From Bacteroidales bacterium (GTDB lineage: Bacteria > Bacteroidota > Bacteroidia > Bacteroidales > UBA932): a stretch of 64,000 bases of DNA. The notes below the pieces were generated by a model that was given only the letters and a program-made list of their open reading frames with translations, was not told the DNA's origin and did not search any database. The position numbers and the translations under genes are program-made. The DNA lies in contig JAKSKO010000001.1 of assembly GCA_024401715.1 (NCBI GenBank), forward strand, positions 6,891-70,890, written 5' to 3'. Numbering within the stretch: the stretch's first letter is position 1; each line of letters starts with the position of its first letter. Positions 1-64,000 of the stretch are shown piece after piece.

Positions 1-1039
1 TGTAGATGTTCTTGAGCATGTTCTCCGGATAAACGGTGAGGTTCTCCAGTATGCCTTTGAAACGGCACAGCATATAGTCCAGAAGTTCTGTGGCATCCGG
101 AAGCATGATACGCTCTGTTGAAGAGTGTGAAATATCCCTCTCATACCACAGGGCCACGTTTTCGTTTGCCGCAGCCATGTATCCGCGCATAACGCGTGCG
201 CAGCCGCAGATATTCTCCGATGATATAGGATTGCGTTTGTGAGGCATTGCCGATGAACCTTTCTGGCCCTTGCGGAAGGCCTCCTCGGCCTCGCGGACCT
301 CGGTACGCTGTGCATTGCGCACCTCGGTTGCCATCTGTTCTATTGTGGAAGCGATAACGGCAAGTGTGGACATATAGAAAGCGTGGCGGTCTCTCTGCAG
401 CACCTGTGTGCTGATGTCCGCGCTGTCTATGCCCAGATGCTCGCAAACATAGTCCTGGATGAACGGAGGGATGTTGGCAAAGTTTCCAACGGCGCCGCTC
501 ATCTTGCCGCACTCCACACCGCGGGCCGCGAATTTGAAGCGCTCTATATTGCGTTTCATCTCCTCATACCACAGAGCCCACTTGAGGCCGTATGAAGTGA
601 TATCGGCATGTATGCCATGTGTACGGCCTATGCACGGAGTGGATTTGAACTCCAGGGCACGCTTGCGCAGAACCTCCAGGTACTCCTCCATATCCTGCAG
701 GAGGATGGCGTTGGCCTGCTTGATGAGAGAACCGTTGGCTGTATCCACAACATCGGTTGAGGTGAGACCGTAGTGAACCCACTTGCGCTCCTGGCCCAGG
801 CTCTCGCTTACGGCACGGGTGAACGCCACCACATCGTGACGGGTCTGTTCCTCTATCTCGTATATGCGCTTTACGTCAAATTTGGCATTGGCGCGTATCT
901 TGTCCACATCCTCTGCAGGGATAACGCCCATTTTGCTCCAGGCCTCGCATGAAAGAATCTCTACGTTGAGGTAGGCGTTGAACTTGTTCTCTTCGGTCCA
1001 AACGTCCCTCATAACTTTGCGGGAATATCTCTCTATCAT
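1..1039 (-). CDS. purB: Adenylosuccinate lyase (3' end runs off the window; absent from the ORF track)
   Basis: Manual translation from ATG at 1039: [20 protein letters not shown]...[34 protein letters not shown]...[14 protein letters not shown] (fumarase/ASL signature). Closely resembles Bacillus-type PurB. Confidence 0.96.
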
Positions 1040-1042
1040 GAT

Positions 1043-1984
1043 TTATTTCTTTAGGAAATTGTTGATGTTTGTCTCTATGCGGCCAAGGATATCATCGCTT
1101 TCCGCACCCTGGAACTTGCAGCCTGTGATGTTCTCGTAAAGCTCCACATAACGTTCTGTGATACCTTTCACAACCTCGGGAGTCATTTCAGGCACCTTCT
1201 GTCCCTCCTGGCCCTGGAAGCCGTTTGCCATAAGCCACTCGCGTACGAACTCCTTTGAAAGCTGTTTCTGGCGCTCGCCTTTTGCCTGGCGCTCTTCATA
1301 GCCTTCGGCATAGAAATAGCGTGATGAATCCGGAGTGTGGATTTCGTCCATCAGAACAATCTTGCCGTCACGTTTGCCGAACTCATATTTGGTGTCTACA
1401 AGGATGAGGCCCATCTTGGCAGCCATCTCGCAACCGCGTGCATAAAGGGCGCGGGTGTAGGCCTCCAGCTGCTCGTAATCCTCACGGCTGACGATACCCT
1501 GGGCAATGATCTCCTCCTTGCTTATATCCTGGTCGTGTCCCTCATCGGCCTTGGTTGTAGGGGTGATGAGCGGCTGTGGGAACTTCTGGTTCTCCACCAT
1601 TCCCTCCGGCATTTCACAGCCGCAGAGAGTGCGTGCTCCGGCCTTGTACTCACGCCATGCATGGCCTGTGAGGTAGCCGCGTATAACCATCTCCACTTTG
1701 AAAGGCTCGCAGCGCCAGCCCACTGTAACCATAGGGTCCACAGCCTCTATCTTCCAGTTTGGAATGATGTCCGATGTTGCGTCAAGGAATTTCTCCGCAA
1801 TCTGGTTGAGGACCTGCCCCTTGAAAGGGATACCCTCCGGAAGAACAACGTCAAATGCGGAGATACGGTCTGTTGCAACCATCACAAGGTAGTCCTTGCC
1901 TATGCTGTATACGTCACGTACCTTACCTGTGTATTTGGCCACCTGGCCGGGAAAATTGAAATCGGTAGCAGTTAGTGCTTTCAT
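1043..1984 (-). CDS. purC: SAICAR synthetase
   Basis: [35 protein letters not shown] motifs. The long 313-aa form is typical of Bacteroidetes. Confidence 0.95.
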
Positions 1985-1990
1985 ATTTTT

Positions 1991-3064
1991 CTAGATTTTA
2001 TGATCACAATATACGCAGCGGACAACGCCGTTCTCCTCGTGGAAAAGAGGGTCCACTTTCTCGTGTGTACTAATACATTTTACATTTGTGCAGCGCAGCT
2101 TTTCATCGCGGAAATACTCCGGATGCTCCGGCATGGCATGCTGTGGGTCGTCCTGCCACTGCAGCAGCAGATACTGAAGGGCCATGCGCACGAATTTGCC
2201 GTTCTCTGTCTGGCGGAAATACGCTGCGCGAGGGTCCGGATCCACATCGGTTGCAATCTCGTTCACGCGCGGAAGCGGATGGAGGACAGCCATAGTTGGT
2301 TTTGCCAGCTTCATCTTGGCTGCATCCAGCACGAAGCTGTCTTTCACGCGCTCGTACTCCTCTTCGTCCAGGAAACGCTCTCGCTGAACGCGTGTCATGT
2401 AAAGCACGTCAAGATCCCCTATCGCGTCTTCAAGATTGCGCACTTCCCTGTACGGGATGCCCAGTTTTTCGCACACATCGGTCTTGATGTAGCTTGGAAG
2501 CTTCAGTTCGTCCGGAGCGATGAGTACAACCTTCACGTCTTTGTAGCGGCTAAGCGCCTTGATGAGGCTGTGAACGGTGCGGCCGAATTTGAGGTCTCCG
2601 CAGAAACCGATGGTGATGCCGTCTATGTGGCCCAGCTCACGTGTGATGGTGAGAAGGTCTGTGAGTGTCTGTGTAGGGTGTGCGTGCGATCCGTCACCGG
2701 CGTTGATGATAGGGATGCGGCTGTGCATGGATGCAACCAGCGGCGCACCCTCAAGCGGATGGCGCATTGCAGCGATATCGGCAAAGTTCTCCACAACGCG
2801 TATGGTATCGGCCACGGTTTCGCCCTTGCTCACCGATGAACTTGCGGCATCGGAGAAGCCCAGAACGTTTCCGCCCAGTTCCATCATGGCCGCAGTGAAG
2901 CTGAGGCGTGTGCGTGTGGACGGCTCGTAGAAAAGGGTTGCCAGTTTGTGGAACTTAAGCACCTCGCGGTACTTTTCCCTGTTGTTTATGATTTCAAGGC
3001 CGAGAGCCACCACCTGGTCTAGCTCTTCCTTGGTGAAATCTGTAGGATCTATGAGATGTTTCAT
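1991..3064 (-). CDS. pyrB: Aspartate carbamoyltransferase catalytic chain with fused C-terminal PyrI-like Zn-binding domain
   Basis: [13 protein letters not shown] and HPLPR motifs. The C-terminal tail is CTNVKC-X19-CVYC. Confidence 0.93.
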
Positions 3065-3066
3065 TG

Positions 3067-3696
3067 CTATTTAATCCAGCTTTCGTCACTTGGGTTATTA
3101 CGGAACTGAATGATGCGCTCTTTCCACTCCGGAGCTATATAGCCCTCGGCTGCGGCAACCTCTACAAGTGCATCCAGGTTGCTTAGAGAATAGTTTACCA
3201 CATTTGCTGCAGCAAGTCTGTCAAGGCCTTTCTGCATGCCGTAGGTGAAGATGCTTACGATGCCAAGAACCTCGGCACCTGCCTCACGCAAAGCCTCAAC
3301 CACGTCGATGGCGCTGCCGCCGGTAGAGATGAGGTCTTCAATAACCACAACCTTTGTGCCCGGTTCCAGACGTCCCTCAATGCGGTTGTTGCGGCCGTGG
3401 CTCTTAGCCTCGCCACGAACATAACCCATTGGAAGGCCCATGATGGATGCTGCGATTGCAGCGTGGGCGATGCCTGCGGTGCTGGTTCCCATAAGGGCCT
3501 CGGCCTGCGGGAACTTTGCAGCAACGGTGTCGGCGATAGCCTGCTCCACAACCACGCGTGCCTGTGGTGCGGAAAGTATGAGGCGGTTGTCACAGTAGAT
3601 TGGGCTTTTGATACCGCTGGCCCAGGTGAACGGTTCTTCCGGACGCAGGAACACTGCCTTGATGTCCAGGAGCTGTTTTGCAATTATCTTTTCCAT
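3067..3696 (-). CDS. pyrE: Orotate phosphoribosyltransferase
   Basis: [16 protein letters not shown] and the PRPP-binding motif [12 protein letters not shown]. Confidence 0.95.
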
Positions 3697-3740
3697 AATT
3701 ATATCTCTCGCGTTGCTTTTGCAACTTATTCATTTTCAAT

Positions 3741-4442
3741 TTAGCCGAGGAACTCTGCCACGCAGCGCTGGTATGCGGCAACAGGGTCTGCAGCGGCGGT
3801 AACCGGGCGGCCCACCACAATGAAATCACTGCCTATTTCGCGTGCTCGTGCAGGGGTTGTTATGCGCACCTGGTCATCGGCCGCAGCATCGGCGAAACGT
3901 ATGCCCGGAGTCACGGCAACAAAGTCCTTACCGCAGCGCTCCTTCACGATGGAAGCCTCCAGCGGAGAGCATACAACGCCGTCCAGGCCAGCCTCCTGCG
4001 CATTTGCAGCGTAGTGTGCGATAACATCGCCTATTGGCTCCTTAATGAGAAGGTCCTTCTCCATGCGCTCCTGCGAAGTTGAAGTGAGCTGGGTTACGGC
4101 AATCAGAAGCGGGCGTGAACCGTCCTCGCGGGTGAGGCCCTCCAGGGCTGCCTTCATCATCTCTATAGTGCCGGCAGCGTGAACGTTTGTCATATCCACA
4201 TCAAGGGCGGAAAGCACCTGCATGGTCTTGCGCACGGTGTTAGGGATATCGTGCAGCTTCAGATCCAGGAAGATCTTGTGGCCGCGTGCCTTTATCTCAC
4301 GCACGATCTGCGGGCCTGCCGCATAATAAAGTTCCATGCCAATTTTCACAAAAGGCTTGCGCGGACAAGCGGCGAACTTGTCCAGGAAAGAAAGCACCTG
4401 TTCTGCACTGCTGAAGTCGCAGGCAACAATCACATCTCTCAT
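3741..4442 (-). CDS. pyrF: Orotidine-5'-phosphate decarboxylase
   Basis: [20 protein letters not shown] and VVGRP motifs. Confidence 0.96.
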
Positions 4443-5353
4443 ACTGTAGCTATTATTTCGTTAAGACAGTTAATTTTCAATTTATCCATAAGAGCGGGAA
4501 GTTCCTCCACTATCTCTTTGCACACCATAGGGTTACGCAGATTTTCGGCTCCCACCTGCACGGCTGTTGCACCGGCCATCATCATCTCCACCACATCACG
4601 TGCCGATGACACTCCGCCGCAGCCCATCACAGGAATCTTCACGGCGTGAGCCACCTGATGCACCATCCTAAGGGCAAGAGGGAAAATGGCGCTGCCGCTG
4701 AAACCGCCGTAGGTATTGGCCACCACAGGTTTGCGGCGCTCTATGTCTATGCGCATGCCCAGCACCGTATTGATGAGGGTGAGACCGTCAGCGCCGGCCT
4801 TTTCGCAGGCAAGGGCAATCTCCACGATATTGCTTACGTTGGGGCTTAGCTTGATGAACACCGGTTTGGCGCCGCAAACAGCCTTCACCGCAGATGTAAC
4901 TTCCGCAGCAGCCTGTGCCGATGTGCCGAAGGCCATGCCGCCGCCGTGCACATTCGGGCAGGAGATGTTCACCTCTATAATGTCTATATCCGGGCAGGCA
5001 GCAGCCTTTGCGCAGCTCTGCACATATTCATCCACGCTGAATCCGCTTATGTTGGCGATGATGCAGCCGCCGTACACCTTGCGAAGGGCGGGAACCTTGT
5101 CTGCAACAAGCACATCCACGCCTGGGTTCTGCAGGCCCACCGCGTTTATCATGCCGCCCGGGCACTCTGCAATGCGCGGGCATTCGTTGCCATAGCGCGG
5201 CTCCAGGGTGCTACCCTTCAGGGAAATGCCGCCAAGGACGTTAAGATCGTACTCCCCCGCCATCTCTATTCCGAAGCCGAAGGTTCCGCTTGCCGGAACA
5301 ACCGGGTTTGCCAGCTTTACGCCGCAAAGCTCCACAGAAAGTCTGTTTACCAT
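4439..5353 (-). CDS. pyrD: Dihydroorotate dehydrogenase family 1B, catalytic subunit
   Basis: [33 protein letters not shown]. Start corrected to MVNRLSV at 5353, which overlaps the pyrK stop and has AAGGAGG 7 nt upstream. Confidence 0.93.
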
Positions 5354-6087
5354 ATCACTTCCTCCTTCTTGAATACCGGACCGTCGGCGCAGACGCGCTT
5401 GGCCCCGCTCTTTGTGTGGCAGGTGCAGCCATAGCATATGCCGCAGCCGCAGCCCATTCTCTCCTCCAGGCTAACTTCGCCCGGACAATCGGCCAGCATA
5501 TCGCACACGGCCTTCATCATAACCTTCGGGCCGCAGCTGTAGAAATAGTCGAACTGCGGGTTCTGCGCCTTGATGGCATCGGTTACCAGGCCCTTGAAAC
5601 CTGCGCTTCCGTCCATGGTGACCACGGTGACATCAGCGCCCAGGGCTTCATATTCGGCCTGCAGTATCACATCGGCAGCGGTGTTGAAGCCAAGATACAC
5701 CTTCACCTGTCTGCCTTTTGCCAGCAGTTCCTTCACAAGGCTGAAGCATGGCGAAGCGCCTATGCCGCCGCAAACCACAAGGGCCTTTGACGCAGGGGCC
5801 GACGCATCGAAACCGTTGCCCAGACCTGTGAGAACGTTTACGCCGGCACCCGGCTGCATTGCCGCCATCACCTCCGTTCCACGGCCTATAACCTTATAGA
5901 TGATGCTGAACTTCTCGCTATCCCATTCAGTAACGGCAAGAGGGCGGCGCAGATAGAAACCGTTCACGGCAACATCCGCGAACTGTCCTCCGCGTAAAAT
6001 GGCCGATGTATCGCCGACCAAAGTCATGCGATACACCCCATCTGCAATACGCCTGTTACTCTCAATTATGTAATCGGCTTTTTTCAT
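5347..6087 (-). CDS. pyrK: Dihydroorotate dehydrogenase electron transfer subunit
   Basis: LRRPLAV FAD motif, GGIGASP, YSCGP, and the [2Fe-2S] motif MGCGCGICYGC...RVCADGP. Confidence 0.94.
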   Translation of the reverse strand: MKKADYIIESNRRIADGVYRMTLVGDTSAILRGGQFADVAVNGFYLRRPLAVTEWDSEKFSIIYKVIGRGTEVMAAMQPGAGVNVLTGLGNGFDASAPASKALVVCGGIGASPCFSLVKELLAKGRQVKVYLGFNTAADVILQAEYEALGADVTVVTMDGSAGFKGLVTDAIKAQNPQFDYFYSCGPKVMMKAVCDMLADCPGEVSLEERMGCGCGICYGCTCHTKSGAKRVCADGPVFKKEEVIW

Positions 6088-9000
6088 CTATTTGTACTCC
6101 TCGTCGATTGTTGAAATGCCAAGGGTAATCTCCTCCAGGACGTCCAGCAGCACGCGCACCGTTTCAAGCGAAGTGAAGAGGGTTACGTTGTTTTCCACTG
6201 CCGCGCGGCGTATGTCATAGCCGTCCAGGCGGGTCTTGTGCTGGTTCACGTCTATGGTGTTTATCACATAGCTTACGTGTCCCTTGTGCATAGAGCGTAC
6301 AATGTCGTCGCTGCCCTCGCTTATCTTCTTCAGGGCGCGGGTGCGTATCCCATGCTCCTTCAGGAATTTCGCCGTTCCGGTGGTCGCCTCAATGTTGAAG
6401 CCCATATTGTAGAAGCGGCGCAGAAGCGGAAGTGCCTCCTCCTTGTCCCTGTCGGCGATGGTTGCGAATACTGTTCCGTAGCTCTTCACCGATACGCCCG
6501 ATGCCTGAAGGCTCTTGTACAGCGCACGGGTGAGTCTCTCGTCATAACCTATGGCCTCACCGGTAGATTTCATCTCAGGAGACAGATAGGTGTCTATGCC
6601 TTTGATTTTTGCGAAAGAGAATGCAGGGCTCTTCACATAGTAGCGCTTGCTCTCCGGATTTATGGTGTTTGTGATGCCCTGTTCCTTAAGGCTGTGTCCC
6701 AGCATTACCATTGTGGCAATCTTTGCCATAGGGATGCCTGTGGACTTGCTTAGGAAAGGAACGGTGCGTGAAGAGCGAGGGTTTACCTCAATCACGTATA
6801 CATCGTCGTTGTCGTCCACGATGAACTGGATATTGTAAAGGCCCACAATGCCAATCTCCTTGCCCAGACGTACTGTGTAGTCCACAATCTTATCCTTCAC
6901 TGCCTGTGAAAGGCTGAATGAAGGATATACGCTGATGGAGTCACCGCTGTGGATACCTGTCTTCTCCACGTGCTCCATGATGCCCGGGATGAATACGTTC
7001 TCGCCATCGCAGATGGCATCCACCTCGCTCTCCTTTCCGGAGATGTATTTGTCCACAAGCACAGGAGAGTTCTCGTTAACCTCCACTGCGTTGTGCAGAT
7101 AGTGGCGCAGGCTTTCCTCGTTGCCCACAATCATCATTGCACGGCCGCCAAGCACGAATGAAGGGCGCACCAGCACAGGGTATCCTATCTCTGCGGCAGC
7201 CTTAACGCCGTCCTCCACATTGGTAACGGCCTTCGCCTTAGGCTGAGGGATACCGGTCTTGCGCATGATGGCCTCGAACAGCTTGCGGTCCTCCGCATTG
7301 TCTATGGCCTGGATCTGTGTGCCTATGATCTTTATGCCGAACTGGGCCAGAGGACCTGCAAGGTTGATTGCGGTCTGGCCGCCAAGGGTTACTATGATGC
7401 CCTCCGGCTTCTCCAGGTCTATGACGTTCATCACATCCTCCACCGTGAGAGGCTCGAAGTAAAGCTTGTCGGAAATTGTGTAGTCCGTAGAAACTGTCTC
7501 AGGGTTGTTGTTGATGATGATGGCCTCGTAACCTGCCTCACGTATCGCCCAGATGGCGTGTACGGTAGAGTAGTCGAATTCCACACCCTGGCCAATGCGG
7601 ATAGGACCCGCACCCAGCACCAGAATCTTCTTGCGGCTGCTTACAACGGTCTCGTTCTCTGTCTCGTAGGTAGAGTAGTAATAAGGAACGTTGGCCTCGT
7701 GCTCTGCACCGCAGCAGTCTATGAACTTATATACAGGACGGATGTTCTGCGCCCAGCGGAACTCTATCATCTCCTTCTCCGTCTTGTCCCAGAGAGAGCC
7801 GATGAATTTGTCGCTGAAACCAAGTTTCTTCGCCTTCAGCAGAAGAGCGGCATCGCCGGGAGCGGCCTTCAGGGCATTCTCCATGCGCACGATGTTGCAG
7901 ATCTTCTCCAGGAACAGCATGTCTATCTTGGTGATATCATAGATGAGACGGATGTCCACGCCGTTGCGGATAAGCTGTGCGATTGCAATAAGATGGTCGT
8001 CCGGGAATTTGGCGATGTATTTGAAAAGGTCGGCATCGCTCATGCCCACGAACTTCTTCTTGTAGATGTGGCTTGCACCAATCTCCAGGCTTCGTATAGC
8101 TTTCAGAAGGCTCTCCTCCAGGGTGCGGCCTATGCTCATCACCTCGCCTGTGGCCTTCATCTGGGTGCCAAGCTCGTTGGCAGCCTCGGCAAACTTGTCG
8201 AACGGGAAGCGTGACACCTTGCTGACAACATAGTCGATAGTTGGCTCGCAGCATGCAGGGGCATCGGCAACCATAATCTCGTCAAGAGTGTAACCCATTG
8301 CTATCTTGGCAGTTACACGGGCAATAGGGAAACCGCTGGCCTTTGATGCAAGGGCCGATGAACGGCTTACGCGAGGGTTGATCTCAATGATATAGTATTT
8401 GAATGAAAGCGGGTCAAGGGCAAACTGCACGTTACATCCGCCTTCAATTTCCAGAGAGCGGATAAGCTTGAGGGCGCTGGCACGCAGTATCTCATACTCC
8501 TTGTCTGCAAGGGTCTGAACCGGAGCCACAACGATGGAGTCGCCGGTGTGAATGCCCACAGGGTCTACGTTTTCCATGGAACAGATACAGATTGCAGTAT
8601 CGTTCTTGTCTCGCATAACCTCGAACTCTATCTCCTTATAGCCTTTCACGCTCTTTTCGATAAGCACCTGATGCACAGGGCTCTGGGTGAGGGCGTTAGG
8701 CATAAGCTCCCTGAGTTCCTCCTCTGTGTTTGCAAAGCCGCCGCCTGTTCCGCCAAGGGTGAAGGCAGGACGAAGCACAACAGGATAGCCTATCTTGGCA
8801 GCCGTATTCACAGCCTCTTCAACACTGTAGCAGATGTCCGATGGGATAACCGGCTCTCCAAGCTCAAGGCAAAGCTCCTTGAACAGCTCCCTGTCCTCGG
8901 CTTTCTCTATGCTCTCGAAGGAAGTTCCCAGAATCTTCACGCCGCACTCGTCAAGCACGCCCTTGCGCGCAAGTTTCACGGCCATGTTAAGACCTGTCTG

Positions 9001-9276
9001 GCCGCCAAGGCCCGGAACTATCGCATCCGGACGCTCGTAACGGATGATCTTTGCTATATATTCAAGGTCCAGAGGCTCCATATAAACCTTGTCGGCCATA
9101 TGGGTGTCAGTCATGATAGTTGCAGGGTTGCTGTTTACAAGGATAACCTCGTAACCCTCCTCTTTGAGGGCAAGACAAGCCTGAGTACCTGCATAGTCGA
9201 ACTCTGCAGCCTGTCCGATAACGATAGGACCGCTGCCTATCACCATTACTTTTTTGATATCTGTTCTGCGTGGCAT
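6088..9276 (-). CDS. carB: Carbamoyl-phosphate synthase large subunit
   Basis: [21 protein letters not shown], two ATP-grasp halves ([22 protein letters not shown]) and a C-terminal MGS-like domain. Confidence 0.97.
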
Positions 9277-9279
9277 GGC

Positions 9280-10356
9280 TTAATCCTCCATCATTTTAAC
9301 GAATTTGTCGAAGAAATCGGTCTCGTCCGGTCCCGGGCCGCCCTCTGGGTAGAACTGCACTGCGTAAACCTTGTCTGCAGCGCACTCGATGCCCTCTACG
9401 GTATTGTCCGCAGCGTCCCAGTATGTAAGTTTGAGGCCTGCAGCAAGAGCCGATGCCTCTTCAACGGCATAGTTGTGGTTATGCTCGGCAGTGATGATGC
9501 GGGCGCTGTCCGCACTGCGAAGCGGGTGGCCGCCGTGGTGGCCGGCTTTCAGTTTGTAGAGTTTTGCACCATAGCTGAGAGCAATCAGAGCCATGCCCAG
9601 CGAGATGCCGAATACGGGAAGCTTGCCCTTCAGAGCGTTGATGACCTCAACTATCTCCGCTGCATTCTCCGGATTGCCCGGGCCGCTTGAAACAAGCACG
9701 CCGTCAGGGTTGAAGGCCAGGATCTCCTCTGCGGTGCTACCGGCAGGGACAACCGTAACGTTGCAGCCGCGGCGGTTAAGCTCTCCAACGATGCTGTGCT
9801 TAAGACCGCAGTCCAGCACAACAACGTCATGAACATGCTGCGGAGTGCGGCTGAACCAGCGTTTCTTGCAGCTTACGTGTTTCACGGCGTCCTTGTCCTC
9901 CTTGAAGGCTGCAATCATTTCAAGCGCCTTCTCCACCGGGGTCTCCTCCGGAACCAGGGCTGCAATCATATTGCCTTCGTCGCGGATGATGCGGGTGAGC
10001 ATGCGTGTGTCCACGCCCTCCAGGCAAGGAATCTTCTCGTCCTCCAGATACTCCGGAAGGGTTTTGGTATAACGGAAGTTGGAAGGGGTGTCGCAGCACT
10101 CGCGGACAATAAGGCCCGCAGGACCTGCTCCCTTGCTCTCGAAATCCTCGTCCATGATACCGTACTGTCCTATCAGAGGATAGGTCATCACAATGATCTG
10201 GCCGGCATATGCAGGGTCTGAAAGAACCTCCTGATAGCCCACCATTGATGTATTGAACACTAGCTCTCCGCACACGCAGACATCGGCACCGGCATTCATT
10301 CCGTGCATCTGACGTCCGTCGGGCAGAACAAGTTTAAGTCTCTTATCTACGCTCAT
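9280..10356 (-). CDS. carA: Carbamoyl-phosphate synthase small subunit with a degenerate glutaminase site
   Basis: N-terminal GELVFNTSMVGYQEVLSDPAYAGQI and VDTRMLTR are canonical. The catalytic motifs read GISLGMA (normally GICLGHQ) and QFYPE (normally QFHPE). Confidence 0.93.
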   Translation of the reverse strand: MSVDKRLKLVLPDGRQMHGMNAGADVCVCGELVFNTSMVGYQEVLSDPAYAGQIIVMTYPLIGQYGIMDEDFESKGAGPAGLIVRECCDTPSNFRYTKTLPEYLEDEKIPCLEGVDTRMLTRIIRDEGNMIAALVPEETPVEKALEMIAAFKEDKDAVKHVSCKKRWFSRTPQHVHDVVVLDCGLKHSIVGELNRRGCNVTVVPAGSTAEEILAFNPDGVLVSSGPGNPENAAEIVEVINALKGKLPVFGISLGMALIALSYGAKLYKLKAGHHGGHPLRSADSARIITAEHNHNYAVEEASALAAGLKLTYWDAADNTVEGIECAADKVYAVQFYPEGGPGPDETDFFDKFVKMMED

Positions 10357-10358
10357 AG

Positions 10359-11513
10359 CTATAGTTTGTATATTGTTTTTCCGTTTATTACAGTCTCAAC
10401 GCAGCGTCCGTACACCTGCCATCCGTCAAAAGGGGTGGCATGGCCGAGGGAGATGAACTCCCTGCTGTCTATGGTGTATGGGTTTTGTATGTCGAACACG
10501 GCGTAATCCACAAGTTCCTCTCCCCTGTAAGGTGAAGGAAGGTGGAAGCGGCGGCGCGGAGCAAGGCTCATAAGGTCTATAAGCTTGCCCAGCGGAATGA
10601 TATCCTTGCGGACGAAATGGGTATAAAGCAGCGGGAAGGCTGTCTCCAGGCCCACAATGCCCATTGCGCTTTTTTCCAGGCCCCTGGATTTCTCTTCGGC
10701 CGAATGCGGGGCGTGATCCGTGGCAATCATGTCTATGGTTCCGTCCAGTATGCCCTCTATCAGCGCCTGCCTGTCTTCGGCCGAACGCAGAGGCGGGTTC
10801 ATCTTGAAACGTCCGTCCTCCTGCAGGTCCCCGTCGCAAAGAAGAAGATAGTGCGGGCCGGTCTCGCAGGTGACATTCACTCCCCTGTCCTTTGCGCGGC
10901 GTATCACATCCACGCTCTCCCTGGTGGAAATATGACAAACGTGATATGCGCAGCCTGTCTCTCCGGCCAAACGCAGATCACGTTCTATCTGTCCCCATTC
11001 GCTCTCGCTGCATATGCCCTTGTGTCCGTGCAGGGCTGCATAGCGTCCGTCATGTATGTATCCGCCCTTCAAAAGGGAATTGTCCTCGCAGTGCGCGGCA
11101 AGAATGCATCCGTTGGCGGCCATCTCTTCCATCGCCTTGCGCATCATTTTTTCGTCCTGCACGCCGCTGCCGTCATCGGAAAAGGCCACAACCCTGTCTT
11201 TCAGCGCCGCAACATCCACAAGTTCCAGACCTTTCCTTCCGATGGTGATGCTTGCGTAGGGCCTTACGTCTATAACGGCGTCGCGCTTTATTATCTCTTC
11301 CTGAAGAGCCAGGTTTCCAAGGCTGTCCGGAACCGGATTCAGGTTCGGCATGGTGGCAACAATACCATAGCCCGATGCCGCCGCTGCGCGTGATCCGGTG
11401 GCAATCGTTTCCTTGTAGGAATAGCCCGGCTCACGGAAATGGACGTGCATATCAACAAAAGCGGGGCATGCCACATAGCCTGTCCCGTACCCGTATGAAT
11501 ATTCTTGCTTCAT
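10359..11513 (-). CDS. pyrC: Dihydroorotase (type I, short N-terminus)
   Basis: DMHVHFREPG, TMPN, HCED, YHVCHIS, FKMNPPLR, IATDHAPH. The metal-ligand motifs are present. Confidence 0.94.
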   Translation of the reverse strand: MKQEYSYGYGTGYVACPAFVDMHVHFREPGYSYKETIATGSRAAAASGYGIVATMPNLNPVPDSLGNLALQEEIIKRDAVIDVRPYASITIGRKGLELVDVAALKDRVVAFSDDGSGVQDEKMMRKAMEEMAANGCILAAHCEDNSLLKGGYIHDGRYAALHGHKGICSESEWGQIERDLRLAGETGCAYHVCHISTRESVDVIRRAKDRGVNVTCETGPHYLLLCDGDLQEDGRFKMNPPLRSAEDRQALIEGILDGTIDMIATDHAPHSAEEKSRGLEKSAMGIVGLETAFPLLYTHFVRKDIIPLGKLIDLMSLAPRRRFHLPSPYRGEELVDYAVFDIQNPYTIDSREFISLGHATPFDGWQVYGRCVETVINGKTIYKL

Positions 11514-11520
11514 CGGGTTA

Positions 11521-11552
11521 CAAAGGTAGCAAGAAAGCCGTTCACACGCAAA
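11521..11552 (-). promoter_or_regulatory. Bacteroidetes housekeeping-sigma promoter for the pyrC-purB operon
   Basis: Minus strand: TTTG (11552-11549), 20-nt spacer, TACCTTTG (11528-11521). Exact match to the TTTG-N19-21-TAnnTTTG consensus. Confidence 0.75.
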
Positions 11553-11608
11553 CTTTTTTTAGATGTTTTATTAACAATCGTATGTTGAAAACTTTTATTC
11601 CCGTTTCA

Positions 11609-11640
11609 TTTGTAAATGATAAATATTGAGAGTAACTTTG
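11609..11640 (+). promoter_or_regulatory. Bacteroidetes housekeeping-sigma promoter for the purE-purD operon
   Basis: TTTG (11609-11612), 20-nt spacer, TAACTTTG (11633-11640), ending 20 nt before the purE ATG. Confidence 0.78.
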
Positions 11641-11660
11641 CGCTTTAATCCTGTATTCTG

Positions 11661-12128
11661 ATGAAGGTAAGCATTATCATGGGCTCCACCTCCGATCTGG
11701 AGGTAATGAAAGCGGCATTTGAAACGCTGGAGCAGTTCGGCATCCCTTATGAAAAGAAAGTGATAAGCGCACACCGCGCACCGGCCCTTCTGGCCGAATA
11801 TGCATCAAGCGCCATTGAAAGGGGCATTGATGTGATTATTGCGGGTGCCGGCGGAGCAGCCCACCTTCCGGGCGTAACCGCAGCCTTCACAACCATTCCC
11901 GTGATCGGAGTGCCTATCAACGGCAAGGCCTTCGGCGGAATGGACGCACTTCTATCCATCGTACAGATGCCATCGGGCATCCCTGTGGCCACGGTGGGCG
12001 TGAACAACTCCAAGAACGCCGCCCTTCTTGCAGCATCAATCCTGTCACTTGGCAGCGCGGACCTTGCCGGCAAACTGCGAGAGTTCCGAAAGCAGCAGGA
12101 GGAGAAAATCAAAAATACCGAAATATAA
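11661..12128 (+). CDS. purE: N5-CAIR mutase (class I PurE)
   Basis: [39 protein letters not shown]. Confidence 0.96.
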
Positions 12129-12140
12129 ACCAGCTCAGCT

Positions 12141-15100
12141 ATGGACAAAAATATCAGAATTTATGTCGAGAAGAAGCCCGGGTTCAGAGTGGAGGCGGAA
12201 AGCCTGCGCACAGAACTTAACGAAAACCTCTCTCTCGGCATAAAAGACTTGCGTTATATCAACGTGTATGACCTTGGCGGTTTCAGCGCCGCACTTCTGG
12301 AGAAATGCAAATACTCCGTTTTCGGCGAAATCGTAACAGACAGGGTTTACGAGTCCCTAAACCTCAACGGCAAGAAATACCTGGCAGTGGAATACATTCC
12401 GGGCCAGTTCGACCAGAGAGCTTCATCGGCCGTGGACTGCGTGCACCTGATAGACCCTTGCGCCGATGTGCAGATCAGAAGCAGCCGCCTGCTTATCTTT
12501 GACGAGGGCGTTTCGGACGCGGACATCGATGCGGTAAGGCACTATTATATAAATGCCGTTGAAAGCCGCGAGAAAGACCTTGGCAAACTTAGCCTTGCAG
12601 AGAATGCGGATGTGAAACCTCTTGCGAAACTGGACGGATTCACCGATATGGCAAGGGAGCAGTTCGCCTCTTTCTGCAAAGAATGGGGCCTTGCAATGAA
12701 TGCAGATGACCTCCAGGAGGTTGTAAACTACTTCCGCAAGGAGGGGCGCAACCCTTCGGAGACAGAGCTTCGCATCCTGGACACATACTGGAGCGACCAC
12801 TGCCGCCACACAACCTTCACAACGGAACTCACATCCATCACCATAGACGATTCCTTCATGAAGGAGGAGATTGAAAGCAGCCTTGGAATGTTCCACGACC
12901 TGCGCAAAGAGCTGGGACGCGAGGGCAAGAGCCTCTGCCTTATGGAGCTTGCAACCATAGGTGCGCGTTACCTGCGCAAGAAAGGCCTGCTGGAAGACAT
13001 GGAGGTTTCCGAAGAGAACAACGCATGCAGCATTTTCGTGGATGTGGACGTTGACGGCCAGCAGGAGAAATGGCTGCTGCAGTTCAAGAACGAGACACAC
13101 AACCACCCAACCGAGATAGAGCCTTTCGGCGGCGCGGCAACCTGTCTGGGCGGCGCCATACGAGACCCTCTCTCCGGCCGTTCATATGTATACCAGGCCA
13201 TGCGCGTAACCGGTGCGGGAGACATCAACAAAGCCGTATCGGAGACAATTCCGGGCAAGCTGCCGCAGAAGGTCATCAGCCGCAAGGCAGCCCACGGATA
13301 CAGCAGCTATGGCAACCAGATAGGCCTTGCAACCACCCATGTACGCGAAATCTACCATAACGGCTACACTGCGAAACGTCTGGAGATAGGTGCGGTTGTG
13401 GGCGCGGTGAAGGCAGACAGCGTAAGGCGTGAAAGCCCTGCAGCGGGAGATGTAATCCTTCTTCTTGGCGGACGCACCGGCCGTGACGGCATTGGCGGAG
13501 CCACAGGTTCTTCCAAAGAGCACACCGAGGCCTCTCTTGAGACCTGCGGCAGCGAGGTGCAGAAAGGTAACGCACCCGAGGAGCGCAAGCTCCAGCGTCT
13601 GTTCCGCCGTCCGGAGGTAACCAGGCTCATCAAGAAATCCAACGACTTCGGCGCGGGCGGCGTAAGCGTTGCCATAGGCGAGCTTGCCGACGGCCTGGAC
13701 ATACGTCTGGACCGCGTGCCAACCAAATACAAGGGCCTGAACCCTACAGAGCTTGCAATCAGCGAGAGCCAGGAGCGTATGGCCGTTGTTGTGGAGGCCA
13801 AAGACAGGGAGGCCTTCGAGGCCTACTGCAACAGCGAGAACGTGGAGGTGACCTATGTTGCCGACGTTACGGATCTGGGCAGAATGAGAATGTATTATGG
13901 CGGGGAGCTTATTGCAGACCTCAGCCGTGAATTCATAGACAGCGCCGGAGCAAAGCACTACAGCCAGGCTGCGATTGCCGCGGTGCAGCAGAAGAATCCT
14001 TTCGCACAGATGCCTCAGGGAGACAATCTCCAGGAAAGGATGATTTCTGTGATGGGCGGCAGGAACGTTGCCTCCCAGAAAGGTCTCATAGAGATGTTCG
14101 ACTCCACCATAGGCCGAAGCACAGTGCTTATGCCTTTCGGCGGAATGACACAGAATACAGAAACACAGGTATCGGCGCAGAAACTTCCTTGCGACGGCTA
14201 CACCGATACTGCCAGCGTCATGGCTTTCGGCTATAACCCGGACCTTGCAAGCTGGAGCCCTTACCATGGTGCGGCCTACGCAGTTGTGGAGGCCTGCGCA
14301 AAGGTTGTGGCTGCCGGTGCGGACTACAGCGGAATGCGCTTCAGCTATCAGGAGTACTTCGAAAGGATGACTGCCGATGCGCACAGCTGGGGCAAGCCTC
14401 TGTCGGCGCTGCTGGGTGCCCTTAAGATGCAGGTGGGCCTGGGCCTTCCTTCCATCGGCGGCAAGGATTCCATGAGCGGAACCTTCGAGCACATAAGCGT
14501 CCCTCCTACCCTTGTTGCCTTTGGCATCACAACCGCAAAGGCATCGAAACTCATCTCCCCTGAATTGAAATGGGAGGGTAACAAGTTGTACCTTATCAAA
14601 CATACAGCGCTGGACAATCATATGCCGGATCTGGAGCAGCTGAAGGCGAACTGGAACTTTGTTCACGAAGCGGTTACGCGCGGAGACATCGTTTCCGGCT
14701 GGAGCGTGGGCTTCGGCGGAGTGGCAGAGGGTCTTGCAAAGATGGCCATGGGCAACATGTTCGGCGTGGACGTGAAACTTCCGGAGGAAGAGCTCTTCGC
14801 ACTGAACTACGGTTCCATCATCGTTGAGAGCCGCACAGAGCTGGATTTCGCCGGCGCCGTTCTTCTTGGCGAGGTAACTTCCGGCGAGGACGACAAGCTT
14901 CACATAAACGGCGAGGCTGTTGATGCCGCCGCACTTCTTTCCGCATGGGAAGGCCGATACAGCAAGGTATACCCAGCTACGGCAGCCGCACAGCACAAGA
15001 AAGTTATCCCTTCGGGCATCAAGGCCGGTTCAAGGAAACGCGCAATCAGATATAAAGGTGAGAAGGTGGAGAAACCGCTGGTGTTCCTGCCTGTATTCCC

Positions 15101-15872
15101 TGGTACTAACTGCGACTACGACTCTGCAAAGGCCTTCCGCAAGGCGGGCGCAGAGGTGCGTTTCGGGGTGTTCTGCAACCTTACCACCGATGACGTTCTC
15201 CGCTCCATCGACATGATGGTGAAGAACATAAGCGAGTGTCACATACTTATGCTGAGCGGTGGTTTCAGCGCGGGTGACGAGCCTGACGGCAGTGCCAAAT
15301 TCATTGCCAACGTGCTTAACAACAAGGCCGTGGCCGATGCAATCCACGCCCTGCTGGACCGCGGAGGCCTTATCGGAGGCATATGCAACGGTTTCCAGGC
15401 TCTTGTGAAGAGCGGCCTGCTTCCATACGGACGCCTTGGCATGGTTACCGAAGACTCTCCTACACTTTTCCGCAACGACATCAACCGTCACATAAGCCAG
15501 ATGGCAACAACACGCATTGCAACCACCTCCTCCCCTTGGCTTGCCGGCCTCAAGGAGGGAGACCTGCATACGATTGCGGTAAGCCACGGCGAGGGCAAGT
15601 TCGTTGTAAGCGAGGCTCTGGCCAGGGAACTGTTCCAGAACGGCCAGGTTGCCTTCCAGTATGTGGATCCCGTTAGCGAGGCCCCTACAATGAAAAGCCC
15701 GTACAACCCTAACGGTTCATACTACGCAATAGAGGGTATCATCAGCCCTAACGGCCAGATTATTGGCAAGATGGGCCACACAGAGCGCTGGGAGCCGGGA
15801 TGCTTCCTTAACATCCAGGAAGAGCTGGAGCAACCTCTGTTCACCAATGCAGTAAATTATTTCAGGAAATAA
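12141..15872 (+). CDS. purL: Single-chain FGAM synthase (large PurL with fused glutaminase)
   Basis: YWSDHCRHTTF, ETHNHPTEIEPFGGAATC, FPGTNC, and intact glutaminase motifs GICNGFQ and GHTER. The N-terminus is of the Streptococcus/Clostridium type. Confidence 0.96.
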   Translation: MDKNIRIYVEKKPGFRVEAESLRTELNENLSLGIKDLRYINVYDLGGFSAALLEKCKYSVFGEIVTDRVYESLNLNGKKYLAVEYIPGQFDQRASSAVDCVHLIDPCADVQIRSSRLLIFDEGVSDADIDAVRHYYINAVESREKDLGKLSLAENADVKPLAKLDGFTDMAREQFASFCKEWGLAMNADDLQEVVNYFRKEGRNPSETELRILDTYWSDHCRHTTFTTELTSITIDDSFMKEEIESSLGMFHDLRKELGREGKSLCLMELATIGARYLRKKGLLEDMEVSEENNACSIFVDVDVDGQQEKWLLQFKNETHNHPTEIEPFGGAATCLGGAIRDPLSGRSYVYQAMRVTGAGDINKAVSETIPGKLPQKVISRKAAHGYSSYGNQIGLATTHVREIYHNGYTAKRLEIGAVVGAVKADSVRRESPAAGDVILLLGGRTGRDGIGGATGSSKEHTEASLETCGSEVQKGNAPEERKLQRLFRRPEVTRLIKKSNDFGAGGVSVAIGELADGLDIRLDRVPTKYKGLNPTELAISESQERMAVVVEAKDREAFEAYCNSENVEVTYVADVTDLGRMRMYYGGELIADLSREFIDSAGAKHYSQAAIAAVQQKNPFAQMPQGDNLQERMISVMGGRNVASQKGLIEMFDSTIGRSTVLMPFGGMTQNTETQVSAQKLPCDGYTDTASVMAFGYNPDLASWSPYHGAAYAVVEACAKVVAAGADYSGMRFSYQEYFERMTADAHSWGKPLSALLGALKMQVGLGLPSIGGKDSMSGTFEHISVPPTLVAFGITTAKASKLISPELKWEGNKLYLIKHTALDNHMPDLEQLKANWNFVHEAVTRGDIVSGWSVGFGGVAEGLAKMAMGNMFGVDVKLPEEELFALNYGSIIVESRTELDFAGAVLLGEVTSGEDDKLHINGEAVDAAALLSAWEGRYSKVYPATAAAQHKKVIPSGIKAGSRKRAIRYKGEKVEKPLVFLPVFPGTNCDYDSAKAFRKAGAEVRFGVFCNLTTDDVLRSIDMMVKNISECHILMLSGGFSAGDEPDGSAKFIANVLNNKAVADAIHALLDRGGLIGGICNGFQALVKSGLLPYGRLGMVTEDSPTLFRNDINRHISQMATTRIATTSSPWLAGLKEGDLHTIAVSHGEGKFVVSEALARELFQNGQVAFQYVDPVSEAPTMKSPYNPNGSYYAIEGIISPNGQIIGKMGHTERWEPGCFLNIQEELEQPLFTNAVNYFRK

Positions 15873-15904
15873 AACACAGGAAATAAAACACAGGAAATAA
15901 AACA
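15863..15904 (+). repeat. Three perfect tandem copies of the 14-mer CAGGAAATAAAACA
   Basis: Copies at 15863-15876, 15877-15890 and 15891-15904. The first contains the purL stop codon. Confidence 0.92.
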
Positions 15905-15915
15905 TTAATAGATAT

Positions 15916-16941
15916 ATGGCCAAAAGTTACGAAAACGCCGGAGTGAATCTGGAAGCCGGTTACGAAGTTGTAAGCCGAATCAAAAAACACGTTGCCTCCA
16001 CTGCCCGCAAGGGTTCAATGGGCGGAATTGGTTCTTTCGGAGGCATGTTTGACCTCTCCCAGCTTGGAATCAAGGAGCCTGTACTTGTAAGCGGTACGGA
16101 CGGCGTGGGAACAAAACTTAAAATTGCCTTTGCGATGGACAAGCACGATACCGTTGGTATTGATGCCGTTGCAATGTGCGTGAACGATGTGCTTGCACAG
16201 GGTGCCGAGCCTCTTGTATTCCTGGATTATGTTGCGGTAGGACACAATATCCCCGCACAGGTGGAGGCTATCGTTGCCGGTGTGGCAGAAGGTTGCCGCC
16301 AGGCAGGTTGCGCCCTTGTTGGAGGCGAGACTGCCGAGATGCCGGGCATGTATGAGGGAGGCGAGTATGATATCGCCGGCTACACCACAGGTGTTGTGGA
16401 GAAATCCAAACTTATTGACGGCAGCAAGGTGAAGGCGGGCGACGTGCTGGTGGGCATCGCTTCAAGCGGCGTTCACAGCAACGGCTTCAGCCTTGTGCGC
16501 AAGATTGTTGCCGATGCAGGCCTCAAGCTCACCGATGAGATTCCGGAGCTTGGCGGAAGACGTCTGGGAGACGTTCTCCTCACCCCTACCCGAATCTATG
16601 TGAAACAGGTGCTGGACGTGATCCGCAACTGCGACGTGCACGGCGTTGCACACATCACCGGCGGCGGTTTTGACGAGAACATCCCGCGTGTGCTTCACGA
16701 GGGACAGGGCCTGGAGATTAAGGAGGGCAGCTGGGAGATTCTTCCTATTTTCCAATGTCTGGAGAAATGGGGAGGCATTCCTCACAGGGAGATGTTCAAC
16801 ATCTTCAACATGGGTATAGGTATGGTGGTTGTGCTGGACGAGAGCGATGCGGCAAAAGCCATCAGCATCCTGGAGAGCCATGGCGAGAAAGCAAGCGTCA
16901 TCGGCAAGGTTACAAACGGTAATACAGTGGAGATTATATAA
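15916..16941 (+). CDS. purM: AIR synthetase
   Basis: [50 protein letters not shown]. Confidence 0.96.
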
Positions 16942-18503
16942 TGAGCAAACGTAGAGCACTTGTCAGCGTAAGCGACAAAACAGGCCTTGTGGATTTCGTG
17001 AAAGGCCTTCAGTCCCTTGATTGGGAGATAATTGCAACCGGCGGCACACAGAAGCTGCTGGAAGACAACGGCGTTCACACCATAGGCATCAGCGAGGTCA
17101 CAGGATTTCCGGAGATTTGCGACGGCCGCGTGAAAACCCTTCATCCTAAGGTACACGGCGGTATTCTTGCACGCCGCGACGTTCCGGAGCACATGGCAAC
17201 CCTGGCACAGGAAGGCATTCAGACAATAGAGCTGGTTTGCGTCAACCTGTACCCTTTCAAACAGACCATCGCAAAACCCAACGTATCAATGGAGGACGCC
17301 ATAGAGAACATCGATATCGGAGGTCCTTCAATGGTGCGCAGCGCCGCAAAGAACTGGCGTGACGTGAACATTGTATGCGACCCTGCAGACTATGCAACAG
17401 TGCTGGGAGAGCTCCAGGCAAACGGCTGGACAAGCGACGAGACCCGTCTAAAACTTAGCGCCAAGGCATACACCCACACTGCAGAGTATGATATGATGAT
17501 CTCCACCTACATGCGCGCACAGGCCGGCCTTCCGGAGAAACTCTTCCTGGAGTACGACATCAGGCAGAGCCTGCGCTACGGAGAAAACCCTCATCAGAAC
17601 GCAAAATTCTTCGCCGCCCTGGAGCCTGTTCCATTCTCTTTGGCATCGGCAAGACAGCTTAACGGCAAAGAACTGTCATACAACAACATACAGGACGCAA
17701 ACGCAGCGCTTAACATTGTGCGCGAGTTTGGCGACACCCCTTTCTGCGTGGGCCTGAAACACATGAATCCGTGCGGCGCAGCAATAGGCAAGGACGTTGT
17801 GGAGGCATGGACTAAGGCATACGAGGCCGACAAGGTGAGTATCTTCGGCGGCATCGTGGCAACAAACTGCGAGCTCACACGCGAGGCCGCGGAACTGATG
17901 AAGCCTATCTTCCTTGAGATTATCATGGCTCCTAAGTTCAGCGAGGGCGCCCTGGAGGTGCTTTCGGCAAAGAAGAACCTTCGCCTTCTGGAGGTGGACA
18001 TGAGCAAGGACAATGCAACCCACATGCAGTATGTAAGCGTGAACGGCGGTATGCTGGCCCAGGAGCTGGACACAGACACCGTGCAGCTTACAGAGGAGAT
18101 GTGCGTTACAGAGCTTAAGCCAAGCGCAGAGCAGATGACAGACATGCAGTTCGCATGGAGAATTGTGAAACACGTGAAATCCAATGCAATCGTTGTAGTG
18201 AAGAACGGCATGACACTGGGTGTTGGTGCAGGTCAGATGAACCGCGTTGGTTCTGCAGGCATTGCTTTGAAACAGGCCGAAGCCACTCTGGCAGCCGAGG
18301 GCAAGGATATACGCGAGGAAGGCCTTGTTATGGGTTCCGACGGTTTCTTCCCATTCGGAGACAGCGTGGAGAGCGCAGCCGAGTATGGCATCAAGGCAAT
18401 TGTGCAGCCAGGTGGCAGCGTGCGTGACGACGAAAGCGTGAACGCCGCCAACAAGCACGGCATCACCATGCTTATGACAGGCATGCGTCACTTCAAACAC
18501 TAA
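16941..18503 (+). CDS. purH: Bifunctional AICAR transformylase / IMP cyclohydrolase
   Basis: ALVSVSDK, GRVKTLHP, IENIDIGGP, LRYGENPHQ, KHVKSNAIV, SDGFFPF. The start overlaps the purM stop (TAATG). Confidence 0.96.
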   Translation: MSKRRALVSVSDKTGLVDFVKGLQSLDWEIIATGGTQKLLEDNGVHTIGISEVTGFPEICDGRVKTLHPKVHGGILARRDVPEHMATLAQEGIQTIELVCVNLYPFKQTIAKPNVSMEDAIENIDIGGPSMVRSAAKNWRDVNIVCDPADYATVLGELQANGWTSDETRLKLSAKAYTHTAEYDMMISTYMRAQAGLPEKLFLEYDIRQSLRYGENPHQNAKFFAALEPVPFSLASARQLNGKELSYNNIQDANAALNIVREFGDTPFCVGLKHMNPCGAAIGKDVVEAWTKAYEADKVSIFGGIVATNCELTREAAELMKPIFLEIIMAPKFSEGALEVLSAKKNLRLLEVDMSKDNATHMQYVSVNGGMLAQELDTDTVQLTEEMCVTELKPSAEQMTDMQFAWRIVKHVKSNAIVVVKNGMTLGVGAGQMNRVGSAGIALKQAEATLAAEGKDIREEGLVMGSDGFFPFGDSVESAAEYGIKAIVQPGGSVRDDESVNAANKHGITMLMTGMRHFKH

Positions 18504-18507
18504 AACC

Positions 18508-19773
18508 ATGAAGAAAGTACTTGTAATAGGCGGAGGCGGCAGGGAGCATGCCATTGTGGATGCCCTCTACCGCAGCCCGCAGGTTGGAAAGATATATTGC
18601 GCACCGGGCAACGCAGGCATAGCCCGGCAGGCAGAATGCGTGGCCATCAAGGACAATGACGTTGCAGCCCTGTTGGCTTTCGCAAAGGAAAAGGAGATAG
18701 ACCTTACCGTTGTAGGCCCGGAAGCTGCACTTGCAGCCGGCGTGGTTGATGCTTTCCGCGCGGAAGGCATGAAAATCTTCGGCCACAGCAAGGCGGCAAC
18801 AAGAATTGAGAGCAGCAAAGAGTTTGCAAAGCAGATCATGGAGAAATATGATGTGCCAACCGCCGCCTACAAGAGTTTCACCTCTTATGAGGAGGCCCTG
18901 GCCTACGTTTCTGCACGCCCCTTCCCTGCAGTTCTGAAATATGACGGACTTGCAGCAGGCAAGGGTGTGGTTATTGCAGAGGACCTGGCCCAGGCCGACG
19001 AGGCCCTGCGCGACATGCTGCTGGACTCGGCCTTCGGCCATGAAGGCAAAGTGGTGGTTGAGGACTTCCTTACCGGTCCGGAATTTTCTTTCATGTGTTT
19101 CGTGGACGGGGCGAAGGTGTATCCTATGCCTCTTTCACAGGACCACAAGCGCGCTTTTGACGGAGACAAAGGTCCGAATACCGGCGGCATGGGTGCATAC
19201 ACCGGTCTGCCTTTCATCACGGAAGAGGACAGGGAGTTCGCCCTGCGCGAGGTTCTGGAAAAGACCGCCGCAGCAATGGTTGCAGAGGGTTGCCCTCTTA
19301 GCGGTGTGCTGTACGGCGGCCTCATGAAGACACCGTCGGGTGTGAAGGTGATAGAGTTCAACGCCCGTTTCGGAGACCCGGAGACAGAAGTTGTGCTGCC
19401 GCTTATAGATTCCGACATCTATGACGTATTCGAAGCTGTTGCAACAGGCAGGGAACTTTCCGGCCCCGTTGTGTGGAGCAACGATATCACAATGGGAGTT
19501 GTGCTGGCATCCAAGGGCTATCCCGGCTCATACGAGAAAGGCCACGAAATATGCATCCTGGAGCACCCGGGCCGCATTTTCCACATGGGAACCAAGGCCA
19601 CAGGCGAGGAGGGAAAATATCTTACTGCAGGCGGACGCGTGATGATGTGCGTTGCCCGCGCCTCATCTCTGGAAGAGGCCCGCAGCAATGCCTATGCCAC
19701 AGTTGCCGCAGTGAAATGCAGCAATCTCTTCCATCGCAGCGACATTGCCCACTGGGCATTTGAGCAGCGCTAA
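18508..19773 (+). CDS. purD: Phosphoribosylamine-glycine ligase
   Basis: VIGGGGREHA, APGNAG, DGLAAGKGV, QDHKR, GPNTGGMG, IEFNARFGDPE. Confidence 0.97.
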   Translation: MKKVLVIGGGGREHAIVDALYRSPQVGKIYCAPGNAGIARQAECVAIKDNDVAALLAFAKEKEIDLTVVGPEAALAAGVVDAFRAEGMKIFGHSKAATRIESSKEFAKQIMEKYDVPTAAYKSFTSYEEALAYVSARPFPAVLKYDGLAAGKGVVIAEDLAQADEALRDMLLDSAFGHEGKVVVEDFLTGPEFSFMCFVDGAKVYPMPLSQDHKRAFDGDKGPNTGGMGAYTGLPFITEEDREFALREVLEKTAAAMVAEGCPLSGVLYGGLMKTPSGVKVIEFNARFGDPETEVVLPLIDSDIYDVFEAVATGRELSGPVVWSNDITMGVVLASKGYPGSYEKGHEICILEHPGRIFHMGTKATGEEGKYLTAGGRVMMCVARASSLEEARSNAYATVAAVKCSNLFHRSDIAHWAFEQR

Positions 19774-20345
19774 TTTGTGTAAATATCTTTGAGGAGCATA
19801 TCGCTGTCTATTGCCATAGCGCAGATTTTCTTGTATATGCGATATAGCTCTTCCGGGCTGTCTTCCTTGCCATGGCTAAGCCAGGTATGGAGTATGCTTT
19901 CAATGATACCTCCGGCAAAAGCCCGGAGGTAATCTGTTTCTTTCGGGGTGAAGAATTTGTTCACCTCAGGCACCAGTTTGCGTGAGGTTTTTTCCAGAGA
20001 CCGTCTGATTATATCCATACGGTTGCACTTGAACATGGCTTCCAGTATCTGATAGTGCTGTCTCCAATATTTGAGAGAGTATAGGATAAAGGTGTCCCTG
20101 TTTTCCAGATCGGCCGCAGTGTAATCTTGTATTGTCCTCTCGCAAAGAAGGTCGCTGGCATATGCCAGCACGTCAACCGGAGTGTCAAAAATCCGGTAGA
20201 AAGTGGCCCGGCCGACACCGGCCACACTGCACAACTCGCTTACCGTAATCTCCTGCATTGATTTTTCCTGTATGCACTTATACAGAGCTTCGGATAGAAA
20301 CGATGCGGAGTCTATTACTCTTTTGTCATTCTTGATACGATACAT
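19770..20345 (-). CDS. TetR/AcrR-family regulator
   Basis: HTH segment ITVSELCSVAGVGRATFYRIFD, divergent from the efflux operon. The probable start is MYRIKNDKR at 20345. Confidence 0.88.
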   Translation of the reverse strand: MYRIKNDKRVIDSASFLSEALYKCIQEKSMQEITVSELCSVAGVGRATFYRIFDTPVDVLAYASDLLCERTIQDYTAADLENRDTFILYSLKYWRQHYQILEAMFKCNRMDIIRRSLEKTSRKLVPEVNKFFTPKETDYLRAFAGGIIESILHTWLSHGKEDSPEELYRIYKKICAMAIDSDMLLKDIYTN

Positions 20346-20366
20346 ATTTTTGATCTTGTGTCTCAC

Positions 20367-20387
20367 ATCACACTTGTGATACATTTG
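20367..20387 (+). promoter_or_regulatory. Candidate TetR operator (ATCACA-CT-TGTGAT) abutting a -7 box TACATTTG
   Basis: Perfect 6-bp inverted repeat at 20367-20380 and a TAnnTTTG match at 20380-20387, between the divergent tetR and tolC genes. Confidence 0.5.
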
Positions 20388-20432
20388 TTTCGTAAATTTA
20401 TAACATCTTTGCGGAAAAATACAACAAAAAAG

Positions 20433-21953
20433 ATGAAAAAGTTATTTAGTGCATTGATTTTTTCTTTGTTCTGCCTCATCCTTATGCCGGTGCAGACCAT
20501 GGCTCAGGAATACCTTACCCTGGAGCAGTGCAGAATGATGGCTCTTGATGGCAACAAAGAGCTGGAACAGGCCAGAATGAAGATGAAGATGGCAGATTAC
20601 GACAAGAAGACTGCAATTGCCTACTACTTCCCGTCCGTTTCAGCAAACGCGGGTTATGCCTATAATTCCAGGAATATCGCCCTTGCCAGCAGTGATGCCC
20701 AGAATGTGATATCCAATATGGGAACCATCGCACAGGGACAGCTGAACGGTAGCGTGCAGCAGATAATGACAGCCATCATGTCCAACCCTGCAGCCGCCCA
20801 GGAGTATATGAAGAGCCCGATGTGGCAGACGGTAATGGGAGCTCTATCGCAGACAGACGTATCCCAGGCCCTCAATACCATAGGATCACATATTACGGAT
20901 GCCTTCAACCTTAACATACAGAATGTGTTTGTAGGGGCGGTGACTGTGGAACAACCCATCTTCACAGGCGGCAAAATACTGGCGACAAACAAGATTGCCG
21001 CTCTGGCCAAGGACTTGCAGCAGGCGGAATATGAAGGTAAGTATCAGGATATTCTGGTGAATGTGGAACAGGCCTACTGGCAGATTGTCAGCATTGCGGC
21101 AAAGAAAAGAATGACGGAAAGCTATGTGGGGCTGCTTGAAACCATGCTTCATGATGCGGAGATATCAGTGGCCGAAGGTGTAGCCGTGGAAGGCGATATC
21201 CTGGCCATCAAAGTGAAGCATAACGAAGCCAACATGATGCTTACCAAGGCAACTCATGGCCTTGCACTATCGAAGATGCTTCTTTGCAAGGAAATAGGAC
21301 TTCCGCTTGATACGGAAATTACCCTTGCTGACGAGAGCAGGGATGATATGGCCCAGCCAAAACTCATCAAGGCAAAAAGCCTGGATGAAATATGCGCTGC
21401 ACGTCCCGAAACCAGAAGTCTGGACATCGCCACACGAATTTACGACCAGAAGGTGCGCGTAGCCAGGTCAGACATGATGCCCAAGATTGCTGCCACAGCC
21501 AACTATCTTCTCTCGAATCCAAGCTGCTTCAACGGCTTCAGCAACAAATTCGGAGGTATGTTCAACGTGGGCGTTATGGTAAGTATCCCGATTTTTCACG
21601 GCGCCGAAGCTCTTCACAAGACACGCAAGGCCCAGACCGAGGCCAAACTGTACCGCAGCCGTTACGATGACGCACGCAACCTCATCAACCTTCAGGTGGA
21701 GCAGCTCTCTCACCAGCAGGACGAAGCGGCTGAAAAGTTCGTGATGACAGCTTCCAACCTAAGAAGTGCGGAGGAAAACCTGCGCACGGCCATGATTGGA
21801 TTTGAGGAAGGCGTTGTAAGTTCCAACGTGGCTCTCGCCGCACAGACCGCATGGCTGAAGGCTCAGAGTGAACATATAGATGCGGGCATAGAGATGCAGA
21901 TGAATCATGTGAATCTGTTGAAAGCCCAGGGATCACTAAGTGTTAATGAATAA
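20433..21953 (+). CDS. TolC-family outer membrane efflux protein
   Basis: Signal peptide MKKLFSALIF..., LTLEQCRMMALDGN, VEQPIFTGG and heptad-rich helices. Confidence 0.88.
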   Translation: MKKLFSALIFSLFCLILMPVQTMAQEYLTLEQCRMMALDGNKELEQARMKMKMADYDKKTAIAYYFPSVSANAGYAYNSRNIALASSDAQNVISNMGTIAQGQLNGSVQQIMTAIMSNPAAAQEYMKSPMWQTVMGALSQTDVSQALNTIGSHITDAFNLNIQNVFVGAVTVEQPIFTGGKILATNKIAALAKDLQQAEYEGKYQDILVNVEQAYWQIVSIAAKKRMTESYVGLLETMLHDAEISVAEGVAVEGDILAIKVKHNEANMMLTKATHGLALSKMLLCKEIGLPLDTEITLADESRDDMAQPKLIKAKSLDEICAARPETRSLDIATRIYDQKVRVARSDMMPKIAATANYLLSNPSCFNGFSNKFGGMFNVGVMVSIPIFHGAEALHKTRKAQTEAKLYRSRYDDARNLINLQVEQLSHQQDEAAEKFVMTASNLRSAEENLRTAMIGFEEGVVSSNVALAAQTAWLKAQSEHIDAGIEMQMNHVNLLKAQGSLSVNE

Positions 21954-21966
21954 AAACATCAAAGAT

Positions 21967-22956
21967 ATGGAAAACAATACAAACAATCTCGGCCTTGTGA
22001 AAGGCGTAGGTGCCCTTGCAGCATTCGTTCTGGCAATGGGAGTAATAGGATATTTCGTGTCACGTCCGAAAGAGACTCCCATTCAGGGACAGGCAGAGGC
22101 CACTGAATACCGTGTTTCGGGCAAAGTCCCGGGAAGGATTGAGGAACTGTATGCCAAGGAGGGCCAGAAGGTTACAAAAGGCGACACTCTGGTATACATA
22201 GACTCTCCCGAGGTGAGGGCGAAACTAGCGCAGGCAACTGCCGTGCGCAATGCTGCCCTGGCCCAGAGCAAAAAGGCGGACAACGGCGCCCGCAGCGAGC
22301 AGATTGCCGGTGCATACAATCTTTATCAGCAGGCCAAGGTTCAGGAAGATGTGATGAAGAAATCTTTCGACAGGGTAAGTTCCCTGTACAGCCAGAAGGT
22401 TGTTTCCGCACAGAAATACGATGAAACCAAGGCGCGCTATGATGCCGCCGTTGCCCAATGTGCTGCAGCAAAAAGCCAGTATGAAATGGCCCTGAACGGT
22501 GCCAGGGAGGAAGATAAAGAGGCCGCACACGCTCTTGTGGACCAGGCTAGCGGTGTTATCATGGAGGTTGAGGCTTATCAGAGCGAGCTATATCTCACAG
22601 CTCCGGCTTCTGGTATCGTTTCCGATGTCTTCCCGAAATGCGGCGAACTGGTGGGAACAGGCTCCCCTATAATGAACATCGTGGACCTTGGCGACATGTG
22701 GTTCACCTTCAATGTACGTGAGGACAAGATAGGAAGCATGAAAATAGGCGATCCTCTCACACTTGCCATTCCGGCTCTCGGAGACATCACCGTACAGGCT
22801 CATATCAGCCATATGGCTGTAAGGGAATCTTACGCCACATGGAAAGCCACAAAGGATTCCGACAGATATGATGCGAAGACCTTCGAGGTGAAAGCCGTTC
22901 CCGATAATATGGTGGAAGGACTTCTACCCGGCATGACCGCTCTTATTGTAAAATAA
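21967..22956 (+). CDS. HlyD-family membrane fusion protein
   Basis: N-terminal TM segment, VSGKVPGRIEELYAKEGQKVTKGD lipoyl-like half, coiled coil, LTAPASGIV. The start could also be at 21940 or 21946. Confidence 0.87.
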   Translation: MENNTNNLGLVKGVGALAAFVLAMGVIGYFVSRPKETPIQGQAEATEYRVSGKVPGRIEELYAKEGQKVTKGDTLVYIDSPEVRAKLAQATAVRNAALAQSKKADNGARSEQIAGAYNLYQQAKVQEDVMKKSFDRVSSLYSQKVVSAQKYDETKARYDAAVAQCAAAKSQYEMALNGAREEDKEAAHALVDQASGVIMEVEAYQSELYLTAPASGIVSDVFPKCGELVGTGSPIMNIVDLGDMWFTFNVREDKIGSMKIGDPLTLAIPALGDITVQAHISHMAVRESYATWKATKDSDRYDAKTFEVKAVPDNMVEGLLPGMTALIVK

Positions 22957-22974
22957 CCATCCCGAAGTTTTACC

Positions 22975-24135
22975 ATGGAAAAGCTGATAGCTGTAATAAA
23001 GAGAGAGTTGGGAATATGGAGCAGACGTCCCATCTACATGGCTGGTTCCGTGGGAGTGATGGCTTGCTGCTGCATCTTCTACCTCTCGTTTCTGGAAGAG
23101 GGTGTTCCTTCAGATCTGCCGATAGGCATTGTGGATAACGACAACTCATCCATGAGCCGCAATTTCATCCAGCAATTGGATGCCACCCAGCTGGGGCGCG
23201 TGGTGATGTACAATGATTTCGCCGAGGCCAGGGAGGATATGCAGAGGGGCGACATCACTTCGGTGTGTGTGATTCCGCACGGCATGTATGCAGACGTGCA
23301 GGCACAACGCCAGCCCACTTTCACATTCTATGTCAATACACTGTATTTTCTTGGAGGATCGCTTTCGTACAAGGACATCCTTACCCTTGTAAATCTCACC
23401 TCCGGAGCCGTTACCCGTCAGGTGATGAGGATGAAAGGCATGGGAGATGCCGAGATTATGGGAAAGTTACGCCCGGTGGACGTGGATGTGCATATGATAG
23501 GCAACCCAACAATGAACTACGGTGCCTATCTGGCCAATACCCTGCTGCCGGTGATGCTAGAGATGATAGTTATCATCCTCACCATATACTGCCTGGGTAC
23601 GGAACTCAAGTACGGTACCTCACGTGAACTTCTTGCCCTGACGGGTGGAGACTTCCATGCGGCGATTGGTGGCAAACTTCTGCTTCTTACGGGACTTTAC
23701 ACCCTAATAGCATGGACGCTTATGTTCCTGTTGTACGGTATAATGCACTTCCCTCTTGCATGCTCCATCGGATGGATGCTGCTGGACAGCTTCCTGATGG
23801 TGATAGCCAGCGAGGCTGTGGCCCTTGTGATACTCAGTTGTATACCCGTGTTGCGCTTCGCCCTAAGCGTGGGTGCACTTTTCAGCGTGCTGGCCTTGTC
23901 CCTTACGGGCTTTACCCTGCCTCTGGAAGCCATGCCCGGCCCAATCCAGGGCATTGCAGAGTTGTTGCCAATGAGACATTACTACCTGATGGCTGTGCGA
24001 TGCGGCATGTTCGACGGAGGTTTTGCCCTATGCTACAAGGAGATTCTGCATATGATTGTCTATCTGTTCGCTCCGCTGCCGGTAATCTGGCGCCTTAAGG
24101 ATGCCTACATCAAACTTGACTATATTAAGAAATAG
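22975..24135 (+). CDS. ABC-2 type exporter permease (YbhS/YbhR-like)
   Basis: LPIGIVDNDNSSMSR periplasmic motif followed by several TM helices. Confidence 0.85.
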   Translation: MEKLIAVIKRELGIWSRRPIYMAGSVGVMACCCIFYLSFLEEGVPSDLPIGIVDNDNSSMSRNFIQQLDATQLGRVVMYNDFAEAREDMQRGDITSVCVIPHGMYADVQAQRQPTFTFYVNTLYFLGGSLSYKDILTLVNLTSGAVTRQVMRMKGMGDAEIMGKLRPVDVDVHMIGNPTMNYGAYLANTLLPVMLEMIVIILTIYCLGTELKYGTSRELLALTGGDFHAAIGGKLLLLTGLYTLIAWTLMFLLYGIMHFPLACSIGWMLLDSFLMVIASEAVALVILSCIPVLRFALSVGALFSVLALSLTGFTLPLEAMPGPIQGIAELLPMRHYYLMAVRCGMFDGGFALCYKEILHMIVYLFAPLPVIWRLKDAYIKLDYIKK

Positions 24136-24142
24136 TATCACA

Positions 24143-25249
24143 ATGAAGTTTATTGATTACATGAAAGGCTGGTTCCGCGATTTCTGGAAGGGATTCGGAG
24201 GAGAGTTGCGCACCATTTTCAGCGATGGCGGCGTAATGATCATCTTCACGGTTGCCGGCCTGGGATATCCTATTCTATACAATTATATCTATCTTAACGG
24301 AACCCTGGATGAAACACCCATAGCCGTTGTGGATGATGCCGATTGCTTCGAAAGCCGCGAATACATACGCCAGCTGGACGCCACCAGGGAAGTTGACATT
24401 GCCTTCAGGTGCGAAAACATGGCGCAGGCGCAGGAGCTGATGGCCGAAAGGAAAGTGAACGGTATTGTCCTGTTCCCGTCCGATTTCGGGGAAAAAATGC
24501 TGCGTCATGAGACAGCCACTCTATCCATATACGCCGACATGAGCAGTTTCCTCTATTACAAAAACCTTCTCATGTCCACCAATATGGTAATGCTGGACAA
24601 AGCCCACAGCGCCGTATCCGTGCAGGCCGTCCCTTATGAAGAGAATATCCCCTACAACAGGACTTTCGCCTACAACATCTTCCTGCTCTCTGCCATTTTC
24701 CTTCTGGTAATCCAACAGGTGATGTTCTATGGCATGTGCATGGTGGAGGGAACAAAGGTGGAGGAGAACCGCCTGCATGAAAACCGCGGCGGATTACGCA
24801 TCTTCTGGGCAAGAAGCGTTGCCTACTGGCTCATATTCATGGGACTGGGCTTATATATCGCCTGCATTGTCCCTGCCATGTTCGGTCTTCCTCAAAGGGG
24901 AGCGTTCGGTGACATATTCAGCCTGCTTGCCCTCTTCGTCACAGACTGTGTTTTCTTCTGCATGTTCTGGAGTACATTCTTCCGCCGGCGTGAATCCGTG
25001 TTCGTCCTGTATCTCTTCATGTCTCCGGTGTGTATCTTCCTCACGGGCTTCTCATGGCCGGCGTCTGCCATACCGGGAATATGGAAAGTGGTTTCCTATT
25101 TCATTCCCACAACCTTCGGATGCAGGGCCTTCATCAATATGAATACGGCCGGGGCGGCTCTCTCTTCCAACGTACACCTGATGTGGCTGCTGCTTTTGCA
25201 AACCGCAGTCTACATGGTTGCATCGGGCTACAGGTCCCTCAGGCGTTAA
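24143..25249 (+). CDS. ABC-2 type exporter permease (YbhS/YbhR-like)
   Basis: TPIAVVDDAD motif, FLTGFSWP, multiple TM helices. The probable start is MKFIDY at 24143. Confidence 0.85.
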   Translation: MKFIDYMKGWFRDFWKGFGGELRTIFSDGGVMIIFTVAGLGYPILYNYIYLNGTLDETPIAVVDDADCFESREYIRQLDATREVDIAFRCENMAQAQELMAERKVNGIVLFPSDFGEKMLRHETATLSIYADMSSFLYYKNLLMSTNMVMLDKAHSAVSVQAVPYEENIPYNRTFAYNIFLLSAIFLLVIQQVMFYGMCMVEGTKVEENRLHENRGGLRIFWARSVAYWLIFMGLGLYIACIVPAMFGLPQRGAFGDIFSLLALFVTDCVFFCMFWSTFFRRRESVFVLYLFMSPVCIFLTGFSWPASAIPGIWKVVSYFIPTTFGCRAFINMNTAGAALSSNVHLMWLLLLQTAVYMVASGYRSLRR

Positions 25250-25254
25250 GCCTC

Positions 25255-26436
25255 CTAGTATTTGACAGTAAGTTTGGAATAGGCTCTTTCCGCTTTGGCA
25301 AGGGCCTCTTCTATGCTTATATCGGTGGCAAGGATAACACCGAAGCGGCGATGTCCGTGAACCTCCGGCTTGCCGAAAAGACGCAGCTGCACGCCAGGCT
25401 CTTCAAGCACGGCATCCAGATTGCCGAACTCCACATGATCTGAATCGCCTTCCACCACGATGGCCTTTGAAGCACTTGGGCCGTAGAACTTCACCTCAGG
25501 GATAGGCAGGCCTAGCACAGCACGTGCGTGAAGGGCAAACTCGCTCATATCCTGGGAAATCATTGTTACCATGCCTGTGTCGTGCGGACGTGGCGAAACC
25601 TCGCTGAAGATAACCTCGTCTCCCTTGATGAACATCTCAACGCCGAAAATGCCATATCCGCCCAAAGCCGATGTGATGGCTTTTGCCACCTCACGCGCCT
25701 TGTCCAAAGCGCAGTTGCTCATAGGCTGGGGCTGCCAGCTTTCGCGGTAATCGCCGTCCACCTGATGGTGTCCCACAGGCTCCAGACAGGTGGTGCCGCC
25801 GCTGTGACGCACTGTAAGAAGGGTTATCTCATAATCGAAATCCACGAAACTTTCCACAATGACGCGGCCTGCACCGGCGCGCCCGCCCTCCTGTGATATC
25901 TCCCAGGATTTCCGGATATCATCCTCCGACTTCACAACGCTCTGGCCATGGCCGGAAGAGCTCATCACCGGCTTCACGACGCAAGGGATACCAACCTCCT
26001 TCACAGCAGCTGTGAAGTCCTGGAAATTATCGGCAAAACGGTAGGCCGAAGTCTTTAGTCCCAGAGTTTCGGCAGCAAGGCGGCGTATACCCTCGCGGTT
26101 CATGGTTAGAACCGTGGCATTGGCCGTTGGGATAACTTTGTAGCCTTCCTTCTCCAGTTCCAGGAAAGTGCCTGTGGCAATGGCCTCAACCTCCGGAATA
26201 ATCAGATCCGGACGCTCTGCCTCAACAACCTCACGCAGGCGTTTGCCGTCCAGCATGGAGAATACGTAACTGCGATGCGCAACCTGCATGGCAGGAGCAT
26301 TCTCATAGCGGTCGCAGGCGATAACCTCCACGCCATAACGCATAAGCTCTATTGCAACTTCTTTTCCTAGTTCTCCGGAGCCGCAAAGCATTGCCTTCTT
26401 TGCAGTACCGGACATCGGGGTACCAATTTTTACCAT
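25255..26436 (-). CDS. purT: Formate-dependent GAR transformylase
   Basis: [55 protein letters not shown]. Confidence 0.95.
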
Positions 26437-26439
26437 ATA

Positions 26440-27810
26440 TCAGATTTTTTTCAAAGATAGTGAATTTGTAGCAAATATACATCCGAAGCACAATGCTTCA
26501 GACAGAGGAATCGCAAGCCATATTCCCGGAACACCAAGCGCCATGGGCAGAAGCAGAAAGGAGGGAATCATGAATATGAATCCGCGGAGCAGGGTGAAAA
26601 GCGTAGCCATCCCTGTCTTTTCTATGCTTTGCAGATAACCTACCGCCACCAGGTTGAGGGAAATGAAGAAAGCCGCCACGCCGAACAGCGGTAATCCCTG
26701 GACGCACAGATGATAGGCCGGCTCTGTGGAAGGGATGAAAATGGAACTTACCGCCCCCGGGAAAAGAGCAAGGATCGCAAGGGAAAGGATTCCGGTGATG
26801 ACGGCAATGCCATGCATCAGTCCCCTTATCTGGCGCAGACGCAGTTTGTCCCCAACGCCATATGCGAAACTGCTTATAGGCTGGCTGGATTCCACAATGG
26901 CATTCGCTACCATGAAGAAGATTGGTGTGGTGTAGCATGCCACGCTGTATGCAGCCACACCATCGGCCCCAAGATACTTCATGAAAACGAAGTTGCCAAC
27001 CATTATCATGGCAGAAATGGCCAGCTCCCCAAGCATCACGGGAAGCCCAGCCTTCAGCTGATACCACAGATTGCGGTTGGAAAGCAGAAAACTCTTGAAC
27101 GTGAAGCGCAGGGTGTAGAAACGCAGGTTCCTGGACAGGAAAAGCATGTATATCAGAAGGATAAGGCCGGATATCGCGAAACTTACCGATGTTGCGATTG
27201 CCGCACCTTCCACACCCATATCCAGCGGAAAAACCAGCAGCCAGTCCAGGAAAACATTCAATATGCTTGCCGTAAGGGTGCAGAACATGGCGTATTTGGG
27301 ACTGCCATCCAGCCTCACCACGAAACCTCCCACCATACCCAGCATCTGGAAAGGCATGAACAGAACAATCCATTTCAGATATTTGCACGCATGGGGAAGA
27401 AGCTGGTCGTTACTGCCGAAAAGGCGGCAGGTAGTCTCCAGATTGGTCATTATCAGCACCGCAACGATAAGCGCAAAAGCGATACAGGCAAACATTGCCT
27501 GCGTAATATGCATCCTGGCAACCTTGACATTGCCTCTTGACAGCAGTATGCTGGCAGTTATGGAGGCTCCAAGGCCAAATGTCACGCCTATGCCCGTCAT
27601 GATATTGAATATCGGGGCGGCTATATTCACAGCAGCAAGGCCGTCACTTCCGGCACCATGGCCCACGAAAGCACCATCGGCCAGGTTCAGCAGCACCATG
27701 GAAACCATGCCCAAGAGGGTGGGAATGAACATCTTGCGGAACAACTCCCCCACCGGCTCATTTGCAAAGTCTATGGCATCCCTGGTCTTTATTTCTTCTC
27801 TATCTATCAC
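26440..27810 (-). CDS. MATE-family efflux transporter
   Basis: LFRKMFIP, LADGAFVGH, GLAAVNIA, ILNVFLDWLLVF, GVEGAAIAT, GIWLAIPLSE. About 12 TM segments. Confidence 0.92.
   Translation of the reverse strand: MIDREEIKTRDAIDFANEPVGELFRKMFIPTLLGMVSMVLLNLADGAFVGHGAGSDGLAAVNIAAPIFNIMTGIGVTFGLGASITASILLSRGNVKVARMHITQAMFACIAFALIVAVLIMTNLETTCRLFGSNDQLLPHACKYLKWIVLFMPFQMLGMVGGFVVRLDGSPKYAMFCTLTASILNVFLDWLLVFPLDMGVEGAAIATSVSFAISGLILLIYMLFLSRNLRFYTLRFTFKSFLLSNRNLWYQLKAGLPVMLGELAISAMIMVGNFVFMKYLGADGVAAYSVACYTTPIFFMVANAIVESSQPISSFAYGVGDKLRLRQIRGLMHGIAVITGILSLAILALFPGAVSSIFIPSTEPAYHLCVQGLPLFGVAAFFISLNLVAVGYLQSIEKTGMATLFTLLRGFIFMIPSFLLLPMALGVPGIWLAIPLSEALCFGCIFATNSLSLKKI
26452..26459 (-). promoter_or_regulatory. 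Candidate -7 box (TATCTTTG) for purT, inside the 3' end of the MATE gene
   Basis: Exact TAnnTTTG ending 15 nt before the purT ATG. No -33 TTTG at canonical spacing. Confidence 0.4.
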
Positions 27811-27821
27811 AGCAAACTCTC

Positions 27822-28802
27822 TTATTTGTAAAAATTCTTTTTGAAGGCCTCAAATTCCTCGCGGCCCATAACGCAACGCTGCCACCAGCAACGCAGAAAA
27901 CCGCTTCCATAGCCCGTAAGCTGCACATAGGAGGCGGCAACAGACAGGGCAGCAACCTTGAATGAAGCATTCAGGCGAAGGGAATCGGCAAATATAAGAA
28001 GGGCGTAAAGCAGCAGCGGCAACAGGCCGTATGGCGGGCACAGAAGGCACAGGACAACACCAATGGTGAACAGCGCCGGCAACAGATGCACAAGTTTCAG
28101 GGTGCCGGGATGCCTAAGGGTGAGATTTATCCTTGCGATGCCGGAATTATGCACCTGGCGGAAGAACTGGCGGAAATTGGCCCTCCTCTTGTGATATACC
28201 CACGCCGATGGGAAAAGCCTGCACCTTGCGCCGCTCTCCACAAGACGGTAGCTGAAATCCACATCCTCGCCGAAGCGCATCCGGCAGAACCCGCCAAGCT
28301 TCAGGTACACATCACGCCTCACTCCCATATTGAAGCTGCGCGGGAAGAACTTGTCCAGCCTTGCCTTGCCGCCGCGGATGCCTCCGGTGGTGAAGAAAGA
28401 TGTCATTCCGTAATTGATGGCCTTCTGCACATCGGTGAAACTCTCGTGGGCGCGGTCCGGCCCGCCGAACGCCTCGCAAGGCTGCGCCGCAAGCGCGGCA
28501 TCCACATTGCACAGATAATCGGACGGAAGCACCACATCGGAATCCAGGATAAGCACATATTCTCCCGCAGCGCGTTCAACGCCATAATTGCGGGCCTGTC
28601 CCGGGCCTCCGTTCTCCTTCGTATAGTAATGGACATCAAGCTGTCCTTCGTATTTCTTCACGATATCCCCGCAAGGCACGGAGCTGCCGTCCTCCACAAC
28701 AATCACCTCAAAATCCTTCAGCGTCTGTGCAGCAAGACTGGCCAGAAGCTCGTCGCATTCATCGGGGCGGTTATATACGGGAATGATTACAGAATAGCGC
28801 AT
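27822..28802 (-). CDS. GT2-family glycosyltransferase
   Basis: YSVIIPVYNR, VIVVEDGS, LILDSD (DxD), GEDVDF. Confidence 0.9.
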   Translation of the reverse strand: MRYSVIIPVYNRPDECDELLASLAAQTLKDFEVIVVEDGSSVPCGDIVKKYEGQLDVHYYTKENGGPGQARNYGVERAAGEYVLILDSDVVLPSDYLCNVDAALAAQPCEAFGGPDRAHESFTDVQKAINYGMTSFFTTGGIRGGKARLDKFFPRSFNMGVRRDVYLKLGGFCRMRFGEDVDFSYRLVESGARCRLFPSAWVYHKRRANFRQFFRQVHNSGIARINLTLRHPGTLKLVHLLPALFTIGVVLCLLCPPYGLLPLLLYALLIFADSLRLNASFKVAALSVAASYVQLTGYGSGFLRCWWQRCVMGREEFEAFKKNFYK

Positions 28803-28805
28803 AAG

Positions 28806-31157
28806 TTATTTCAAGCTTACATTTACCTCGGCGCCGTTATAGTCCACATGGCGTACAATGCCGTCAGGGGTAACCACGCGGAAATGCCTTTTGGTTACCA
28901 TGCCGCGATACACTCCCCTGCGCGTTCCTATGGTGAGGGTTTTTCCGCTGATTCTCATCGGGATAACGGAATAATAGCCACGCTCATAGTTGTAGCCGTC
29001 GCCCTCGTCTTCATAAAGTGTGAAGCTGCCGTTGGCACCGGGGAACACCCTAAGTTCCAGGTCGTCCCATGCCTTCTGCGAAGCGTATTGGACATCAGGA
29101 CCTATTGGAATGATACTGCCGGCCTTCACGAACAACGGGCATCGGTCCAGGCTTGCCTCTGCCATAACCTCAGTACCACCGCGAAGCATCAGAGGGGAAT
29201 CCCATTCATACCAGTTCGCACCCGAAGGCAGATAAACCGCCATTTTCTTCTGTTCCTTCCAGTCCGGTGCACTTGTTTCATCGGCCCACTTCTGCTCCTC
29301 ATCCATAGTGTAAAGGGCGTGGGTTACAGGGGCCACAAGCAGACTGCGTCCAAACATGAATTCGTTATTTATGTTCCATGTGTTTTTGTCCGATGCGAAA
29401 TCCATCACCAGCGGGCGCATGAAGCTGTCGTCCTTGTCTGTAACCTGCCATGAGGTGCTGTAGATGTATGGAAGCAGCTTGTAGCGCATTCTGATGGCCT
29501 TTTCTATGGCATCGTACACAGGCTCTCCCTTCTTGCCGAATTCCCAGATCTCCCTGCGGGAATTCTCTCCGTGGCTGCGCATCATAGGATTGAAGAGGCC
29601 GAACTGCAACCACCTTACATAAAGCTCCTGGAAAAGCGGATTGCGGGAGCAGCTGGCACCTTCTCCGCTTTTGTTATATGCGCCAGGGAAGAATCCGCCG
29701 ATATCGGTGTTCACGTTCGGGCAGGCCGTCATCGTGTAGTTCAGGCAAAGGGGGATCTGCTTGCGGAAGCTGTCCCAGCTGGAGTTTACGTCACCGCTCC
29801 AGGTGTTGGCGCCCGTTCTCTGCTGGCCGGCGAAATAGGATCTGGTGAGGATGAACACGCGCTTGTCCCATCTTGTGGCGCGCTGGTGGTCATACACGCC
29901 CTGCACAGCATGCAAAGGGAAGGTGTTCCTTACGCTGCGCCAGCTTCCGGCAGAGCATGTTCCGTCGAAATCCGCCTCGGAGTTCTCCGAGTCCGGATCG
30001 GTGGAATCCATCCACCATGCATCTATGCCAAGCTCATACAGATTGTTCAGGTATTTCCAATAGATGTCCCTGGCCTCGGCATTATACACATCATAGCATC
30101 GCACTCCCGAAGGGTAATCCCTTCTTGCAGGCCACTGCGGAAGTCCGCTGTACGGCCAGGTTTCAAAGCCCAGAAGCAAGCCCTTTTCGGCCAGTTCCGC
30201 ATATGGTTTTGTCATCGGGCCGAAAGACTGCCACACGGAAAGCGAGATGTGGGCATCAAGCGCGTGCACCTGGTCTATCATGGCCTTCGGATCCGGGAAA
30301 CGGGAGTTCAGGAACTCCATCGCATTCCACAGATAATTGTTATCCCAGTACTGCCAGTCCTGGATTATGCCATCCAAAGGGACTCCGGCATCGCGATATC
30401 CGCGCACCACATCCAGCAGTTCATCCTGGCTCTTGTAACGCTCACGGCTCTGGTGAAAGCCATAGGTCCACAGCGGCAGCATAGGCGCCCCGCCGCTAAG
30501 CCTGCGCATCAGGGAAATGACTCCATCCGCTGTTTTGCCATACATGAAATAATAGTCCATTGCCTCTCCCACCTGCGAATTCAGGGCCAGATTGCTGCCG
30601 TCATCGGTAATATACGTAGGGGAAGCATTGTCCCAAAAAATGCCGTAACCTTTTATGGACTGGAAAAAGTTTGCATAGTCTTCCGTATTGGTCTGGAACA
30701 TAAGCCTCCTCTCTCCTCTCTGGTTCATTTTGCCGTTCTGCAACATTCCAAGGCCGTAAATAGCCTCATCGGCATCCAGCACCCAGGTTTGGCCTATGCG
30801 CCAGAGGCCCTGGTCGAAGCCGCTTGGAATGCGGGTGAAACGGCTGTCCCCTTCGCGCAGGAGTGTGCGTCCCAGAACTGTTGAGAAACTTACCCTTCCG
30901 TGCGAATCCACGGTTACGGAAAGCGCATTGCTGCGATAGTGGCGTGCACCATTGGAAACGGAACTGTGCACTTTCACTTTACCGGGCTCCAGGGTAACCG
31001 TTGCGCCAGCTTGCTGGCGATAGTTATCCATGGTTTTCTCCACCCTTACGATTTCCGGGGTATAGAAAGTGACTTTGATGCTCTGGGCCGGCAAAAGATG
31101 TGCAGAAAGCAGGGATACCAGGCCGGATATTATAACAATTCGATATATATTTTTCAT
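28806..31157 (-). CDS. GH31 glycoside hydrolase, probable alpha-xylosidase
   Basis: Signal peptide; GFHQSRERY, DGIIQDWQYW, nucleophile region DAWWMDST, TWSGDV, DIGGF, MRSHG. Start set at MKNIYR (31157) because a TATATTTG box at 31183-31176 overlaps the longer ORF start. Confidence 0.85.
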   Translation of the reverse strand: MKNIYRIVIISGLVSLLSAHLLPAQSIKVTFYTPEIVRVEKTMDNYRQQAGATVTLEPGKVKVHSSVSNGARHYRSNALSVTVDSHGRVSFSTVLGRTLLREGDSRFTRIPSGFDQGLWRIGQTWVLDADEAIYGLGMLQNGKMNQRGERRLMFQTNTEDYANFFQSIKGYGIFWDNASPTYITDDGSNLALNSQVGEAMDYYFMYGKTADGVISLMRRLSGGAPMLPLWTYGFHQSRERYKSQDELLDVVRGYRDAGVPLDGIIQDWQYWDNNYLWNAMEFLNSRFPDPKAMIDQVHALDAHISLSVWQSFGPMTKPYAELAEKGLLLGFETWPYSGLPQWPARRDYPSGVRCYDVYNAEARDIYWKYLNNLYELGIDAWWMDSTDPDSENSEADFDGTCSAGSWRSVRNTFPLHAVQGVYDHQRATRWDKRVFILTRSYFAGQQRTGANTWSGDVNSSWDSFRKQIPLCLNYTMTACPNVNTDIGGFFPGAYNKSGEGASCSRNPLFQELYVRWLQFGLFNPMMRSHGENSRREIWEFGKKGEPVYDAIEKAIRMRYKLLPYIYSTSWQVTDKDDSFMRPLVMDFASDKNTWNINNEFMFGRSLLVAPVTHALYTMDEEQKWADETSAPDWKEQKKMAVYLPSGANWYEWDSPLMLRGGTEVMAEASLDRCPLFVKAGSIIPIGPDVQYASQKAWDDLELRVFPGANGSFTLYEDEGDGYNYERGYYSVIPMRISGKTLTIGTRRGVYRGMVTKRHFRVVTPDGIVRHVDYNGAEVNVSLK

Positions 31158-31208
31158 CTGTCGAGGTATAACATACAAATATAACGCATAATTGTTGTTT
31201 TTGCAGGT

Positions 31209-31366
31209 ATGAAAAAGAATTTATTAAAACTCGTAGCATTGCCGATTCCGTAATGCTGGACCAGGATCTATTTGAGCTGGAAAAGCAGAACAAGAAGCAG
31301 GACATCTTCAAGACCAAGATAGAGAGTACATGGTTTGAAGGGAAAAAAGTCTATCCAGTCGAATAA
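31209..31366 (+). pseudogene. Deletion remnant of an amidohydrolase-3 family gene
   Basis: An ATG at 31209 gives MKKNLLKLVALPIP* (signal-peptide-like start). An overlapping frame gives IADSVMLDQDLFELEKQNKKQDIFKTKIESTWFEGKKVYPVE*, which resembles the amidohydrolase-3 C-terminal strand motif. Confidence 0.6.
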
Positions 31367-31412
31367 CGGCTGGATAGCTAATCACAAACTATATCCCGGA
31401 GGGACATCGGGA

Positions 31413-33116
31413 TTAATTTCCAAATACTATACGGCCATCAACGTAGGTAGCCTGAAGCGTGGCATTCCAAACTTTGCCCAGGTCGTCCTTCAGGAAATCG
31501 GTGTCGTAAACCACGAAGTTTGCAATCTTGCCCGGTGTAATGGAGCCCTGGCGGTCCTCCTGGTGCCAAGAGTAAGCCACATTGGTTGTAAGAGCCTCCA
31601 GAGCCTGCTGGCGGGTGATGGCCTCATCCAGGTTGCATGCACGCTCCGGTCCAAGATCAGCCCTGGTGCGTGTAACTGCAGTATAGATGCTCTTAGGCGC
31701 ATCCATGGCAGGTGACACCGGATAGTCGGAATGGAAGTTTATCTTGCAGCCGGCATCTATGAAAGACTTGATTGGATACTGGGTTTCTGCCCTGTCCTTG
31801 CCCACAAACTGAACTGTGTAATCGTAGATGACATACTCCTTAGGACACCACAACGGTGCAACCACAGGAATAATGTTGTAATCGGCAAACATGCGGATCT
31901 CCTCAGGCTTTACGAACTGCAGGTGCGCCATGGCATTGCGTCCATCTTTCACATCTGTTTCTTTCGCAGCCTGTGCAATACCCTCGGCCACCGTGCGTAC
32001 TGCGCCATCGCCCACGGTATGGAAATGCACAAGCATGCCGTTCCTGTTGTTGAAAGCCACAATCTTGGCAATACGGTCCACGTCTGTGCAACGTTTCAGG
32101 CCATAATAGCCTGGCTGATCGCTGTACTCCTCTTCCAGCCAGCCGGTATGGGCCTCAACCACACCGTCCATGAACACCTTGGTGCCGGTAACCTGGAAGT
32201 ACTCTCCGTCATACTTTTTATGTAGCTCCAGTATGGTATTCAACGCCGAATCAACTTTCTCGTTCGGGACATCCTCGCCGATAGTATGAACTGCGTATGT
32301 ACGCAACTTCCATTTACCCTCATCGCACAGTTCCTGGTAGGCCTCGGCCGCATACTGGGTAACAATGAAAAGTGCAGCCTCGGTTGTACCAGTAAAACCG
32401 GAACTGAATGCCTTCTGCTGCCATTTCAAAAGTCCTTCCTTTGACTCCTCCTTGCTCATGCTAAGCTGGGCCATCAGGCCGATGGCAGGTGTCTCTGAAA
32501 GGTAGCCTGTTGGATTGCCGTCCTTATCTACCCTCACACAATCGGTTCCATATTTCTCCACAGCCGACTTATCTATGCCGAACTTCTTCATCGCTGCGGT
32601 GTTTACCCACATGGAGTGGCCGTCCTCGGTGTTCAGAAGCATAGGCACATCGGGACAGATGGCATCCAGCATTGCAGCATTCGGCTCTTTGTCCTTAGGT
32701 GTCCAGCCTGCACCCTTATACAATGGCAGTCCGGGATTCTCCTCCATATATTTCTTCATTGCCTGCACGAAATCATCCATTGTGGCACCTTCCATGGCAT
32801 TAACATCTGAAAGGTTGGCCTGCAGGGCGCGAGAAGCCACACCTATACCATGGGCATGGGACTCCAGAAAGCCAGGGTATATGCTGGCCGTGCCATAGTC
32901 CTTTACAACAGTGCCGGCATCGCACATCTTGCGTGCTTCGTCCGCAGAACCCACAAATCTGATTATACCGTCCTGCACAAAAACAGCCTGGGCGGATGGG
33001 GTATCCTGGTCCATTGTTATTACATTGCCAAGAAGCAACAGGCTCTCATGGTTGCTGTTGCAGCCAAGCACAGCGAAAGCCGCACTCAGCAAAAATGGTA
33101 TGAAAAATCTTTTCAT
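31413..33116 (-). CDS. Amidohydrolase-3 (YtcJ-like) lipoprotein
   Basis: Lipobox MKRFFIPFLLSAAFAVLGC from 33116; PGFLESHAH, KVFMDG, FHTVGD, AHLQ, FHSDYPV, GSITPGKIANFVV. Confidence 0.85.
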   Translation of the reverse strand: MKRFFIPFLLSAAFAVLGCNSNHESLLLLGNVITMDQDTPSAQAVFVQDGIIRFVGSADEARKMCDAGTVVKDYGTASIYPGFLESHAHGIGVASRALQANLSDVNAMEGATMDDFVQAMKKYMEENPGLPLYKGAGWTPKDKEPNAAMLDAICPDVPMLLNTEDGHSMWVNTAAMKKFGIDKSAVEKYGTDCVRVDKDGNPTGYLSETPAIGLMAQLSMSKEESKEGLLKWQQKAFSSGFTGTTEAALFIVTQYAAEAYQELCDEGKWKLRTYAVHTIGEDVPNEKVDSALNTILELHKKYDGEYFQVTGTKVFMDGVVEAHTGWLEEEYSDQPGYYGLKRCTDVDRIAKIVAFNNRNGMLVHFHTVGDGAVRTVAEGIAQAAKETDVKDGRNAMAHLQFVKPEEIRMFADYNIIPVVAPLWCPKEYVIYDYTVQFVGKDRAETQYPIKSFIDAGCKINFHSDYPVSPAMDAPKSIYTAVTRTRADLGPERACNLDEAITRQQALEALTTNVAYSWHQEDRQGSITPGKIANFVVYDTDFLKDDLGKVWNATLQATYVDGRIVFGN

Positions 33117-33162
33117 CGTATTCTTTCCTGTTAAAATAGTTTGGTGAATATAGTGGTAATAG

Positions 33163-34152
33163 TTAGAAATCACGCTTTATGGCTTTCAGATTCTGCTTCA
33201 GCTGGTCCACGCTGCTGGCACCCACAATCACGGAAGTCACCTCCGGACGCTGCAGTATCCAGCGCAGTGCATACTGCGCGATGGTAAGGCCCTGCGCATT
33301 GGCATCGGCCTGCAACTGCTGCATCATCTGGTAATACTCCGGAGTAAGGTCCCTTTCGCGGTCCAGGAATTTTGAACGCGCCATGCGGGAATCTGCGGAA
33401 ATGCCGTTGAGATAGCGCTCTGTGAGCAGGCTCTGGTTAAGAGGAGAAAAAGCTATATAGCCCACTCCCCTGTCGGCACACTGAGGCAGGATATCGGCCT
33501 CGTGAGAGCGCACCATCATATTGTATTTGCCCTGATAAAGGATGCAAGGGGTGTCATGCGCGGCAAGATAGTCGTATGCCTTGGCCGCCATATCGGCCGG
33601 ATAGTTGGAAATGCCCACATACAGTGCCTTGCCGGCGCGCACAATGTCCACCAGTGCCTGCATGGTCTCCTCTATAGGGGTGCGAGGGTCCGGACGGTGG
33701 GAGTAGAACACGTCCACATAGTCCAGGCCCATGCGTTTCAGGCTCTGGTTAAGGCTGGCCATCAGATACTTGCGCGAGCCCCACTCGCCGTAAGGGCCCG
33801 GCCACATGTCATAGCCGGCCTTGGTTGTGATAGTTATCTCATCGCGGTGGGCGGCAAAACCGTCGGCCAGTATCTTTCCGAAGCACTCTTCGGCACTGCC
33901 GTAAGGAGGGCCGTAGTTGTTGGCAAGGTCGAAGTGGGTGATGCCGTTGTCGAACGCGCATTGCACAATGTCGCGGCATCGGTTGTAATCCTGCGGAAGG
34001 CGCTCTTCCATAAGCTTGCCGTCCGGGGTGTAGCTGTAGCCGAAGTTATGCCAGAAGCCAAGGGACAGCTCGCTTAGCATAAGGCCGGATTTTCCGCAAT
34101 AGCGGTATTTCATCTCCTCATATCTGGGCTCTGTAAGTCTGTAGTTCTCCAT
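33163..34152 (-). CDS. Aldo/keto reductase (YghZ/Gpr-like)
   Basis: CGKSGLML, LSLGFWHNFG, THFDLANNYGPPYGSAE, TKAGYDMWPGPYG, YVDVFYSHR, YVGISNY. Confidence 0.92.
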   Translation of the reverse strand: MENYRLTEPRYEEMKYRYCGKSGLMLSELSLGFWHNFGYSYTPDGKLMEERLPQDYNRCRDIVQCAFDNGITHFDLANNYGPPYGSAEECFGKILADGFAAHRDEITITTKAGYDMWPGPYGEWGSRKYLMASLNQSLKRMGLDYVDVFYSHRPDPRTPIEETMQALVDIVRAGKALYVGISNYPADMAAKAYDYLAAHDTPCILYQGKYNMMVRSHEADILPQCADRGVGYIAFSPLNQSLLTERYLNGISADSRMARSKFLDRERDLTPEYYQMMQQLQADANAQGLTIAQYALRWILQRPEVTSVIVGASSVDQLKQNLKAIKRDF

Positions 34153-34169
34153 AGGAATTGCACTATCGA

Positions 34170-35699
34170 TTATTTTGAAACGGTTTCTTTAACCCAGAAT
34201 GGGGCAAACGGCAGGCCATGATTGCTGAAAAGGTTGCCGGGACGGAAATCTCCCCAGCCATAACGCACCTCCCAGTGCTCTGCCTTTGCCCTTGGGCATT
34301 TTGTGCAGTCGCCCTCGCAGTTAACGTCATTCAAATGGGCTATGTCCAGGAACATGGTCTTCTTGCCGACGTCAAACCATGCATGGCGTACAGGATGCCA
34401 TACGCCGTCGCCACGGCTTACTTCCAGGCCCTCAATCTCCAGCTGGCGTCCCATTCCCTCCGGACAGCGCTCCACAATAAGGTGCAGATGGTCCACATCC
34501 TTCGGATCCCTTATCACCTCCACGCCCACAGGATAGTCGCAGCTGATGCCGTGATAGCCGCTGAAACCGTAATGGCGGTTCAGAGCCATGCGTGCAAGGC
34601 GTTTACCCACCTCCTGTTTCTTCGTAGGGTGGATATTCACGCGCTCGTAAGGGTATACAAGGTCGTTGGTAACTATGATGCCGCAGTTCTCCACCTCGGC
34701 CGCAACCTGATGCTGGGCCTGGCGCAGAAGCGCAGCCATGCTCTCCTGATCTCCGCCGTAATCGTAAGGGGCAATCTCGCAGGTATAGAAAGGAAGGCGC
34801 GCGGCGTCATCGCCGAAATCGGCACGGAACTGGCGTATAAGCTCTTTCATGCGCGGAACAAACTCTTCGTGCTTTCCAACGTTGGAGCAGCCCTGATACC
34901 ATATGAAGCCGGCAATGGTGTAGCCCTTCAAAGGGAACTGCATTGCGTTGTATATCTTGAAAGGCCTGTGATAGTGGTGCTGCATGGCATCTATTGCCTC
35001 ATGGGAAAGATCCTCGGTGCCGAAAGAGGCAACGGTCTGCTCCGGAAGCCAGCCTTCCACGCGTGCTCCGCCATAAGCATTGCATATAATGCCCACAGGC
35101 ACGTCCAGAATGGCATTCAGTTCACGCGCAAAGAAGAATGCGGTGGCGCTCATGTCCTGGATGCCCTGCAGATTGGCAAGGCGCCAGAAACCGCGACCCT
35201 CTGTGATTGGGGTATAGGATTGGTCGTTTTTCTCTGTATACATGCGCACCTTGTCGCTTAGGTCCGGGCCGCAGATAACGTCCTGGAAGCCCTCCACAGG
35301 ACAGCTGTGGAAGCCGCGCATTGGCATCTCCATATTGCTCTGGCCCGATGCCATCCAAACCTCGCCCACAAGGACATTGTCAATCTTCATGCTGCCGCCG
35401 TCGCCGCTTATGCTTATGCTGCGGTGCTCGTAAGAGCCCTTCGGAGTGGCAACATTCACACGCCACACGCCGTTCTCATCGGCCGTAACAGTGTATTTTT
35501 TCTTGTCCCATGACGGCTGGACGCTGACTTTGGCTCCGGCCGATGCATGTCCCCACACAAGGGCCGATGCATTCTGCTGCAGGACCATACCGTCGCTGCA
35601 AGGCTGTTTCACTTCAAGTTTGGCAAATGCCGACAATGCAAAAAGCATTGCTGCGCAGCAAAGAGAAAGGCGCAAAGCGATACGATGCTTTGTTTTCAT
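34170..35699 (-). CDS. SGNH/SASA-type carbohydrate O-acetylesterase (sialate O-acetylesterase family)
   Basis: Signal peptide; MVLQQN, GEVWMASGQSNM, WYQGCSN, NIHP, VRYGW, GLPFAPF. Confidence 0.85.
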   Translation of the reverse strand: MKTKHRIALRLSLCCAAMLFALSAFAKLEVKQPCSDGMVLQQNASALVWGHASAGAKVSVQPSWDKKKYTVTADENGVWRVNVATPKGSYEHRSISISGDGGSMKIDNVLVGEVWMASGQSNMEMPMRGFHSCPVEGFQDVICGPDLSDKVRMYTEKNDQSYTPITEGRGFWRLANLQGIQDMSATAFFFARELNAILDVPVGIICNAYGGARVEGWLPEQTVASFGTEDLSHEAIDAMQHHYHRPFKIYNAMQFPLKGYTIAGFIWYQGCSNVGKHEEFVPRMKELIRQFRADFGDDAARLPFYTCEIAPYDYGGDQESMAALLRQAQHQVAAEVENCGIIVTNDLVYPYERVNIHPTKKQEVGKRLARMALNRHYGFSGYHGISCDYPVGVEVIRDPKDVDHLHLIVERCPEGMGRQLEIEGLEVSRGDGVWHPVRHAWFDVGKKTMFLDIAHLNDVNCEGDCTKCPRAKAEHWEVRYGWGDFRPGNLFSNHGLPFAPFWVKETVSK

Positions 35700-35702
35700 A
35701 AT

Positions 35703-38108
35703 TTACAGGATTATTGTTTCAGGCGCGCAGCCATCCACATTTATTGTTACTTTAACTTCTCCCCTTCCCAGGGCCGCCTCATCGGAGCGGAGGATGAACT
35801 GGGCGCAACCGTTGAAGAATTTCCAGCTGCTGCTCTTTTCATCGGCCTGCCAGCCGGAATCTCCGTTACCCACGCCCTGCAGGTATGCCGGGCCCTCTAT
35901 CTGCACGGATACGCCATTGCAGCCGTCGGCAACAAAAGAGGATTTCCTGTCCAGAAGGCGCATATCCACAACGGCCTGTGCAGGACGCACGAATTTTTCC
36001 ATTTCCAGCCTGGCTGCAGGGCCGCTTGTGCGCACAACCGTGGTCATCACGCGCTTGCCATTCTTGAAACCGTCGGCCTTCAAGGTTCCCGGCTGATATT
36101 CCACCAGCCACTCAATATGCCCGTCGGCAGGCATTTTCTTCCTGCCCATGTTGCGGCCGTTCACAAACAGCTGCACCATATCGCAGTTGGAATAGGCCCA
36201 AACGCTTATTTTCTCTCCCTCGTGGCCCGCAAGGTTCCAGTGAGGCAGAAGGTGAAGCACAGGCTCTGAAGTCCACCAGGCCTTAAGATAATATGCCTCA
36301 TCCTTATAGAAACCGCAGTAGTCCAGAAGGCCGAAGGAAGAACCCGTTGCAGGGAAAAGCAGAGGATTGGATTCTCCGCGGTAGTCAAAACCGGTCCAGT
36401 AGAAAAGGCCTCCCAGCCAAGGGCGCTGGTGATAGAACTTCCATCCGCGCTCTATGCAGTTGTAAAGGCTGTCCGGGCCCTGTTTGCCACGGTTGATTGC
36501 CGGCATATGCGCTCCGCTTGGGTCTTCAAAATACCAGCCTCGCGTGCCGCAGCCCGTGGTTTCCTCGGATCCCACTGCTGCGCGCAAAGGGAATTTATCC
36601 CTCTGTCCCTCAACATCATTCTGTATGATATAATTGTAGCCGGCAACATCAACAGGCTCCAGAACAACCGGGCCGCTGCTTGTTGCAACCATCATCTGGC
36701 GAGTAGGGTCGGCACGATGGCAGAACTCTTTCATAACCGAAGACAGCCTGCTGCCGAACACGTTCCATTCTATGCCCCACTCCTCGTTGCCTATGCTCCA
36801 CAGCACAACGCAAGGATGGTTGCGGTCCCTTCTTATCATTCTTTCCAGATGCTCCCTGTGGTAGGCGTTCACGCCCATGAGGCGGTTCTCGTCAATAACC
36901 AGGAAACCCAGGCTGTCGCAAAGGTCCAGAAGGGCAGGCGCCATGGGGTTATGACTGCTGCGTATTGCGTTGCAGCCGAAACTGCGCAGACGCTCCAACC
37001 TGTATTCATACAGTTCGTCGCTTATTGCAGAACCCACTCCGGCGTGGTCCTGATGCAGGTTCACGCCCTTTATCTGCACTCTCTTGCCGTTAAGAAGGAA
37101 GCCCTCATCGGGATGGAACAGCACTGTGCGTATGCCTGTGCGTATGTCCAGGCAGTCTGAGACCCTGCCATCGCAGCTAAGCGAAACCCTTGCGGTATAA
37201 AGATAAGGGTCATCCACATCCCAAAGCTGCGCCGATGGAAGGTCCACGGTAACGCGGGCCATTCCGCTGTCCTGCGGAAGCAGGATATTGTTCAAGGCCA
37301 CACGCCTCTTTGCAACTTCATTTCCGGCTGCGTCAATAAGTACGCATTCCAGTTCCACGCCTCTCTTTGCCGATGCGGAGGCATTGAAAAACTCAGCCTC
37401 AACATTCACGTGCGCGGTACCCAGCGCATCCACATCGCTGTGGATGAAAACACCATCGGCGGGGAAATGAACCTGATTCTTTCGTATAAGCCAGGCGTGG
37501 CGGTAGATGCCGGCGCCTTCATAGAACCAGCCCGATTCCTCCTTGGCGTCCACCCTCACCGCAACAACATTGCTGCCGCCGTAGTTGAGATACTGGGTGA
37601 TATCATATTCCGATGAAACGTAACCGTCATCCTCCCTGCCAAGATAGAAACCGTTCACCCACAACTGTGAGGAATGGAAAATGCCATCGAAGCGCAGAGA
37701 TATGGCGCTACCCTCGTAAGAAGCCGGGATATCGAATTCCTTGCGGTACCAGCCCACCGATGTCTCCGGGAAACCAGGGCCTACAGTCTTGTAGCCATGG
37801 CTGTGGCTGGCCTTTGCATCGAAGGGAAGCTCCACCACCCAATCGTGCGGAAGGCGCACCTCCTTCCACTCCCTGCCCCATTTTGCAGGCTCAAATTTAG
37901 GGCTGTAAGGGCCCTCGTTGTGGATTGACGCCGCCTTGGTCCAGTAGTTGAAATACTCTGTGCCGGACCCGAAATCCGCATCGGCAGACGAAGCGCTGCC
38001 AAAGGCGAATTTCCAGGACGAATCGAAAGACTGCACCTCTCTGGGGCCGGCAAAAGAAAGCACAGCCGCACACAGAAGGGTGCAGATAGTAATGAGGATA
38101 CGTTTCAT
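35703..38108 (-). CDS. GH2 glycoside hydrolase, probable beta-galactosidase
   Basis: Signal peptide; LPHDW, WFYEGAGIYR, GVNLHQDHAGVG, RSSHNP, WSIGNEE (acid/base), WTGFDYRGE. Confidence 0.87.
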   Translation of the reverse strand: MKRILITICTLLCAAVLSFAGPREVQSFDSSWKFAFGSASSADADFGSGTEYFNYWTKAASIHNEGPYSPKFEPAKWGREWKEVRLPHDWVVELPFDAKASHSHGYKTVGPGFPETSVGWYRKEFDIPASYEGSAISLRFDGIFHSSQLWVNGFYLGREDDGYVSSEYDITQYLNYGGSNVVAVRVDAKEESGWFYEGAGIYRHAWLIRKNQVHFPADGVFIHSDVDALGTAHVNVEAEFFNASASAKRGVELECVLIDAAGNEVAKRRVALNNILLPQDSGMARVTVDLPSAQLWDVDDPYLYTARVSLSCDGRVSDCLDIRTGIRTVLFHPDEGFLLNGKRVQIKGVNLHQDHAGVGSAISDELYEYRLERLRSFGCNAIRSSHNPMAPALLDLCDSLGFLVIDENRLMGVNAYHREHLERMIRRDRNHPCVVLWSIGNEEWGIEWNVFGSRLSSVMKEFCHRADPTRQMMVATSSGPVVLEPVDVAGYNYIIQNDVEGQRDKFPLRAAVGSEETTGCGTRGWYFEDPSGAHMPAINRGKQGPDSLYNCIERGWKFYHQRPWLGGLFYWTGFDYRGESNPLLFPATGSSFGLLDYCGFYKDEAYYLKAWWTSEPVLHLLPHWNLAGHEGEKISVWAYSNCDMVQLFVNGRNMGRKKMPADGHIEWLVEYQPGTLKADGFKNGKRVMTTVVRTSGPAARLEMEKFVRPAQAVVDMRLLDRKSSFVADGCNGVSVQIEGPAYLQGVGNGDSGWQADEKSSSWKFFNGCAQFILRSDEAALGRGEVKVTINVDGCAPETIIL

Positions 38109-38114
38109 GGTAAA

Positions 38115-40304
38115 TTATTTAACCTCTTCCAGATACAGCACGCGGCTGCTCCAGTCATTCTTCTTGTGATATTCAACCTCGTTGGAGTACGGAATCTCCA
38201 GGCCGTTCTGCATAAGGAAAAGACCGTCGAACACCTTGCCCTCGAATTTCAGAGGCTGCAGGTCCACGCGGTTAAGCTCTTTCACACGATACTGCTTGCA
38301 AGGGTCCAGACCTGCCATGCACACGCGTGGGAAATGGGAATCATACATATTCTCCAGCTTCCACCAATAGAACACGGCCTTGTCCTTCTCTTCGCTCACA
38401 TACATCATCGAGGCTATACCCTTGTTGTCGTAAGGAGACACAAGACGGTAGATATCGCCGAACTGAACCACAGGACGAATCTCCTTGTACTGGGCAATCG
38501 CATTGCGGCACAGGGTCTTCTCCTCCTCTGTCATGTTCTTCGGCTGGATCTCCATGCCCAGACGGCCGCTCATTGCAACGTCAATACGGTATTTCAGCGC
38601 TGTGGTGCGGAATACGGTATGGTTTGGAGTTGCGCTGATATGGCTTGCCATGGCAATTGCAGGGAAGAAATAGGATGTACCCCACTGCATGTACACGCGC
38701 TGCAGGGCATCGGTGTTGTCGCTTACCCAGAACTCGTCGAACCAAGGCAGCACGCCCCAGTTGGCACGTCCGCCACCGCTGGCGCAGCACTGGATGGTAA
38801 TATCAGGATACTTGGCACGGATGCGGTCGCAGGCCTTTGCAAAGCCGCGCCAGTACTCTACCTCCAGATGGCCCTGGTGCTTGAGATACTTGCTGTGACG
38901 GCTCTGGACAGGCATGTTTGCATCCCACTTGATATAGTCTATCTGAGGGTTTTCCGTCATAATCTTGTCTACGACATCAACCACAAAGTCCTGCACTGCA
39001 GGGTTGCACATATCCAGCACCAGCTGTGTGCCGCCGCGGCCGTAGTCGTTGGGACGGTTTGGAGTGCCAAGAACCCAGTCCGGATGTGCCTCGTAAAGCT
39101 CGGAAGGATTGTTGGTCATCTCCGGCTCTATCCATATGCCGAATTTTATGCCGTGCTGCGTTGCATGCTCCACCAGCCAGCCTATGCCGTGAGGAAGCTT
39201 GTTCCTGTCCACGATCCAGTCGCCAAGGCTGCTGTTGTCTGTAAGACGCGGATATTTGTCGCCAAACCAGCCGTCGTCCATCACAAAGAGCTCGCCGCCC
39301 ATGGAGGCGATATCGCCCATCATCTGGTCCATTCCAGGCTCGTTGATGTCAAAATATACGCCCTCCCAGCTGTTCAGGAGCACCTTGCGCTCTTTGTCTC
39401 CGTGTGCAAGGCGGTATTTGCGGCCCCAGTTGTGGAAGTTGCGGCTCACACCGCTAAGGCCCTGTGCAGAATAGGTGTAGGCAAGGGCCGGAGTTGTAAA
39501 GCGCTCGCCCTTCTCAAGGATGTATTCCGAGTTTTCGTCACAGATGCCGGCGTAGAACATGTTGTAGTCATCGTCGTTGCTCTTGAAGCGCAGCTCGTAG
39601 TCGCCGCCCCACTCCAGGGCAACACCTATCACGCGGCCGCTGTTCTCGGCAGGTTTGCCGTCAAGGCTTATCATGGCCTCGGCATGGGCGGTGTGCGAGT
39701 TGCGTGTGCCGTCGGTATTCTTGATTACCTTGTAGCCGCGGGTAAGAGGCTCGGTATTCACCCTGCCCTCATTGGCCCATGTGCCGTACAGCGTGCTTAT
39801 CCACACGTCGCCACCCCTGAAAGGAAGGCTACCGCTGAAGTATCGGCCAAGAGTGAGAGGCTTCTTGCCATCATTGCCAATCTCTGCCCATGTCTCGATG
39901 AGGTCCTGCTGCTCGTAGCTCTTGAAGAAGTTCTTCACAACAACGGGATATACAGGATCCTTGGTGGTCACGGTAACAATCTTGCCGCCCTCCCAGGCCT
40001 CTTCCTTCACGTCCACGATTGGCAGCACAAGGGTCTTGTTGCCATCGGGATGCGTAACCGCGATGGTATAGTCCACGGCCGAATGCTGGCCAAACGGAGC
40101 ATAGGCGCGGTGGCTCCTGAAGCCGGCGTCAAAGACGCTCTGCACATCGTCAAGCGCGGCACCGTAATAGGCAATGCCAAGGTCGCCGCCTGTTTTTGTG
40201 TCAAGCACAAGGGTTGTGTTCTTTGTGCCGATGACGGTCTGTGCCTGTGCCGATATGGCAAAAGCCGCAGCAAAGAAAAGGGAAATGATGGTATGTTTTT
40301 TCAT
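38115..40304 (-). CDS. GH36 alpha-galactosidase
   Basis: Signal peptide; LLNSWEGVYF, ELFVMDDGWFG, FGIWIEPEM, YIKWDAN, CASGGGR, WVSDNTD. Confidence 0.93.
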   Translation of the reverse strand: MKKHTIISLFFAAAFAISAQAQTVIGTKNTTLVLDTKTGGDLGIAYYGAALDDVQSVFDAGFRSHRAYAPFGQHSAVDYTIAVTHPDGNKTLVLPIVDVKEEAWEGGKIVTVTTKDPVYPVVVKNFFKSYEQQDLIETWAEIGNDGKKPLTLGRYFSGSLPFRGGDVWISTLYGTWANEGRVNTEPLTRGYKVIKNTDGTRNSHTAHAEAMISLDGKPAENSGRVIGVALEWGGDYELRFKSNDDDYNMFYAGICDENSEYILEKGERFTTPALAYTYSAQGLSGVSRNFHNWGRKYRLAHGDKERKVLLNSWEGVYFDINEPGMDQMMGDIASMGGELFVMDDGWFGDKYPRLTDNSSLGDWIVDRNKLPHGIGWLVEHATQHGIKFGIWIEPEMTNNPSELYEAHPDWVLGTPNRPNDYGRGGTQLVLDMCNPAVQDFVVDVVDKIMTENPQIDYIKWDANMPVQSRHSKYLKHQGHLEVEYWRGFAKACDRIRAKYPDITIQCCASGGGRANWGVLPWFDEFWVSDNTDALQRVYMQWGTSYFFPAIAMASHISATPNHTVFRTTALKYRIDVAMSGRLGMEIQPKNMTEEEKTLCRNAIAQYKEIRPVVQFGDIYRLVSPYDNKGIASMMYVSEEKDKAVFYWWKLENMYDSHFPRVCMAGLDPCKQYRVKELNRVDLQPLKFEGKVFDGLFLMQNGLEIPYSNEVEYHKKNDWSSRVLYLEEVK

Positions 40305-40317
40305 ATTGTCGGATCGA

Positions 40318-42744
40318 TTAAAGTTCCACTGTTACGTCGTGTGTACCAGGCTCGTAAGGGATAAAGGCCTTGCCGCCCTTGCCAGTGAGCTTGACGGTGA
40401 TGTTGTACACGGCATCGCGCCATACGCGGCGCACCTTGTAGCCTTTCCAGTCGGCAGGGACGCAAGGCTCTATGCTTAGGCCGTCATACTCCGGTTTCAC
40501 GCCAAGTATCCACTGCGAAGCCAGATACCAGTTCCAGGCTGCGGTGCCTGTGAGCCAGCTGTTCTTTCCCTCGCCCGGACGTGCACTCTCCTTGCCGGCC
40601 ACCATCTGGCAGTATACGTAAGGCTCCACCCTGTGCAGGTTCTGGTCTTTGGTGAAGGCCGGGCAGATCTTGCAGTAGTGGTCCCATGCATCCTGTGCAC
40701 GGCCGGCCACAACCTCACCTATGATAACCCAAGGGTTGTTGTGGCAGAATATGCCGCCGTTCTCCTTGTAGCCCTGAGGGTAAGATGAAATCTCACCATA
40801 TTCTATGTGGTATTTCGTGAATGCAGGATAGTTCAGAACCATACCGTGCTCGCTGTCCAGAAGGGCCTTGCTGCTGTCCAGAGCCTTGTCGCACAGGCCC
40901 TCGGCAGCACCGATGCCGGCCATTGTGCACCAGCCCTGGCTCTCTATGAATATGTGGCTGCCCTCGCTCTCTTTGGAACCAATCTTGCCGCCATAGAAAT
41001 CGTATGCGCGCAGGAACCATTCACCGTCCCAGCCATATTTCTTCACAGCCTCTTCCATATCGGCGATGGCTGCCTTCACATTTGCAATCTCATCATCGTG
41101 TCCGCCGCCTGGAATATGCTGCAGAAGCTCCAGATACTGGTGTCCGCAGAACACGAACTGGCCCGCAATCATAAGGCTCTCCGCCTTGCTTCCCACGGAA
41201 TTGTTCTCTGTGGTCTGGAAGCTTTCGTTAGGGTCGTTGCTGAAGCAGTTCAGGTTCAGACAGTCGTTCCAGTCTGCACGGCCAATCAGCGGAAGCCCGT
41301 GAGGGCCAAGGTTGTCTGTGACGTGCTTGAATGAAACACGCAGGTGCTCCAGCAGGCTCACCTCGCTGCCCGGCTGGTTGTCGAACGGAACCGGAGCATC
41401 CAGGATGCCGAAATCGCCGCTCTCCTTGATATATGCAACCGTGCCGAAGATAAGCCACAGAGGGTCGTCATTGAAGCCACCGCCTATGTCGTTGTTGCCG
41501 CGTTTGGTAAGAGGCTGGTACTGGTGGTAGCAGCCGCCGTCCGGGAACTGGGTGGATGCGATATCAATTATTCTCTCGCGTGCACGGGCAGGAATCTGGT
41601 GTACGAAGCCCACAAGGTCCTGGTTGGAATCGCGGAAACCCATTCCACGGCCCACGCCGCTCTCGAAGAAGGATGCGCTTCGGCTCATGTTGAATGTAAC
41701 CATGCACTGATACTGGTTCCATATGTTCACCATGCGGTTCAGTTCCTCGCTCTCGGACTCTACGCTGTATCGGTCCAGAAGGGAGTCCCAATACTGGCAA
41801 AGCTGCGCAAATGCGGCGTCCACCTTCTCCGTGGTGTTGAAGCGCGCAATCATCTCCTTCGCAACGCTCTTGTTCACAAGGGCAGAGCAGGTGTTAAGTA
41901 TCTCCGGATGCGCCTCGGTATCGAATTTCTGGTCCTGAGGCATCTCCACATAACCCAGGATGAACACGATATCGCGGCTCTCGCCAGGCTCCAGGCAAAG
42001 GTCGAAGCGGTGCGATGCCACAGGGCTCCAGCCGTGCGCCACGCTGTTCTTTGAAATACCCTCAACCACACACTCCGGTGCGTCGAAACCGTTATACAGG
42101 CCGATGAAGCTCTCGCGGTCTGTGTCGAAGCCGCTCACAGGAGCATTGGCGCTGTAGAAAGCGAAATGATCCCTGCGCTCGCGGTACTCTGTCTTGTGAT
42201 AGATGGTGCTACCGTCAATCTCCACCTCGCCGGTAGAGAAGTTGCGCTGGAAGTTTTCCATATCGGTGGCGGCATTCCAAAGGCACCACTCCTCGAAGGA
42301 ATACAGTTTGAATTCCTTCTTCTGGGACGATTTGTTGCAAAGGGTCACCTTCTGCACCTCGCAACGGCTGCCCATTGGCACGAAGAAAAGCACCGATGCC
42401 TCCAGGCCGTTCAAAGATCCTGTGATGCGGGTGTATCCCATGCCGTGGCGGCACTCATAGAAGTCCAGTTTAGTCTTGCTTGGCTTCCAGCCCGGGTTCC
42501 AGATCTTTCCACCCTCGTTGATATAGAAATATCGTCCGCCGGCATCCATAGGAACGCCGTTATAGCGGTAGCGTGTGATTCTGCGGAACTTTGCATCGCG
42601 GCAGAAACTGTATCCGCCGGCTGTGCCGGAAATCAGAGAGAAGAAATCCTCTGTTCCAAGATAATTTATCCAAGGCCAGGGAGTTGCGGGATCTGTGATT
42701 ACGAACTCGCGGGCCGCATCATCAAAATGACCGTAATTTTTCAT
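40318..42744 (-). CDS. GH94 cellobiose phosphorylase-like enzyme (cytoplasmic)
   Basis: [51 protein letters not shown]...[30 protein letters not shown]. No signal peptide. Confidence 0.93.
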
Positions 42745-42767
42745 CGTAATAATCGGTATTTCAAAAA

Positions 42768-44123
42768 CTATTTCTTGATAGGGAACTTATATGCAAGCAA
42801 TCCCATAACCACTGCAAGGGCTGCAGGAATCAGGGAGAACAGCAGCCACACCATCTGGCGCACAGACTCCTCGTCCGTGATTGTAACTATGGTCTGGCCA
42901 GTTGTCATGTCGGTTTCGGAAACCAGGCCTGCGATGCCAAGAAGCATGGCGATAAGCGAACCGGAAACGGCGCCGCCAAGTTTCTGTGCCATGGTGCCTG
43001 AAGAGAAGATGAGGCCTGTTGACGAAGTGCCGAACTTCTCTGTGGCATAATCGGCAACATCGGCATACATGCTCCACAGAAGCGGAGAATAGAAACCGGC
43101 GCCGATAGAGGCCAGGACGTTAACACCCACCATCACCCAGATGTAGGCCGGGTTCATAGGGATGAAGAAGTAAAGCACCGATGCAGCGCAGCAGATGACT
43201 GCAGACCATACGAAGGCCATGCGCTTGCTGCCCACCCATTTGGTGAATACCGGAGACAGACCGCCGAAGACCATGCAGGTAACCTCGCTGAAGGCCATGA
43301 ATACGGTGTAGTTGATAATGAGACGGCCCACGGTTACGTCGCCGCCAAGACAGTAGGTTATCATGTAACCCGCAACCGCATAACGGAAACCGTTGAAGAA
43401 GTTTGTGCAGATTGCAATCAGGGTCATGTATATCCATGGTTTGTTGCGGAAAAGGTCTGCGAACTGGCGGAAAGAGAATTTCTCTGCACGCACAGGTTTA
43501 AGCCTCTCCTTGGTGAGGAGGCCGCAAAGCAGGGTCATCACCGCAGCAAGTATACCGAAGCCCACGCCCAGCACGGTGTACTGGTGAGCCTCTGTGCCGC
43601 CGATGAATTTCTGGAGGTACGGGAAGGACAGCAGAGTTACGAAACCCATTGCATAAGCTCCCACCATGCGGTATGAAGAGAACTGGTTTTTCTCGTTGTC
43701 GTCATCTGTCATCACGCCCAGAAGCGAACCGTAAGGCACGTTAACGGCAGTGTACAAAGCCATCATCAGAAGATAGAAAGTGTATGCCCACACGCGTTTT
43801 GCTCCGGGGCCCAGTTCCGGTGTGAACAGCAGAAGCATGAACACAAGACCGTAAGGGATGGCGCCGTAGATGAGCCATGGACGGTATGTGCCGAAGCGGC
43901 TCTGGGTGCGGTCTGCAAGGCTGCCCATCACAGGGTCTGTTACGACGTCAAAAAGACGTGCTATGAGCATCAGCGCCGCAGCATCGGCAAATGAAAGTCC
44001 GAAGACATTGGTGAAGAACAGCGGGAAGGCGATTGACATTATCTTCCATGTGATACCGCCCGCAGCCGCATCACCAAGCGCATACGCTATTTTTTCTCCG
44101 ATAGTTGGTTTTGAAAGTGCCAT
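42768..44123 (-). CDS. GPH/MFS glycoside-cation symporter
   Basis: [42 protein letters not shown]. Confidence 0.92.
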
Positions 44124-44127
44124 TGGA

Positions 44128-45285
44128 TTATTTTTTTAGATTTTTATCAATGAGTCTGTTAAGTCTTTCCACGGTGAGGCCGGTGCGATAGCCGTCCTGC
44201 TCTGTGTTCATGCAGTAGTCCACAAGGCGGTCTACGGTTGAGGTGGCAACGTGCATGCGTGTGTCGCATGAAGCATAGTAGATATATACCCTGCCATCCT
44301 CGTCGGCAATCCATCCGTTGCTGAAAAGCACGTTCATAACGTCGCCTATATATTCCTCGTCCTCCGGAACCATGAAGAAACCTGCCGGCTGGGCAATGAG
44401 TTTCGTAGGGTCCTCAAGGGAAGTCATATACATATACAGGACATAACGCAGGCCCGAAGCGCAGCCGCGCACACCGTGCGCAAGATGCAGCCAGCCCTTT
44501 GAAGTCTTGATAGGGTGCGGGCCCTCGCCGTTCTTGCTCTCCTTGATGGTGTGGTAGAAGCGCTGGTTGATTATCTTCTCTTCCTTAACCTCTGCATTGG
44601 TGATGTCGTCCACCAGGGCCCAGCCTATGCCACCGCCGCTGCCAGCATCAATGAAACCGTCCTGCGGGCGTGTGTACAGGGCATATTTGCCGTCCACAAA
44701 CTCCGGATGCAGAACAACGTTGCGCTGCTGGCTCTTGGATTTCAAATCCGGAAGCCTCTCCCAGTTCACCAGGTCTCTGGTGCGGGCTATGCCGCAGGCT
44801 GCAGTTGCCGCAGAAAGGTCTCCGGGCACGCTGTGGTCCTTGCGTTCCACACAGAAAAGGCCGTAGATCCAGCCGTCCTGGTGGCGTGTAAGGCGCATGT
44901 CATACACGTTTGTTGCGGGCTCTCCATACTCCGGCATGGTAACAGGATGATCCCAGAAACGGAAATTATCCACTCCGTTGGGGCTTTCCGCCACAGCAAA
45001 GAAAGACTTGCGGTCATCGGCCTCAACGCGCACAACAAGCACATACTTGTCTCCCCATTTGATGGCGCCGCTGTTGAATGCGGCATGCACGCCGAAACGC
45101 TCTTCCAGGAAAGGATTATCCTTCGGGTCCAAATCGTAACGCCAAAAAAGAGGGGCGTGGGCTGCCGTAAGGATAGGATTCTTATATCTCTCATAAACCC
45201 CGTTGCAGTAAACGGGTTCGTTTTTCATAGTTATCAAGGCCTCATGCTCTGCCTCAAGGGCAGAAAGTTTCTCCTGAAAATCCAT
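44128..45285 (-). CDS. mgp: GH130 4-O-beta-D-mannosyl-D-glucose phosphorylase
   Basis: ILTAAHAPLFWRYDL, DRKSFFAVAES, NVYDMRLT, SQQRNVVLHPEFVDGKYALYTRP, GDVMNVLFSNG. Resembles the Bacteroides fragilis MGP type. Confidence 0.9.
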   Translation of the reverse strand: MDFQEKLSALEAEHEALITMKNEPVYCNGVYERYKNPILTAAHAPLFWRYDLDPKDNPFLEERFGVHAAFNSGAIKWGDKYVLVVRVEADDRKSFFAVAESPNGVDNFRFWDHPVTMPEYGEPATNVYDMRLTRHQDGWIYGLFCVERKDHSVPGDLSAATAACGIARTRDLVNWERLPDLKSKSQQRNVVLHPEFVDGKYALYTRPQDGFIDAGSGGGIGWALVDDITNAEVKEEKIINQRFYHTIKESKNGEGPHPIKTSKGWLHLAHGVRGCASGLRYVLYMYMTSLEDPTKLIAQPAGFFMVPEDEEYIGDVMNVLFSNGWIADEDGRVYIYYASCDTRMHVATSTVDRLVDYCMNTEQDGYRTGLTVERLNRLIDKNLKK

Positions 45286-45292
45286 AGTTTAT

Positions 45293-46336
45293 TTATTTGA
45301 CAAAAATTGTTCTTTCGTTATTGCAGAATTCCACGAAGTCCTGCTCGCAAGCGGCACCTTTCCAAGGGCCGAAGAAATGCTGCGGCCTGTCCCAGGCATT
45401 GCGCCATGTGAGGACATATGCAACAGGGAAACCCTCCACTGAAGGAAGCAACTCCTCTGTCCACCATTTAGGATTGCCTATGCCCTCTGAACCGGTCTCA
45501 CAAACCGCCATCACCTTACCATGCTCTTTTGCAAGAGGAAGTATGGTTTCCATCTGGCTGCGCATGCCCTCGGTGAAATTGGCACTATGGCCGTGGTAAT
45601 AGTCAAATCCCATGATATCCACATATTCGTCACCGGGATATGTAAGCATATACTTTTCCGCATCAACAACCCCGTTTGGTGAATATGCCCATACCAGATT
45701 GTCAATGCCTCTTTCTTTCACGAAATAATCATAAGTCATAATCCACAGCTGCTTGAACTGCTCCGGTGTGCAAAGGTCTGCACCCCACCAGAACCAGCTG
45801 CCGCTGTTCTCGTGCCAAGGACGGAAAATCAGAGGGAAACCATAGCTCTGGATATAATCCGCCGCACGCTGCAGCCAAACCATGAATTCATCGTGTTTCT
45901 CTCCTCCTGGAAGTATGGATTCCACCACCTTGTCTGAAGACACATCCCATGCGTCGCCACCGGTAAGAGGATTGCGGGGATGCCAGCTGAAGGTTATGAT
46001 ACCGCCCTTGTCATGAAGCCATGCAGCGGCCTGGCGCATCTGCCGGAAACTGTTACCATCCAGATTTTTATCACTGCCAAGTTCTATGCCGCCAAGGTCG
46101 TAACCAAGCATTGAAGGATATTCTCCGCAGACGTCAAAGACATCCGAACGGCTGAAATCGCAATCTGCATCTTCCAGGCGCCATGAATGCCCGTACATAA
46201 GATCGTCTTGATGACAATAATAGAATCTGCCCGATTCTGCAGTCTGTTTCAACTGTTCCAGAAGAGGCTGCGCCACGGGTTGCTGTGCACATGCGGCAAA
46301 AAGAGCCGCAGTAAGGATAAGGCTTAATTTTTTCAT
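45293..46336 (-). CDS. GH26 beta-mannanase lipoprotein
   Basis: Lipobox MKKLSLILTAALFAAC from 46336; SWHPRNP, IFRPWHE (acid/base), YPGDEYVD, VCETG (nucleophile). Confidence 0.92.
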   Translation of the reverse strand: MKKLSLILTAALFAACAQQPVAQPLLEQLKQTAESGRFYYCHQDDLMYGHSWRLEDADCDFSRSDVFDVCGEYPSMLGYDLGGIELGSDKNLDGNSFRQMRQAAAWLHDKGGIITFSWHPRNPLTGGDAWDVSSDKVVESILPGGEKHDEFMVWLQRAADYIQSYGFPLIFRPWHENSGSWFWWGADLCTPEQFKQLWIMTYDYFVKERGIDNLVWAYSPNGVVDAEKYMLTYPGDEYVDIMGFDYYHGHSANFTEGMRSQMETILPLAKEHGKVMAVCETGSEGIGNPKWWTEELLPSVEGFPVAYVLTWRNAWDRPQHFFGPWKGAACEQDFVEFCNNERTIFVK

Positions 46337-46350
46337 ATGTGGTTTCAATA

Positions 46351-48714
46351 TCATTTCAGGCTGTCAAAGAATTTCTCCCTCTCTGCCGCCCACTCCGGCA
46401 CGGCCCATATGCCATGTCCGCAATATGCTGCAGTGTAATAGGATTTAGGACCGGCAAACTGGTTGTAGGCCGCAAAATTGGTGTGAGGCGGGCAGGTTGG
46501 GTCCTGAAGGCCGAAGCCCATCTTCACAGGGCACTTCACGCGGCGTGCGAAGTTCTTGGTATCGAACCAGCGCAGAAGGTCCAGCACCTGTTCGCGGCTG
46601 ATACCCTCTTTCTCCGCAGCCTCGAACACCTCCCATACAGGCCACCACACTATCTTCCAATAGTCGCAGAAATCGCCCATGAAAGGAACTGCCGGCGCGG
46701 CTGCCTTAATCCTGTTGTCCAGTGCCGATGCAACGATGGTGAACGCGCCTCCCTGGCTTTCGCCCAGCGCAAACACATGGTCTGTATCGGCATTAGGGAG
46801 ACTGCACACGAAATCTATTGCGCGTACAACGTCGCAGTAGGCTCCCCTGTAATAGAAATTCTCCTTTGAATCCAGGCCGCGGTCTATCCAGCGGGCCTGA
46901 GGCTCGCGGAAGATACCCTGGCCGCGCACGCTAACAAGGAACTGTATGCGCTCCGGATTGGAATCCGGGTTATAGTCATATACACCGGCGCCATAGCCCA
47001 TGTACTCCAGATAAACCGGATATTTTCCTTCGGCATTTGGCATGCACAAAAGGCCGCCAATCTCTGCTCCGCCAAGGGATTTCATCTTCACGCGGTAGCT
47101 GCTGCGCACTTCGTTGCTGTGGGCCTCGTCCTTTTCCATGGTAACATCCATAGGAACTGCCGCAAGCTCCTGCAGGTTCTTTGTCCAGAAAGCGTCAAAC
47201 TCCTCAGGATTCACATCCACCGGGGATTCTATCATTTCCGGATCGATGCCTATATTGAAGCTCTTCAATTCCCCGCCGTTATAGCTTACGCGGGTCTGAT
47301 AGAAACCCGGCTCCACAGCGGAAAGATCAAATGAAGCACGCTGGCCCGCCTTCACGCTGCTGCCAAGGATGCAGACTGTATCGGCCTGAAGCATGAGGCT
47401 GCGGTCTGCAACAAGAGCCACATTCACGGTAACGTCGTTCCTGCTGTCGCCGTAGGTATCAACGTAAAGGGTTTTCTCCTTGCCGGTGAAAATCCAGTCG
47501 TGCTGCATCGCAACATAAACGTGGTTGTTGTTCTTCAGGGCCGATGTTGCAGCGGAAATCACGTCAACGGTGCTGTCGCCCACAAACACAGAGTTCAGGC
47601 CCTGCTGCTCCTGGCCCGGGTCGCCGCAATAGTCGTCACCCTCCTGCCACCACTCGTGGGCATTGTCCGCAAAACCGCCCCATGCCCAGAAATTGCAGCC
47701 TGCAAGAAGGCCGCCCTTGGCCTGGTTTTCCACAACACGGTTGAAAACATAGCCGTAAATGGCGTCTCGGCCTACGGTTGAAGAGGCTTTGTCGAAACAG
47801 AAACCGTCACGCGGATAACCGAACTCCTCCACAACCACCGGCTTGTTCATCTCGGCGGCAATCTTCAGATGAGAATCTATGTACTCCCCTATCTTCTCTA
47901 TTGCAGAATCGTATCCGTCCGATATTCCGTCTTCCTCCACCCAGCTCCAGTTATATGGCCAGATGTGTATGGTGATGTAATCAATCTCGCGGCTGTTGTT
48001 GATGCGGCGCACAAGGTCCATATCCTCCTCACAGCCCATGAAGCCCTCGTTGCCGGTGCTCACAAGATGGTCCGGATCTATGGATTTGATAAGCCATGCG
48101 GTGCTAAGTATATAATTCACGAATGCATCCTTGTTCTTTGGATCGGAGCTGAAACAGCGGGGCTCGTTGCTAATCTGCCAGCTGAAGATGGCTTTGCTGC
48201 CCTTCAGGCGCTCCACAGCCTTTTTCACATACTCCTGGTTCAGGGCCACAGCCTGCGAATTGGTATGGAAGCCGGCCATTGCACTCATATAAGCCTGATA
48301 GCCATCCACACTTGGCCTTGGCTGCCTTTGCGAGGTTGCGCTCTCCAGATAATCCAGGAAGCCGTAGCTCCACTCCCATGCATTGTTAAGGAAGAGCACA
48401 GCCTTCATGCCGCGCTTTTCCATCTGCTGCAGGGCAAGCTCCAGCGCATCCAGGTCTTCACCTTCGGTTGCAAGCACGCGAAGGTTGGTTACACCTATGC
48501 CCTTCAGATAGTCCAGCTCCTTTTCCAGGCGCTGCATGCCCTCTGCCGATGCGGCAAGACGTCCCGCATACCACATATTGGCTCCGATGAAATACTGGGG
48601 CTGACCGTCAAGCACGAACTGGCCGTCAACCACTTTCACGTCCTGCGACGCTTCCGAACCGCCGCAGGCAACAATTGCAAATACTGCAACAAAAAAGATG
48701 ATTAGTTTCTTCAT
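46351..48714 (-). CDS. Fused GH5 (mannanase-like) and CE7 acetyl esterase lipoprotein
   Basis: Lipobox ...FAIVAC. GH5 motifs WQISNEP, TIHIWP, VVEEFG, NFWAWGG. CE7 motifs EYMGYG, GESQGG, LQDPTCPP, CGH. Confidence 0.87.
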   Translation of the reverse strand: MKKLIIFFVAVFAIVACGGSEASQDVKVVDGQFVLDGQPQYFIGANMWYAGRLAASAEGMQRLEKELDYLKGIGVTNLRVLATEGEDLDALELALQQMEKRGMKAVLFLNNAWEWSYGFLDYLESATSQRQPRPSVDGYQAYMSAMAGFHTNSQAVALNQEYVKKAVERLKGSKAIFSWQISNEPRCFSSDPKNKDAFVNYILSTAWLIKSIDPDHLVSTGNEGFMGCEEDMDLVRRINNSREIDYITIHIWPYNWSWVEEDGISDGYDSAIEKIGEYIDSHLKIAAEMNKPVVVEEFGYPRDGFCFDKASSTVGRDAIYGYVFNRVVENQAKGGLLAGCNFWAWGGFADNAHEWWQEGDDYCGDPGQEQQGLNSVFVGDSTVDVISAATSALKNNNHVYVAMQHDWIFTGKEKTLYVDTYGDSRNDVTVNVALVADRSLMLQADTVCILGSSVKAGQRASFDLSAVEPGFYQTRVSYNGGELKSFNIGIDPEMIESPVDVNPEEFDAFWTKNLQELAAVPMDVTMEKDEAHSNEVRSSYRVKMKSLGGAEIGGLLCMPNAEGKYPVYLEYMGYGAGVYDYNPDSNPERIQFLVSVRGQGIFREPQARWIDRGLDSKENFYYRGAYCDVVRAIDFVCSLPNADTDHVFALGESQGGAFTIVASALDNRIKAAAPAVPFMGDFCDYWKIVWWPVWEVFEAAEKEGISREQVLDLLRWFDTKNFARRVKCPVKMGFGLQDPTCPPHTNFAAYNQFAGPKSYYTAAYCGHGIWAVPEWAAEREKFFDSLK

Positions 48715-48756
48715 AAAAAATGTGGGTTACGTAGTAAACACACCATGTAACCCACA
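48715..48756 (-). terminator. Intrinsic terminator-like hairpin downstream of xylA
   Basis: Minus strand: TGTGGGTTAC-N16-GTAACCCACA (perfect 10-bp stem) followed by TTTTTT and then directly by the ATG of the GH5-CE7 gene. Confidence 0.65.
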
Positions 48757-48815
48757 AAATTAATAATTAATCAGTTAAATGACTGATACTATTATAACAT
48801 ATATTTTTGTTATTT

Positions 48816-50126
48816 TTAGATATAAAGACTTACTATCGCCTCATACAACTCCTGGCTGCCGGAAGTGCATGCAGGCTCGCCCTGAGCTTTGGCATACTCT
48901 ACCACCTGCTCCAGTGTAAGCTCACCGTCCTCGAACTTCTTGCCCATACCCTCGTCATAAGAAGCGTAGCGCTCCTTAAGCATTGCAGGGATCTCTGAAT
49001 TCTCCAGGATATCGGCAGCAATCAGAAGGGCGCGTGCCATCATGTCCATACCGCTGATATGTGCGATGAAGATATCCTTCAGGTCTGTAGAGTTACGGCG
49101 TGTCTTGGCGTCGAAGTTGGTGCCGCCGCCCTGGAATCCGCCGCCTTTCACAATCACAAGCATTGCCTGTACAAGCTCGTAGATATCAACAGGGAACTGG
49201 TCTGTATCCCAGCCGTTCTGGTAGTCACCGCGGTTTGCGTCAATTGATCCCAGCATGCCGTTGTCCACTGCGCACTGAAGCTCGTGCTCGAAGGTGTGGC
49301 CGGCAAGTGTTGCGTGGTTAACCTCAATGTTCACCTTGAAGTCCTTGTCCAGGCCGTTTGCCTTAAGGAAGCCGATAACAGTCTCCGTGTCAACATCATA
49401 CTGATGCTTCATAGGTTCCATCGGCTTAGGCTCGATGAGGAATACGCCCTTGAAGCCCTTTGAACGCGCGTAATCGCGAGCCATGCGGAGCATTGTTGCA
49501 AGGTGTGCCTTCTCACGTTTCATATCGGTGTTAAGAAGGCTCATATAACCCTCTCGGCCGCCCCAGAACACATATGCGTCACCGCCCAGCGCGATGGTTG
49601 CGTCCAGAGAATTCTTGATCTGAACCATTGCACGTGCGGCAACGTTGAAATCAGGATTGGTGCTTGCACCGTTCATATATCTCTTGTGACCGAATACGTT
49701 GGCAGTGCCCCAGAGGTTCTTGATGCCTGTCTCTTTCATCTTCTGCTGCAGATATGCAACAATCTCCTTGTAGTTTGCCTCGTACTCCTCTATGGTCTGG
49801 GCCTCCTCGCAAAGGTCCACGTCATGGAAACAGAAATACTCTATTCCAAGTTTCTGCATAATCTCGAAACCTGCATCAGCTTTGGCTTTCGCACGCTCCA
49901 GTGCAGTTGCGCCCTCATTCCAAGGGAAATTCTTTGTGCCCGGGCCGAACTGGTCGCTGCCCTCGGCGCACAGGGTGTGCCACCATGCCATGGCAAACTT
50001 GAACCAATCTTTCATCGGTTTGCCTGCCACAACACGCTCCGGCTGATAGTAGTGGAATGCCATAGGATTTTTCGAAGATGTTCCTTCGAATGGGATCTTG
50101 CCGATCTCAGGGAAATACTGTTTCAT
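48816..50126 (-). CDS. xylA: Xylose isomerase (class II)
   Basis: FAMAWWHTLC, FCFHDVD, LWGTAN, VFWGGREGY, LIEPKP, NIEVNHA, GWDTDQFP. Confidence 0.97.
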   Translation of the reverse strand: MKQYFPEIGKIPFEGTSSKNPMAFHYYQPERVVAGKPMKDWFKFAMAWWHTLCAEGSDQFGPGTKNFPWNEGATALERAKAKADAGFEIMQKLGIEYFCFHDVDLCEEAQTIEEYEANYKEIVAYLQQKMKETGIKNLWGTANVFGHKRYMNGASTNPDFNVAARAMVQIKNSLDATIALGGDAYVFWGGREGYMSLLNTDMKREKAHLATMLRMARDYARSKGFKGVFLIEPKPMEPMKHQYDVDTETVIGFLKANGLDKDFKVNIEVNHATLAGHTFEHELQCAVDNGMLGSIDANRGDYQNGWDTDQFPVDIYELVQAMLVIVKGGGFQGGGTNFDAKTRRNSTDLKDIFIAHISGMDMMARALLIAADILENSEIPAMLKERYASYDEGMGKKFEDGELTLEQVVEYAKAQGEPACTSGSQELYEAIVSLYI

Positions 50127-50138
50127 TGTTTAGTAAAA

Positions 50139-51602
50139 TTATAGGTTTTTAATCCAATTCTCATATGCTTTGTCCAAGTCCTCCTTCCACTGCGGGTTTG
50201 GAGTGACTCTTTCCAGACAATTAAGGCTCTTGAATGTTTCCTGACTGCTTGCATAAAGCCCGGCGCCAAGGGCCGCACCGCGTGCCGCACCAAGGGAGCC
50301 GTCCGTATCGTAAAGCTCTATGGTTGCATCGCAGAGGGTGGCAAGGCTCTGGCGGAAGATGTCGCTCAGGAAGAGATTGGCCTTGCCTGCACGTATAACC
50401 GAAAGGTTCAGTCCCAGCTCCTTCATCACATCTATGCCATAGCGGAAGGCGAAGGCTATGCCCTCCTGGGCTGCACGCAGCATATGGCTGCGGGTGTGAC
50501 GCACAAGACTCAGACCCAGCATGCCGGCCCCGGGAGCCTTGTTTTCCAGCACGCGCTCCGCTCCGTTTCCGAAAGGATACATCAGAAGGCCGTCGCAGCC
50601 TGCTGGGGCCTTTGCAGCCTCCTGGTTCATCTGCGGGTAGCTGAGTTCCGGACACACGTTGCGGTGCAGCCAGCTGTTGAGGATACCCGTTCCGTTGATG
50701 CACAGAAGCACGCCCAGACGCTGCTGCTGCGCAGTATTGTTCACATGCAGGAAGGTGTTCACGCGGCTTGCACTGTCTGCCTTCGGCAGGTCTGTCACGC
50801 CGTAAACCACACCCGATGTACCGCCCGTTGCAGCAACTTCGCCGGGGTTCAGCACATTAAGGCTGAAGGCATTGTTAGGCTGGTCTCCGGCGCGATAGGA
50901 AACAGGGGTTCCTTCCGAAAGCCCTGTGAGGGCCGATGCCTCGGCGCTAATTCTTGTGGCAATGCCTATGGAAGGCACTATGTCGCAGAATTTATCCTTG
51001 TCTATGCCGTAATATTCCGCCACGAAATCTGCGCGGCAATTATCCTTGAAATCCCAGAGTATGCCCTCCGAGAGCCCGGTTTCGGATGTTCCCATCTCTC
51101 CGGACAGCTTGTATGCAATGTAGTCTCCGGGCAGCATGAACCTGTATATCTTTGCATACAGTTCAGGTTCATTCTTTATCACCCATGCAAGTTTGGATGC
51201 AGTGAAGTTTCCAGGGGAATTCAGCAGATGCTCCAAGCACTTCTCACGGCCCAGTTCCTCCATAGCCTGCGCACCAAGTTCCACGGCACGGCTGTCGCAC
51301 CAGATGATGGAATCGCGCAGAGGCTTCCCCTCCCTGTCCACACAAACAAGGCCGTGCATCTGATAGGTGATACCCACAGCCTTCACAGCCTTCAAATCTA
51401 TGGTTTTTCCCACATCGTCAATACCCTCAAGCACATACTTCCACCACATGTCCGGGTCCTGCTCGGCCCAGGCGGTGTGTACGGCCTTTATAGGCATTTC
51501 AACTTTCGGATTTGTGGAAGAGGCGGCGCAACTGCCGCTTGCAAGGTCCAGGACCGATACTTTTACGGATGAAGATCCGACGTCTATTCCCAAAGTATAC
51601 AT
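50139..51602 (-). CDS. xylB: Xylulokinase
   Basis: LGIDVGSSSVK, GITYQMHG, IIWCDSR, GDQPNNA, GGTSGV. Start corrected to MYTLGID at 51602. Adjacent to xylA. Confidence 0.92.
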   Translation of the reverse strand: MYTLGIDVGSSSVKVSVLDLASGSCAASSTNPKVEMPIKAVHTAWAEQDPDMWWKYVLEGIDDVGKTIDLKAVKAVGITYQMHGLVCVDREGKPLRDSIIWCDSRAVELGAQAMEELGREKCLEHLLNSPGNFTASKLAWVIKNEPELYAKIYRFMLPGDYIAYKLSGEMGTSETGLSEGILWDFKDNCRADFVAEYYGIDKDKFCDIVPSIGIATRISAEASALTGLSEGTPVSYRAGDQPNNAFSLNVLNPGEVAATGGTSGVVYGVTDLPKADSASRVNTFLHVNNTAQQQRLGVLLCINGTGILNSWLHRNVCPELSYPQMNQEAAKAPAGCDGLLMYPFGNGAERVLENKAPGAGMLGLSLVRHTRSHMLRAAQEGIAFAFRYGIDVMKELGLNLSVIRAGKANLFLSDIFRQSLATLCDATIELYDTDGSLGAARGAALGAGLYASSQETFKSLNCLERVTPNPQWKEDLDKAYENWIKNL

Positions 51603-51645
51603 AGGATAAAACAAGACAAAATTTGAGAAAAATGCAAAAAAAATA

Positions 51646-52518
51646 TCAGACAACAACCTTCTTTTTCTTGTAAATCAACCTGAATTCCGTAGGGCTCATC
51701 CCCTTGCTGTTCTTGAACGCCCTGTTGAAGTTGGAAAGGTTGTTGAAACCGCAGCCATAACATATCTCGGATACGTTCTTGCTGGTATCCACCAGTTCAC
51801 GCGCTGCAACTCCCAGACGAAGGTCCACTATGTAGGAAGAAAGGGTTTTCAAAGTCCTGAGCTTGAAAAACCTGCTGAAAGAAGACGGGCTCATGCCCAC
51901 CAGCGAGGCAAGTTCCTCCAGCTTCAGTTCCTCCCTGTAATGCGCTGCTATATACTCCTTCACCTTGCCCACCCTGCGGCTTTCTGAATTCTCCGCACGG
52001 GAGAAGGAGCCGCTGGACAGTATCCTGTAGTCACTTAGGGAAAGGTCGTGGAAAAGGCGGAAGAGTGTCATGGTCTGCTCGAAGCTGTCCTTCATTGAAG
52101 ACAGGGACACCAGGTACTTGTACACTGTCATGATGGCCTCCATCGGGAAGGAAATACCCCTCTTGGAATCCTCAAACATCTTTCCTATCGAAGAGAACTG
52201 ATTCTTCTCCAGAAGATTCTCTGAAAGGAGGTTTGCATGGAACTGTATGGTAACTTCCCTTATGTCGGTAGCTGTGCAGTTGCCCTGCTCCCAAACATGC
52301 TCCAGGCCTCCCGGGCCGATAAGCACCAGGTCGTAGTCTCCTATATATTCCACGCTGTCTCCAACAATGCGTCTTACTCCCTTGCCTCCCTGCACGAAGT
52401 TCAATTCGAACTCGCTGTGCTTGTGAAGGGGGTAGGTGAAGGAACTTTTCCTCCTTTCAGTTACATTGAAGCAGTCCTTTGAAGATATGGAACATATTTC
52501 TTCCAGTACCTGGCGCAT
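51646..52518 (-). CDS. AraC-family regulator with N-terminal cupin sensing domain
   Basis: YPLHKHSEFELNF cupin; C-terminal HTH pair LEELASLVGMSPSSFSRFFK ... VSEICYGCGFNNLSNFNRAFK. Confidence 0.93.
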   Translation of the reverse strand: MRQVLEEICSISSKDCFNVTERRKSSFTYPLHKHSEFELNFVQGGKGVRRIVGDSVEYIGDYDLVLIGPGGLEHVWEQGNCTATDIREVTIQFHANLLSENLLEKNQFSSIGKMFEDSKRGISFPMEAIMTVYKYLVSLSSMKDSFEQTMTLFRLFHDLSLSDYRILSSGSFSRAENSESRRVGKVKEYIAAHYREELKLEELASLVGMSPSSFSRFFKLRTLKTLSSYIVDLRLGVAARELVDTSKNVSEICYGCGFNNLSNFNRAFKNSKGMSPTEFRLIYKKKKVVV

Positions 52519-52532
52519 ATCCCGGATAAGTC

Positions 52533-54167
52533 TTATTTGGTTGGTGCGTGATCGTAGATATAGTCCAGTGTGTAAGCTGCGGAATCATCGGTCATGGCCT
52601 TCACCATAACGTCCACAAGTTCTTTTGAATGGTCTATATACTGGCCGTTTCCGTGGTCTATGTATGCGTGATGCTCCGATCCTGTTCCCTTGTTGCCGTT
52701 ATCCCACAGCAGGCAAGGGATGGAATAAGTCTTGCAGGCTTTCACGAAATACTCCAGATAGTATTTCTCGCAACGCCAGTCGGCCGTGTTGTAGGCACGC
52801 ATGCTGCAGCCGAACTCGCCCATATATACAGGGATGCCCTTTGCTATATAGTTGGAGTACAGTGTAGCCAACACGTCTTTCACATTCTTCTCATCCCATG
52901 AATTGCCCATGGTGTGGCCCCATCTCTTGCTCATGCATCCCTCTGCAATGGTGTAGTCGTAAGGGTCATAGCAGTGCACCGCCAGCATGGTCTTGTTTGC
53001 AGGGTCTGAAGGGAGTTTGAATGCACCGATGAACTTTGTTGAAGGGCTTGCGCAGTATGTTGGCACGCCAAGCCATCTTGTGGCATTGTTACCGCCTGTT
53101 GCACGCACTGCATCCACGAACACCTGGTTCCACTGGTTCAGGATCTGCGCCTGGGCAACGGAATTGGCGCTGCCGCCCCACTTGCCGTCGTTTATCTCGT
53201 TAAAACTCTCGAAGATAAGATAGTCACCCTCGTTCTTGAACTCGTTAGCCACGTTTGTCCAGAAAACTTTTACCTCCTCTTTTACCTGGGTATTTACAGC
53301 CTCATCCTTTGTGGCATCGATGATGTTCTGCCATGTATGATAGCCACGGTTGCCGTCATCTGTAAGATAGTGATCCTCGTCATGATGGGTGTTGATAATC
53401 ACCTGCAGGCCAGCGTTCTTTGCAAAGCCCACAACCTCTTTGATGCGGTTCATCCAGGTTTCGTCTATCTTGTAGTCCGGAGCCGGGCCTATGGTCTTGA
53501 GCCATGTGATAGGAATACGTACGGAACGGAAGCCTGCATTGTAGAGGCCGGTGAAGGTTGCCTGGGTACATTTAGGGTTACCCCAGCATTCCTCGTCCGG
53601 CCAAAGGAATTTGTCACCTGCCCATGTGCCGTTGTAGAAGGCATCGAAATGGTTACCCAAGTTGAAGCCAAGCTGCAGTTTTGCAAGAATCTTGGCAGGG
53701 TCTCCGTCCGGTTTCGGATCCGGATCGGGGTCCGGTGTTGGAGGAAGCGGAGCAGATTTGGTTGTAAACTTGAATGTGGCAGCTGCAGCTGCATCCTGGT
53801 TCTGCTTGAAGCCCTGGACAGCATCCGCACCAATGCTTAGGGTATATGTTTTGTCTGCCGCCAAATCGCCTACGGTAACGGTAAGCTTGGTATCATATGG
53901 ATTGATGCTTACAATCTTTGCACCGTTATCCACAGTTATCTTGCTCCAGTTTGCGGTGAGGCATTTGATATTCTGGTCGTAAGTGAACGCAACAGCGAAG
54001 CTGGATTCATAGTTGACATCATTCACACCGTCCGCAGGGGTGGTGGAAAGGAGTTTCGGTGCGGCGGCCTTCTGTCCCGGGGTCGGGTCTGGAGAGGCTT
54101 TTCCGCCACAGGCCACGGCAACAATTGCCATTGCGGCCCAAAGCATAATTCCATAGATTCTTTTCAT
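52533..54167 (-). CDS. GH5 endoglucanase/xyloglucanase-like lipoprotein (Ig-like domain, Pro/Asp linker, catalytic domain)
   Basis: Lipobox ...IVAVAC; STTPADG Ig-like start; PTPDPDPDPKPD linker; GFNLGN, RIPITW, INTHHD, FESFNE, YMGEFG, LWDNG. Subfamily 4 is a guess. Confidence 0.85.
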   Translation of the reverse strand: MKRIYGIMLWAAMAIVAVACGGKASPDPTPGQKAAAPKLLSTTPADGVNDVNYESSFAVAFTYDQNIKCLTANWSKITVDNGAKIVSINPYDTKLTVTVGDLAADKTYTLSIGADAVQGFKQNQDAAAAATFKFTTKSAPLPPTPDPDPDPKPDGDPAKILAKLQLGFNLGNHFDAFYNGTWAGDKFLWPDEECWGNPKCTQATFTGLYNAGFRSVRIPITWLKTIGPAPDYKIDETWMNRIKEVVGFAKNAGLQVIINTHHDEDHYLTDDGNRGYHTWQNIIDATKDEAVNTQVKEEVKVFWTNVANEFKNEGDYLIFESFNEINDGKWGGSANSVAQAQILNQWNQVFVDAVRATGGNNATRWLGVPTYCASPSTKFIGAFKLPSDPANKTMLAVHCYDPYDYTIAEGCMSKRWGHTMGNSWDEKNVKDVLATLYSNYIAKGIPVYMGEFGCSMRAYNTADWRCEKYYLEYFVKACKTYSIPCLLWDNGNKGTGSEHHAYIDHGNGQYIDHSKELVDVMVKAMTDDSAAYTLDYIYDHAPTK

Positions 54168-54188
54168 CTCTAATTATTGTTAGTTTTA

Positions 54189-54220
54189 GGGAGCAGCGGC
54201 CGTTTCACCGCCCGCTGCCC
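54189..54220 (-). other. GC-rich intergenic stem-loop without a downstream U tract
   Basis: GCAGCGG (54193-54199) pairs with CCGCTGC (54212-54218), with flanking GGG/CCC. On the coding strand it is followed by TAAAAC, not a U run. Confidence 0.6.
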
Positions 54221-54232
54221 AAAAAGTTTTTG

Positions 54233-56608
54233 TTATGGAAGAACTGCGATAGAGACAACTCTCATATCACTGCCCTGGCAAACAAATGAATATTTACCGG
54301 AAGGAGAAGCGTACTTGGTACCCGCATTAAGACCTGCATAGTCACCGACATTATTCTGAGCAATTGCGAGGTTCTCTGCATCAAGAGTAAGTTCAACCCT
54401 AGTGGCAGTACCAATGATATCAGTCTTGATGTATGCGCCACCAATTTCGGCAAAATTGTATGAACTATCTTTCCACCAGCCATCATTAATCTGGATCTGA
54501 CCCCAGTCTTTGGTGTGCTCGATGTAGAAAATCAGTTTTGCACCCGGTTTGAGATCCTTGAAGTATTCGTATGCAAGACCGAAACGGCCGTCATCACCCC
54601 ATGTCATGTCGCAAGGGCCTTCGAATACTGTGATTTCCTGAGAAATTTCCTTGACACTTTCTGCCTTTTTGATGACACAACCATTACCGGTAAGAGAGAT
54701 ACCACTTGCATAATTGCTCTTGAGATCCGCGTCTACGGTAAGAGTGATAACACCGCTTTCACCAGGCTGGATACCAGATCCAGCTGGATCGAACTGGTAG
54801 ATAGGGCTACCCTCTGGGTTGAAGCTCCAGCCTGCACCAATCATACGGATTTGTGTATATCCGTCAGGAATAGGATTCATAACGTCGTAGTAGATGTAGA
54901 GGTCCTGTCCAATTGCAAGGGAAGCAACATCTTCTGCAGAGAGAACGCTAACCTCATTCCAAGCTACTGGACTTGCACCCTCAAAATAGGTTGTGAATTC
55001 ACGCTCCAACATAACCTCGATAGGCTCTGCCTGGAACTCCTCGTCACCGTCAAAGAGGACGAATTTAAGGTCGTATGAACCAACTTTAGCCCAAGGCATG
55101 ATGAACTGGATCTCCTCTGGGGTGCGAAGCGCATATCTGGTAACTTTGTTCTCACCCACATAGATGCTCTCAACAAGATCCATATTGGTACCCTTAAGAG
55201 CAACAATCTCGCCGATATGCTGGCCTGCAGGACGCTCTGTTACGATTACCTTGCTGTGGTACTTCATTACAACAGCATCCTCTGATACAAGCTTCTCACC
55301 GTTTGCAAGGGTGAGAGTAACAACACCGCTTACAGAAGTAACATCTGTACCAAGGCTGAGAGATGTCTCACTCTGCTCCTCGATAGGACAATCTTTCGGA
55401 CCTATTGTTGCGCTTACAACAAGGTCCAGGTCTGTACCGGTAACAACCACAGGCTCGTCACCGGCATAAAGTTCCATAGGAGCAATGTTTGTAATGGTTG
55501 GATGTACAAGAGTGAAGGCAACTGTTGATTTGTAGCCGTTAGGAAGTGAAAGAGTTACATCACCCTCTTTGGCAGTTGCGGGAACAGTGACTGTAATATC
55601 GCCTTCTTCTGTATGGTTGAACACCGCATCTGCCGCACCATCAAAGTCTACTTTGGACACAACATCCAGATCTTTACCTGTGATTTTAAGTTCCGCACCA
55701 GCTTTTACCGGCTGCGGAGCAGCTGAAAGCTCTGTAGGAAGGATGAACTCAACCTCACCGGCTTCAAATGAATCGCCCTGGAAAGAAACTGCAGAATAAA
55801 CACCGTCCTGTGCAAGGGCAGGAACAACCAGCTTAATCTGATCCTTTTCGGCATCATAAGAGAAATCCTCGGCAACAAACTCTCCGAATTTGAAGTATTT
55901 CACCATCTCCAGATGAGTACCGTTAACGGTAAGAATGTCATCTGCCTTTACTGAAGCCCTGAGTTTTCTCTCAACCTGAGGTTTGCCCATTACCAGATCC
56001 TCGGCAGAATAGAAGAGGGTCTCCACGGAAGCACCGTCAGAAAGAATGATCTTGCCTGTAACAGCGTCATCAGGGATAACAACCTTAGCCTCGTGGCGGG
56101 TAGAACCTTCCTCTACAGGAACCTCTGTGCCGCCGGCAAATACAACATGGTCTACAAGCTGCATGTATTCACCCTTCAGAGTGATAACATCGCCCGGATA
56201 TGCCGGTGTTTTAACTTCAAACGATTCAAGTCTGTAAGACTCTTTGTAGGTGAGTTCTGCACGGGTCTTGAGGATAGCGCCGTCTTTCGTCTTGAGAGAT
56301 ACGATACCCACTTCCGGACCCTCCAGAGGGACGATAACGCGAATCTCGCTAACCTTGCCGGTTTCCACAACCTTAATCTCGGTGATAGGGTCGACGCCCG
56401 GAATGTTAACCTCAACTACATTCTGGAGGTTTGAGCCGAAGAAGCGGAGAGCCGAACCACGCACTACCGGATTAGGACCGTAAGAAGCAAGAGTCACAGC
56501 GGTATCTGAATACTGGTTTGTATCCAGGTTTGCTGTTGTACAGCCAACAACGCCAAGAGCGAGGGCTGCTGTACAAAGAATTGCTGATATTTTATTGAAA
56601 ATTTTCAT
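54233..56608 (-). CDS. Surface glycan-binding lipoprotein with tandem IPT/TIG domains
   Basis: Lipobox ...LGVVGC; six repeats of a G-x5-6-G-x2-(L/M)-x2-V strand motif; two related C-terminal domains; position downstream of susD. Confidence 0.75.
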   Translation of the reverse strand: MKIFNKISAILCTAALALGVVGCTTANLDTNQYSDTAVTLASYGPNPVVRGSALRFFGSNLQNVVEVNIPGVDPITEIKVVETGKVSEIRVIVPLEGPEVGIVSLKTKDGAILKTRAELTYKESYRLESFEVKTPAYPGDVITLKGEYMQLVDHVVFAGGTEVPVEEGSTRHEAKVVIPDDAVTGKIILSDGASVETLFYSAEDLVMGKPQVERKLRASVKADDILTVNGTHLEMVKYFKFGEFVAEDFSYDAEKDQIKLVVPALAQDGVYSAVSFQGDSFEAGEVEFILPTELSAAPQPVKAGAELKITGKDLDVVSKVDFDGAADAVFNHTEEGDITVTVPATAKEGDVTLSLPNGYKSTVAFTLVHPTITNIAPMELYAGDEPVVVTGTDLDLVVSATIGPKDCPIEEQSETSLSLGTDVTSVSGVVTLTLANGEKLVSEDAVVMKYHSKVIVTERPAGQHIGEIVALKGTNMDLVESIYVGENKVTRYALRTPEEIQFIMPWAKVGSYDLKFVLFDGDEEFQAEPIEVMLEREFTTYFEGASPVAWNEVSVLSAEDVASLAIGQDLYIYYDVMNPIPDGYTQIRMIGAGWSFNPEGSPIYQFDPAGSGIQPGESGVITLTVDADLKSNYASGISLTGNGCVIKKAESVKEISQEITVFEGPCDMTWGDDGRFGLAYEYFKDLKPGAKLIFYIEHTKDWGQIQINDGWWKDSSYNFAEIGGAYIKTDIIGTATRVELTLDAENLAIAQNNVGDYAGLNAGTKYASPSGKYSFVCQGSDMRVVSIAVLP

Positions 56609-56624
56609 CTTGTTCTGAATTTAA

Positions 56625-57974
56625 TTAACGTACTGGAACGGCACGGACATTATCAATCAGGATATATGGTTTACAAGGTTTACCCTCATCTGATGTACCG
56701 CCGGCGAAGAAGAACTCAAGGTTGGAGAATGACTCCGGAGTGAGGGTGCCTGTTGCAGGTGTTCCATCCATATTATCGGTAAACGCAGTGAAAGGAACGG
56801 TGACGGTAACCCACTGGTTGTTTGTGCTGTACACTCCACCCTCCGCAGTTTTCCAAGGTCTCCACATATAACGCGGGTGCTGCTTGTCTTTCGCGAAGTA
56901 AGTGTTGTTACATCCTGCAAGAACGTTGCCATGGATATCAAGAACACCGGCATTGCCGTTAGATACCTGAGTTACAGAAGAGAAGATAATTTGCATAGGA
57001 CAACCTGTCCAAGGACGTTCCGGATCAACCTTAACCTCAAACTTGATGCACATAGATGCAAAGTTTGTGAAGTCCACAAGGTCAATGAGACGACGACCGT
57101 CCCATGTGCCGTAAGTTTCCGGATCCTGCCAGTTGCCTGCCCAGTACTCGAAGTGGCATTTGCCATCCTGCCAGTCTTCGCCGTTAGCAGTGAATTCCTG
57201 CTCACCGTTACTTGCAATAAGGGCAACTGAACCGCCCACGCCCTGGCCTTCGGCAGTAAGATCACATGCATGCCAGCCATGGTTGATGGTATAAAGACCG
57301 TTTGTACCGTCAAAGTCAAAGAGAAGACCGCGGTTGTCGGCATAATAAAAATCAGAAGCCGATGTACCAGAAGCTGTGGTTACACGCACCTTACCAGGCT
57401 GTGCACCTGCAGGAACCTTAACATCGAAAGATGTCATTGTAAGGTTCTTGATCTCTGTTGCTTTTGCACCAGGGAACTCAACCACCATAGGTTCGCCACC
57501 CTCTTTCTGATAGAAGTAGTTACCGTAAATTGTAACAAACTCACCAGGCTGTGCATACTCAAAGCTCATCTCCCTTACGCTTGGTACTGGAGGAAGCACG
57601 CGGAAATCGTATGTAACGGTGTCTTTTGCCGCAGTAATCAGATAAATCTTGTCTGTCTCCACTGTAGGCATAGTCTTAGGCACCTGAACCATAAGGGTGT
57701 TGTCTGTGACATAGCTGGTGTTTAGAATGGCCTGCTGGTCGTTGAACCAAACGTCGTGAACGCTGCGAAGATTCTCACCAAGGATACAAACCACTTCCTC
57801 CATGAAGGCCTGGTCGATGTAAGTGTCGGTAGATGAGTAACGAACACTGTGAACGGTTGGCACACCACTGGTTGGACGGAAACGGTCCGGATAGTCCACT
57901 TTGTCGCAAGAGCTGAGACCCATGACAAAGAGAGTAGCTGCAAAAATATAGCTAAGTGTCTTAATAGATTTCAT
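56625..57974 (-). CDS. SGBP-B-like surface glycan-binding lipoprotein
   Basis: Lipobox ...GLSSC; ILGENL and PGEFVTIYGNYF IPT motifs; Trp-rich C-terminal domain; directly after susD. Confidence 0.78.
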   Translation of the reverse strand: MKSIKTLSYIFAATLFVMGLSSCDKVDYPDRFRPTSGVPTVHSVRYSSTDTYIDQAFMEEVVCILGENLRSVHDVWFNDQQAILNTSYVTDNTLMVQVPKTMPTVETDKIYLITAAKDTVTYDFRVLPPVPSVREMSFEYAQPGEFVTIYGNYFYQKEGGEPMVVEFPGAKATEIKNLTMTSFDVKVPAGAQPGKVRVTTASGTSASDFYYADNRGLLFDFDGTNGLYTINHGWHACDLTAEGQGVGGSVALIASNGEQEFTANGEDWQDGKCHFEYWAGNWQDPETYGTWDGRRLIDLVDFTNFASMCIKFEVKVDPERPWTGCPMQIIFSSVTQVSNGNAGVLDIHGNVLAGCNNTYFAKDKQHPRYMWRPWKTAEGGVYSTNNQWVTVTVPFTAFTDNMDGTPATGTLTPESFSNLEFFFAGGTSDEGKPCKPYILIDNVRAVPVR

Positions 57975-57986
57975 TTCTCACTTCAA

Positions 57987-59822
57987 TTAAAAATTATACT
58001 TGTAGAGCTCACGTACATCAACAGGCTCACCCGGAACATTTGAAGCCATGTTGCCGTTGAATACTACGTCCTCTGTAGGGAAAGGAAGTGTGAAGCTTGA
58101 TTCTGTTACGTTAGGGGCGTCATCCTTACCTATGACTGCATTCTTACCGTACCATACCTGGCCTTCAACACCTTCCTGCAAGCCGGCAACGTCGCTGCCG
58201 TCCGGAGTACTCTGTGTAAGGAATACGATATCCCATACACCTTTCTCGGCATATTTCTTCATAACCTTGTTCATATCACCGTTGTATGTAGAACGGCGCT
58301 GTGCCTTGAGTTCTGCAATTGCAGCAGCGGCATCAAAGTATGAACGGCGTACGAAATCGTACCAGTAGTCACCCTCACCGGCAAGCTCCAGACGACGCTC
58401 TTTCCAGATGTCTTTCAATGTAACTGTGCCTTTAAGTTCAGGAGCACCTGCACGATGACGAACCAGGTTCACATATTTGAGAGCTGCTGCATTGTTGGTG
58501 TTTACAACAGCCTCGGCATATATAAGGTAAACGTCTGAAAGGCGAAGGATGTGTGTAGGGAGCTGATAGGCCATACGTGCAGGAGGAACGCCTACGCCGG
58601 CAATGTGGTCGGCATCATCACCATAGAGGTGTTTTACGTTCTGCGCACCTGTACCGCACTGCATTTCACCACCGCCTACTTTGTAATCCTTGTCTTCGCT
58701 GTAAAGAGCCTCGATGTAGCTGAAGCCTTTGAAACCCTTAGGAGAAACCTTGTCTGTCCAGAAGTAGTCATACTGGTCACCAGCCATCATGAGGGTAGAT
58801 TTACGACGGCTGTCCTGTTCGGCTGCACGCACTGCAGGATCGTCTGTAGCCTTAACGCCGAATGCGTCGGCAAGGTCAACAGAAGGACCGCCCCAGCCAC
58901 CCCAGAGGTCACCCTGGTCGCCGAAGCCCTCGAAAATAAGATCGGACTGAAGAGTGTTCTGACGTGTCCACTGGCCGCCTGAGATACCCCACTGCCAGCT
59001 GATGAGAGGCTCACCAGTTGCGTTGAACACTGCTGGAGAAAGACGGAAAACATCGGAATACTTTGGAGTAAGCTCACGGTCTGAATGCTCGATTACATCA
59101 AGTGCCTTGTTGGCTGCCTCTGTAAGATCAGCTGCGGAAAGTGTACCTCCCAGACCTGCTTTTGTGAGGTAAACCTTTGCAAGGAGAGCCTCGGCTGCAT
59201 AATAGTCTATACGGTTATATTTGCCTTTCTGCGGATCTTTGTAATCCTCAAGCATTTCCATGGCTTTCTCAAGAGTCATGATGATGTACTCGTATACGCT
59301 TGCGCGGTCGGCTTTCTTAACGTCGTTATACAAGCCGGTACCAATAAGATCTGCATTGTCGTGAATGATAGGCACTTCACCGAATGAGCGCACAAGGAAG
59401 AAGTATGCAAGGGCTTTGAGGGTGAGACACTCACCGATAACCCTGTTTTTCATCTTCTGTGACGGACCGCTTGAAGCAAGCACGTTCTTGATGATGGTGT
59501 TTGCATGCGCATTGACAGACCACAAAGAATATGACATGTTCATAAGGTCTATATCGGTACCGTTTGCGGTAAGTGAGAGGTATGGGGAGTTGCCCCAGTA
59601 CATGTTACCTGACATAACCTCACCCACTTTGATGAAACCGCGCTGGAAATCATACCATGGAGAGTTATAGAGGTAGTTTACGCCCTGCTCCACCTGCTCG
59701 TCTGTCTGATAGAAGTTTGAGGTGTTGTAGTTATCTACAGTAGGACGGTTAAGGAAGTTCTGGCAAGATGCCGCCATAAGAAGGGCACCTGCGAAAATAA
59801 TACCTTTGAATATTCTGTTCAT
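57987..59822 (-). CDS. susD: SusD-family outer membrane lipoprotein
   Basis: Lipobox MNRIFKGIIFAGALLMAASC (an alternative ATG lies at 59837); AYFFLVRSFGEVP, LRLSDVYLIYAEA, ERRLELAGEG...WYDFVR. Confidence 0.94.
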   Translation of the reverse strand: MNRIFKGIIFAGALLMAASCQNFLNRPTVDNYNTSNFYQTDEQVEQGVNYLYNSPWYDFQRGFIKVGEVMSGNMYWGNSPYLSLTANGTDIDLMNMSYSLWSVNAHANTIIKNVLASSGPSQKMKNRVIGECLTLKALAYFFLVRSFGEVPIIHDNADLIGTGLYNDVKKADRASVYEYIIMTLEKAMEMLEDYKDPQKGKYNRIDYYAAEALLAKVYLTKAGLGGTLSAADLTEAANKALDVIEHSDRELTPKYSDVFRLSPAVFNATGEPLISWQWGISGGQWTRQNTLQSDLIFEGFGDQGDLWGGWGGPSVDLADAFGVKATDDPAVRAAEQDSRRKSTLMMAGDQYDYFWTDKVSPKGFKGFSYIEALYSEDKDYKVGGGEMQCGTGAQNVKHLYGDDADHIAGVGVPPARMAYQLPTHILRLSDVYLIYAEAVVNTNNAAALKYVNLVRHRAGAPELKGTVTLKDIWKERRLELAGEGDYWYDFVRRSYFDAAAAIAELKAQRRSTYNGDMNKVMKKYAEKGVWDIVFLTQSTPDGSDVAGLQEGVEGQVWYGKNAVIGKDDAPNVTESSFTLPFPTEDVVFNGNMASNVPGEPVDVRELYKYNF

Positions 59823-59840
59823 ATAATTACCCTCCATAAA

Positions 59841-62800
59841 TTAGAATGTGATGTTAAGACCACATGAATAAGTTGTAGGAGAAGGATAACGGCCGTTATC
59901 AACACCGTAAGTAAGACCTGAAGAGTCCTGTGTAGAAGCACCAACCTCAGGATCGTAACCACGATACTTGGTGAATGTGTAAACATTCTGGATGTTCACA
60001 GACACGCGGATGTTCTCGAATTTGATCTTCTTGAGAAGCTTCTTAGGGATGTTGTAACCCAAAGCTATGTTCTTGATACGGAGGTATGAGCCGTCCTCTA
60101 TGTAACGGGAGCTCATGCGGTCGTTATCGTTAGGGTCATTGATTGTAGGACGAGGGGTCTTGGTATCCTTGTTGGCAACAGTAACGTTGGTGATATCGTT
60201 ATACCACTCATTCACTGTCTTGCCGGCAACAACTGCAGGATACTCCTTGTTCGCATCGATAGGAACAAGCTGTGCACGGTCGGCTACGCTCTTGTGCTGG
60301 TTTGTCCATGCGCTGTTCATGTGAACAAGACCGTTGTAGCCCTGACCAAGGAGGTTGTAGTTGAGAACCTTGTTGCCGAAAGAGCCGTTAAGGAAGATAC
60401 CCAGGTCGAAGTCTTTGTAGCGGAAGGTGTTGTTCCAACCGAAAGTGAATAGAGGAAGTGGTGAACCGATGTTTGTACGGTCGTTCTCGTCAATCTTGCC
60501 ATCACCGTTCACATCACGGAACTTGAGGTCACCCACCCACACTGTGGTGTTGCGGTCGAATACACCGTCGGCAGGATATTTTTCTGCCCTAGGAGACTCC
60601 ATGATGTCGTCAAGGGAGGTATAAACACCAACTACATCATAACCGTAGAAACCGTAGAGGGACTCGCCAACCTTGGTTGTAGAAACAACGTCACTCCACT
60701 GGCCGTAACCCACGAGGGCTGCGTTCTTTGTGCCGTCAAGGGCAACGAGTTTGTTCTGGTTGAATGAAATCTGGAAGTTGGTATCCCAAGAGAAACCTTT
60801 GACGTTTACAGGGTGGAAATCCAGGGTGAGCTCTATACCGCGGTTCATGATGGTACCGTAGTTACCCTTAGGTGCTGCAAGCACAGATGAGCCGTTACCC
60901 TGTGTACCCATGTAAGAAGGAAGCTGCATGCCCATGAGCATGTCTGAAGACTTCTTCTGGTAGAGGTCGATGATAACATTGTATTTGTCATCAAGGAAAC
61001 CGAGGTCGATACCGAGGTTCCACTGCTCCTGTTTCTCCCAGTGTACTTTTGTATTAGGGATGTTTGCAGGACGGAAGCCCTGGCCCAGAGCTGAAGGCAT
61101 CTGGCTGATACTTGCACCCCATGCATAACCACCGATGTTGCTGTTACCTGTCTGACCCCAGCCCAGACGGATCTTACCGTTGCTGAGGATACCCTTTGCG
61201 CTCTCCATGAATTTCTCGTTGCTGAAACGCCAGCTGCCGGCTACAGAGTGGAAGCCTGCCCAGCGGTTCTCAGGACCGAAGTTTGAAGAACCGTCATAAC
61301 GGAAAGTATAAGTGAGGAGGTAACGGTTGTCGTAGTTGTATGTCCAACGGGTGAAGAATGAAGCCATTGCTGCAGAACCGAAACCGTGGCCTACTGTATG
61401 GCTCTCTGGCTCACCAAGGGCTACATTGTGCACCTCATCTGAAGAAAGGCCGGTTGAAGCGCCGCTAAGGTAGTTCCATTTGCTCTCCCATGCCTCCTGA
61501 CCAATCATACCGCTGAAGTTGTGTTTGCCGAATGTATTGGTGTAGGTGAGGTAGTTCTTGATCTGCCAGAAAGTGTTCTGGTTCTTCTGGTAGCTCATGG
61601 AGTTACCCTTTGCCTGATATGCGCCCAGGTCGATTTTCGGACGATAGCGCTCTGCATCGGAGAAGTTGAGGTCGAAGCCCAGCTCTGTACGCCATGTGAG
61701 GCCTTTGATAGGGTTGATGTCAACGTAGAAGTTACCTGTGAGTTTCTGACGTTTCAGGGTGTTGGTCTCCAGCATTGCCATGGCAACAGGGTTTTTCTGG
61801 CTACCCTGGCCCTCGCGTACCACTGTAGAGAAGTTGCCGTCAACATCATATACAGGGATATCAGGGAGGAATGTGAGAGAGTAGAAGATGATACCCTCGC
61901 CACCATCGGCAAGTTTAAGGTCATCTTTTGTGTTTGCATAAGAAGCGTTCAAACCCAGTTTCAACCATTTCTTAAGCTGAGCGTCGAGGTTTGCACGAAC
62001 ACTGAAACGGTTGAAGTTGGAACCGATGATAGTACCCTGCTGATCCATGAATGAACCTGATACATAGTACTGCACCTTCTCTGTACCGCCCTGTGCGCTA
62101 ACCTGGTGAGAGTGCTGCAGAGCTGTGCGGAACACCTCGTCCTGCCAGTTTGTACCCTTGCCAAGAAGTGAAGGGTCTGCATACCATGAACTTTTCTCTG
62201 CAATCTCACCGATTTCTACCATGGAGTTGTTGAACTCTGCAAATTCACGCAGATTCATCATATCAAGACGTTTTGTCTGCTGGCTTACAGCGAACATGCC
62301 GTCATAGCTGAATTTCGCATCACCTGCCTTACCGCGTTTTGTAGTGATGAGCACTACACCGTTCGCACCCTGTGCACCGTAGATAGCTGTTGCAGAAGCA
62401 TCCTTGAGAATCTCCATACTTACGATATCGCTAGGGTTGATTGTAGACAGAGGAGAGATGGTTGAAACCTTACCGTTACCCAGAGCGTCACCCAGACCGA
62501 AGTCGGAACCTGAGTTACCGCCACCCTGGACGATTACACCATCGATAACGTAGAGAGGCTCGGCATTTGCGTTTACAGTTGCCTGACCACGTACGCGGAT
62601 AGATGATGAAGAACCAGGAGCACCTGAAGTCTGTACTGCGGATACACCGGCAGCACGTCCCTGAAGTGACTGGTCAAGCGAAGTGATCAACGAGCCCTTC
62701 AGATCCTCCTCTTTCATGGATACTGAAGCACCGGAGAGGTCACTCCTTTTCATTGTACCATAACCTACTACAACAACCTCGTCAAGGAACTGTGAATCCT

Positions 62801-63080
62801 CTTCAATGGTGATGTTGTAGAAATCACGCTGATCAACCTTGAAAGTTGCAGTAGCGTAACCGACGGAACTTACACTGAGAGTTGCACCGCTCTTTGTAGT
62901 GAGGGTGAAGTTACCGTCGAGGTCAGTAATGGTACCGTTGGTAGTACCATCTTCCATGACGCTGGCGCCAATAACCGGACCGACGTTATCAACGACGGTA
63001 CCGGAAATTGTCCTCACCTGGGCAAAGGCTCCAAGGCTGAGAAGCAGCATCACAAAGCAAGTAAATAGTTTACTTTTCAT
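59841..63080 (-). CDS. susC: SusC-family TonB-dependent transporter
   Basis: GTITDLDGNF, LDEVVVVGYG, LQGRAAGV, PLYVIDG, ILKDASATAIYGAQGANGVVLITTKRG, YDPEVG, terminal Phe. Confidence 0.97.
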   Translation of the reverse strand: MKSKLFTCFVMLLLSLGAFAQVRTISGTVVDNVGPVIGASVMEDGTTNGTITDLDGNFTLTTKSGATLSVSSVGYATATFKVDQRDFYNITIEEDSQFLDEVVVVGYGTMKRSDLSGASVSMKEEDLKGSLITSLDQSLQGRAAGVSAVQTSGAPGSSSSIRVRGQATVNANAEPLYVIDGVIVQGGGNSGSDFGLGDALGNGKVSTISPLSTINPSDIVSMEILKDASATAIYGAQGANGVVLITTKRGKAGDAKFSYDGMFAVSQQTKRLDMMNLREFAEFNNSMVEIGEIAEKSSWYADPSLLGKGTNWQDEVFRTALQHSHQVSAQGGTEKVQYYVSGSFMDQQGTIIGSNFNRFSVRANLDAQLKKWLKLGLNASYANTKDDLKLADGGEGIIFYSLTFLPDIPVYDVDGNFSTVVREGQGSQKNPVAMAMLETNTLKRQKLTGNFYVDINPIKGLTWRTELGFDLNFSDAERYRPKIDLGAYQAKGNSMSYQKNQNTFWQIKNYLTYTNTFGKHNFSGMIGQEAWESKWNYLSGASTGLSSDEVHNVALGEPESHTVGHGFGSAAMASFFTRWTYNYDNRYLLTYTFRYDGSSNFGPENRWAGFHSVAGSWRFSNEKFMESAKGILSNGKIRLGWGQTGNSNIGGYAWGASISQMPSALGQGFRPANIPNTKVHWEKQEQWNLGIDLGFLDDKYNVIIDLYQKKSSDMLMGMQLPSYMGTQGNGSSVLAAPKGNYGTIMNRGIELTLDFHPVNVKGFSWDTNFQISFNQNKLVALDGTKNAALVGYGQWSDVVSTTKVGESLYGFYGYDVVGVYTSLDDIMESPRAEKYPADGVFDRNTTVWVGDLKFRDVNGDGKIDENDRTNIGSPLPLFTFGWNNTFRYKDFDLGIFLNGSFGNKVLNYNLLGQGYNGLVHMNSAWTNQHKSVADRAQLVPIDANKEYPAVVAGKTVNEWYNDITNVTVANKDTKTPRPTINDPNDNDRMSSRYIEDGSYLRIKNIALGYNIPKKLLKKIKFENIRVSVNIQNVYTFTKYRGYDPEVGASTQDSSGLTYGVDNGRYPSPTTYSCGLNITF

Positions 63081-63278
63081 GTTACTGATTTTTTAGGACT
63101 TTTAGTTAATATTAAGTTAGTAGTTGTTATATGCCGTACTAAAGGAATATAAATCTATATCATTCTAAATGTAAGCAAAATTTTCATAATAACACTATTC
63201 ACTGATTGTATTTTATCACTTTTCTAAAAAAAACCGAACTAATTGCGCTTACATCTTTTCCCCAGACCAATCTTTCAC

Positions 63279-63286
63279 TAACTTTG
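63279..63286 (+). promoter_or_regulatory. Candidate -7 box (TAACTTTG) for the antiporter gene
   Basis: Exact TAnnTTTG ending 20 nt before the ATG at 63307. The -33 position reads TTTT rather than TTTG. Confidence 0.5.
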
Positions 63287-63306
63287 CATAAGAAACAAAC
63301 AGGAAG

Positions 63307-64000
63307 ATGGAAGCTAAAAATATAATAAGGGATTTTCTTCGCGGAGCGCTGGACAGAGGCGTTCTCCAGATGATTCTGATCTTCATTCTGGCGGGCGCAT
63401 TTGCCGGTATCGCCAGGAACATTGGTGCCGTGGAAGCCACCGTAGCGGCCACTCTGGGCATCATTCCAGCCAGTATGATATATGCCGGACTATTCATCAC
63501 GGCCTGCCTGATTTCATTTTCCGTAGGCACCAGCATGGGAACTATCGCAGCTGTGGTCCCAATCGCATGCGGCATTGCCCAGGACACGGGTGACAGCCTG
63601 CCCTACATGGTGGGGATAGTTGTTGGCGGTGCGTTCTTCGGAGACAACCTTTCGTTCATTTCAGACACCACACTTGCGGCAACAAGGGCGCTGGGCGTGA
63701 AAATGAGAGACAAATTCAGGGCAAATTTTATGGTTGTCCTGCCTGCGGTTTTGCTTTCTTTGTGCATTTATGTCCTTTTAGGTCTAAGCCAGAGCAGCCA
63801 GGTTCCGCCACAGCCACAGGCCGATGCCGCCAAACTTATACCCTATATAATAGTAATAGTCCTGGCCCTTTGCGGCCTCGGGGTAATACGCATTCTTTGC
63901 ATAGGAGTTACGGCCTGCATACTTACGGGACTTGCAACAGGGGCATCATCGGCCGGAATGCTTGGGGCCGCGCTTGACGGAATGCTGGGAATGACATCGG
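63307..64000 (+). CDS. NhaC-family Na+/H+ antiporter-like membrane protein (3' end runs off the window; absent from the ORF track)
   Basis: Manual translation is open to the window end: MILIFILAGAFA...SFSVGTSMGTIAA...GGAFFGDNLSFISDTTLAATR. Confidence 0.85.
   Translation, partial: MEAKNIIRDFLRGALDRGVLQMILIFILAGAFAGIARNIGAVEATVAATLGIIPASMIYAGLFITACLISFSVGTSMGTIAAVVPIACGIAQDTGDSLPYMVGIVVGGAFFGDNLSFISDTTLAATRALGVKMRDKFRANFMVVLPAVLLSLCIYVLLGLSQSSQVPPQPQADAAKLIPYIIVIVLALCGLGVIRILCIGVTACILTGLATGASSAGMLGAALDGMLGMTS

Follow-up and report, generated by a model that had tools for sequence, protein, structure and literature searches.

Bacillota-type purine and pyrimidine operons arranged back to back in a Bacteroidales genome

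In the genome described here, de novo pyrimidine synthesis appears to be encoded almost entirely, and purine synthesis for the most part, by Bacillota-type xenologues, organized as two back-to-back operons that are partly stitched together with native genes, lie under host-type promoters, and probably replaced native genes; we assign this reading a probability of roughly 85%. Horizontal transfer as such is well supported. The host, known from a metagenome-assembled genome (MAG), is a gut Bacteroidales with a small genome and is close to Candidatus Cryptobacteroides. In most of its relatives DNA and RNA building blocks are still made with scattered native genes, whereas this bacterium would largely use imported ones.

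Organization of the cluster and its control region

NCBIfam profile scans name all 15 pur, pyr and car ORFs at positions 1–19773 of the window, the whole 64,000-nucleotide stretch analyzed, and confirm the divergent layout reported in a first-pass annotation, with ten genes leftward and five rightward of a single spacer (Table 1). Gene coordinates also agree with that annotation in placing purC and purB at the distal end of the pyr arm, and every N-terminal string that it quoted is present in the ORFs of the window. Intergenic gaps inside each arm range from -7 to 44 nt, and each arm is probably transcribed as an operon. On the full contig purB encodes 431 aa, and the pyrD ORF is open to 5437 with a likely start at 5353.

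Table 1. Coordinates of genes and control elements in the window.
Feature	Position	Strand	Basis
purB (adenylosuccinate lyase), 3' part, gene cut by left window edge	1..1039 (ORF 2-1039)	-	TIGR00928
purC, long, 313 aa	1043..1984	-	NF009251, 484 bits
pyrB	1991..3064	-	TIGR00670
pyrE	3067..3696	-	NCBIfam
pyrF	3741..4442	-	NCBIfam
pyrD, class 1B	4439..5353	-	NF005574, match begins residue 31
pyrK	5347..6087	-	NF000799
carB, pyrAB-like	6088..9276	-	NCBIfam
carA, pyrAA-like	9280..10356	-	NCBIfam
pyrC, short 384-aa dihydroorotase, leads leftward operon	10359..11513	-	NCBIfam
Divergent control region, 147 bp	11514..11660	.	direct sequence reading
Bacteroides-type promoter, pyr arm, TTTG-N20-TACCTTTG, 8 nt from pyrC ATG	11521..11552	-	pattern search
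Imperfect palindrome TTAACAATCGTATGTTGAAAAC	11571..11592	+	window copy of conserved element
Bacteroides-type promoter, pur arm, TTTG-N20-TAACTTTG, 21 nt before purE ATG	11609..11640	+	pattern search
purE	11661..12128	+	TIGR01162
purL, single-chain type	12141..15872	+	TIGR01857, 1739 bits
purM	15916..16941	+	NCBIfam
purH	16941..18503	+	NCBIfam
purD	18508..19773	+	NCBIfam
purT (formate-dependent GAR transformylase)	25255..26436	-	NF006766, 619 bits

A 5.5-kb TetR/TolC/HlyD/ABC-2 efflux module separates purD from purT. Since the operon is devoid of purN, purT would supply that step; PurT is present and PurN absent in genomes G000, G006 and G044, and in the last of these purT sits between purD and purB. 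A purF-like gene lies just left of the window (C1:4965-6392), and contig C29 carries a second, native carAB pair together with a canonical purF, recognized by tblastn and its N-terminal motif. The steps missing from the cluster would be filled by this purF and by purT, which lies 5.5 kb beyond the cluster.

The Bacteroides promoter consensus TTTG-N20-TAnnTTTG has four matches in the 64 kb against 0.46 expected, and two of them face outward from the spacer, bearing out the host-type promoters that had been proposed from the sequence. The pur-arm promoter and the -7 box of the pyr-arm promoter are conserved in relatives, and both arms would be expressed from these two sites. A conserved element, TTATCAACA-N6-8-TGTTGA(A/T)AAC, lies upstream of pur promoters; by eye it was located in the pur promoter regions of about 29 of 44 relatives, 44–62 nt upstream of the -7 box. 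It is the one conserved palindrome of the spacer and accompanies the pur promoter also in loci that have no pyr operon on the other side; the joint control of both arms proposed in the first-pass annotation is conceivable. No Rfam family matches within 1–24000, and Firmicutes-style leader RNAs (PyrR attenuators, purine riboswitch) were not found in the Rfam search.

Placement of the individual proteins

Trees were computed with IQ-TREE under LG+C20 for PurB, PurM, PurD, PurH, CarB, PyrC, PyrD, PyrE, PyrF, PyrK and CarA, with a quick tree for PurL; all are unrooted. On the Bacillota side the references are nine named genomes, all Bacilli in the GTDB sense. Mollicutes-like lineages and Erysipelotrichales are among them, but Clostridia, Negativicutes, Fusobacteria and Spirochaetes lie outside the sample, and the true donor lineage may therefore be unsampled. 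In all of these per-gene trees, which were the check that the first-pass annotation had suggested, the window clade lies with or inside Bacillota. Overall, Holdemania, Acholeplasmatales and Anaeroplasmataceae come out as the closest relatives in the sample. Taken together, the maximum-likelihood trees, the AU tests and the HMM scores place the eleven proteins of the LG+C20 trees with Bacillota, while the placement of PurL and PurE is less secure. Resemblance to Bacillota had been noted for PurB, PurM, PurL, PyrF and PyrE; trees and HMM scores support all five and extend the finding to seven further proteins that are unlike the usual Bacteroidales type. A single Bacteroidota clade is rejected by AU tests for PurD (1.2e-6), PurH (4e-4), PyrE (3.4e-4), CarB (1.8e-3) and PyrD (0.016), and Bacteroidota monophyly is not rejected for PyrC (p=0.28). 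Typical Bacteroidales PurB, PurL, PurM, PyrF and PyrC are different subtypes (25-30% identity or no match at 1e-25).

Among the purine enzymes, PurB (TIGR00928, 455 bits for the part inside the window and 530 bits for the complete gene) groups with Bacilli, separated at 100/100 from typical Bacteroidales PurB, including that of G006, a genome of the same genus; it is 61-68% identical to Paenibacillus/Enterococcus PurB and 25-27% to the typical Bacteroidales protein. PurM is of canonical type and forms a clade with Anaeroplasmataceae, Acholeplasmatales and Holdemania (100/97) inside Bacilli, whereas typical Bacteroidales PurM is divergent, about 400 aa long, and reaches 55-120 bits on TIGR00878. 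PurH is split from typical Bacteroidota at 100/100 and is sister to Acholeplasmatales (100/99), and PurD is nested in Bacillota (98/99). In both of these trees the typical Bacteroidales proteins group with other Bacteroidota classes, which we read as vertical signal. Typical Bacteroidales PurL is again of a different type (about 1234 aa, 88-114 bits on TIGR01857); Anaeroplasmataceae PurL scores 1873-1878 bits on that profile and is sister to the window protein in the quick tree, which contains no same-subtype outgroup. PurE scores are non-discriminating (158-205 bits across typical Bacteroidales and the other classes of Bacteroidota, 162-218 for Bacillota, 211-236 for G044/G006, and 232-308 for named window-like MAGs), and its linkage to purL through purD suggests a common origin with those genes.

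The pyrimidine enzymes behave similarly. PyrE (100/99) and PyrF (96/90) each group with Acholeplasmatales, Anaeroplasmataceae and Holdemania, and for PyrF typical Bacteroidales give no match at 1e-25. PyrD groups with Holdemania and Acholeplasmatales at 99/98 and PyrK at 86/88, a modest support below that of the other genes. CarB is nested in Bacillota (100/100), with HMM scores of 1360-1670 bits in Bacillota as against 757-829 bits in typical Bacteroidales. PyrC, which matches its profile from position 50 of 428 onward, is split from typical Bacteroidales at 100/100 and falls with Bacillota (333-457 bits for Bacillota, 93-150 bits for typical Bacteroidales). CarA joins Holdemania, Acholeplasmatales and Anaeroplasmataceae at 99/97. 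In the alignment, Ser replaces the nucleophilic Cys of its glutaminase site (GISLGMA); relatives have Gly, whereas Cys is retained in Bacillota and in the native copy on C29.

PurC, PyrB, the PurF-like protein and the second CarAB pair are, as judged by sequence, Bacteroidales types. PurC had been described as the native long form, in agreement with its identity of 59-76% across nearly all 60 sampled Bacteroidales families as against 27-38% to Bacillota PurC; for PurC and the PurF-like protein taken together, identities to proteins of most sampled Bacteroidales families span 54-76%. PyrB, by contrast, had been counted among the Firmicutes-like genes and must be reassigned, since it groups with typical Bacteroidales at 100/100 against Bacillota (246-303 bits for typical Bacteroidales, 100-118 bits for Bacillota). 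It bears a fused zinc-domain tail (Pfam PyrI_C, residues 323-357, about 1991-2150). The C29 CarB copy falls with that of G006 within the clade of typical Bacteroidales proteins (100/100).

Distribution and alternative explanations

Typical Bacteroidales PurH/PurD occur in about 61 of the 73 genomes of the window's family and the window-type imported pur operon in about 10, and both arms lie side by side in three genomes of this family. Several genera in at least three families have the type, but in the order-wide sample it occurs in only 2-7 of the 60 families; its distribution is patchy, and the window's family did not have it ancestrally. The pur and pyr arms also occur apart (pur arm only in G006, pyr type only in G143), and purB has a distribution of its own, which speaks against the single acquisition envisaged in the first-pass annotation. 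The supposed great age of the acquisition fares better in part: host-like composition and the spread across genera and families favor it, whereas the native genes in about 61 of 73 family genomes speak against it. More distant copies of the same types occur in five genomes of Bacteroidales and Bacteroidia (G008, G014, G037, G047 and G087), and this second group implies a history more complex than one transfer.

If the window forms were ancestral to Bacteroidota and the typical Bacteroidales forms derived, vertical inheritance would suffice. Non-Bacteroidia classes of Bacteroidota do have canonical PurM (240-313 bits) and score somewhat above typical Bacteroidales on PurH and PurD, so that some of the gap between the window and typical Bacteroidales stems from divergence within Bacteroidia. 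However, those same classes join typical Bacteroidales rather than the window in the PurD and PurH trees, and the AU tests reject one Bacteroidota clade. The prevalence of typical forms in the family, the typical PurB and pyr genes of a same-genus genome, the native CarB kept beside the imported copy, and the nesting of the window clade among Bacilli for PurM, PurD, CarB and CarA likewise leave this explanation largely refuted and very improbable. A Firmicutes fragment misjoined to, or misbinned with, a Bacteroidales genome must be considered because the genome is a MAG and a related bin (L007/G099, labelled Clostridia) with two different pur gene sets looks mixed. Such an artefact is nevertheless hardly credible, given that native-type purC, pyrB and PurF-like genes are interleaved with imported-type genes at gaps of 2-6 nt, that a SusC/SusD pair, which lies in the window, and purT share the 110-kb contig, and that both promoters are Bacteroides-type. 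Composition is fully host-like: GC3 is 0.60-0.66 in the acquired genes, the same in the native genes of the cluster, and 0.60±0.06 in the genome, with GC far from the 29-34% of the Mollicutes-like relatives. Moreover, dozens of MAG loci from different studies of horse, goat, buffalo, yak, deer and other samples independently assemble the same mosaic, and the nearest named loci are those of Cryptobacteroides and other Bacteroidales MAGs.

The direction of transfer is a separate matter. Mollicutes-like and Erysipelotrichales gut lineages might have received the operons from Bacteroidales, or both from an unsampled third lineage, e.g., Clostridia, which lie outside the reference sample. For the pur arm, the unusual single-chain PurL and the purE-L-M-H-D order recur in the nearest sampled relatives, Anaeroplasmataceae, Acholeplasmatales and Holdemania, Bacillales and Lactobacillales have split PurL/Q/S, and the pairing of G043 PurM with Holdemania (99/98) points to repeated traffic. 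Against this, the joint clade is nested in other Bacilli (Lactobacillales, Staphylococcus, Paenibacillus) for CarB, CarA, PurM, PurD and PyrF, the pyr genes stand in the order general among Bacillota, the CarA active site is canonical in Bacillota and lost in the Bacteroidales copies, and Bacteroidia as a class use other subtypes. These alternatives are therefore unlikely, and transfer probably ran from Bacillota to Bacteroidales.

Proposed origin and comparison with known operons

Under the Bacillota-to-Bacteroidales reading, the imported genes would have displaced scattered native ones rather than being added to them, since carAB alone is present in second copies in this 90%-complete MAG and would have been kept in two versions; we infer replacement rather than regain after loss. 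Pathway steps are the same as in typical Bacteroidales (60-family sample; 61/73 family genomes). In the few well-assembled typical genomes whose coordinates were inspected, the genes are distributed over separate contigs or widely spaced, and no pur/pyr supercluster was seen.

The Bacillus subtilis-type pyr operon reads pyrR-pyrP-pyrB-pyrC-pyrAA-pyrAB-pyrK-pyrD-pyrF-pyrE, and Holdemania (G092:C20) has pyrB-pyrC-(carA)-carB-pyrK-pyrD-pyrF-pyrE. The leftward core has this Bacillus/Erysipelotrichales order, pyrC-carA-carB-pyrK-pyrD-pyrF-pyrE being common to all. As in the B. subtilis type, the dihydroorotate dehydrogenase is of class 1B and accompanied by PyrK, and one carbamoyl-phosphate synthetase is dedicated to the pathway while a second is encoded elsewhere. 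The window differs in having no pyrR, pyrP or attenuator leader, a CarA without the nucleophilic Cys, and a Bacteroides-type promoter with almost no leader. The front Firmicutes pyrB is gone, and the distal end appears to have gained a Bacteroidales-type pyrB with its PyrI zinc tail, the native long purC and a Bacillus-type purB.

Firmicutes pur operons include purEKBCSQLFMNHD of B. subtilis and clostridial purECFMNHD. With these and the purE-L-M-H-D operons of Anaeroplasmataceae (L028, L029) the window shares the relative order E ... L ... M ... H ... D; the single-chain TIGR01857 PurL is common to the window, Anaeroplasmataceae, Acholeplasmatales and Holdemania, and PurM, PurH and PurD nest with these lineages. 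Unlike Firmicutes pur operons, that of the window lacks purK, purS/Q, purC, purF and purN, shows no detectable purine riboswitch or PurR-type leader, and belongs to a pathway completed by PurT and an unlinked PurF. The rightward arm is probably a trimmed form of a longer Firmicutes-style operon, purC(short)-purE-purL-purC'-purF-purM-purN-purH-purD, which still occurs in relatives; those such as L004 keep purC, purF and purN.

Composition of the cluster and comparison with known operons

The cluster of 15 pur, pyr, and car genes is a mosaic in which Bacillota-type operons are combined with native genes under host promoters. Every large ORF in positions 1-19773 of the window was named by NCBIfam scans, and these names, together with the spacer and the intergenic gaps (-7 to 44 nt over both arms), bear out as written the contiguous divergent arrangement of the first-pass annotation. 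The pur arm consists of purE-L-M-H-D only, its genes spaced by -1 to 43 nt, and purB at its full length on the contig encodes 431 aa; the window corresponds to C1:6891-70890 of the source MAG, which comprises 1.98 Mb in 79 contigs with a GC content of 50.6% and is 90% complete.

Features of the cluster and related sites (window coordinates unless a contig, C1, C15, C19, or C29, of the same genome is named)
Feature	Position	Strand	Remarks
PurF-like gene, 475 aa	C1:4965-6392	-	just past purB, left of the window; TIGR01134 189 bits (cut-off 350)
pyr arm: pyrC, carA, carB, pyrK, pyrD, pyrF, pyrE, pyrB, purC, purB		-	leftward from spacer; NCBIfam
PyrB C-terminal tail, ~55 aa	~1991-2150	-	PyrI_C zinc-binding domain; Pfam 7.9e-9
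CarA codon 252	9601-9603		glutaminase nucleophile position
Spacer	11514-11660		147 bp
pyr-arm promoter match	11521-11552	-	8 nt from pyrC ATG, facing its operon
Imperfect palindrome	11571-11592		between both promoters
pur-arm promoter match	11609-11640	+	21 nt from purE ATG, facing its operon
pur arm: purE, purL (single-chain TIGR01857 type), purM, purH, purD		+	rightward from spacer; NCBIfam
TetR/TolC/HlyD/ABC-2 efflux module	19770-25249		downstream of purD
TetR-like gene	19770-20384	-	4-nt overlap with purD
purT	25255-26436	-	5.5 kb past purD, efflux module between
SusC/SusD pair	57987-63080		
Canonical purF	C29:14215-15567		adjoins native carAB
Palindrome half-sites (nrdD and ruvB-mfd sites)	C15:19435-19460; C19:4365-4627		

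The pyr arm has the gene order of the Bacillota-type pyr operon, pyrC-pyrAA(carA)-pyrAB(carB)-pyrK-pyrD-pyrF-pyrE, which is the order in B. subtilis and is identical in the Holdemania, Anaeroplasmataceae, Enterococcus, and Paenibacillus loci, and the encoded proteins group with Bacillota orthologues rather than with proteins of the order to which the host belongs. The arm differs from that operon at both ends: the promoter-proximal end lacks the Firmicutes pyrB that stands before pyrC in those genomes, and distally a Bacteroidales-type pyrB is followed by native purC and Bacillus-type purB. Neither a separate pyrI nor, in the NCBIfam scans, a pyrR gene was found within the cluster. The PyrC dihydroorotase, of 384 aa, lacks ~40 N-terminal profile residues (match from position 50 of 428); the copy in G044, a genome from another family, has 375 aa.

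The pur arm likewise shares with Firmicutes-type pur operons the order purE ... purL ... purM ... purH-purD and proteins that group with Bacillota, but the operon set is incomplete, being without purC, purF, and purN. The related locus L004 carries a nine-gene operon, purC(short)-purE-purL-purC'-purF-purM-purN-purH-purD, of which the window has a five-gene form. PurT is present and PurN absent in the five-gene-form genomes G000, G006, and G044, and purN lies inside the pur operon in G104, G114, and G156. The window's genome yielded no PurN but has PurT and an unlinked PurF. This PurF, the C29 protein, was detected by tblastn with the operon PurF of a relative (60% identity) and has a propeptide like that of B. 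subtilis ahead of its Cys; its gene is immediately followed by a second carA-carB pair, with 37% and 40% identity to the copies in the cluster. The PurF-like protein beyond purB starts MGGLFG, without Cys1, and its G044 copy starts MAGFFG. In G044 the arms are in tandem, pyrC-K-D-F-E-B ... purE-L-M-H-D-purT-purB ... native carB ... purF-like, and since purT there lies directly between purD and purB, the efflux module of the window suggests an insertion into a formerly longer cluster.

Origin of the proteins

Five sets of sequences were used for comparison: one genome per Bacteroidales family (n = 60, including G006 from the window's genus); 28 other Bacteroidota; 73 genomes of the window's own family; nine named Bacillota genomes (Acholeplasmatales, two Anaeroplasmataceae, Holdemania, Paenibacillus, Staphylococcus, Enterococcus, Streptococcus, and a Bacillota MAG), reached via loci like the window's PurE region; and dozens of window-like MAG loci. 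With HMMs for five of the proteins, the native-type forms found in most sampled Bacteroidales (hereafter typical Bacteroidales) are separated from Bacillota. Their PurL is a different protein of ~1234 aa scoring 88-114 bits, against 1376-1878 bits in Bacillota; their PurM is a divergent form of ~400 aa that gives no hit at 1e-25 (Bacillota, 372-542 bits), as is also the case for PyrF (no hit at 1e-25; Bacillota, 237-351 bits); and PyrC and CarB score 93-150 and 757-829 bits, against 272-457 (Streptococcus 202) and 1361-1670 bits, respectively, in Bacillota. PyrB has the reverse pattern, with 246-303 bits in typical Bacteroidales and 100-118 bits in Bacillota. PurB is of two types: on TIGR00928 the proteins of the window, G043, and G044 score 530-555 bits, and among the remaining 58 genomes 52, including G006, score 363-419 bits with 25-27% identity to the window protein and six have partial or weak matches. 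HMM scores for PurE do not discriminate between Bacteroidales and Bacillota.

Maximum likelihood trees were calculated in IQ-TREE with LG+C20; the PurL tree is a quick one limited to a single subtype, with Anaeroplasmataceae as the sister. PurB falls with Bacilli across a split of approximately ten substitutions per site (100/100), and PurM branches within Bacilli, where it forms a clade with Anaeroplasmataceae, Acholeplasmatales, and Holdemania (100/97). PurD (98/99) and PurH (100/100) are nested in Bacillota, and typical Bacteroidales join the other Bacteroidota classes. The cluster copy of CarB is also nested in Bacillota (100/100), and the C29 copy lies with G006 inside the Bacteroidales clade. 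The Holdemania, Acholeplasmatales, and Anaeroplasmataceae group takes in PyrC (100/100 split), PyrD (99/98), PyrE (100/99), PyrF (96/90), CarA (99/97), and PyrK (86/88), of which PyrC and PyrK are the weaker cases. A single Bacteroidota clade is rejected by AU tests for PurD (p = 1.2e-6), PurH (4e-4), PyrE (3.4e-4), and CarB (1.8e-3), is rejected weakly for PyrD (p = 0.016), and is not rejected for PyrC (p = 0.28). A homologue search with PurB returned only matches of at least 85% identity, from Bacteroidales MAGs where named, and is therefore of no help in identifying the donor.

Grouping with other Bacteroidales at the level of order, family, or genus was not found for PurB, PurL, PurM, PurH, PurD, CarA, CarB, PyrC, PyrD, PyrK, PyrF, or PyrE; PurC, PyrB, and the PurF-like protein do group in this way. 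Proteins in most of the 60 sampled Bacteroidales families share 59-76% identity with PurC and 54-65% with the PurF-like protein; these identities were obtained with a concatenated 2962-aa protein query with four candidates scored per genome, and the other family-wide comparisons used concatenated alignments (A1, A2, A3) with all candidates scored. The core of the first-pass annotation, a horizontal origin combined with host promoters and a native purC, was thus right in view of the trees, the AU tests, and the promoter motifs, and the per-gene phylogenies place the five proteins that it named (PurB, PurM, PurL, PyrF, and PyrE) and seven more with Bacillota, less firmly for PurL, PyrC, and PyrK. 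Its inclusion of pyrB among the Firmicutes-like genes does not hold, because PyrB, which lies on a long branch, is native and groups with Bacteroidales against Bacillota (100/100).

Control region and active sites

Bacteroides primary-sigma promoters have the consensus TTTG at -33 and TAnnTTTG at -7, as described in the Bacteroides fragilis promoter literature. The 64-kb window contains four matches to TTTG-N19-21-TAnnTTTG compared with 0.46 expected, a number reached in none of 100 shuffles. The two matches in the spacer, the -7 boxes of which are kept in relatives, are predicted to be Bacteroides-type promoters. A third match (19759-19791, +) lies over the last purD codons and a fourth (20322-20352, +) just upstream of the TolC gene. 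Rfam searches of positions 1-24000 at E ≤ 1 gave no match to any family, the riboswitches for purines, ZTP, and PRPP, the PyrR site, and the T-box included. In the same searches the PyrR-binding attenuator leader was not found, and since the -7 box is 8 nt from the pyrC ATG there is no room for a pyr leader; nor was a purine riboswitch or PurR-type leader, as in Firmicutes pur operons, detected within this range. An E. coli-like PUR-box half-site in the spacer, ACGCAAAC, is not conserved in relatives and was rejected as a chance occurrence.

The imperfect palindrome between the promoters is the window copy of TTATCAACA-N6-8-TGTTGA(A/T)AAC, which was recognized by eye in approximately 29 of 44 relatives, 44-62 nt ahead of the pur -7 box, and is found at the pur promoter also at loci without a facing pyr operon. 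A genome scan for the full palindrome gave, besides the copy in the window, a single weak match. Its half-site is common in coding sequence and stands out only at nrdD, which is preceded by a doubled half-site, TTGTTGAAAACTT, and in the ruvB-mfd spacer, which contains several copies. This placement is suggestive of a putative regulon element that includes nrdD and ruvB-mfd, and the joint control of both arms proposed in the first-pass annotation is a hypothesis. The half-site differs by one base from a DnaA box (TTATCCACA).

At the position of the glutaminase nucleophile the imported CarA has Ser (GISLGMA). Relatives have Gly (L004, L017, L026, and L035) or Cys (L006), and Cys is kept in all nine Bacillota sequences and in the native C29 CarA. 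The active site of imported CarA seems, from these residues, to have decayed after transfer, and the enzyme may accordingly be one that uses ammonia. Operon PurF of ~40 related MAGs (loci L003-L064) begins MSVFG or MGVLA, with Met where Cys1 is expected; for the L004 gene (L004:14923-16284) the start is real, since a stop codon lies four codons upstream. It is conceivable, but in our judgment unlikely, that both sets of observations reflect host adaptation after import, in which a new shared operator was recruited and glutamine-hydrolyzing nucleophiles were lost, yielding ammonia-using enzymes. The palindrome midway between the promoters and the doubled half-site upstream of nrdD would then be the shared operator, through which a nucleotide-responsive regulator, or DnaA in view of the near match to its box, would jointly control the imported pur and pyr operons and ribonucleotide reduction. 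The change of CarA Cys to Ser or Gly and the Met-Ser or Met-Gly at Cys1 in the operon PurF of relatives would represent the loss of nucleophiles, which would suit the imported enzymes to the ammonia-rich rumen and hindgut.

Distribution and history

Gene transfer between Firmicutes and Bacteroidetes of the gut is well known for accessory traits, among them resistance and the use of carbohydrates. In this case roughly a dozen housekeeping genes of nucleotide synthesis appear to have been swapped wholesale for foreign operons. As a xenologous replacement of housekeeping pathways the case is clear and unusually complete, though the kind of system is not new. The foreign operons have been rebuilt, gaining host promoters and losing the RNA-based regulation of the donor, and have been joined with native pyrB and purC and trimmed where host PurF and PurT could serve. 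Relatives provide natural, many-times-sampled intermediates, including the nine-gene pur operon, pyr arms with and without carAB, and tandem or divergent arms, and this series could be used to study the domestication of transferred operons across a promoter-grammar barrier. The cluster is also a warning that 'core' biosynthetic genes can mislead metabolic reconstruction and taxonomic binning in these gut lineages.

That the cluster is an assembly chimera is argued strongly against by the interleaving of native and imported genes with gaps of 2-6 nt, by the host-type promoters, by the SusC/D pair on the same contig, and by the independent assembly of the mosaic across many studies. The imported genes have GC of 0.52-0.57 and GC3 of 0.60-0.66, as do native purC and pyrB in the cluster, and lie within about one standard deviation of the long ORFs of the genome (GC 0.515±0.029, GC3 0.599±0.063); Mollicutes-like relatives have 29-34% GC and the Holdemania locus 56%. 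The nearest named loci around PurE belong to Candidatus Cryptobacteroides and other Bacteroidales MAGs from the guts of horses and ruminants, and in papers using both names Cryptobacteroides is apparently assigned to GTDB family UBA932.

The pur arm is common to many Bacteroidales MAG loci, and in about half of them the pyr and pur arms also diverge from each other, carAB being present or absent. Among 73 species representatives of the window's own family, from 37 genera, the window-type pur operon occurs in ~10, window-type pyrC in four, and both arms side by side in three (G000, G114, and G156). Typical Bacteroidales PurH and PurD are kept in ~61 of the 73, so most of the family retains the native state and the imported state is not ancestral to the family. 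Nor does a single acquisition event agree with the distribution: G006 has an imported pur arm yet native pyr genes and native PurB, indicating separate histories for the arms and for purB. Furthermore, PurM of G043 pairs with Holdemania apart from the window clade (99/98), and G008, G014, G037, G047, and G087 have more distant copies; both point to repeated gene traffic.

In the window genome, a 90%-complete MAG, no second copies of the cluster genes were found except carAB, which fits equally a replacement of native genes by the imported ones and the restoration of a lost pathway. Two of the 73 own-family genomes, G164 (same genus as the window) and G129, gave no match to the five pur-arm genes, and G164 gave none to PurM either; at 100% and 98% completeness and 1.6 and 1.7 Mb, respectively, they are probably purine auxotrophs, and some lineages may have lost the pathway and regained it with the cluster.

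A MAG labelled 'uncultured Clostridia bacterium' (L007/G099) carries a window-like Bacteroidales pur cluster with 77-88% identity and, on other contigs, a second and different set of PurL, PurM, and PurD; this bin looks mixed or mislabelled.

Follow-up and report, generated by a model that had tools for sequence, protein, structure and literature searches.

A retained pseudo-glutaminase subunit in a probably ammonia-dependent carbamoyl-phosphate synthase of Bacteroidales

Introduction

Carbamoyl phosphate is the entry point of pyrimidine as well as arginine synthesis. Which nitrogen donor its synthase (CPS) uses is textbook matter. To our knowledge, textbooks hold that all bacterial CPSs use glutamine and that ammonia is the donor only in the ureotelic CPS1. 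A pyrimidine operon of a gut Bacteroidales bacterium raises the question of whether this holds throughout: it encodes a full-length small subunit, CarA, whose glutaminase site has been dismantled. What is the nitrogen donor of such an enzyme, and why would its small subunit be kept? The original prediction, made from the DNA alone, was an ammonia-only, CPS1-like enzyme in which CarA persists as a structural or stabilising pseudo-enzyme. We analyzed the gene, its homologues and the genomes that carry them. The carA of this locus probably encodes a pseudo-glutaminase small subunit of an ammonia-dependent, heterodimeric CPS embedded in the pyrimidine operon.

Results

A CarA lacking the glutaminase site in a pyrimidine operon

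The window is the whole stretch of 64,000 nucleotides that was analyzed (assembly GCA_024401715.1, contig JAKSKO010000001.1). Its CPS genes lie in an operon of order pyrC-carA-carB-pyrK-pyrD-pyrF-pyrE-pyrB, with the following features:

1991..3064, reverse strand: pyrB, aspartate carbamoyltransferase, consumer of carbamoyl phosphate (TIGR00670, 337 bits)
3067..3696, reverse strand: pyrE (TIGR00336, 131 bits)
3741..4442, reverse strand: pyrF (NF001273, 290 bits)
4439..5353, reverse strand: pyrD, dihydroorotate dehydrogenase (NF005574, 395 bits; start codon inferred, the ORF reaching 5437)
5347..6087, reverse strand: pyrK, dihydroorotate dehydrogenase electron-transfer subunit (NF000799/NF000798)
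6088..9276, reverse strand: carB, full-length large (synthetase) subunit, 1062 residues (TIGR01369, 1454 bits; NF003671, 1497 bits)
9280..10356, reverse strand: carA, CPS small subunit, 358 residues, glutaminase site dismantled (Pfam, TIGR01368, alignment to E. coli CarA, AlphaFold, dN/dS)
9349..9351, reverse strand: codon 336 of carA, TAC, Tyr at the site of the triad His353 (alignment to E. coli CarA)
9589..9594, reverse strand: codons 255-256 of carA, Met-Ala at the glutamine-binding His272/Gln273 (alignment)
9601..9603, reverse strand: codon 252 of carA, TCG, Ser at the site of the nucleophile Cys269 (alignment to E. coli CarA; codon identical in the orthologue on contig L092)
10210..10212, reverse strand: codon 49 of carA, GCA, Ala at the site of Ser47 (invariant in 87 intact CarAs)
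10359..11513, reverse strand: pyrC, dihydroorotase, first gene of the operon (TIGR00857, 371 bits)

The carA frame is intact and, as originally described, tightly packed: it starts 2 nt past the pyrC stop and ends 3 nt ahead of the carB ATG. Because it is embedded in the pyr operon, this CPS is dedicated, at least transcriptionally, to UMP synthesis. The order pyrC-carA-carB-pyrK-pyrD-pyrF-pyrE is what we take to be the gene order of the Bacillus pyr operon. Downstream of pyrB we read putative purC and purB genes without a family search, and the PurL glutaminase of the same cluster retains its Cys and His-x-Glu (GGICNGFQ and GHTE), in agreement with the original prediction. Residues 1-1037 of the window CarB align to residues 1-1044 of E. 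coli CarB, and the gate of the ammonia tunnel (Cys232, Ala251, and Ala314, as named in PMC4655335) is conserved. The same carA-carB adjacency occurs in six other contigs (L007, L008, L043, L045, L046, and L047), and it is from adjacency that the CarA-CarB complex is predicted.

The window CarA matches both domains expected of the family (CPSase_sm_chain, PF00988, 4.9e-47; GATase, PF00117, 7.4e-39). It scores 374.2 bits against TIGR01368, above the cut-off of 307.35 for full-length CarA, and its top NCBIfam model is NF009475 (379.7 bits for a cut-off of 221). A phmmer alignment to E. coli CarA (1bxr_B/1jdb) places Ser252 at Cys269, Met255/Ala256 at His272/Gln273, Tyr336 at His353 and Glu338 at Glu355. 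The triad Cys269-His353-Glu355 is therefore broken, only the Glu being kept. This bears out the originally reported TCG and TAC codons, along with the replacement of Gln273 by Ala and the motifs SSGPGNP (for SNGPGDP) and HNHNY (for QNHGF). The damage extends further, to Asn240 (now Ser), Gln310 (His), Gly313 (Asn), and Ser47, which became Ala49 (DPSY to DPAY), a change that the original prediction had overlooked. Among the pocket residues Ser47, Gln273, Asn294, and His312, only His312 is retained, the others being Ala, Ala, and His; the oxyanion Gly (E. coli Gly241) is kept, like Glu338. Of all PDB entries, the one closest in sequence is the E. coli enzyme carrying the engineered C269S mutation (1c30_B).

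Away from the glutamine site, the protein resembles an ordinary CarA. An AlphaFold model built on 56 members of its clade (mean pLDDT 91.5) superposes on E. coli CarA 1cs0_B with a TM-score of 0.93 and on the N-terminal moiety of CPS1 with 0.88, and the match to CPS1 is also clear in sequence (E-value 5e-56). The two-domain CarA fold is thus intact in the modelled product. The small-subunit tunnel residues Ser35, Gly292, Gly293, Pro358, and Gly359 are all kept, Gly276 being the residue aligned to E. coli Gly293.

A clade of degenerate CarAs

We compared 118 degenerate members of the clade of the window CarA with 87 triad-intact CarAs. In the intact set, Ser47, Cys269, His312, and His353 are invariant, and Gln273 and Asn294 are each found in 86 of 87 sequences. 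All six positions are variable in the degenerate set, with entropies of up to 3.0 bits (2.2 bits at the nucleophile, 3.0 bits at Gln273). Since the replaced sites are invariant or nearly so in the intact CarAs, the pattern at the glutamine site lies far beyond chance. Seven residues (G, C, S, N, A, Q, and T) occupy the nucleophile site among the 120 closest homologues (chiefly G/C/S/N/A in the 118 degenerate members), and the site of His353 holds Y (71 homologues), H, C, N, S, or T (chiefly Y/C/H/N). The degenerate set keeps Gly241, Glu355, Pro358, Gly359, Ser35, and Gly292 with few or no exceptions, and Gly293 is Gly in 101 of 118 members. Some replacements are themselves widely shared: Tyr336 is found in 87 of 119 clade members, His292 in 88/118, and a Glu at E. 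coli position 309 in 97/118.

The loss of constraint is local. In pairwise comparisons within the degenerate clade, the N-terminal domain averages 65.6% identity and the GATase domain 57.9%, whereas intact Bacteroidales CarAs show the opposite order (65.6% and 73.7%, respectively). Relaxation is confined to the GATase domain, and the N-terminal, CarB-docking domain and the tunnel residues are kept. Among the 87 of 119 members with Tyr336, 29 still have the Cys, which was lost at least 9 times. This pattern would fit an early inactivation by His to Tyr, followed by drift of a nucleophile that had become useless. A small sub-clade (8/120) within the same clade retains Cys-His-Glu, so that not every member has lost the glutaminase and the ancestor may have been either intact or degenerate. 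"Bacteroidales bacterium" MAGs occur among the 120 closest homologues, and the nearest triad-intact relatives that bear names are also Bacteroidales MAGs ("Bacteroidales bacterium 55_9", Prevotellaceae).

Purifying selection on carA

Between the window and its orthologue on L092, carA shows 34.5 synonymous and 9.5 non-synonymous differences, a dN/dS of 0.074, and the neighbouring pyrC has a dN/dS of 0.034. For another orthologue pair, L043/L045, the ratio is 0.118 in carA and 0.028 in carB. A comparison with L006 (75% amino acid identity) is uninformative, its synonymous sites being saturated. Purifying selection on carA is strong and two- to fourfold more relaxed than on its neighbours. The 120 closest homologues, drawn from 5.8 billion proteins and 55-97% identical, vary at the glutamine site in more than 100 cases. 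They all have clean reading frames and are 352-371 residues long, except for one of 437. In the degenerate clade, 84 alignment columns reach a conservation of 95% or more. Orthologous operons are found in Candidatus Cryptobacteroides MAGs and in one Bacteroidales MAG from horse faeces; in these, CarB is 80-86% identical and CarA only 52-63%.

A second, canonical CPS in the same genome

The source genome is a draft of 1.98 Mb in 79 contigs, 90% complete. Another of its contigs (C29) carries a second carA-carB pair with a canonical site (GICMGNQ, QNHGF, QFHPE, and DPSY), as the last two of eight consecutive genes, glnA-gltB-dapF-dapL-pyrG-purF-carA-carB. The glnA of this run encodes 726 residues with a weak GlnA match, presumably a type III enzyme. 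The genome also encodes ddh, for meso-diaminopimelate dehydrogenase. Since a canonical pair is present, the organism is not ammonia-only, which corrects the original prediction on this point. The second copy does not mean that the window carA is decaying neutrally: it is nonetheless under selection, with an omega of 0.07.

This arrangement recalls Bacteroides thetaiotaomicron, in which dapLF and carAB form a "high-affinity ammonium" locus that matters at low ammonium, while Ddh and an orphan CarB2 matter at high ammonium (PMC8121099). Liu et al. (2021, PMC8121099) proposed that CarB2 (BT3866) is an orphan CPS dependent on ammonium. By analogy, the source genome appears to share this two-enzyme design, a second CPS standing beside a canonical CarAB in a GS/GOGAT/dapLF locus, with ddh present. 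We considered whether the window CarB is orthologous to such orphans and rejected this possibility. Over its first 499 residues, the purF-linked CarB shares about 66% identity with orphan CarBs of other Bacteroidales families (L052-L067, used here rather than BT3866 itself). The full-length identity of these orphans to the window CarB is only about 39%, and the window enzyme is therefore of a different lineage. Judged by sequence, the window pair takes the place of CarB2 in the source genome without being its orthologue. The two also differ in that CarB2 lacks a small subunit, whereas the window CarB has a dead one.

Degenerate CarAs as sole copies and in other lineages

We then turned to the carA and carB genes of 151 genomes of the same family. 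In three of them (G319, G305, and G343, 95-97% complete), an orthologous degenerate carA-carB pair in the pyr operon provides the only carA and the only carB. In six others (G227, G253, G231, G261, G346, and G304, 92-99% complete), the one pair present belongs to the purF-linked lineage, and there too CarA is degenerate, with motifs such as GVGIGN/NFTPD, GTGLGH/QFDSTIY, and GIGLGN/QIAPE, or, in G304, a retained Cys together with QFYPE. Going by gene content, degenerate pairs seem to suffice as sole CPS in these nine related genomes, which are 92-99% complete, so that an unassembled second copy is possible in some of them. Further degenerate CarAs of the purF-linked lineage occur in G238 (Cys to Gly) and G336 (His to Asn, Glu to Gln), and four genomes of one genus combine Ser47 to Asn with His to Tyr. 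Both CarA lineages hold degenerate members, and the glutaminase has thus been lost repeatedly within one family.

The same state is found farther away. Of the 150 top-ranking representatives of 50%-identity clusters from a set of 1.84 billion proteins, 85 have Cys-His-Glu and about 60 lack it. In a FastTree phylogeny of 278 CarAs, for few of which taxon names are known, the intact or degenerate state changes 27 times, or at least 16 times if only the starred branches are trusted. Named degenerate CarAs come from Alistipes (Ser, His kept), Sporomusaceae (Gly, Leu, Glu), and Oscillospiraceae (Gly, Glu, Ile). The Oscillospiraceae gene lies directly upstream of a full-length carB, and in Sporomusaceae the order is pyrB-pyrC-carA-carB, the carB ending at the contig edge after 651 residues. 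Some of these proteins, including those of Sporomusaceae and Alistipes, are publicly annotated as "glutamine-hydrolyzing". We therefore rejected the idea that degeneracy is peculiar to the window gene, since some purF-linked CarAs of the same family and some CarAs of Firmicutes are degenerate too. It seems somewhat likely that ammonia-dependent CPSs with a pseudo-glutaminase are common in anaerobic gut and rumen bacteria, that they arose many times independently, and that they are the sole CPS of some species.

Discussion

Alternative explanations

The source sequence is a metagenome-assembled draft in 79 contigs, 90% complete, and an artefact of sequencing or assembly had to be considered. 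The original prediction had judged an error unlikely, and we can now reject it with near certainty, because the same TCG and TAC codons are found in two Logan assemblies (L092 and L093, 97% amino acid identity), which were built independently from other sequencing runs. Moreover, eight separate sites are altered in the window CarA, and similar replacements recur in over 100 homologues. Could carA instead be redundant and decaying neutrally, with the glutaminase supplied by the canonical carA on the other contig, possibly even to the window CarB in trans? The existence of that intact pair speaks for it, as does the faster evolution of CarA relative to its own CarB noted above. We nevertheless consider it scarcely credible and have rejected neutral decay on three grounds: the omega of 0.07-0.12; the conservation across the clade, which extends to intact, full-length homologues at 55% identity; and the genomes in which a degenerate pair, of either lineage, is the only CPS. 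Cross-pairing would itself be unlikely, because the window CarB shares only about 39% identity with the purF-linked CarBs of Bacteroidales, and likewise with the orphan paralogue.

Two other readings accept that the gene is functional. CarA might still be an amidotransferase, with Ser252 as nucleophile or with a non-canonical mechanism, perhaps acting on another amide donor. Serine is a known nucleophile in other hydrolase folds, and Glu338 and the oxyanion Gly are in place. We regard this as very improbable: the general base His353 is a Tyr, the glutamine contacts Ser47 and Gln273 are gone, and in close relatives the nucleophile is replaced by Gly, Ala, Asn, or Gln, which no hydrolytic mechanism tolerates. 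In the E. coli enzyme, C269S and H353N stall hydrolysis, hence their crystallisation. PDB titles identify 1c30 and 1a9x as these two mutants. The inability of CPS1 to use glutamine is generally attributed to its Ser in place of that Cys (PMC4655335). The other reading concerns the purpose of the remodelled pocket, which might bind a new, non-catalytic regulatory ligand, so that CarA would be a sensor rather than a scaffold or an ammonia port, CarB using ammonia all the same. The partial conservation of Tyr336, His292, and the Glu at position 309 suggests a new pocket rather than free drift. The C269S mutant of E. coli also still binds glutamine, and this binding alters the ATPase of CarB. Yet the positions of the nucleophile and of Gln273 are highly variable and the ligand cannot be named, and we hold a sensor role to be unlikely, if less so than the preceding alternatives.

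Comparison with known systems

The reading that we prefer, a pseudo-glutaminase subunit of an ammonia-dependent CPS, draws support from an omega of 0.07, decay restricted to the glutamine site, a retained tunnel and gate, and relatives with a degenerate pair as sole CPS. Such comparative evidence upholds the core of the original prediction, namely that CarA is retained as a dead pseudo-enzyme and that CarB most likely works on free ammonia. The precedent that it invoked, Ser for Cys in the ammonia-dependent CPS1, is also correct (PMC4655335). Like the window CarA, CPS1 (PDB 5DOT/5DOU) has a CarA-derived module with Ser for the nucleophilic Cys and keeps the remaining fold; it cannot use glutamine, and the window pair is likewise predicted to be unable to use it and to run on free ammonia. 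The differences are nonetheless considerable. CPS1 is one polypeptide of about 1500 residues and needs N-acetylglutamate, whereas the window has separate ORFs of 358 and 1062 codons; it keeps the triad His and Glu, whereas the window CarA has lost the His as well. Its ancestral tunnel is blocked by Gln318 at the site of E. coli Gly293, which is kept in the window CarA, and it takes ammonia by another path (PMC4655335). The term "CPS1-like" therefore holds for the putative function, and not for an enzyme that is heterodimeric, has Gly293, and is of independent, bacterial origin. On our best reading, the CarA-CarB pair would be a functional analogue of both CPS1 and the Bacteroides CarB2, and an orthologue of neither.

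The Bacillus PyrAA/PyrAB pair resembles the window pair in its position between pyrC and pyrK-pyrD, and NF009475 is the best model of the window CarA; the likeness to Firmicutes is one of gene order only, PyrAA being a working glutaminase and the triad of the window CarA being broken. The closest experimental parallels are the E. coli mutants C269S (1C30) and H353N (1A9X), altered at the same two positions. These are laboratory point mutants with an otherwise intact site, whereas the changes in the window CarA are natural, fixed, and accompanied by the loss of Ser47, Gln273, and Asn240.

In the literature that we searched, which left most subscription journals outside, we found no bacterial CarA without the triad and no pseudo-glutaminase CPS, only the CarB2 proposal and the work on CPS1. 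The principle of an ammonia CPS with a dead glutaminase is already known from CPS1, and a bacterial ammonium-dependent CPS has been proposed in CarB2, the only prior bacterial exception that we found, itself deduced from fitness data. What appears to be undescribed is a heterodimeric bacterial CPS with a pseudo-glutaminase subunit that is both under selection and recurrent.

A possible mechanism

The proposed enzyme would be unable to hydrolyse glutamine and would make carbamoyl phosphate from free NH3, bicarbonate, and 2 ATP. We infer this use of ammonia from the features that were lost. It has a biochemical precedent, as bacterial CarB on its own acts as an ammonium-dependent CPS (PMC8121099, quoting Trotta 1971), and the Cys to Ser replacement accounts for the same incapacity in CPS1 (PMC4655335). 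The window CarB has nothing in its sequence that points to a better affinity for ammonia than that of the E. coli enzyme. The latter binds ammonia poorly. CarA may be kept since the CarB of this lineage needs a small subunit for folding, stability, or allostery, and stability or allostery is our simplest guess. The Bacteroides CarB2 apparently works without a small subunit, which counts against an easy account of this retention. As Gly293 is kept in the clade, one may speculate that external ammonia enters the emptied glutamine pocket of CarA and follows the ancestral tunnel, which would still be open.

The division of labour proposed between CarB2 and CarAB in B. thetaiotaomicron offers a model for the source genome. 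With ample ammonium, such as the gut provides, the window pair would feed UMP synthesis, and the canonical CarAB of the glnA-gltB-dapF-dapL-pyrG-purF locus would take over when ammonium runs short.

Implications

If this interpretation is right, the locus represents a second, independent route to an ammonia-dependent CPS, one in which the small subunit has been preserved as a pseudo-enzyme. The clade offers a natural series of intermediates, from CarAs that keep the Cys with His replaced by Tyr to those in which the Cys has become Gly, Ser, Ala, or Asn, and there are genomes in which a degenerate pair is the sole CPS. These raise the questions of what the small subunit does beyond making ammonia, by which route external ammonia reaches the site in CarB, and how gut anaerobes split nitrogen assimilation between ammonium-rich and ammonium-poor states. 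The rule that all bacterial CPSs are glutamine-dependent would be overturned, the annotation "glutamine-hydrolyzing ... small subunit" would be systematically wrong for this group, and metabolic models of gut microbes would be affected.

Carbamoyl-phosphate synthase lineages in Bacteroidales

Several Bacteroidales genomes encode canonical carA and carB as one open frame of 1447-1488 aa (contigs G001:C20, G138:C1, G157:C18, G277:C5 and G347:C3; loci L050 and L089), a natural single-chain carbamoyl-phosphate synthase (CPS), as the eukaryotic enzyme likewise is. A third CarB lineage, with 45-46% identity to the window CarB and no adjoining carA, is the second CarB of four Bacteroidales genomes (G162, G074, G006 and G116; loci L068-L071); it is distinct from the commoner orphan CarB2 type. 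In the order-level sample, about 89 of the 201 Bacteroidales genomes had no match to either carA or carB with the first-look filter, which reflects either true absence of CPS or the limited sensitivity of this filter; these genomes are at least 90% complete and some exceed 5 Mb.

Degenerate CarA and neighboring genes

Some public records, among them those of the triad-less proteins P0036, P0143 and P0382, read [quoted passage not shown], a label that probably misdescribes the entire degenerate CarA group. An NAD synthase gene lies directly downstream of the degenerate carA-carB pair in an Oscillospiraceae MAG; its product lacks a separate glutaminase domain and may be another ammonia-type enzyme encoded in the same operon. 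In the window PyrB, the ATCase core is followed by about 55 additional C-terminal aa, which include four Cys (…CTNVKC…CVYCDHKI).

L095:10261-10986: NAD_synthase (PF02540), 241 aa
Window 1991-3064, minus strand: PyrB, TIGR00670 match spanning residues 2-301 only

Nitrogen assimilation in the same genome

Elsewhere in the genome of the window, the canonical, triad-intact carAB is the tail of a series of nitrogen-assimilation and glutamine-using genes, which resembles the "high-affinity ammonium" locus of B. thetaiotaomicron.

C29:3925-20030 (loci L094, L072): glnA (726 aa)-gltB-dapF-dapL-pyrG-purF-carA-carB
C3:35240-36124 (locus L111): ddh, meso-diaminopimelate dehydrogenase, 360 bits

This genome carries ddh alongside dapL and dapF, and therefore has a pair of ammonium-dependent and ammonium-independent enzymes for lysine and peptidoglycan precursors, the same pair as in B. 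thetaiotaomicron.

Follow-up and report, generated by a model that had tools for sequence, protein, structure and literature searches.

The mannan operon of Bacteroides fragilis NCTC 9343 (BF0771-BF0774) reportedly encodes the GH26 enzyme ManA, the GH130 phosphorylase MGP, a symporter and a cellobiose 2-epimerase (CE). In Ruminococcus albus, the mannan pathway comprises CE, the phosphorylases RaMP1 and RaMP2 and a cellobiose phosphorylase. GH94 in mannan/glucomannan loci has already been reported for Segatella copri, Bacteroides uniformis PUL9 and a dromedary gut fosmid. EpiA and GH130 of S. copri have been assayed, and its GH94 gene, which is induced by glucomannan, has been proposed to act on cellobiose and Glc-1,4-Man (PMC12704710). 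GH94 was found in 42% of the CBM112-containing mannan/glucomannan PULs and also in B. uniformis PUL9 (PMC13357471), while fosmid 26H3 from the dromedary gut carries a CE7-GH5-GH26-GH130-transporter block with GH3 and GH94 nearby (PMC5877837).

The window analysed here, a stretch of 64,000 nucleotides from a Bacteroidales bacterium, contains a PUL that extends from 28806 to 63080, with an adjoining SusC/SusD pair, co-oriented CAZyme genes and an AraC regulator, the features by which PULs of Bacteroidota are recognized. Its central genes very probably represent the cytoplasmic-entry core of a SusC/SusD system for beta-1,4 hemicellulose, namely acetylated (galacto)glucomannan and probably xyloglucan too, in which CE is encoded off-locus, GH94 complements CE and the gene order results from CE relocation. 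It would thus be an ordinary known pathway with rearranged genes. The features of the locus are as follows:

59841..63080, minus strand: SusC-like TonB-dependent transporter, gene 1 of the locus (Pfam CarbopepD_reg_2 and Plug)
57987..59837, minus strand: SusD-like lipoprotein (Pfam SusD_RagB, SusD-like_3; lipoprotein signal)
56625..57974, minus strand: surface glycan-binding protein (SGBP) with TIG domains and an SGBP-B xyloglucan-binding-type domain (PF18329, E=5.5e-34)
54233..56608, minus strand: 791-aa lipoprotein, candidate second SGBP-B-like glycan-binding protein (fold match)
52533..54167, minus strand: GH5_4 endo-beta-1,4-glucanase/xyloglucanase-type lipoprotein with Ig-like domain (Pfam Cellulase, Big_5; PDB matches 6WQY, 4YHE, xyloglucanase 2JEP and BoGH5A 3ZMR)
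51646..52518, minus strand: AraC-family regulator (Pfam HTH_18, HTH_AraC)
50139..51656, minus strand: xylulokinase XylB (FGGY domains; top NCBIfam match TIGR01312 at 282.6 bits, below the cut-off of 380)
48816..50126, minus strand: xylose isomerase XylA (TIGR02630, 662.9 bits, above cut-off)
48784..48798, minus strand: GTTATAATAGTATCA, candidate promoter/operator element, 24 nt upstream of the -7-like box TAATTTTG
46351..48714, minus strand: fusion lipoprotein of a GH5 mannosidase/mannanase-like (CmMan5A-like) part (residues 24-385, PDB 1UUQ, E=4.9e-70) and a CE7 acetyl esterase (residues 485-784, PDB 1L7A/1ODS; Pfam AXE1)
45293..46354, minus strand: GH26 beta-mannanase, BoMan26A/CjMan26C-like, mannobiose-releasing type (Pfam GH26; PDB)
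44128..45285, minus strand: GH130 4-O-beta-D-mannosyl-D-glucose phosphorylase of the MGP type, no signal peptide (BfMGP match)
42768..44123, minus strand: GPH-family cation symporter (TIGR00792, 244.1 bits, above cut-off; Pfam MFS_2)
40318..42744, minus strand: GH94 cellobiose phosphorylase, no signal peptide (Pfam GH94 catalytic and supersandwich domains)
38115..40304, minus strand: GH36 alpha-galactosidase with signal peptide (Pfam Melibiase, GH36N, GH36C; N-terminus)
35703..38108, minus strand: GH2 beta-galactosidase, GalA type (NCBIfam GalA, 878.6 bits, slightly below the cut-off of 900)
34170..35699, minus strand: SASA-family carbohydrate acetyl esterase with signal peptide (PF03629)
33163..34152, minus strand: cytoplasmic aldo/keto reductase (PF00248)
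31413..33173, minus strand: amidohydrolase-family lipoprotein, final gene of the tight operon (PF07969)
28806..31178, minus strand: GH31 alpha-xylosidase (BoGH31A 5JOU, E=1.4e-136; CjXyl31A 2XVG, E=8e-132)

As in the B. fragilis operon, genes for the four functions are all present, the order GH26-GH130-GPH is kept, and GH130 is 74% identical to BfMGP; the congener G016 even has exactly the same order including CE. The four genes are, however, not contiguous here, since CE lies on another contig amid housekeeping genes, and GH94, GH36, GH2 and the esterases follow the symporter. CE, an MGP-type GH130 and cellobiose phosphorylase occur together in one organism as in R. albus, although only a single GH130 and no GH130_2 oligomannan phosphorylase is present, and uptake would proceed via SusCD and GPH instead of Firmicutes transport systems. 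With the xyloglucan locus of Bacteroides ovatus (PDB 3ZMR, 5JOU, 5E7G) the PUL shares GH5_4, GH31, GH2 and SGBP-B-like proteins, but it lacks GH3, GH9 and GH43, is merged with mannan genes and includes cytoplasmic phosphorylases and xylAB. The PUL7/PUL8 glucomannan system of S. copri likewise employs GH26, GH5_4, GH130, CE7, epimerase, GH36 and GH94, with GH94 also proposed to act on cellobiose and Glc-1,4-Man (PMC12704710). The linkage is the opposite, however: it is GH94 that stands apart in S. copri, with EpiA adjacent, whereas here GH94 belongs to the operon and the epimerase stands apart. Moreover, six GH3 genes are present in our genome, whereas the S. copri strain was reported to be without beta-glucosidase (PMC12704710). 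The CE7-GH5-GH26-GH130-transporter block with GH94 nearby is also shared with fosmid 26H3 and Dysgonomonas mossii PUL13 (PMC5877837) and with B. uniformis PUL9 and the CBM112 PULs (PMC13357471); unlike in these loci, the GH5 and CE7 domains belong to a single fused protein here, and the PUL also has XylAB and GH31.

The order GH26, GH130, GPH symporter, GH94 on the minus strand, already given in the initial annotation, was borne out by Pfam and NCBIfam calls. These genes are separated by only 7, 4 and 23 bp and therefore form a single transcription unit, which starts with the GH5-CE7 gene (48714) and ends with the amidohydrolase gene (31413); the GH31 gene, located 234 bp beyond the operon end, suggests that xyloglucan is handled as well. 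The listed GH26 reading frame overlaps the stop codon of the upstream gene in an ATGA, but its true start is likely the ATG at 46336, which was the end coordinate in the initial annotation; from there, the N-terminus MKKLSLIL...FAAC corresponds to a lipoprotein signal. GH26 matched PDB 4ZXO (E=5.5e-92) and 2VX4 (E=9e-62). GH130, of which the genome holds one copy, matched B. fragilis BfMGP (3WAS) with E=1.6e-200 and 669.5 bits and RaMP1 (5AY9) with E=2.4e-149 and 501 bits, in contrast to only 72.8 bits for the RaMP2-type 5AYD and at most 57.7 bits for beta-1,2 enzymes. The catalytic Asp131 (BfMGP numbering) is kept in the motif NVYDMRLT. By these matches the enzyme is assigned to the MGP type, nearer to BfMGP and RaMP1 than to oligomannan or beta-1,2-mannoside phosphorylases.

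The two domains of GH94 are full length, the supersandwich domain at residues 22-264 (PF06165) and the catalytic (alpha/alpha)6 domain at residues 318-748 (PF17167). The protein scored 1177 bits with CtCBP (3QDE) and 1111 bits with CgCBP (2CQS), but only 387 bits with chitobiose phosphorylase, 104 bits with 4ZLE and 53 bits with cellodextrin phosphorylase. It shares 62% identity with the Cellvibrio gilvus enzyme (CgCBP) and 62% or more with characterised cellobiose phosphorylases. All 14 active-site residues checked are kept (CgCBP numbering: Gln165, Arg166, Arg351, Arg362, Trp488, Asp490, Thr508, Glu649, Tyr653, Lys658, His666, Asn667, Gln712, Thr731). Among them are Asp490, which we take from the CgCBP structure to be the catalytic residue (Asp494 of the query, in the motif RADWND), and the presumed phosphate ligands Arg351, His666 and Thr731 (Arg355, His668 and Thr732 of the query); the +1 glucose-acceptor subsite (Gln165, Arg166, Glu649, Tyr653, Lys658) is identical to that of CgCBP. 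GH94 can thus be classified from its sequence as a canonical cellobiose phosphorylase (EC 2.4.1.20), apart from the chitobiose, cellobionic-acid and cellodextrin subfamilies, and is predicted to convert cellobiose to alpha-Glc-1-P and Glc. The earlier proposal of two cytoplasmic phosphorylases suited to glucomannan is therefore upheld, with GH130 acting on Man-beta1,4-Glc and GH94 on cellobiose.

An HMM search of the whole genome with the AGE family model (GlcNAc_2-epim, PF07221) gave no match in the window or in its contig C1 (110 kb), and tblastn with the CE query against C1 found nothing even at E<=10, in agreement with the initial annotation, which had seen no such epimerase in the window. 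The only matches were on contigs C32 and C43. On C32, a 399-aa ORF (G000:C32:9990-11189) without internal stops and with an ordinary branch length in the CE tree matched CE of Rhodothermus marinus (RmCE, 3WKF; E=1e-113, 50% identity). RmCE residues His200, His259, His390, Arg66, Tyr124, Glu262, Trp322 and Trp385 are all kept; from the RmCE structure we take His259/His390 to be the catalytic pair, His200 to serve ring opening and Trp322/Trp385 to form the sugar platform. The protein scored 263-384 bits with nine CE structures, at most 132 bits with AGE structures and 53 bits with 5X32. Its best NCBIfam match is EpiA (346.8 bits; AGE 87.7, mannose isomerase 47.6), which falls short of the equivalog cut-off of 800 bits; since this model is narrow, the miss weakens the label of EpiA equivalog and leaves the predicted CE family membership unaffected. 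The ORF is accordingly predicted to encode an intact cellobiose 2-epimerase, nearer to CE than to N-acylglucosamine 2-epimerase or mannose isomerase. In the assembly (1.98 Mb in 79 contigs, 90% complete), where distances between contigs are lower bounds, it lies at least ~46 kb from the locus, given the contig ends.

In seven congeners (G015, G004, G018, G012, G002, G020, G023), CE and araC form a divergent pair at the head of the homologous locus, and six of these have GH94 in the same locus. In our genome, CE is situated exactly between a pdxB-like and a DUF4301 gene, which adjoin directly in five other congeners (G001, G013, G007, G006, G010). This implies that CE moved in this lineage from the locus head beside araC into the pdxB-like/DUF4301 space and was not lost, and this rearrangement accounts for the local gene order, with GH94 at the place that CE holds in the B. 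fragilis operon. Contig C32 can be assigned to this genus-level lineage by its DUF4301 protein, which shares 54-66% identity with that of congeners, but at most 52% with that of other families. At the locus itself, SusC is 71% identical to SusC of the congeners' loci, and AraC, encoded inside the locus here but at its head beside CE in congeners, is 50-61% identical to their CE-adjacent AraC. Each of the 14 MGP-positive genomes of the genus also carries CE, and across the order CE was found in 32-33 and cellobiose phosphorylase in 28 of 39 such genomes. Of the 12 congeners with GH94, 9 have GH130 at a distance of less than 3 kb from it, and the two genes are also adjacent in other families (G045, G177, G185, G205, G196, G070, G146; with CE in the cluster in G045, G177 and G146). 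Adjacency of GH130 and GH94 is a common arrangement.

In the proposed pathway, the predicted surface lipoproteins GH5_4, GH5-CE7 and the two SGBPs would bind and cut the polymer, and SusCD would import the oligosaccharides. In the periplasm, GH26, GH36, GH2, GH31 and the esterases, with locations predicted from the N-termini, would generate disaccharides and monosaccharides, GH36 stripping off galactose side chains. The GPH symporter, presumably the inner-membrane importer of beta-1,4 disaccharides, would deliver these to the cytoplasm, where CE, GH130 and GH94 would complete the breakdown. The off-locus CE, which we infer to be used during growth on mannan, would epimerise reducing ends, interconverting Man-Man with Man-Glc and Glc-Man with Glc-Glc; GH130 would phosphorolyse Man-beta1,4-Glc to Man-1-P and Glc, and GH94 would phosphorolyse Glc-beta1,4-Glc to Glc-1-P and Glc, perhaps with weak activity on Glc-beta1,4-Man as well. 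The fate of mannobiose, for which the initial annotation had no explanation, would be explained by CE together with GH130. Xylose released by GH31 would be taken up by XylA and XylB.

The initial annotation had instead favoured an epimerase-free route with two phosphorylases. On this reading, Man-Glc released directly from glucomannan would be the sole substrate of GH130, GH94 would handle Glc-Glc and Glc-Man, and the epimerase on C32 would play no part in the pathway. The absence of CE from the locus and from contig C1 speaks for it, as do the missing locus motif upstream of CE (see below) and six MGP-positive Bacteroidales without canonical CE (G025, G112, G120, G162, G185, G189), three of them without any AGE-family match; epimerase-free use of MGP may therefore exist in some other Bacteroidales. 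For this organism we regard it as extremely improbable, because the genome carries an intact CE ortholog that keeps every active-site residue checked and was relocated, not lost, MGP and CE co-occur throughout the genus, and CE and GH94 share one locus in six congeners and also in other families. Furthermore, GH26 is of the mannobiose-releasing type, and an MGP-type GH130 could not process mannobiose any further unless CE were present. A changed specificity of GH2 had also been considered previously; by its NCBIfam match, GH2 is a beta-galactosidase of the GalA type and not a beta-mannosidase. The intact CE and its joint occurrence with GH94 in congener loci thus indicate that GH94 supplements the epimerase and does not replace it.

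Mannose is weakly accepted as acceptor by cellobiose phosphorylases, and GH94 adjoins mannan genes, so that it might have become specialised as a 4-O-beta-D-glucosyl-D-mannose phosphorylase. Such a specificity would be new within GH94 and would make the epimerase dispensable for Glc-Man. We consider this very unlikely, given that the checked -1, +1 and phosphate-site residues, including Glu649, Tyr653, Arg166 and Gln165, are those of CgCBP and the identity to characterised enzymes is so high. It is conceivable but rather doubtful that GH94 acts mainly on the glucan side of a merged locus, on cellobiose that GH5_4, GH31 and GH2 leave from xyloglucan or mixed-linkage glucan; it would then stand beside GH130 only because both share an importer and would have no part in mannan degradation. 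The presence of GH5_4, GH31, GalA-type GH2, XylA, XylB and the SGBP with the xyloglucan-binding-type domain argues for such a role, and rumen literature also classes GH94 with beta-1,4-glucan PULs (PMC6784887). However, most congener loci lack XylAB and often GH31, yet keep GH5_4-GH26-GH130-GPH-GH94; glucomannan induces the S. copri GH94 gene (PMC12704710); and the six GH3 genes could complete the breakdown of glucan oligosaccharides. Roles of GH94 on the glucan and the mannan side are not mutually exclusive.

The genome search for AGE/CE epimerases proposed in the initial annotation thus found one outside the locus, against the epimerase-free route. The motif GTTAWAAWAGTATYA, located in the CE-araC intergenic region in congeners and here in the promoter region of the GH5-CE7...GH94 operon, was not found upstream of CE on C32 in a whole-genome motif search, so that co-regulation of the relocated CE with the locus may have been lost. 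Directly upstream of CE there is a TAnnTTTG-type -7 box. GTTATAATAGTATCA occurs once in the 1.98-Mb genome at up to one mismatch, and its region includes a strong hairpin followed by a U-run right before the start codon of GH5-CE7. For the 126-nt leader (48705-48830), the folding energy is -34.8 kcal/mol (z=-5.8).

The 791-aa lipoprotein, whose gene keeps its position after the SGBP gene in congeners, matched no Pfam or NCBIfam family. Its AF2 model is all-beta (mean pLDDT 74.8), with B. ovatus MLGUL SGBP-B 6E57 (E=1e-17) and XyGUL SGBP-B 5E7G as top fold matches. According to this model, it is most likely a second SGBP-B-like glycan-binding protein with about six Ig/IPT-like domains and two C-terminal beta modules. 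An aldo/keto reductase gene is found near GH130-GH94 in G196 too.

The initial annotation read a mannan core operon in the order GH26, GH130, GPH symporter and GH94, with no protein of the N-acylglucosamine 2-epimerase (AGE) family encoded in the window. ORF listing, Pfam and NCBIfam scans, PF07221 and tblastn confirmed this. The PF07221 HMM search of the whole genome gave no AGE-family match on C1, the contig carrying the window, and tblastn with the cellobiose 2-epimerase (CE) described below as query found nothing on that contig even at E<=10; since the gene order was confirmed as well, the observation itself was correct. ORF listing together with Pfam/NCBIfam scans places the four genes as follows:

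45293-46354, minus strand, GH26
44128-45285, minus strand, GH130
42768-44123, minus strand, GPH/MFS_2 symporter
40318-42744, minus strand, GH94

Starting GH26 at the ATG at 46336, the end coordinate used in the initial annotation, gives a typical lipoprotein signal. The genes are separated by gaps of 7, 4 and 23 bp and lie within a tightly packed ten-gene unit that runs from a GH5-CE7 fusion gene (48714) to an amidohydrolase gene (31413).

Sequence comparison assigns both phosphorylases to known types. GH130, the sole copy in the genome, is of the 4-O-beta-D-mannosyl-D-glucose phosphorylase (MGP) type, with 669.5 bits, E=1.6e-200 and 74% identity to the Bacteroides fragilis MGP (3WAS), an intact catalytic Asp131 motif, and only 72.8 bits to the oligomannan phosphorylase RaMP2. 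GH94 is a canonical cellobiose phosphorylase (1177 bits to the C. thermocellum CBP; 1111 bits and 62% identity to the C. gilvus CBP), and it keeps 14 of 14 checked residues of the CgCBP active site, including Asp490, Arg351, His666, Thr731, Glu649, Tyr653, Arg166 and Gln165. These residues, together with the lower scores for chitobiose phosphorylase (387 bits), 4ZLE (104) and cellodextrin phosphorylase (53), rule out a cellobionic-acid or chitobiose phosphorylase. Both proteins are devoid of a signal peptide, and GH26 resembles the mannobiose-releasing enzymes BoMan26A and CjMan26C.

From this operon, an epimerase-free route had been proposed in which two phosphorylases degrade glucomannan. 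Searching the genome for AGE/CE proteins, as the initial annotation suggested, did not support this proposal: two AGE-family matches were found, on the contigs C32 and C43, and that on C32 is CE. The C32 gene (9990-11189) encodes 399 aa with 50% identity (E=1e-113) to the Rhodothermus marinus CE 3WKF, and scores 263-308 bits against eight further CE structures versus at most 132 bits against N-acylglucosamine 2-epimerases. All checked RmCE residues are kept (His200, His259, His390, Arg66, Tyr124, Glu262, Trp322, Trp385), and its top NCBIfam model is EpiA, with a score under the cut-off of this narrow equivalog. Scores and residues thus identify the C32 protein as a genuine cellobiose 2-epimerase. 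The second protein (L004, C43 10223-12034, minus strand; 603 aa) has a weak AGE-fold domain at residues 143-494, flanked by N- and C-terminal extensions, and its gene neighbours encode a TPP enzyme, two DJ-1/PfpI proteins and an MFS transporter. It was rejected as an alternative epimerase on its 21% identity to CE, a Pfam score of 65 bits and weak NCBIfam matches; it is distantly AGE-like and not a CE.

Comparison of locus and CE positions across 24 congeners indicates where this gene came from. In seven of them (G015, G004, G018, G012, G002, G020, G023), CE is divergent from araC and heads the same locus, in the arrangement CE, araC, (GH5-CE7), SusC, SusD, surface glycan-binding protein (SGBP). 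Six of these seven loci also contain GH94, which shows that CE and GH94 coexist in one locus; in one congener, G016, the genes follow the classic order GH26-GH130-GPH-CE, and GH94 is missing. Of the 12 congeners having GH94, 9 carry it within 3 kb of GH130, usually in the order GH5_4-GH26-GH130-GPH-GH94. In the present genome, CE is flanked by the genes of a pdxB-like dehydrogenase and a DUF4301 protein, which are separated from it by 36 and 24 bp. Five congeners (G001, G013, G007, G006, G010) have these flanking genes side by side, so that the CE site is empty there. In the CE tree, the C32 protein falls, with a median branch length, into the clade of the congeners' locus-linked CE genes. A mis-binned contig was ruled out, because the flanking DUF4301 and pdxB-like genes show 54-66% identity and synteny in congeners (at most 52% identity in other families) and the GC content of C32 is 0.49 versus 0.51 for the genome. 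The earlier view that GH94 stands in place of the epimerase is accordingly not upheld: CE has moved and was not replaced, being intact on C32 at a site that is empty in five congeners.

Regulation of the relocated gene was approached through the 15-mer GTTAWAAWAGTATYA, which is kept in, and was derived from, the CE/araC intergenic regions of the congeners. Allowing up to one mismatch, this genome has a single copy, at 48784-48798 of the window (minus strand) upstream of GH5-CE7; the same search did not find it upstream of CE on C32, where a -7-like box, TATATTTG, lies just ahead of the gene. The sole copy not being near CE, the motif supports neither co-regulation of CE with the locus nor a lack of CE expression. 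The initial annotation held that a co-regulated epimerase elsewhere would refute the epimerase-free route; an epimerase elsewhere was found, in the form of CE on C32, and the motif search gave no evidence of its co-regulation. The window copy GTTATAATAGTATCA, in the intergenic region from xylA to GH5-CE7 (48715-48815, minus strand), lies 24 nt upstream of the -7-like box TAATTTTG, and a strong hairpin GTGGGTTAC...GTAACCCAC with a U-run directly precedes the GH5-CE7 AUG. The 126-nt region with motif and hairpin folds with -34.8 kcal/mol (z=-5.8), and could be a candidate AraC operator combined with a leader attenuator or terminator.

With CE, MGP and cellobiose phosphorylase present, the glucomannan disaccharides Man-Man, Man-Glc, Glc-Man and Glc-Glc would all be accessible. 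MGP would cleave Man-Glc only and cellobiose phosphorylase would cleave Glc-Glc, CE would interconvert Man-Man with Man-Glc and Glc-Man with Glc-Glc, and the three enzymes together would consume all four, one ATP being saved per cleaved bond. We infer that flux passes through this pathway. GH94 may also act on cellobiose supplied by the xyloglucan or beta-glucan part of the locus, which is compatible with a role in glucomannan use; six GH3 genes are found elsewhere in the genome. In a different reading, CE was freed from locus regulation, which would make epimerisation constitutive or limiting and give GH94 a larger share of the flux, and about 15% of the sampled Bacteroidales with MGP may be epimerase-free. 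It would see CE as having its own promoter, between housekeeping genes and without the locus-specific motif, and would perhaps include real GH94 activity on Glc-beta1,4-Man. We regard this combined reading as unlikely and favour the pathway through all three enzymes.

The association of the three enzymes extends beyond this genome. Within the genus, all 14 genomes with MGP carry CE, and GH94 is present in 13 genomes. A sample of 200 other Bacteroidales genomes with a completeness of at least 90% contains 39 with MGP; 32 of these encode CE (33 counting a fragment at a contig end) and 28 an ortholog of the cellobiose phosphorylase. At least seven of the sampled genomes, from several families, have GH94 and GH130 no more than 5 kb apart, and CE shares the cluster with GH130/GH94 in G045 (GH94-GH26-GH130-GPH-CE), G177 and G146. 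Canonical CE is absent from six of the 39, three of which (G112, G120, G189) have no AGE-family match at all. In G185, a genome of another family without canonical CE, the order is GH130, a 610-aa AGE-fold protein, GPH and GH94 (C16; L043, 8533-10365). A T9SS C-terminal sorting domain marks the AGE-like protein as secreted, which rules it out as a CE substitute. G185, G112, G120 and G189 may be examples of an epimerase-free route; for the present genome such a route is not supported. In G025, which has MGP and cellobiose phosphorylase and no canonical CE, a gene cluster (L045, C15:318000-337990) encodes an AGE-like protein of 604 aa together with a GPH symporter and a divergent GH94 (33% identity to the cellobiose phosphorylase), and may represent a distinct disaccharide pathway.

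The presence of GH94 in or beside mannan and glucomannan loci is already documented, for the dromedary fosmid 26H3 and D. mossii PUL13 (PMC5877837) as well as for B. uniformis PUL9 and 42% of CBM112-containing PULs (PMC13357471). A further documented case is Segatella copri, for which EpiA and GH130 were assayed, GH94 and GH36 proved to be glucomannan-induced, and the same CE/MGP/cellobiose phosphorylase scheme was shown or proposed (PMC12704710). A pathway of CE and MGP, with a cellobiose phosphorylase for the glucose-headed glucomannan disaccharides, has been described or proposed before, and these genes commonly occur together in Bacteroidales. The significance for this window is small. That a locus lacks a pathway gene is only weak evidence that the pathway lacks it, as exemplified by CE, which was kept intact after a move of about 50 kb or more; the genomes with MGP and cellobiose phosphorylase and without canonical CE form a short list of candidates for the epimerase-free idea.

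Taken as a whole, the locus (28806-63080) merges a glucomannan with a xyloglucan-type system. Its upstream part comprises SusC, SusD, an SGBP with a xyloglucan-binding-type domain, a 791-aa lipoprotein, a GH5_4 lipoprotein, araC, xylB, xylA and the GH5-CE7 fusion. GH94 is followed by GH36, a GalA-type GH2 (which excludes it as a beta-mannosidase), a SASA esterase, an aldo/keto reductase and the amidohydrolase, with a GH31 alpha-xylosidase 234 bp further on. The reductase and the amidohydrolase-family lipoprotein overlap by 11 bp at the operon end (31413-34152, minus strand), and a reductase of this type is also found near GH130-GH94 in another family (L047). Whereas araC heads the locus in congeners and xylAB is not part of it, here araC (51646-52518, minus strand) is internal, 14 bp after GH5_4 and ahead of xylB (50139-51656, minus strand) and xylA; the genes of this locus were rearranged and pentose genes were added. 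The GPH symporter shares 73-76% identity with those of G012 and G007 and only 36-37% with the same-slot proteins of most other congeners, which looks like a non-orthologous transporter swap within an otherwise conserved operon. The fusion (46351-48714, minus strand) is one 787-aa lipoprotein joining a CmMan5A-like GH5 domain to a CE7 acetyl esterase, and is kept in several congeners' loci (41-52% identity), sometimes as the GH5 half only.

The 791-aa lipoprotein (54233-56608, minus strand), whose position after the SGBP gene is kept in related loci, had no match in Pfam or NCBIfam scans. Its AF2 model (mean pLDDT 74.8) has about six Ig-like domains and two C-terminal beta modules, and the top Foldseek matches are the B. 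ovatus SGBP-B structures 6E57 (E=1e-17) and then 5E7G. The idea of a new enzyme was dropped in favour of this SGBP-B-like fold, and the protein is most likely a second, SGBP-B-like glycan-binding protein, in which the two beta modules at the C-terminus (residues ~540-791), poorly modelled, may represent a new carbohydrate-binding module.
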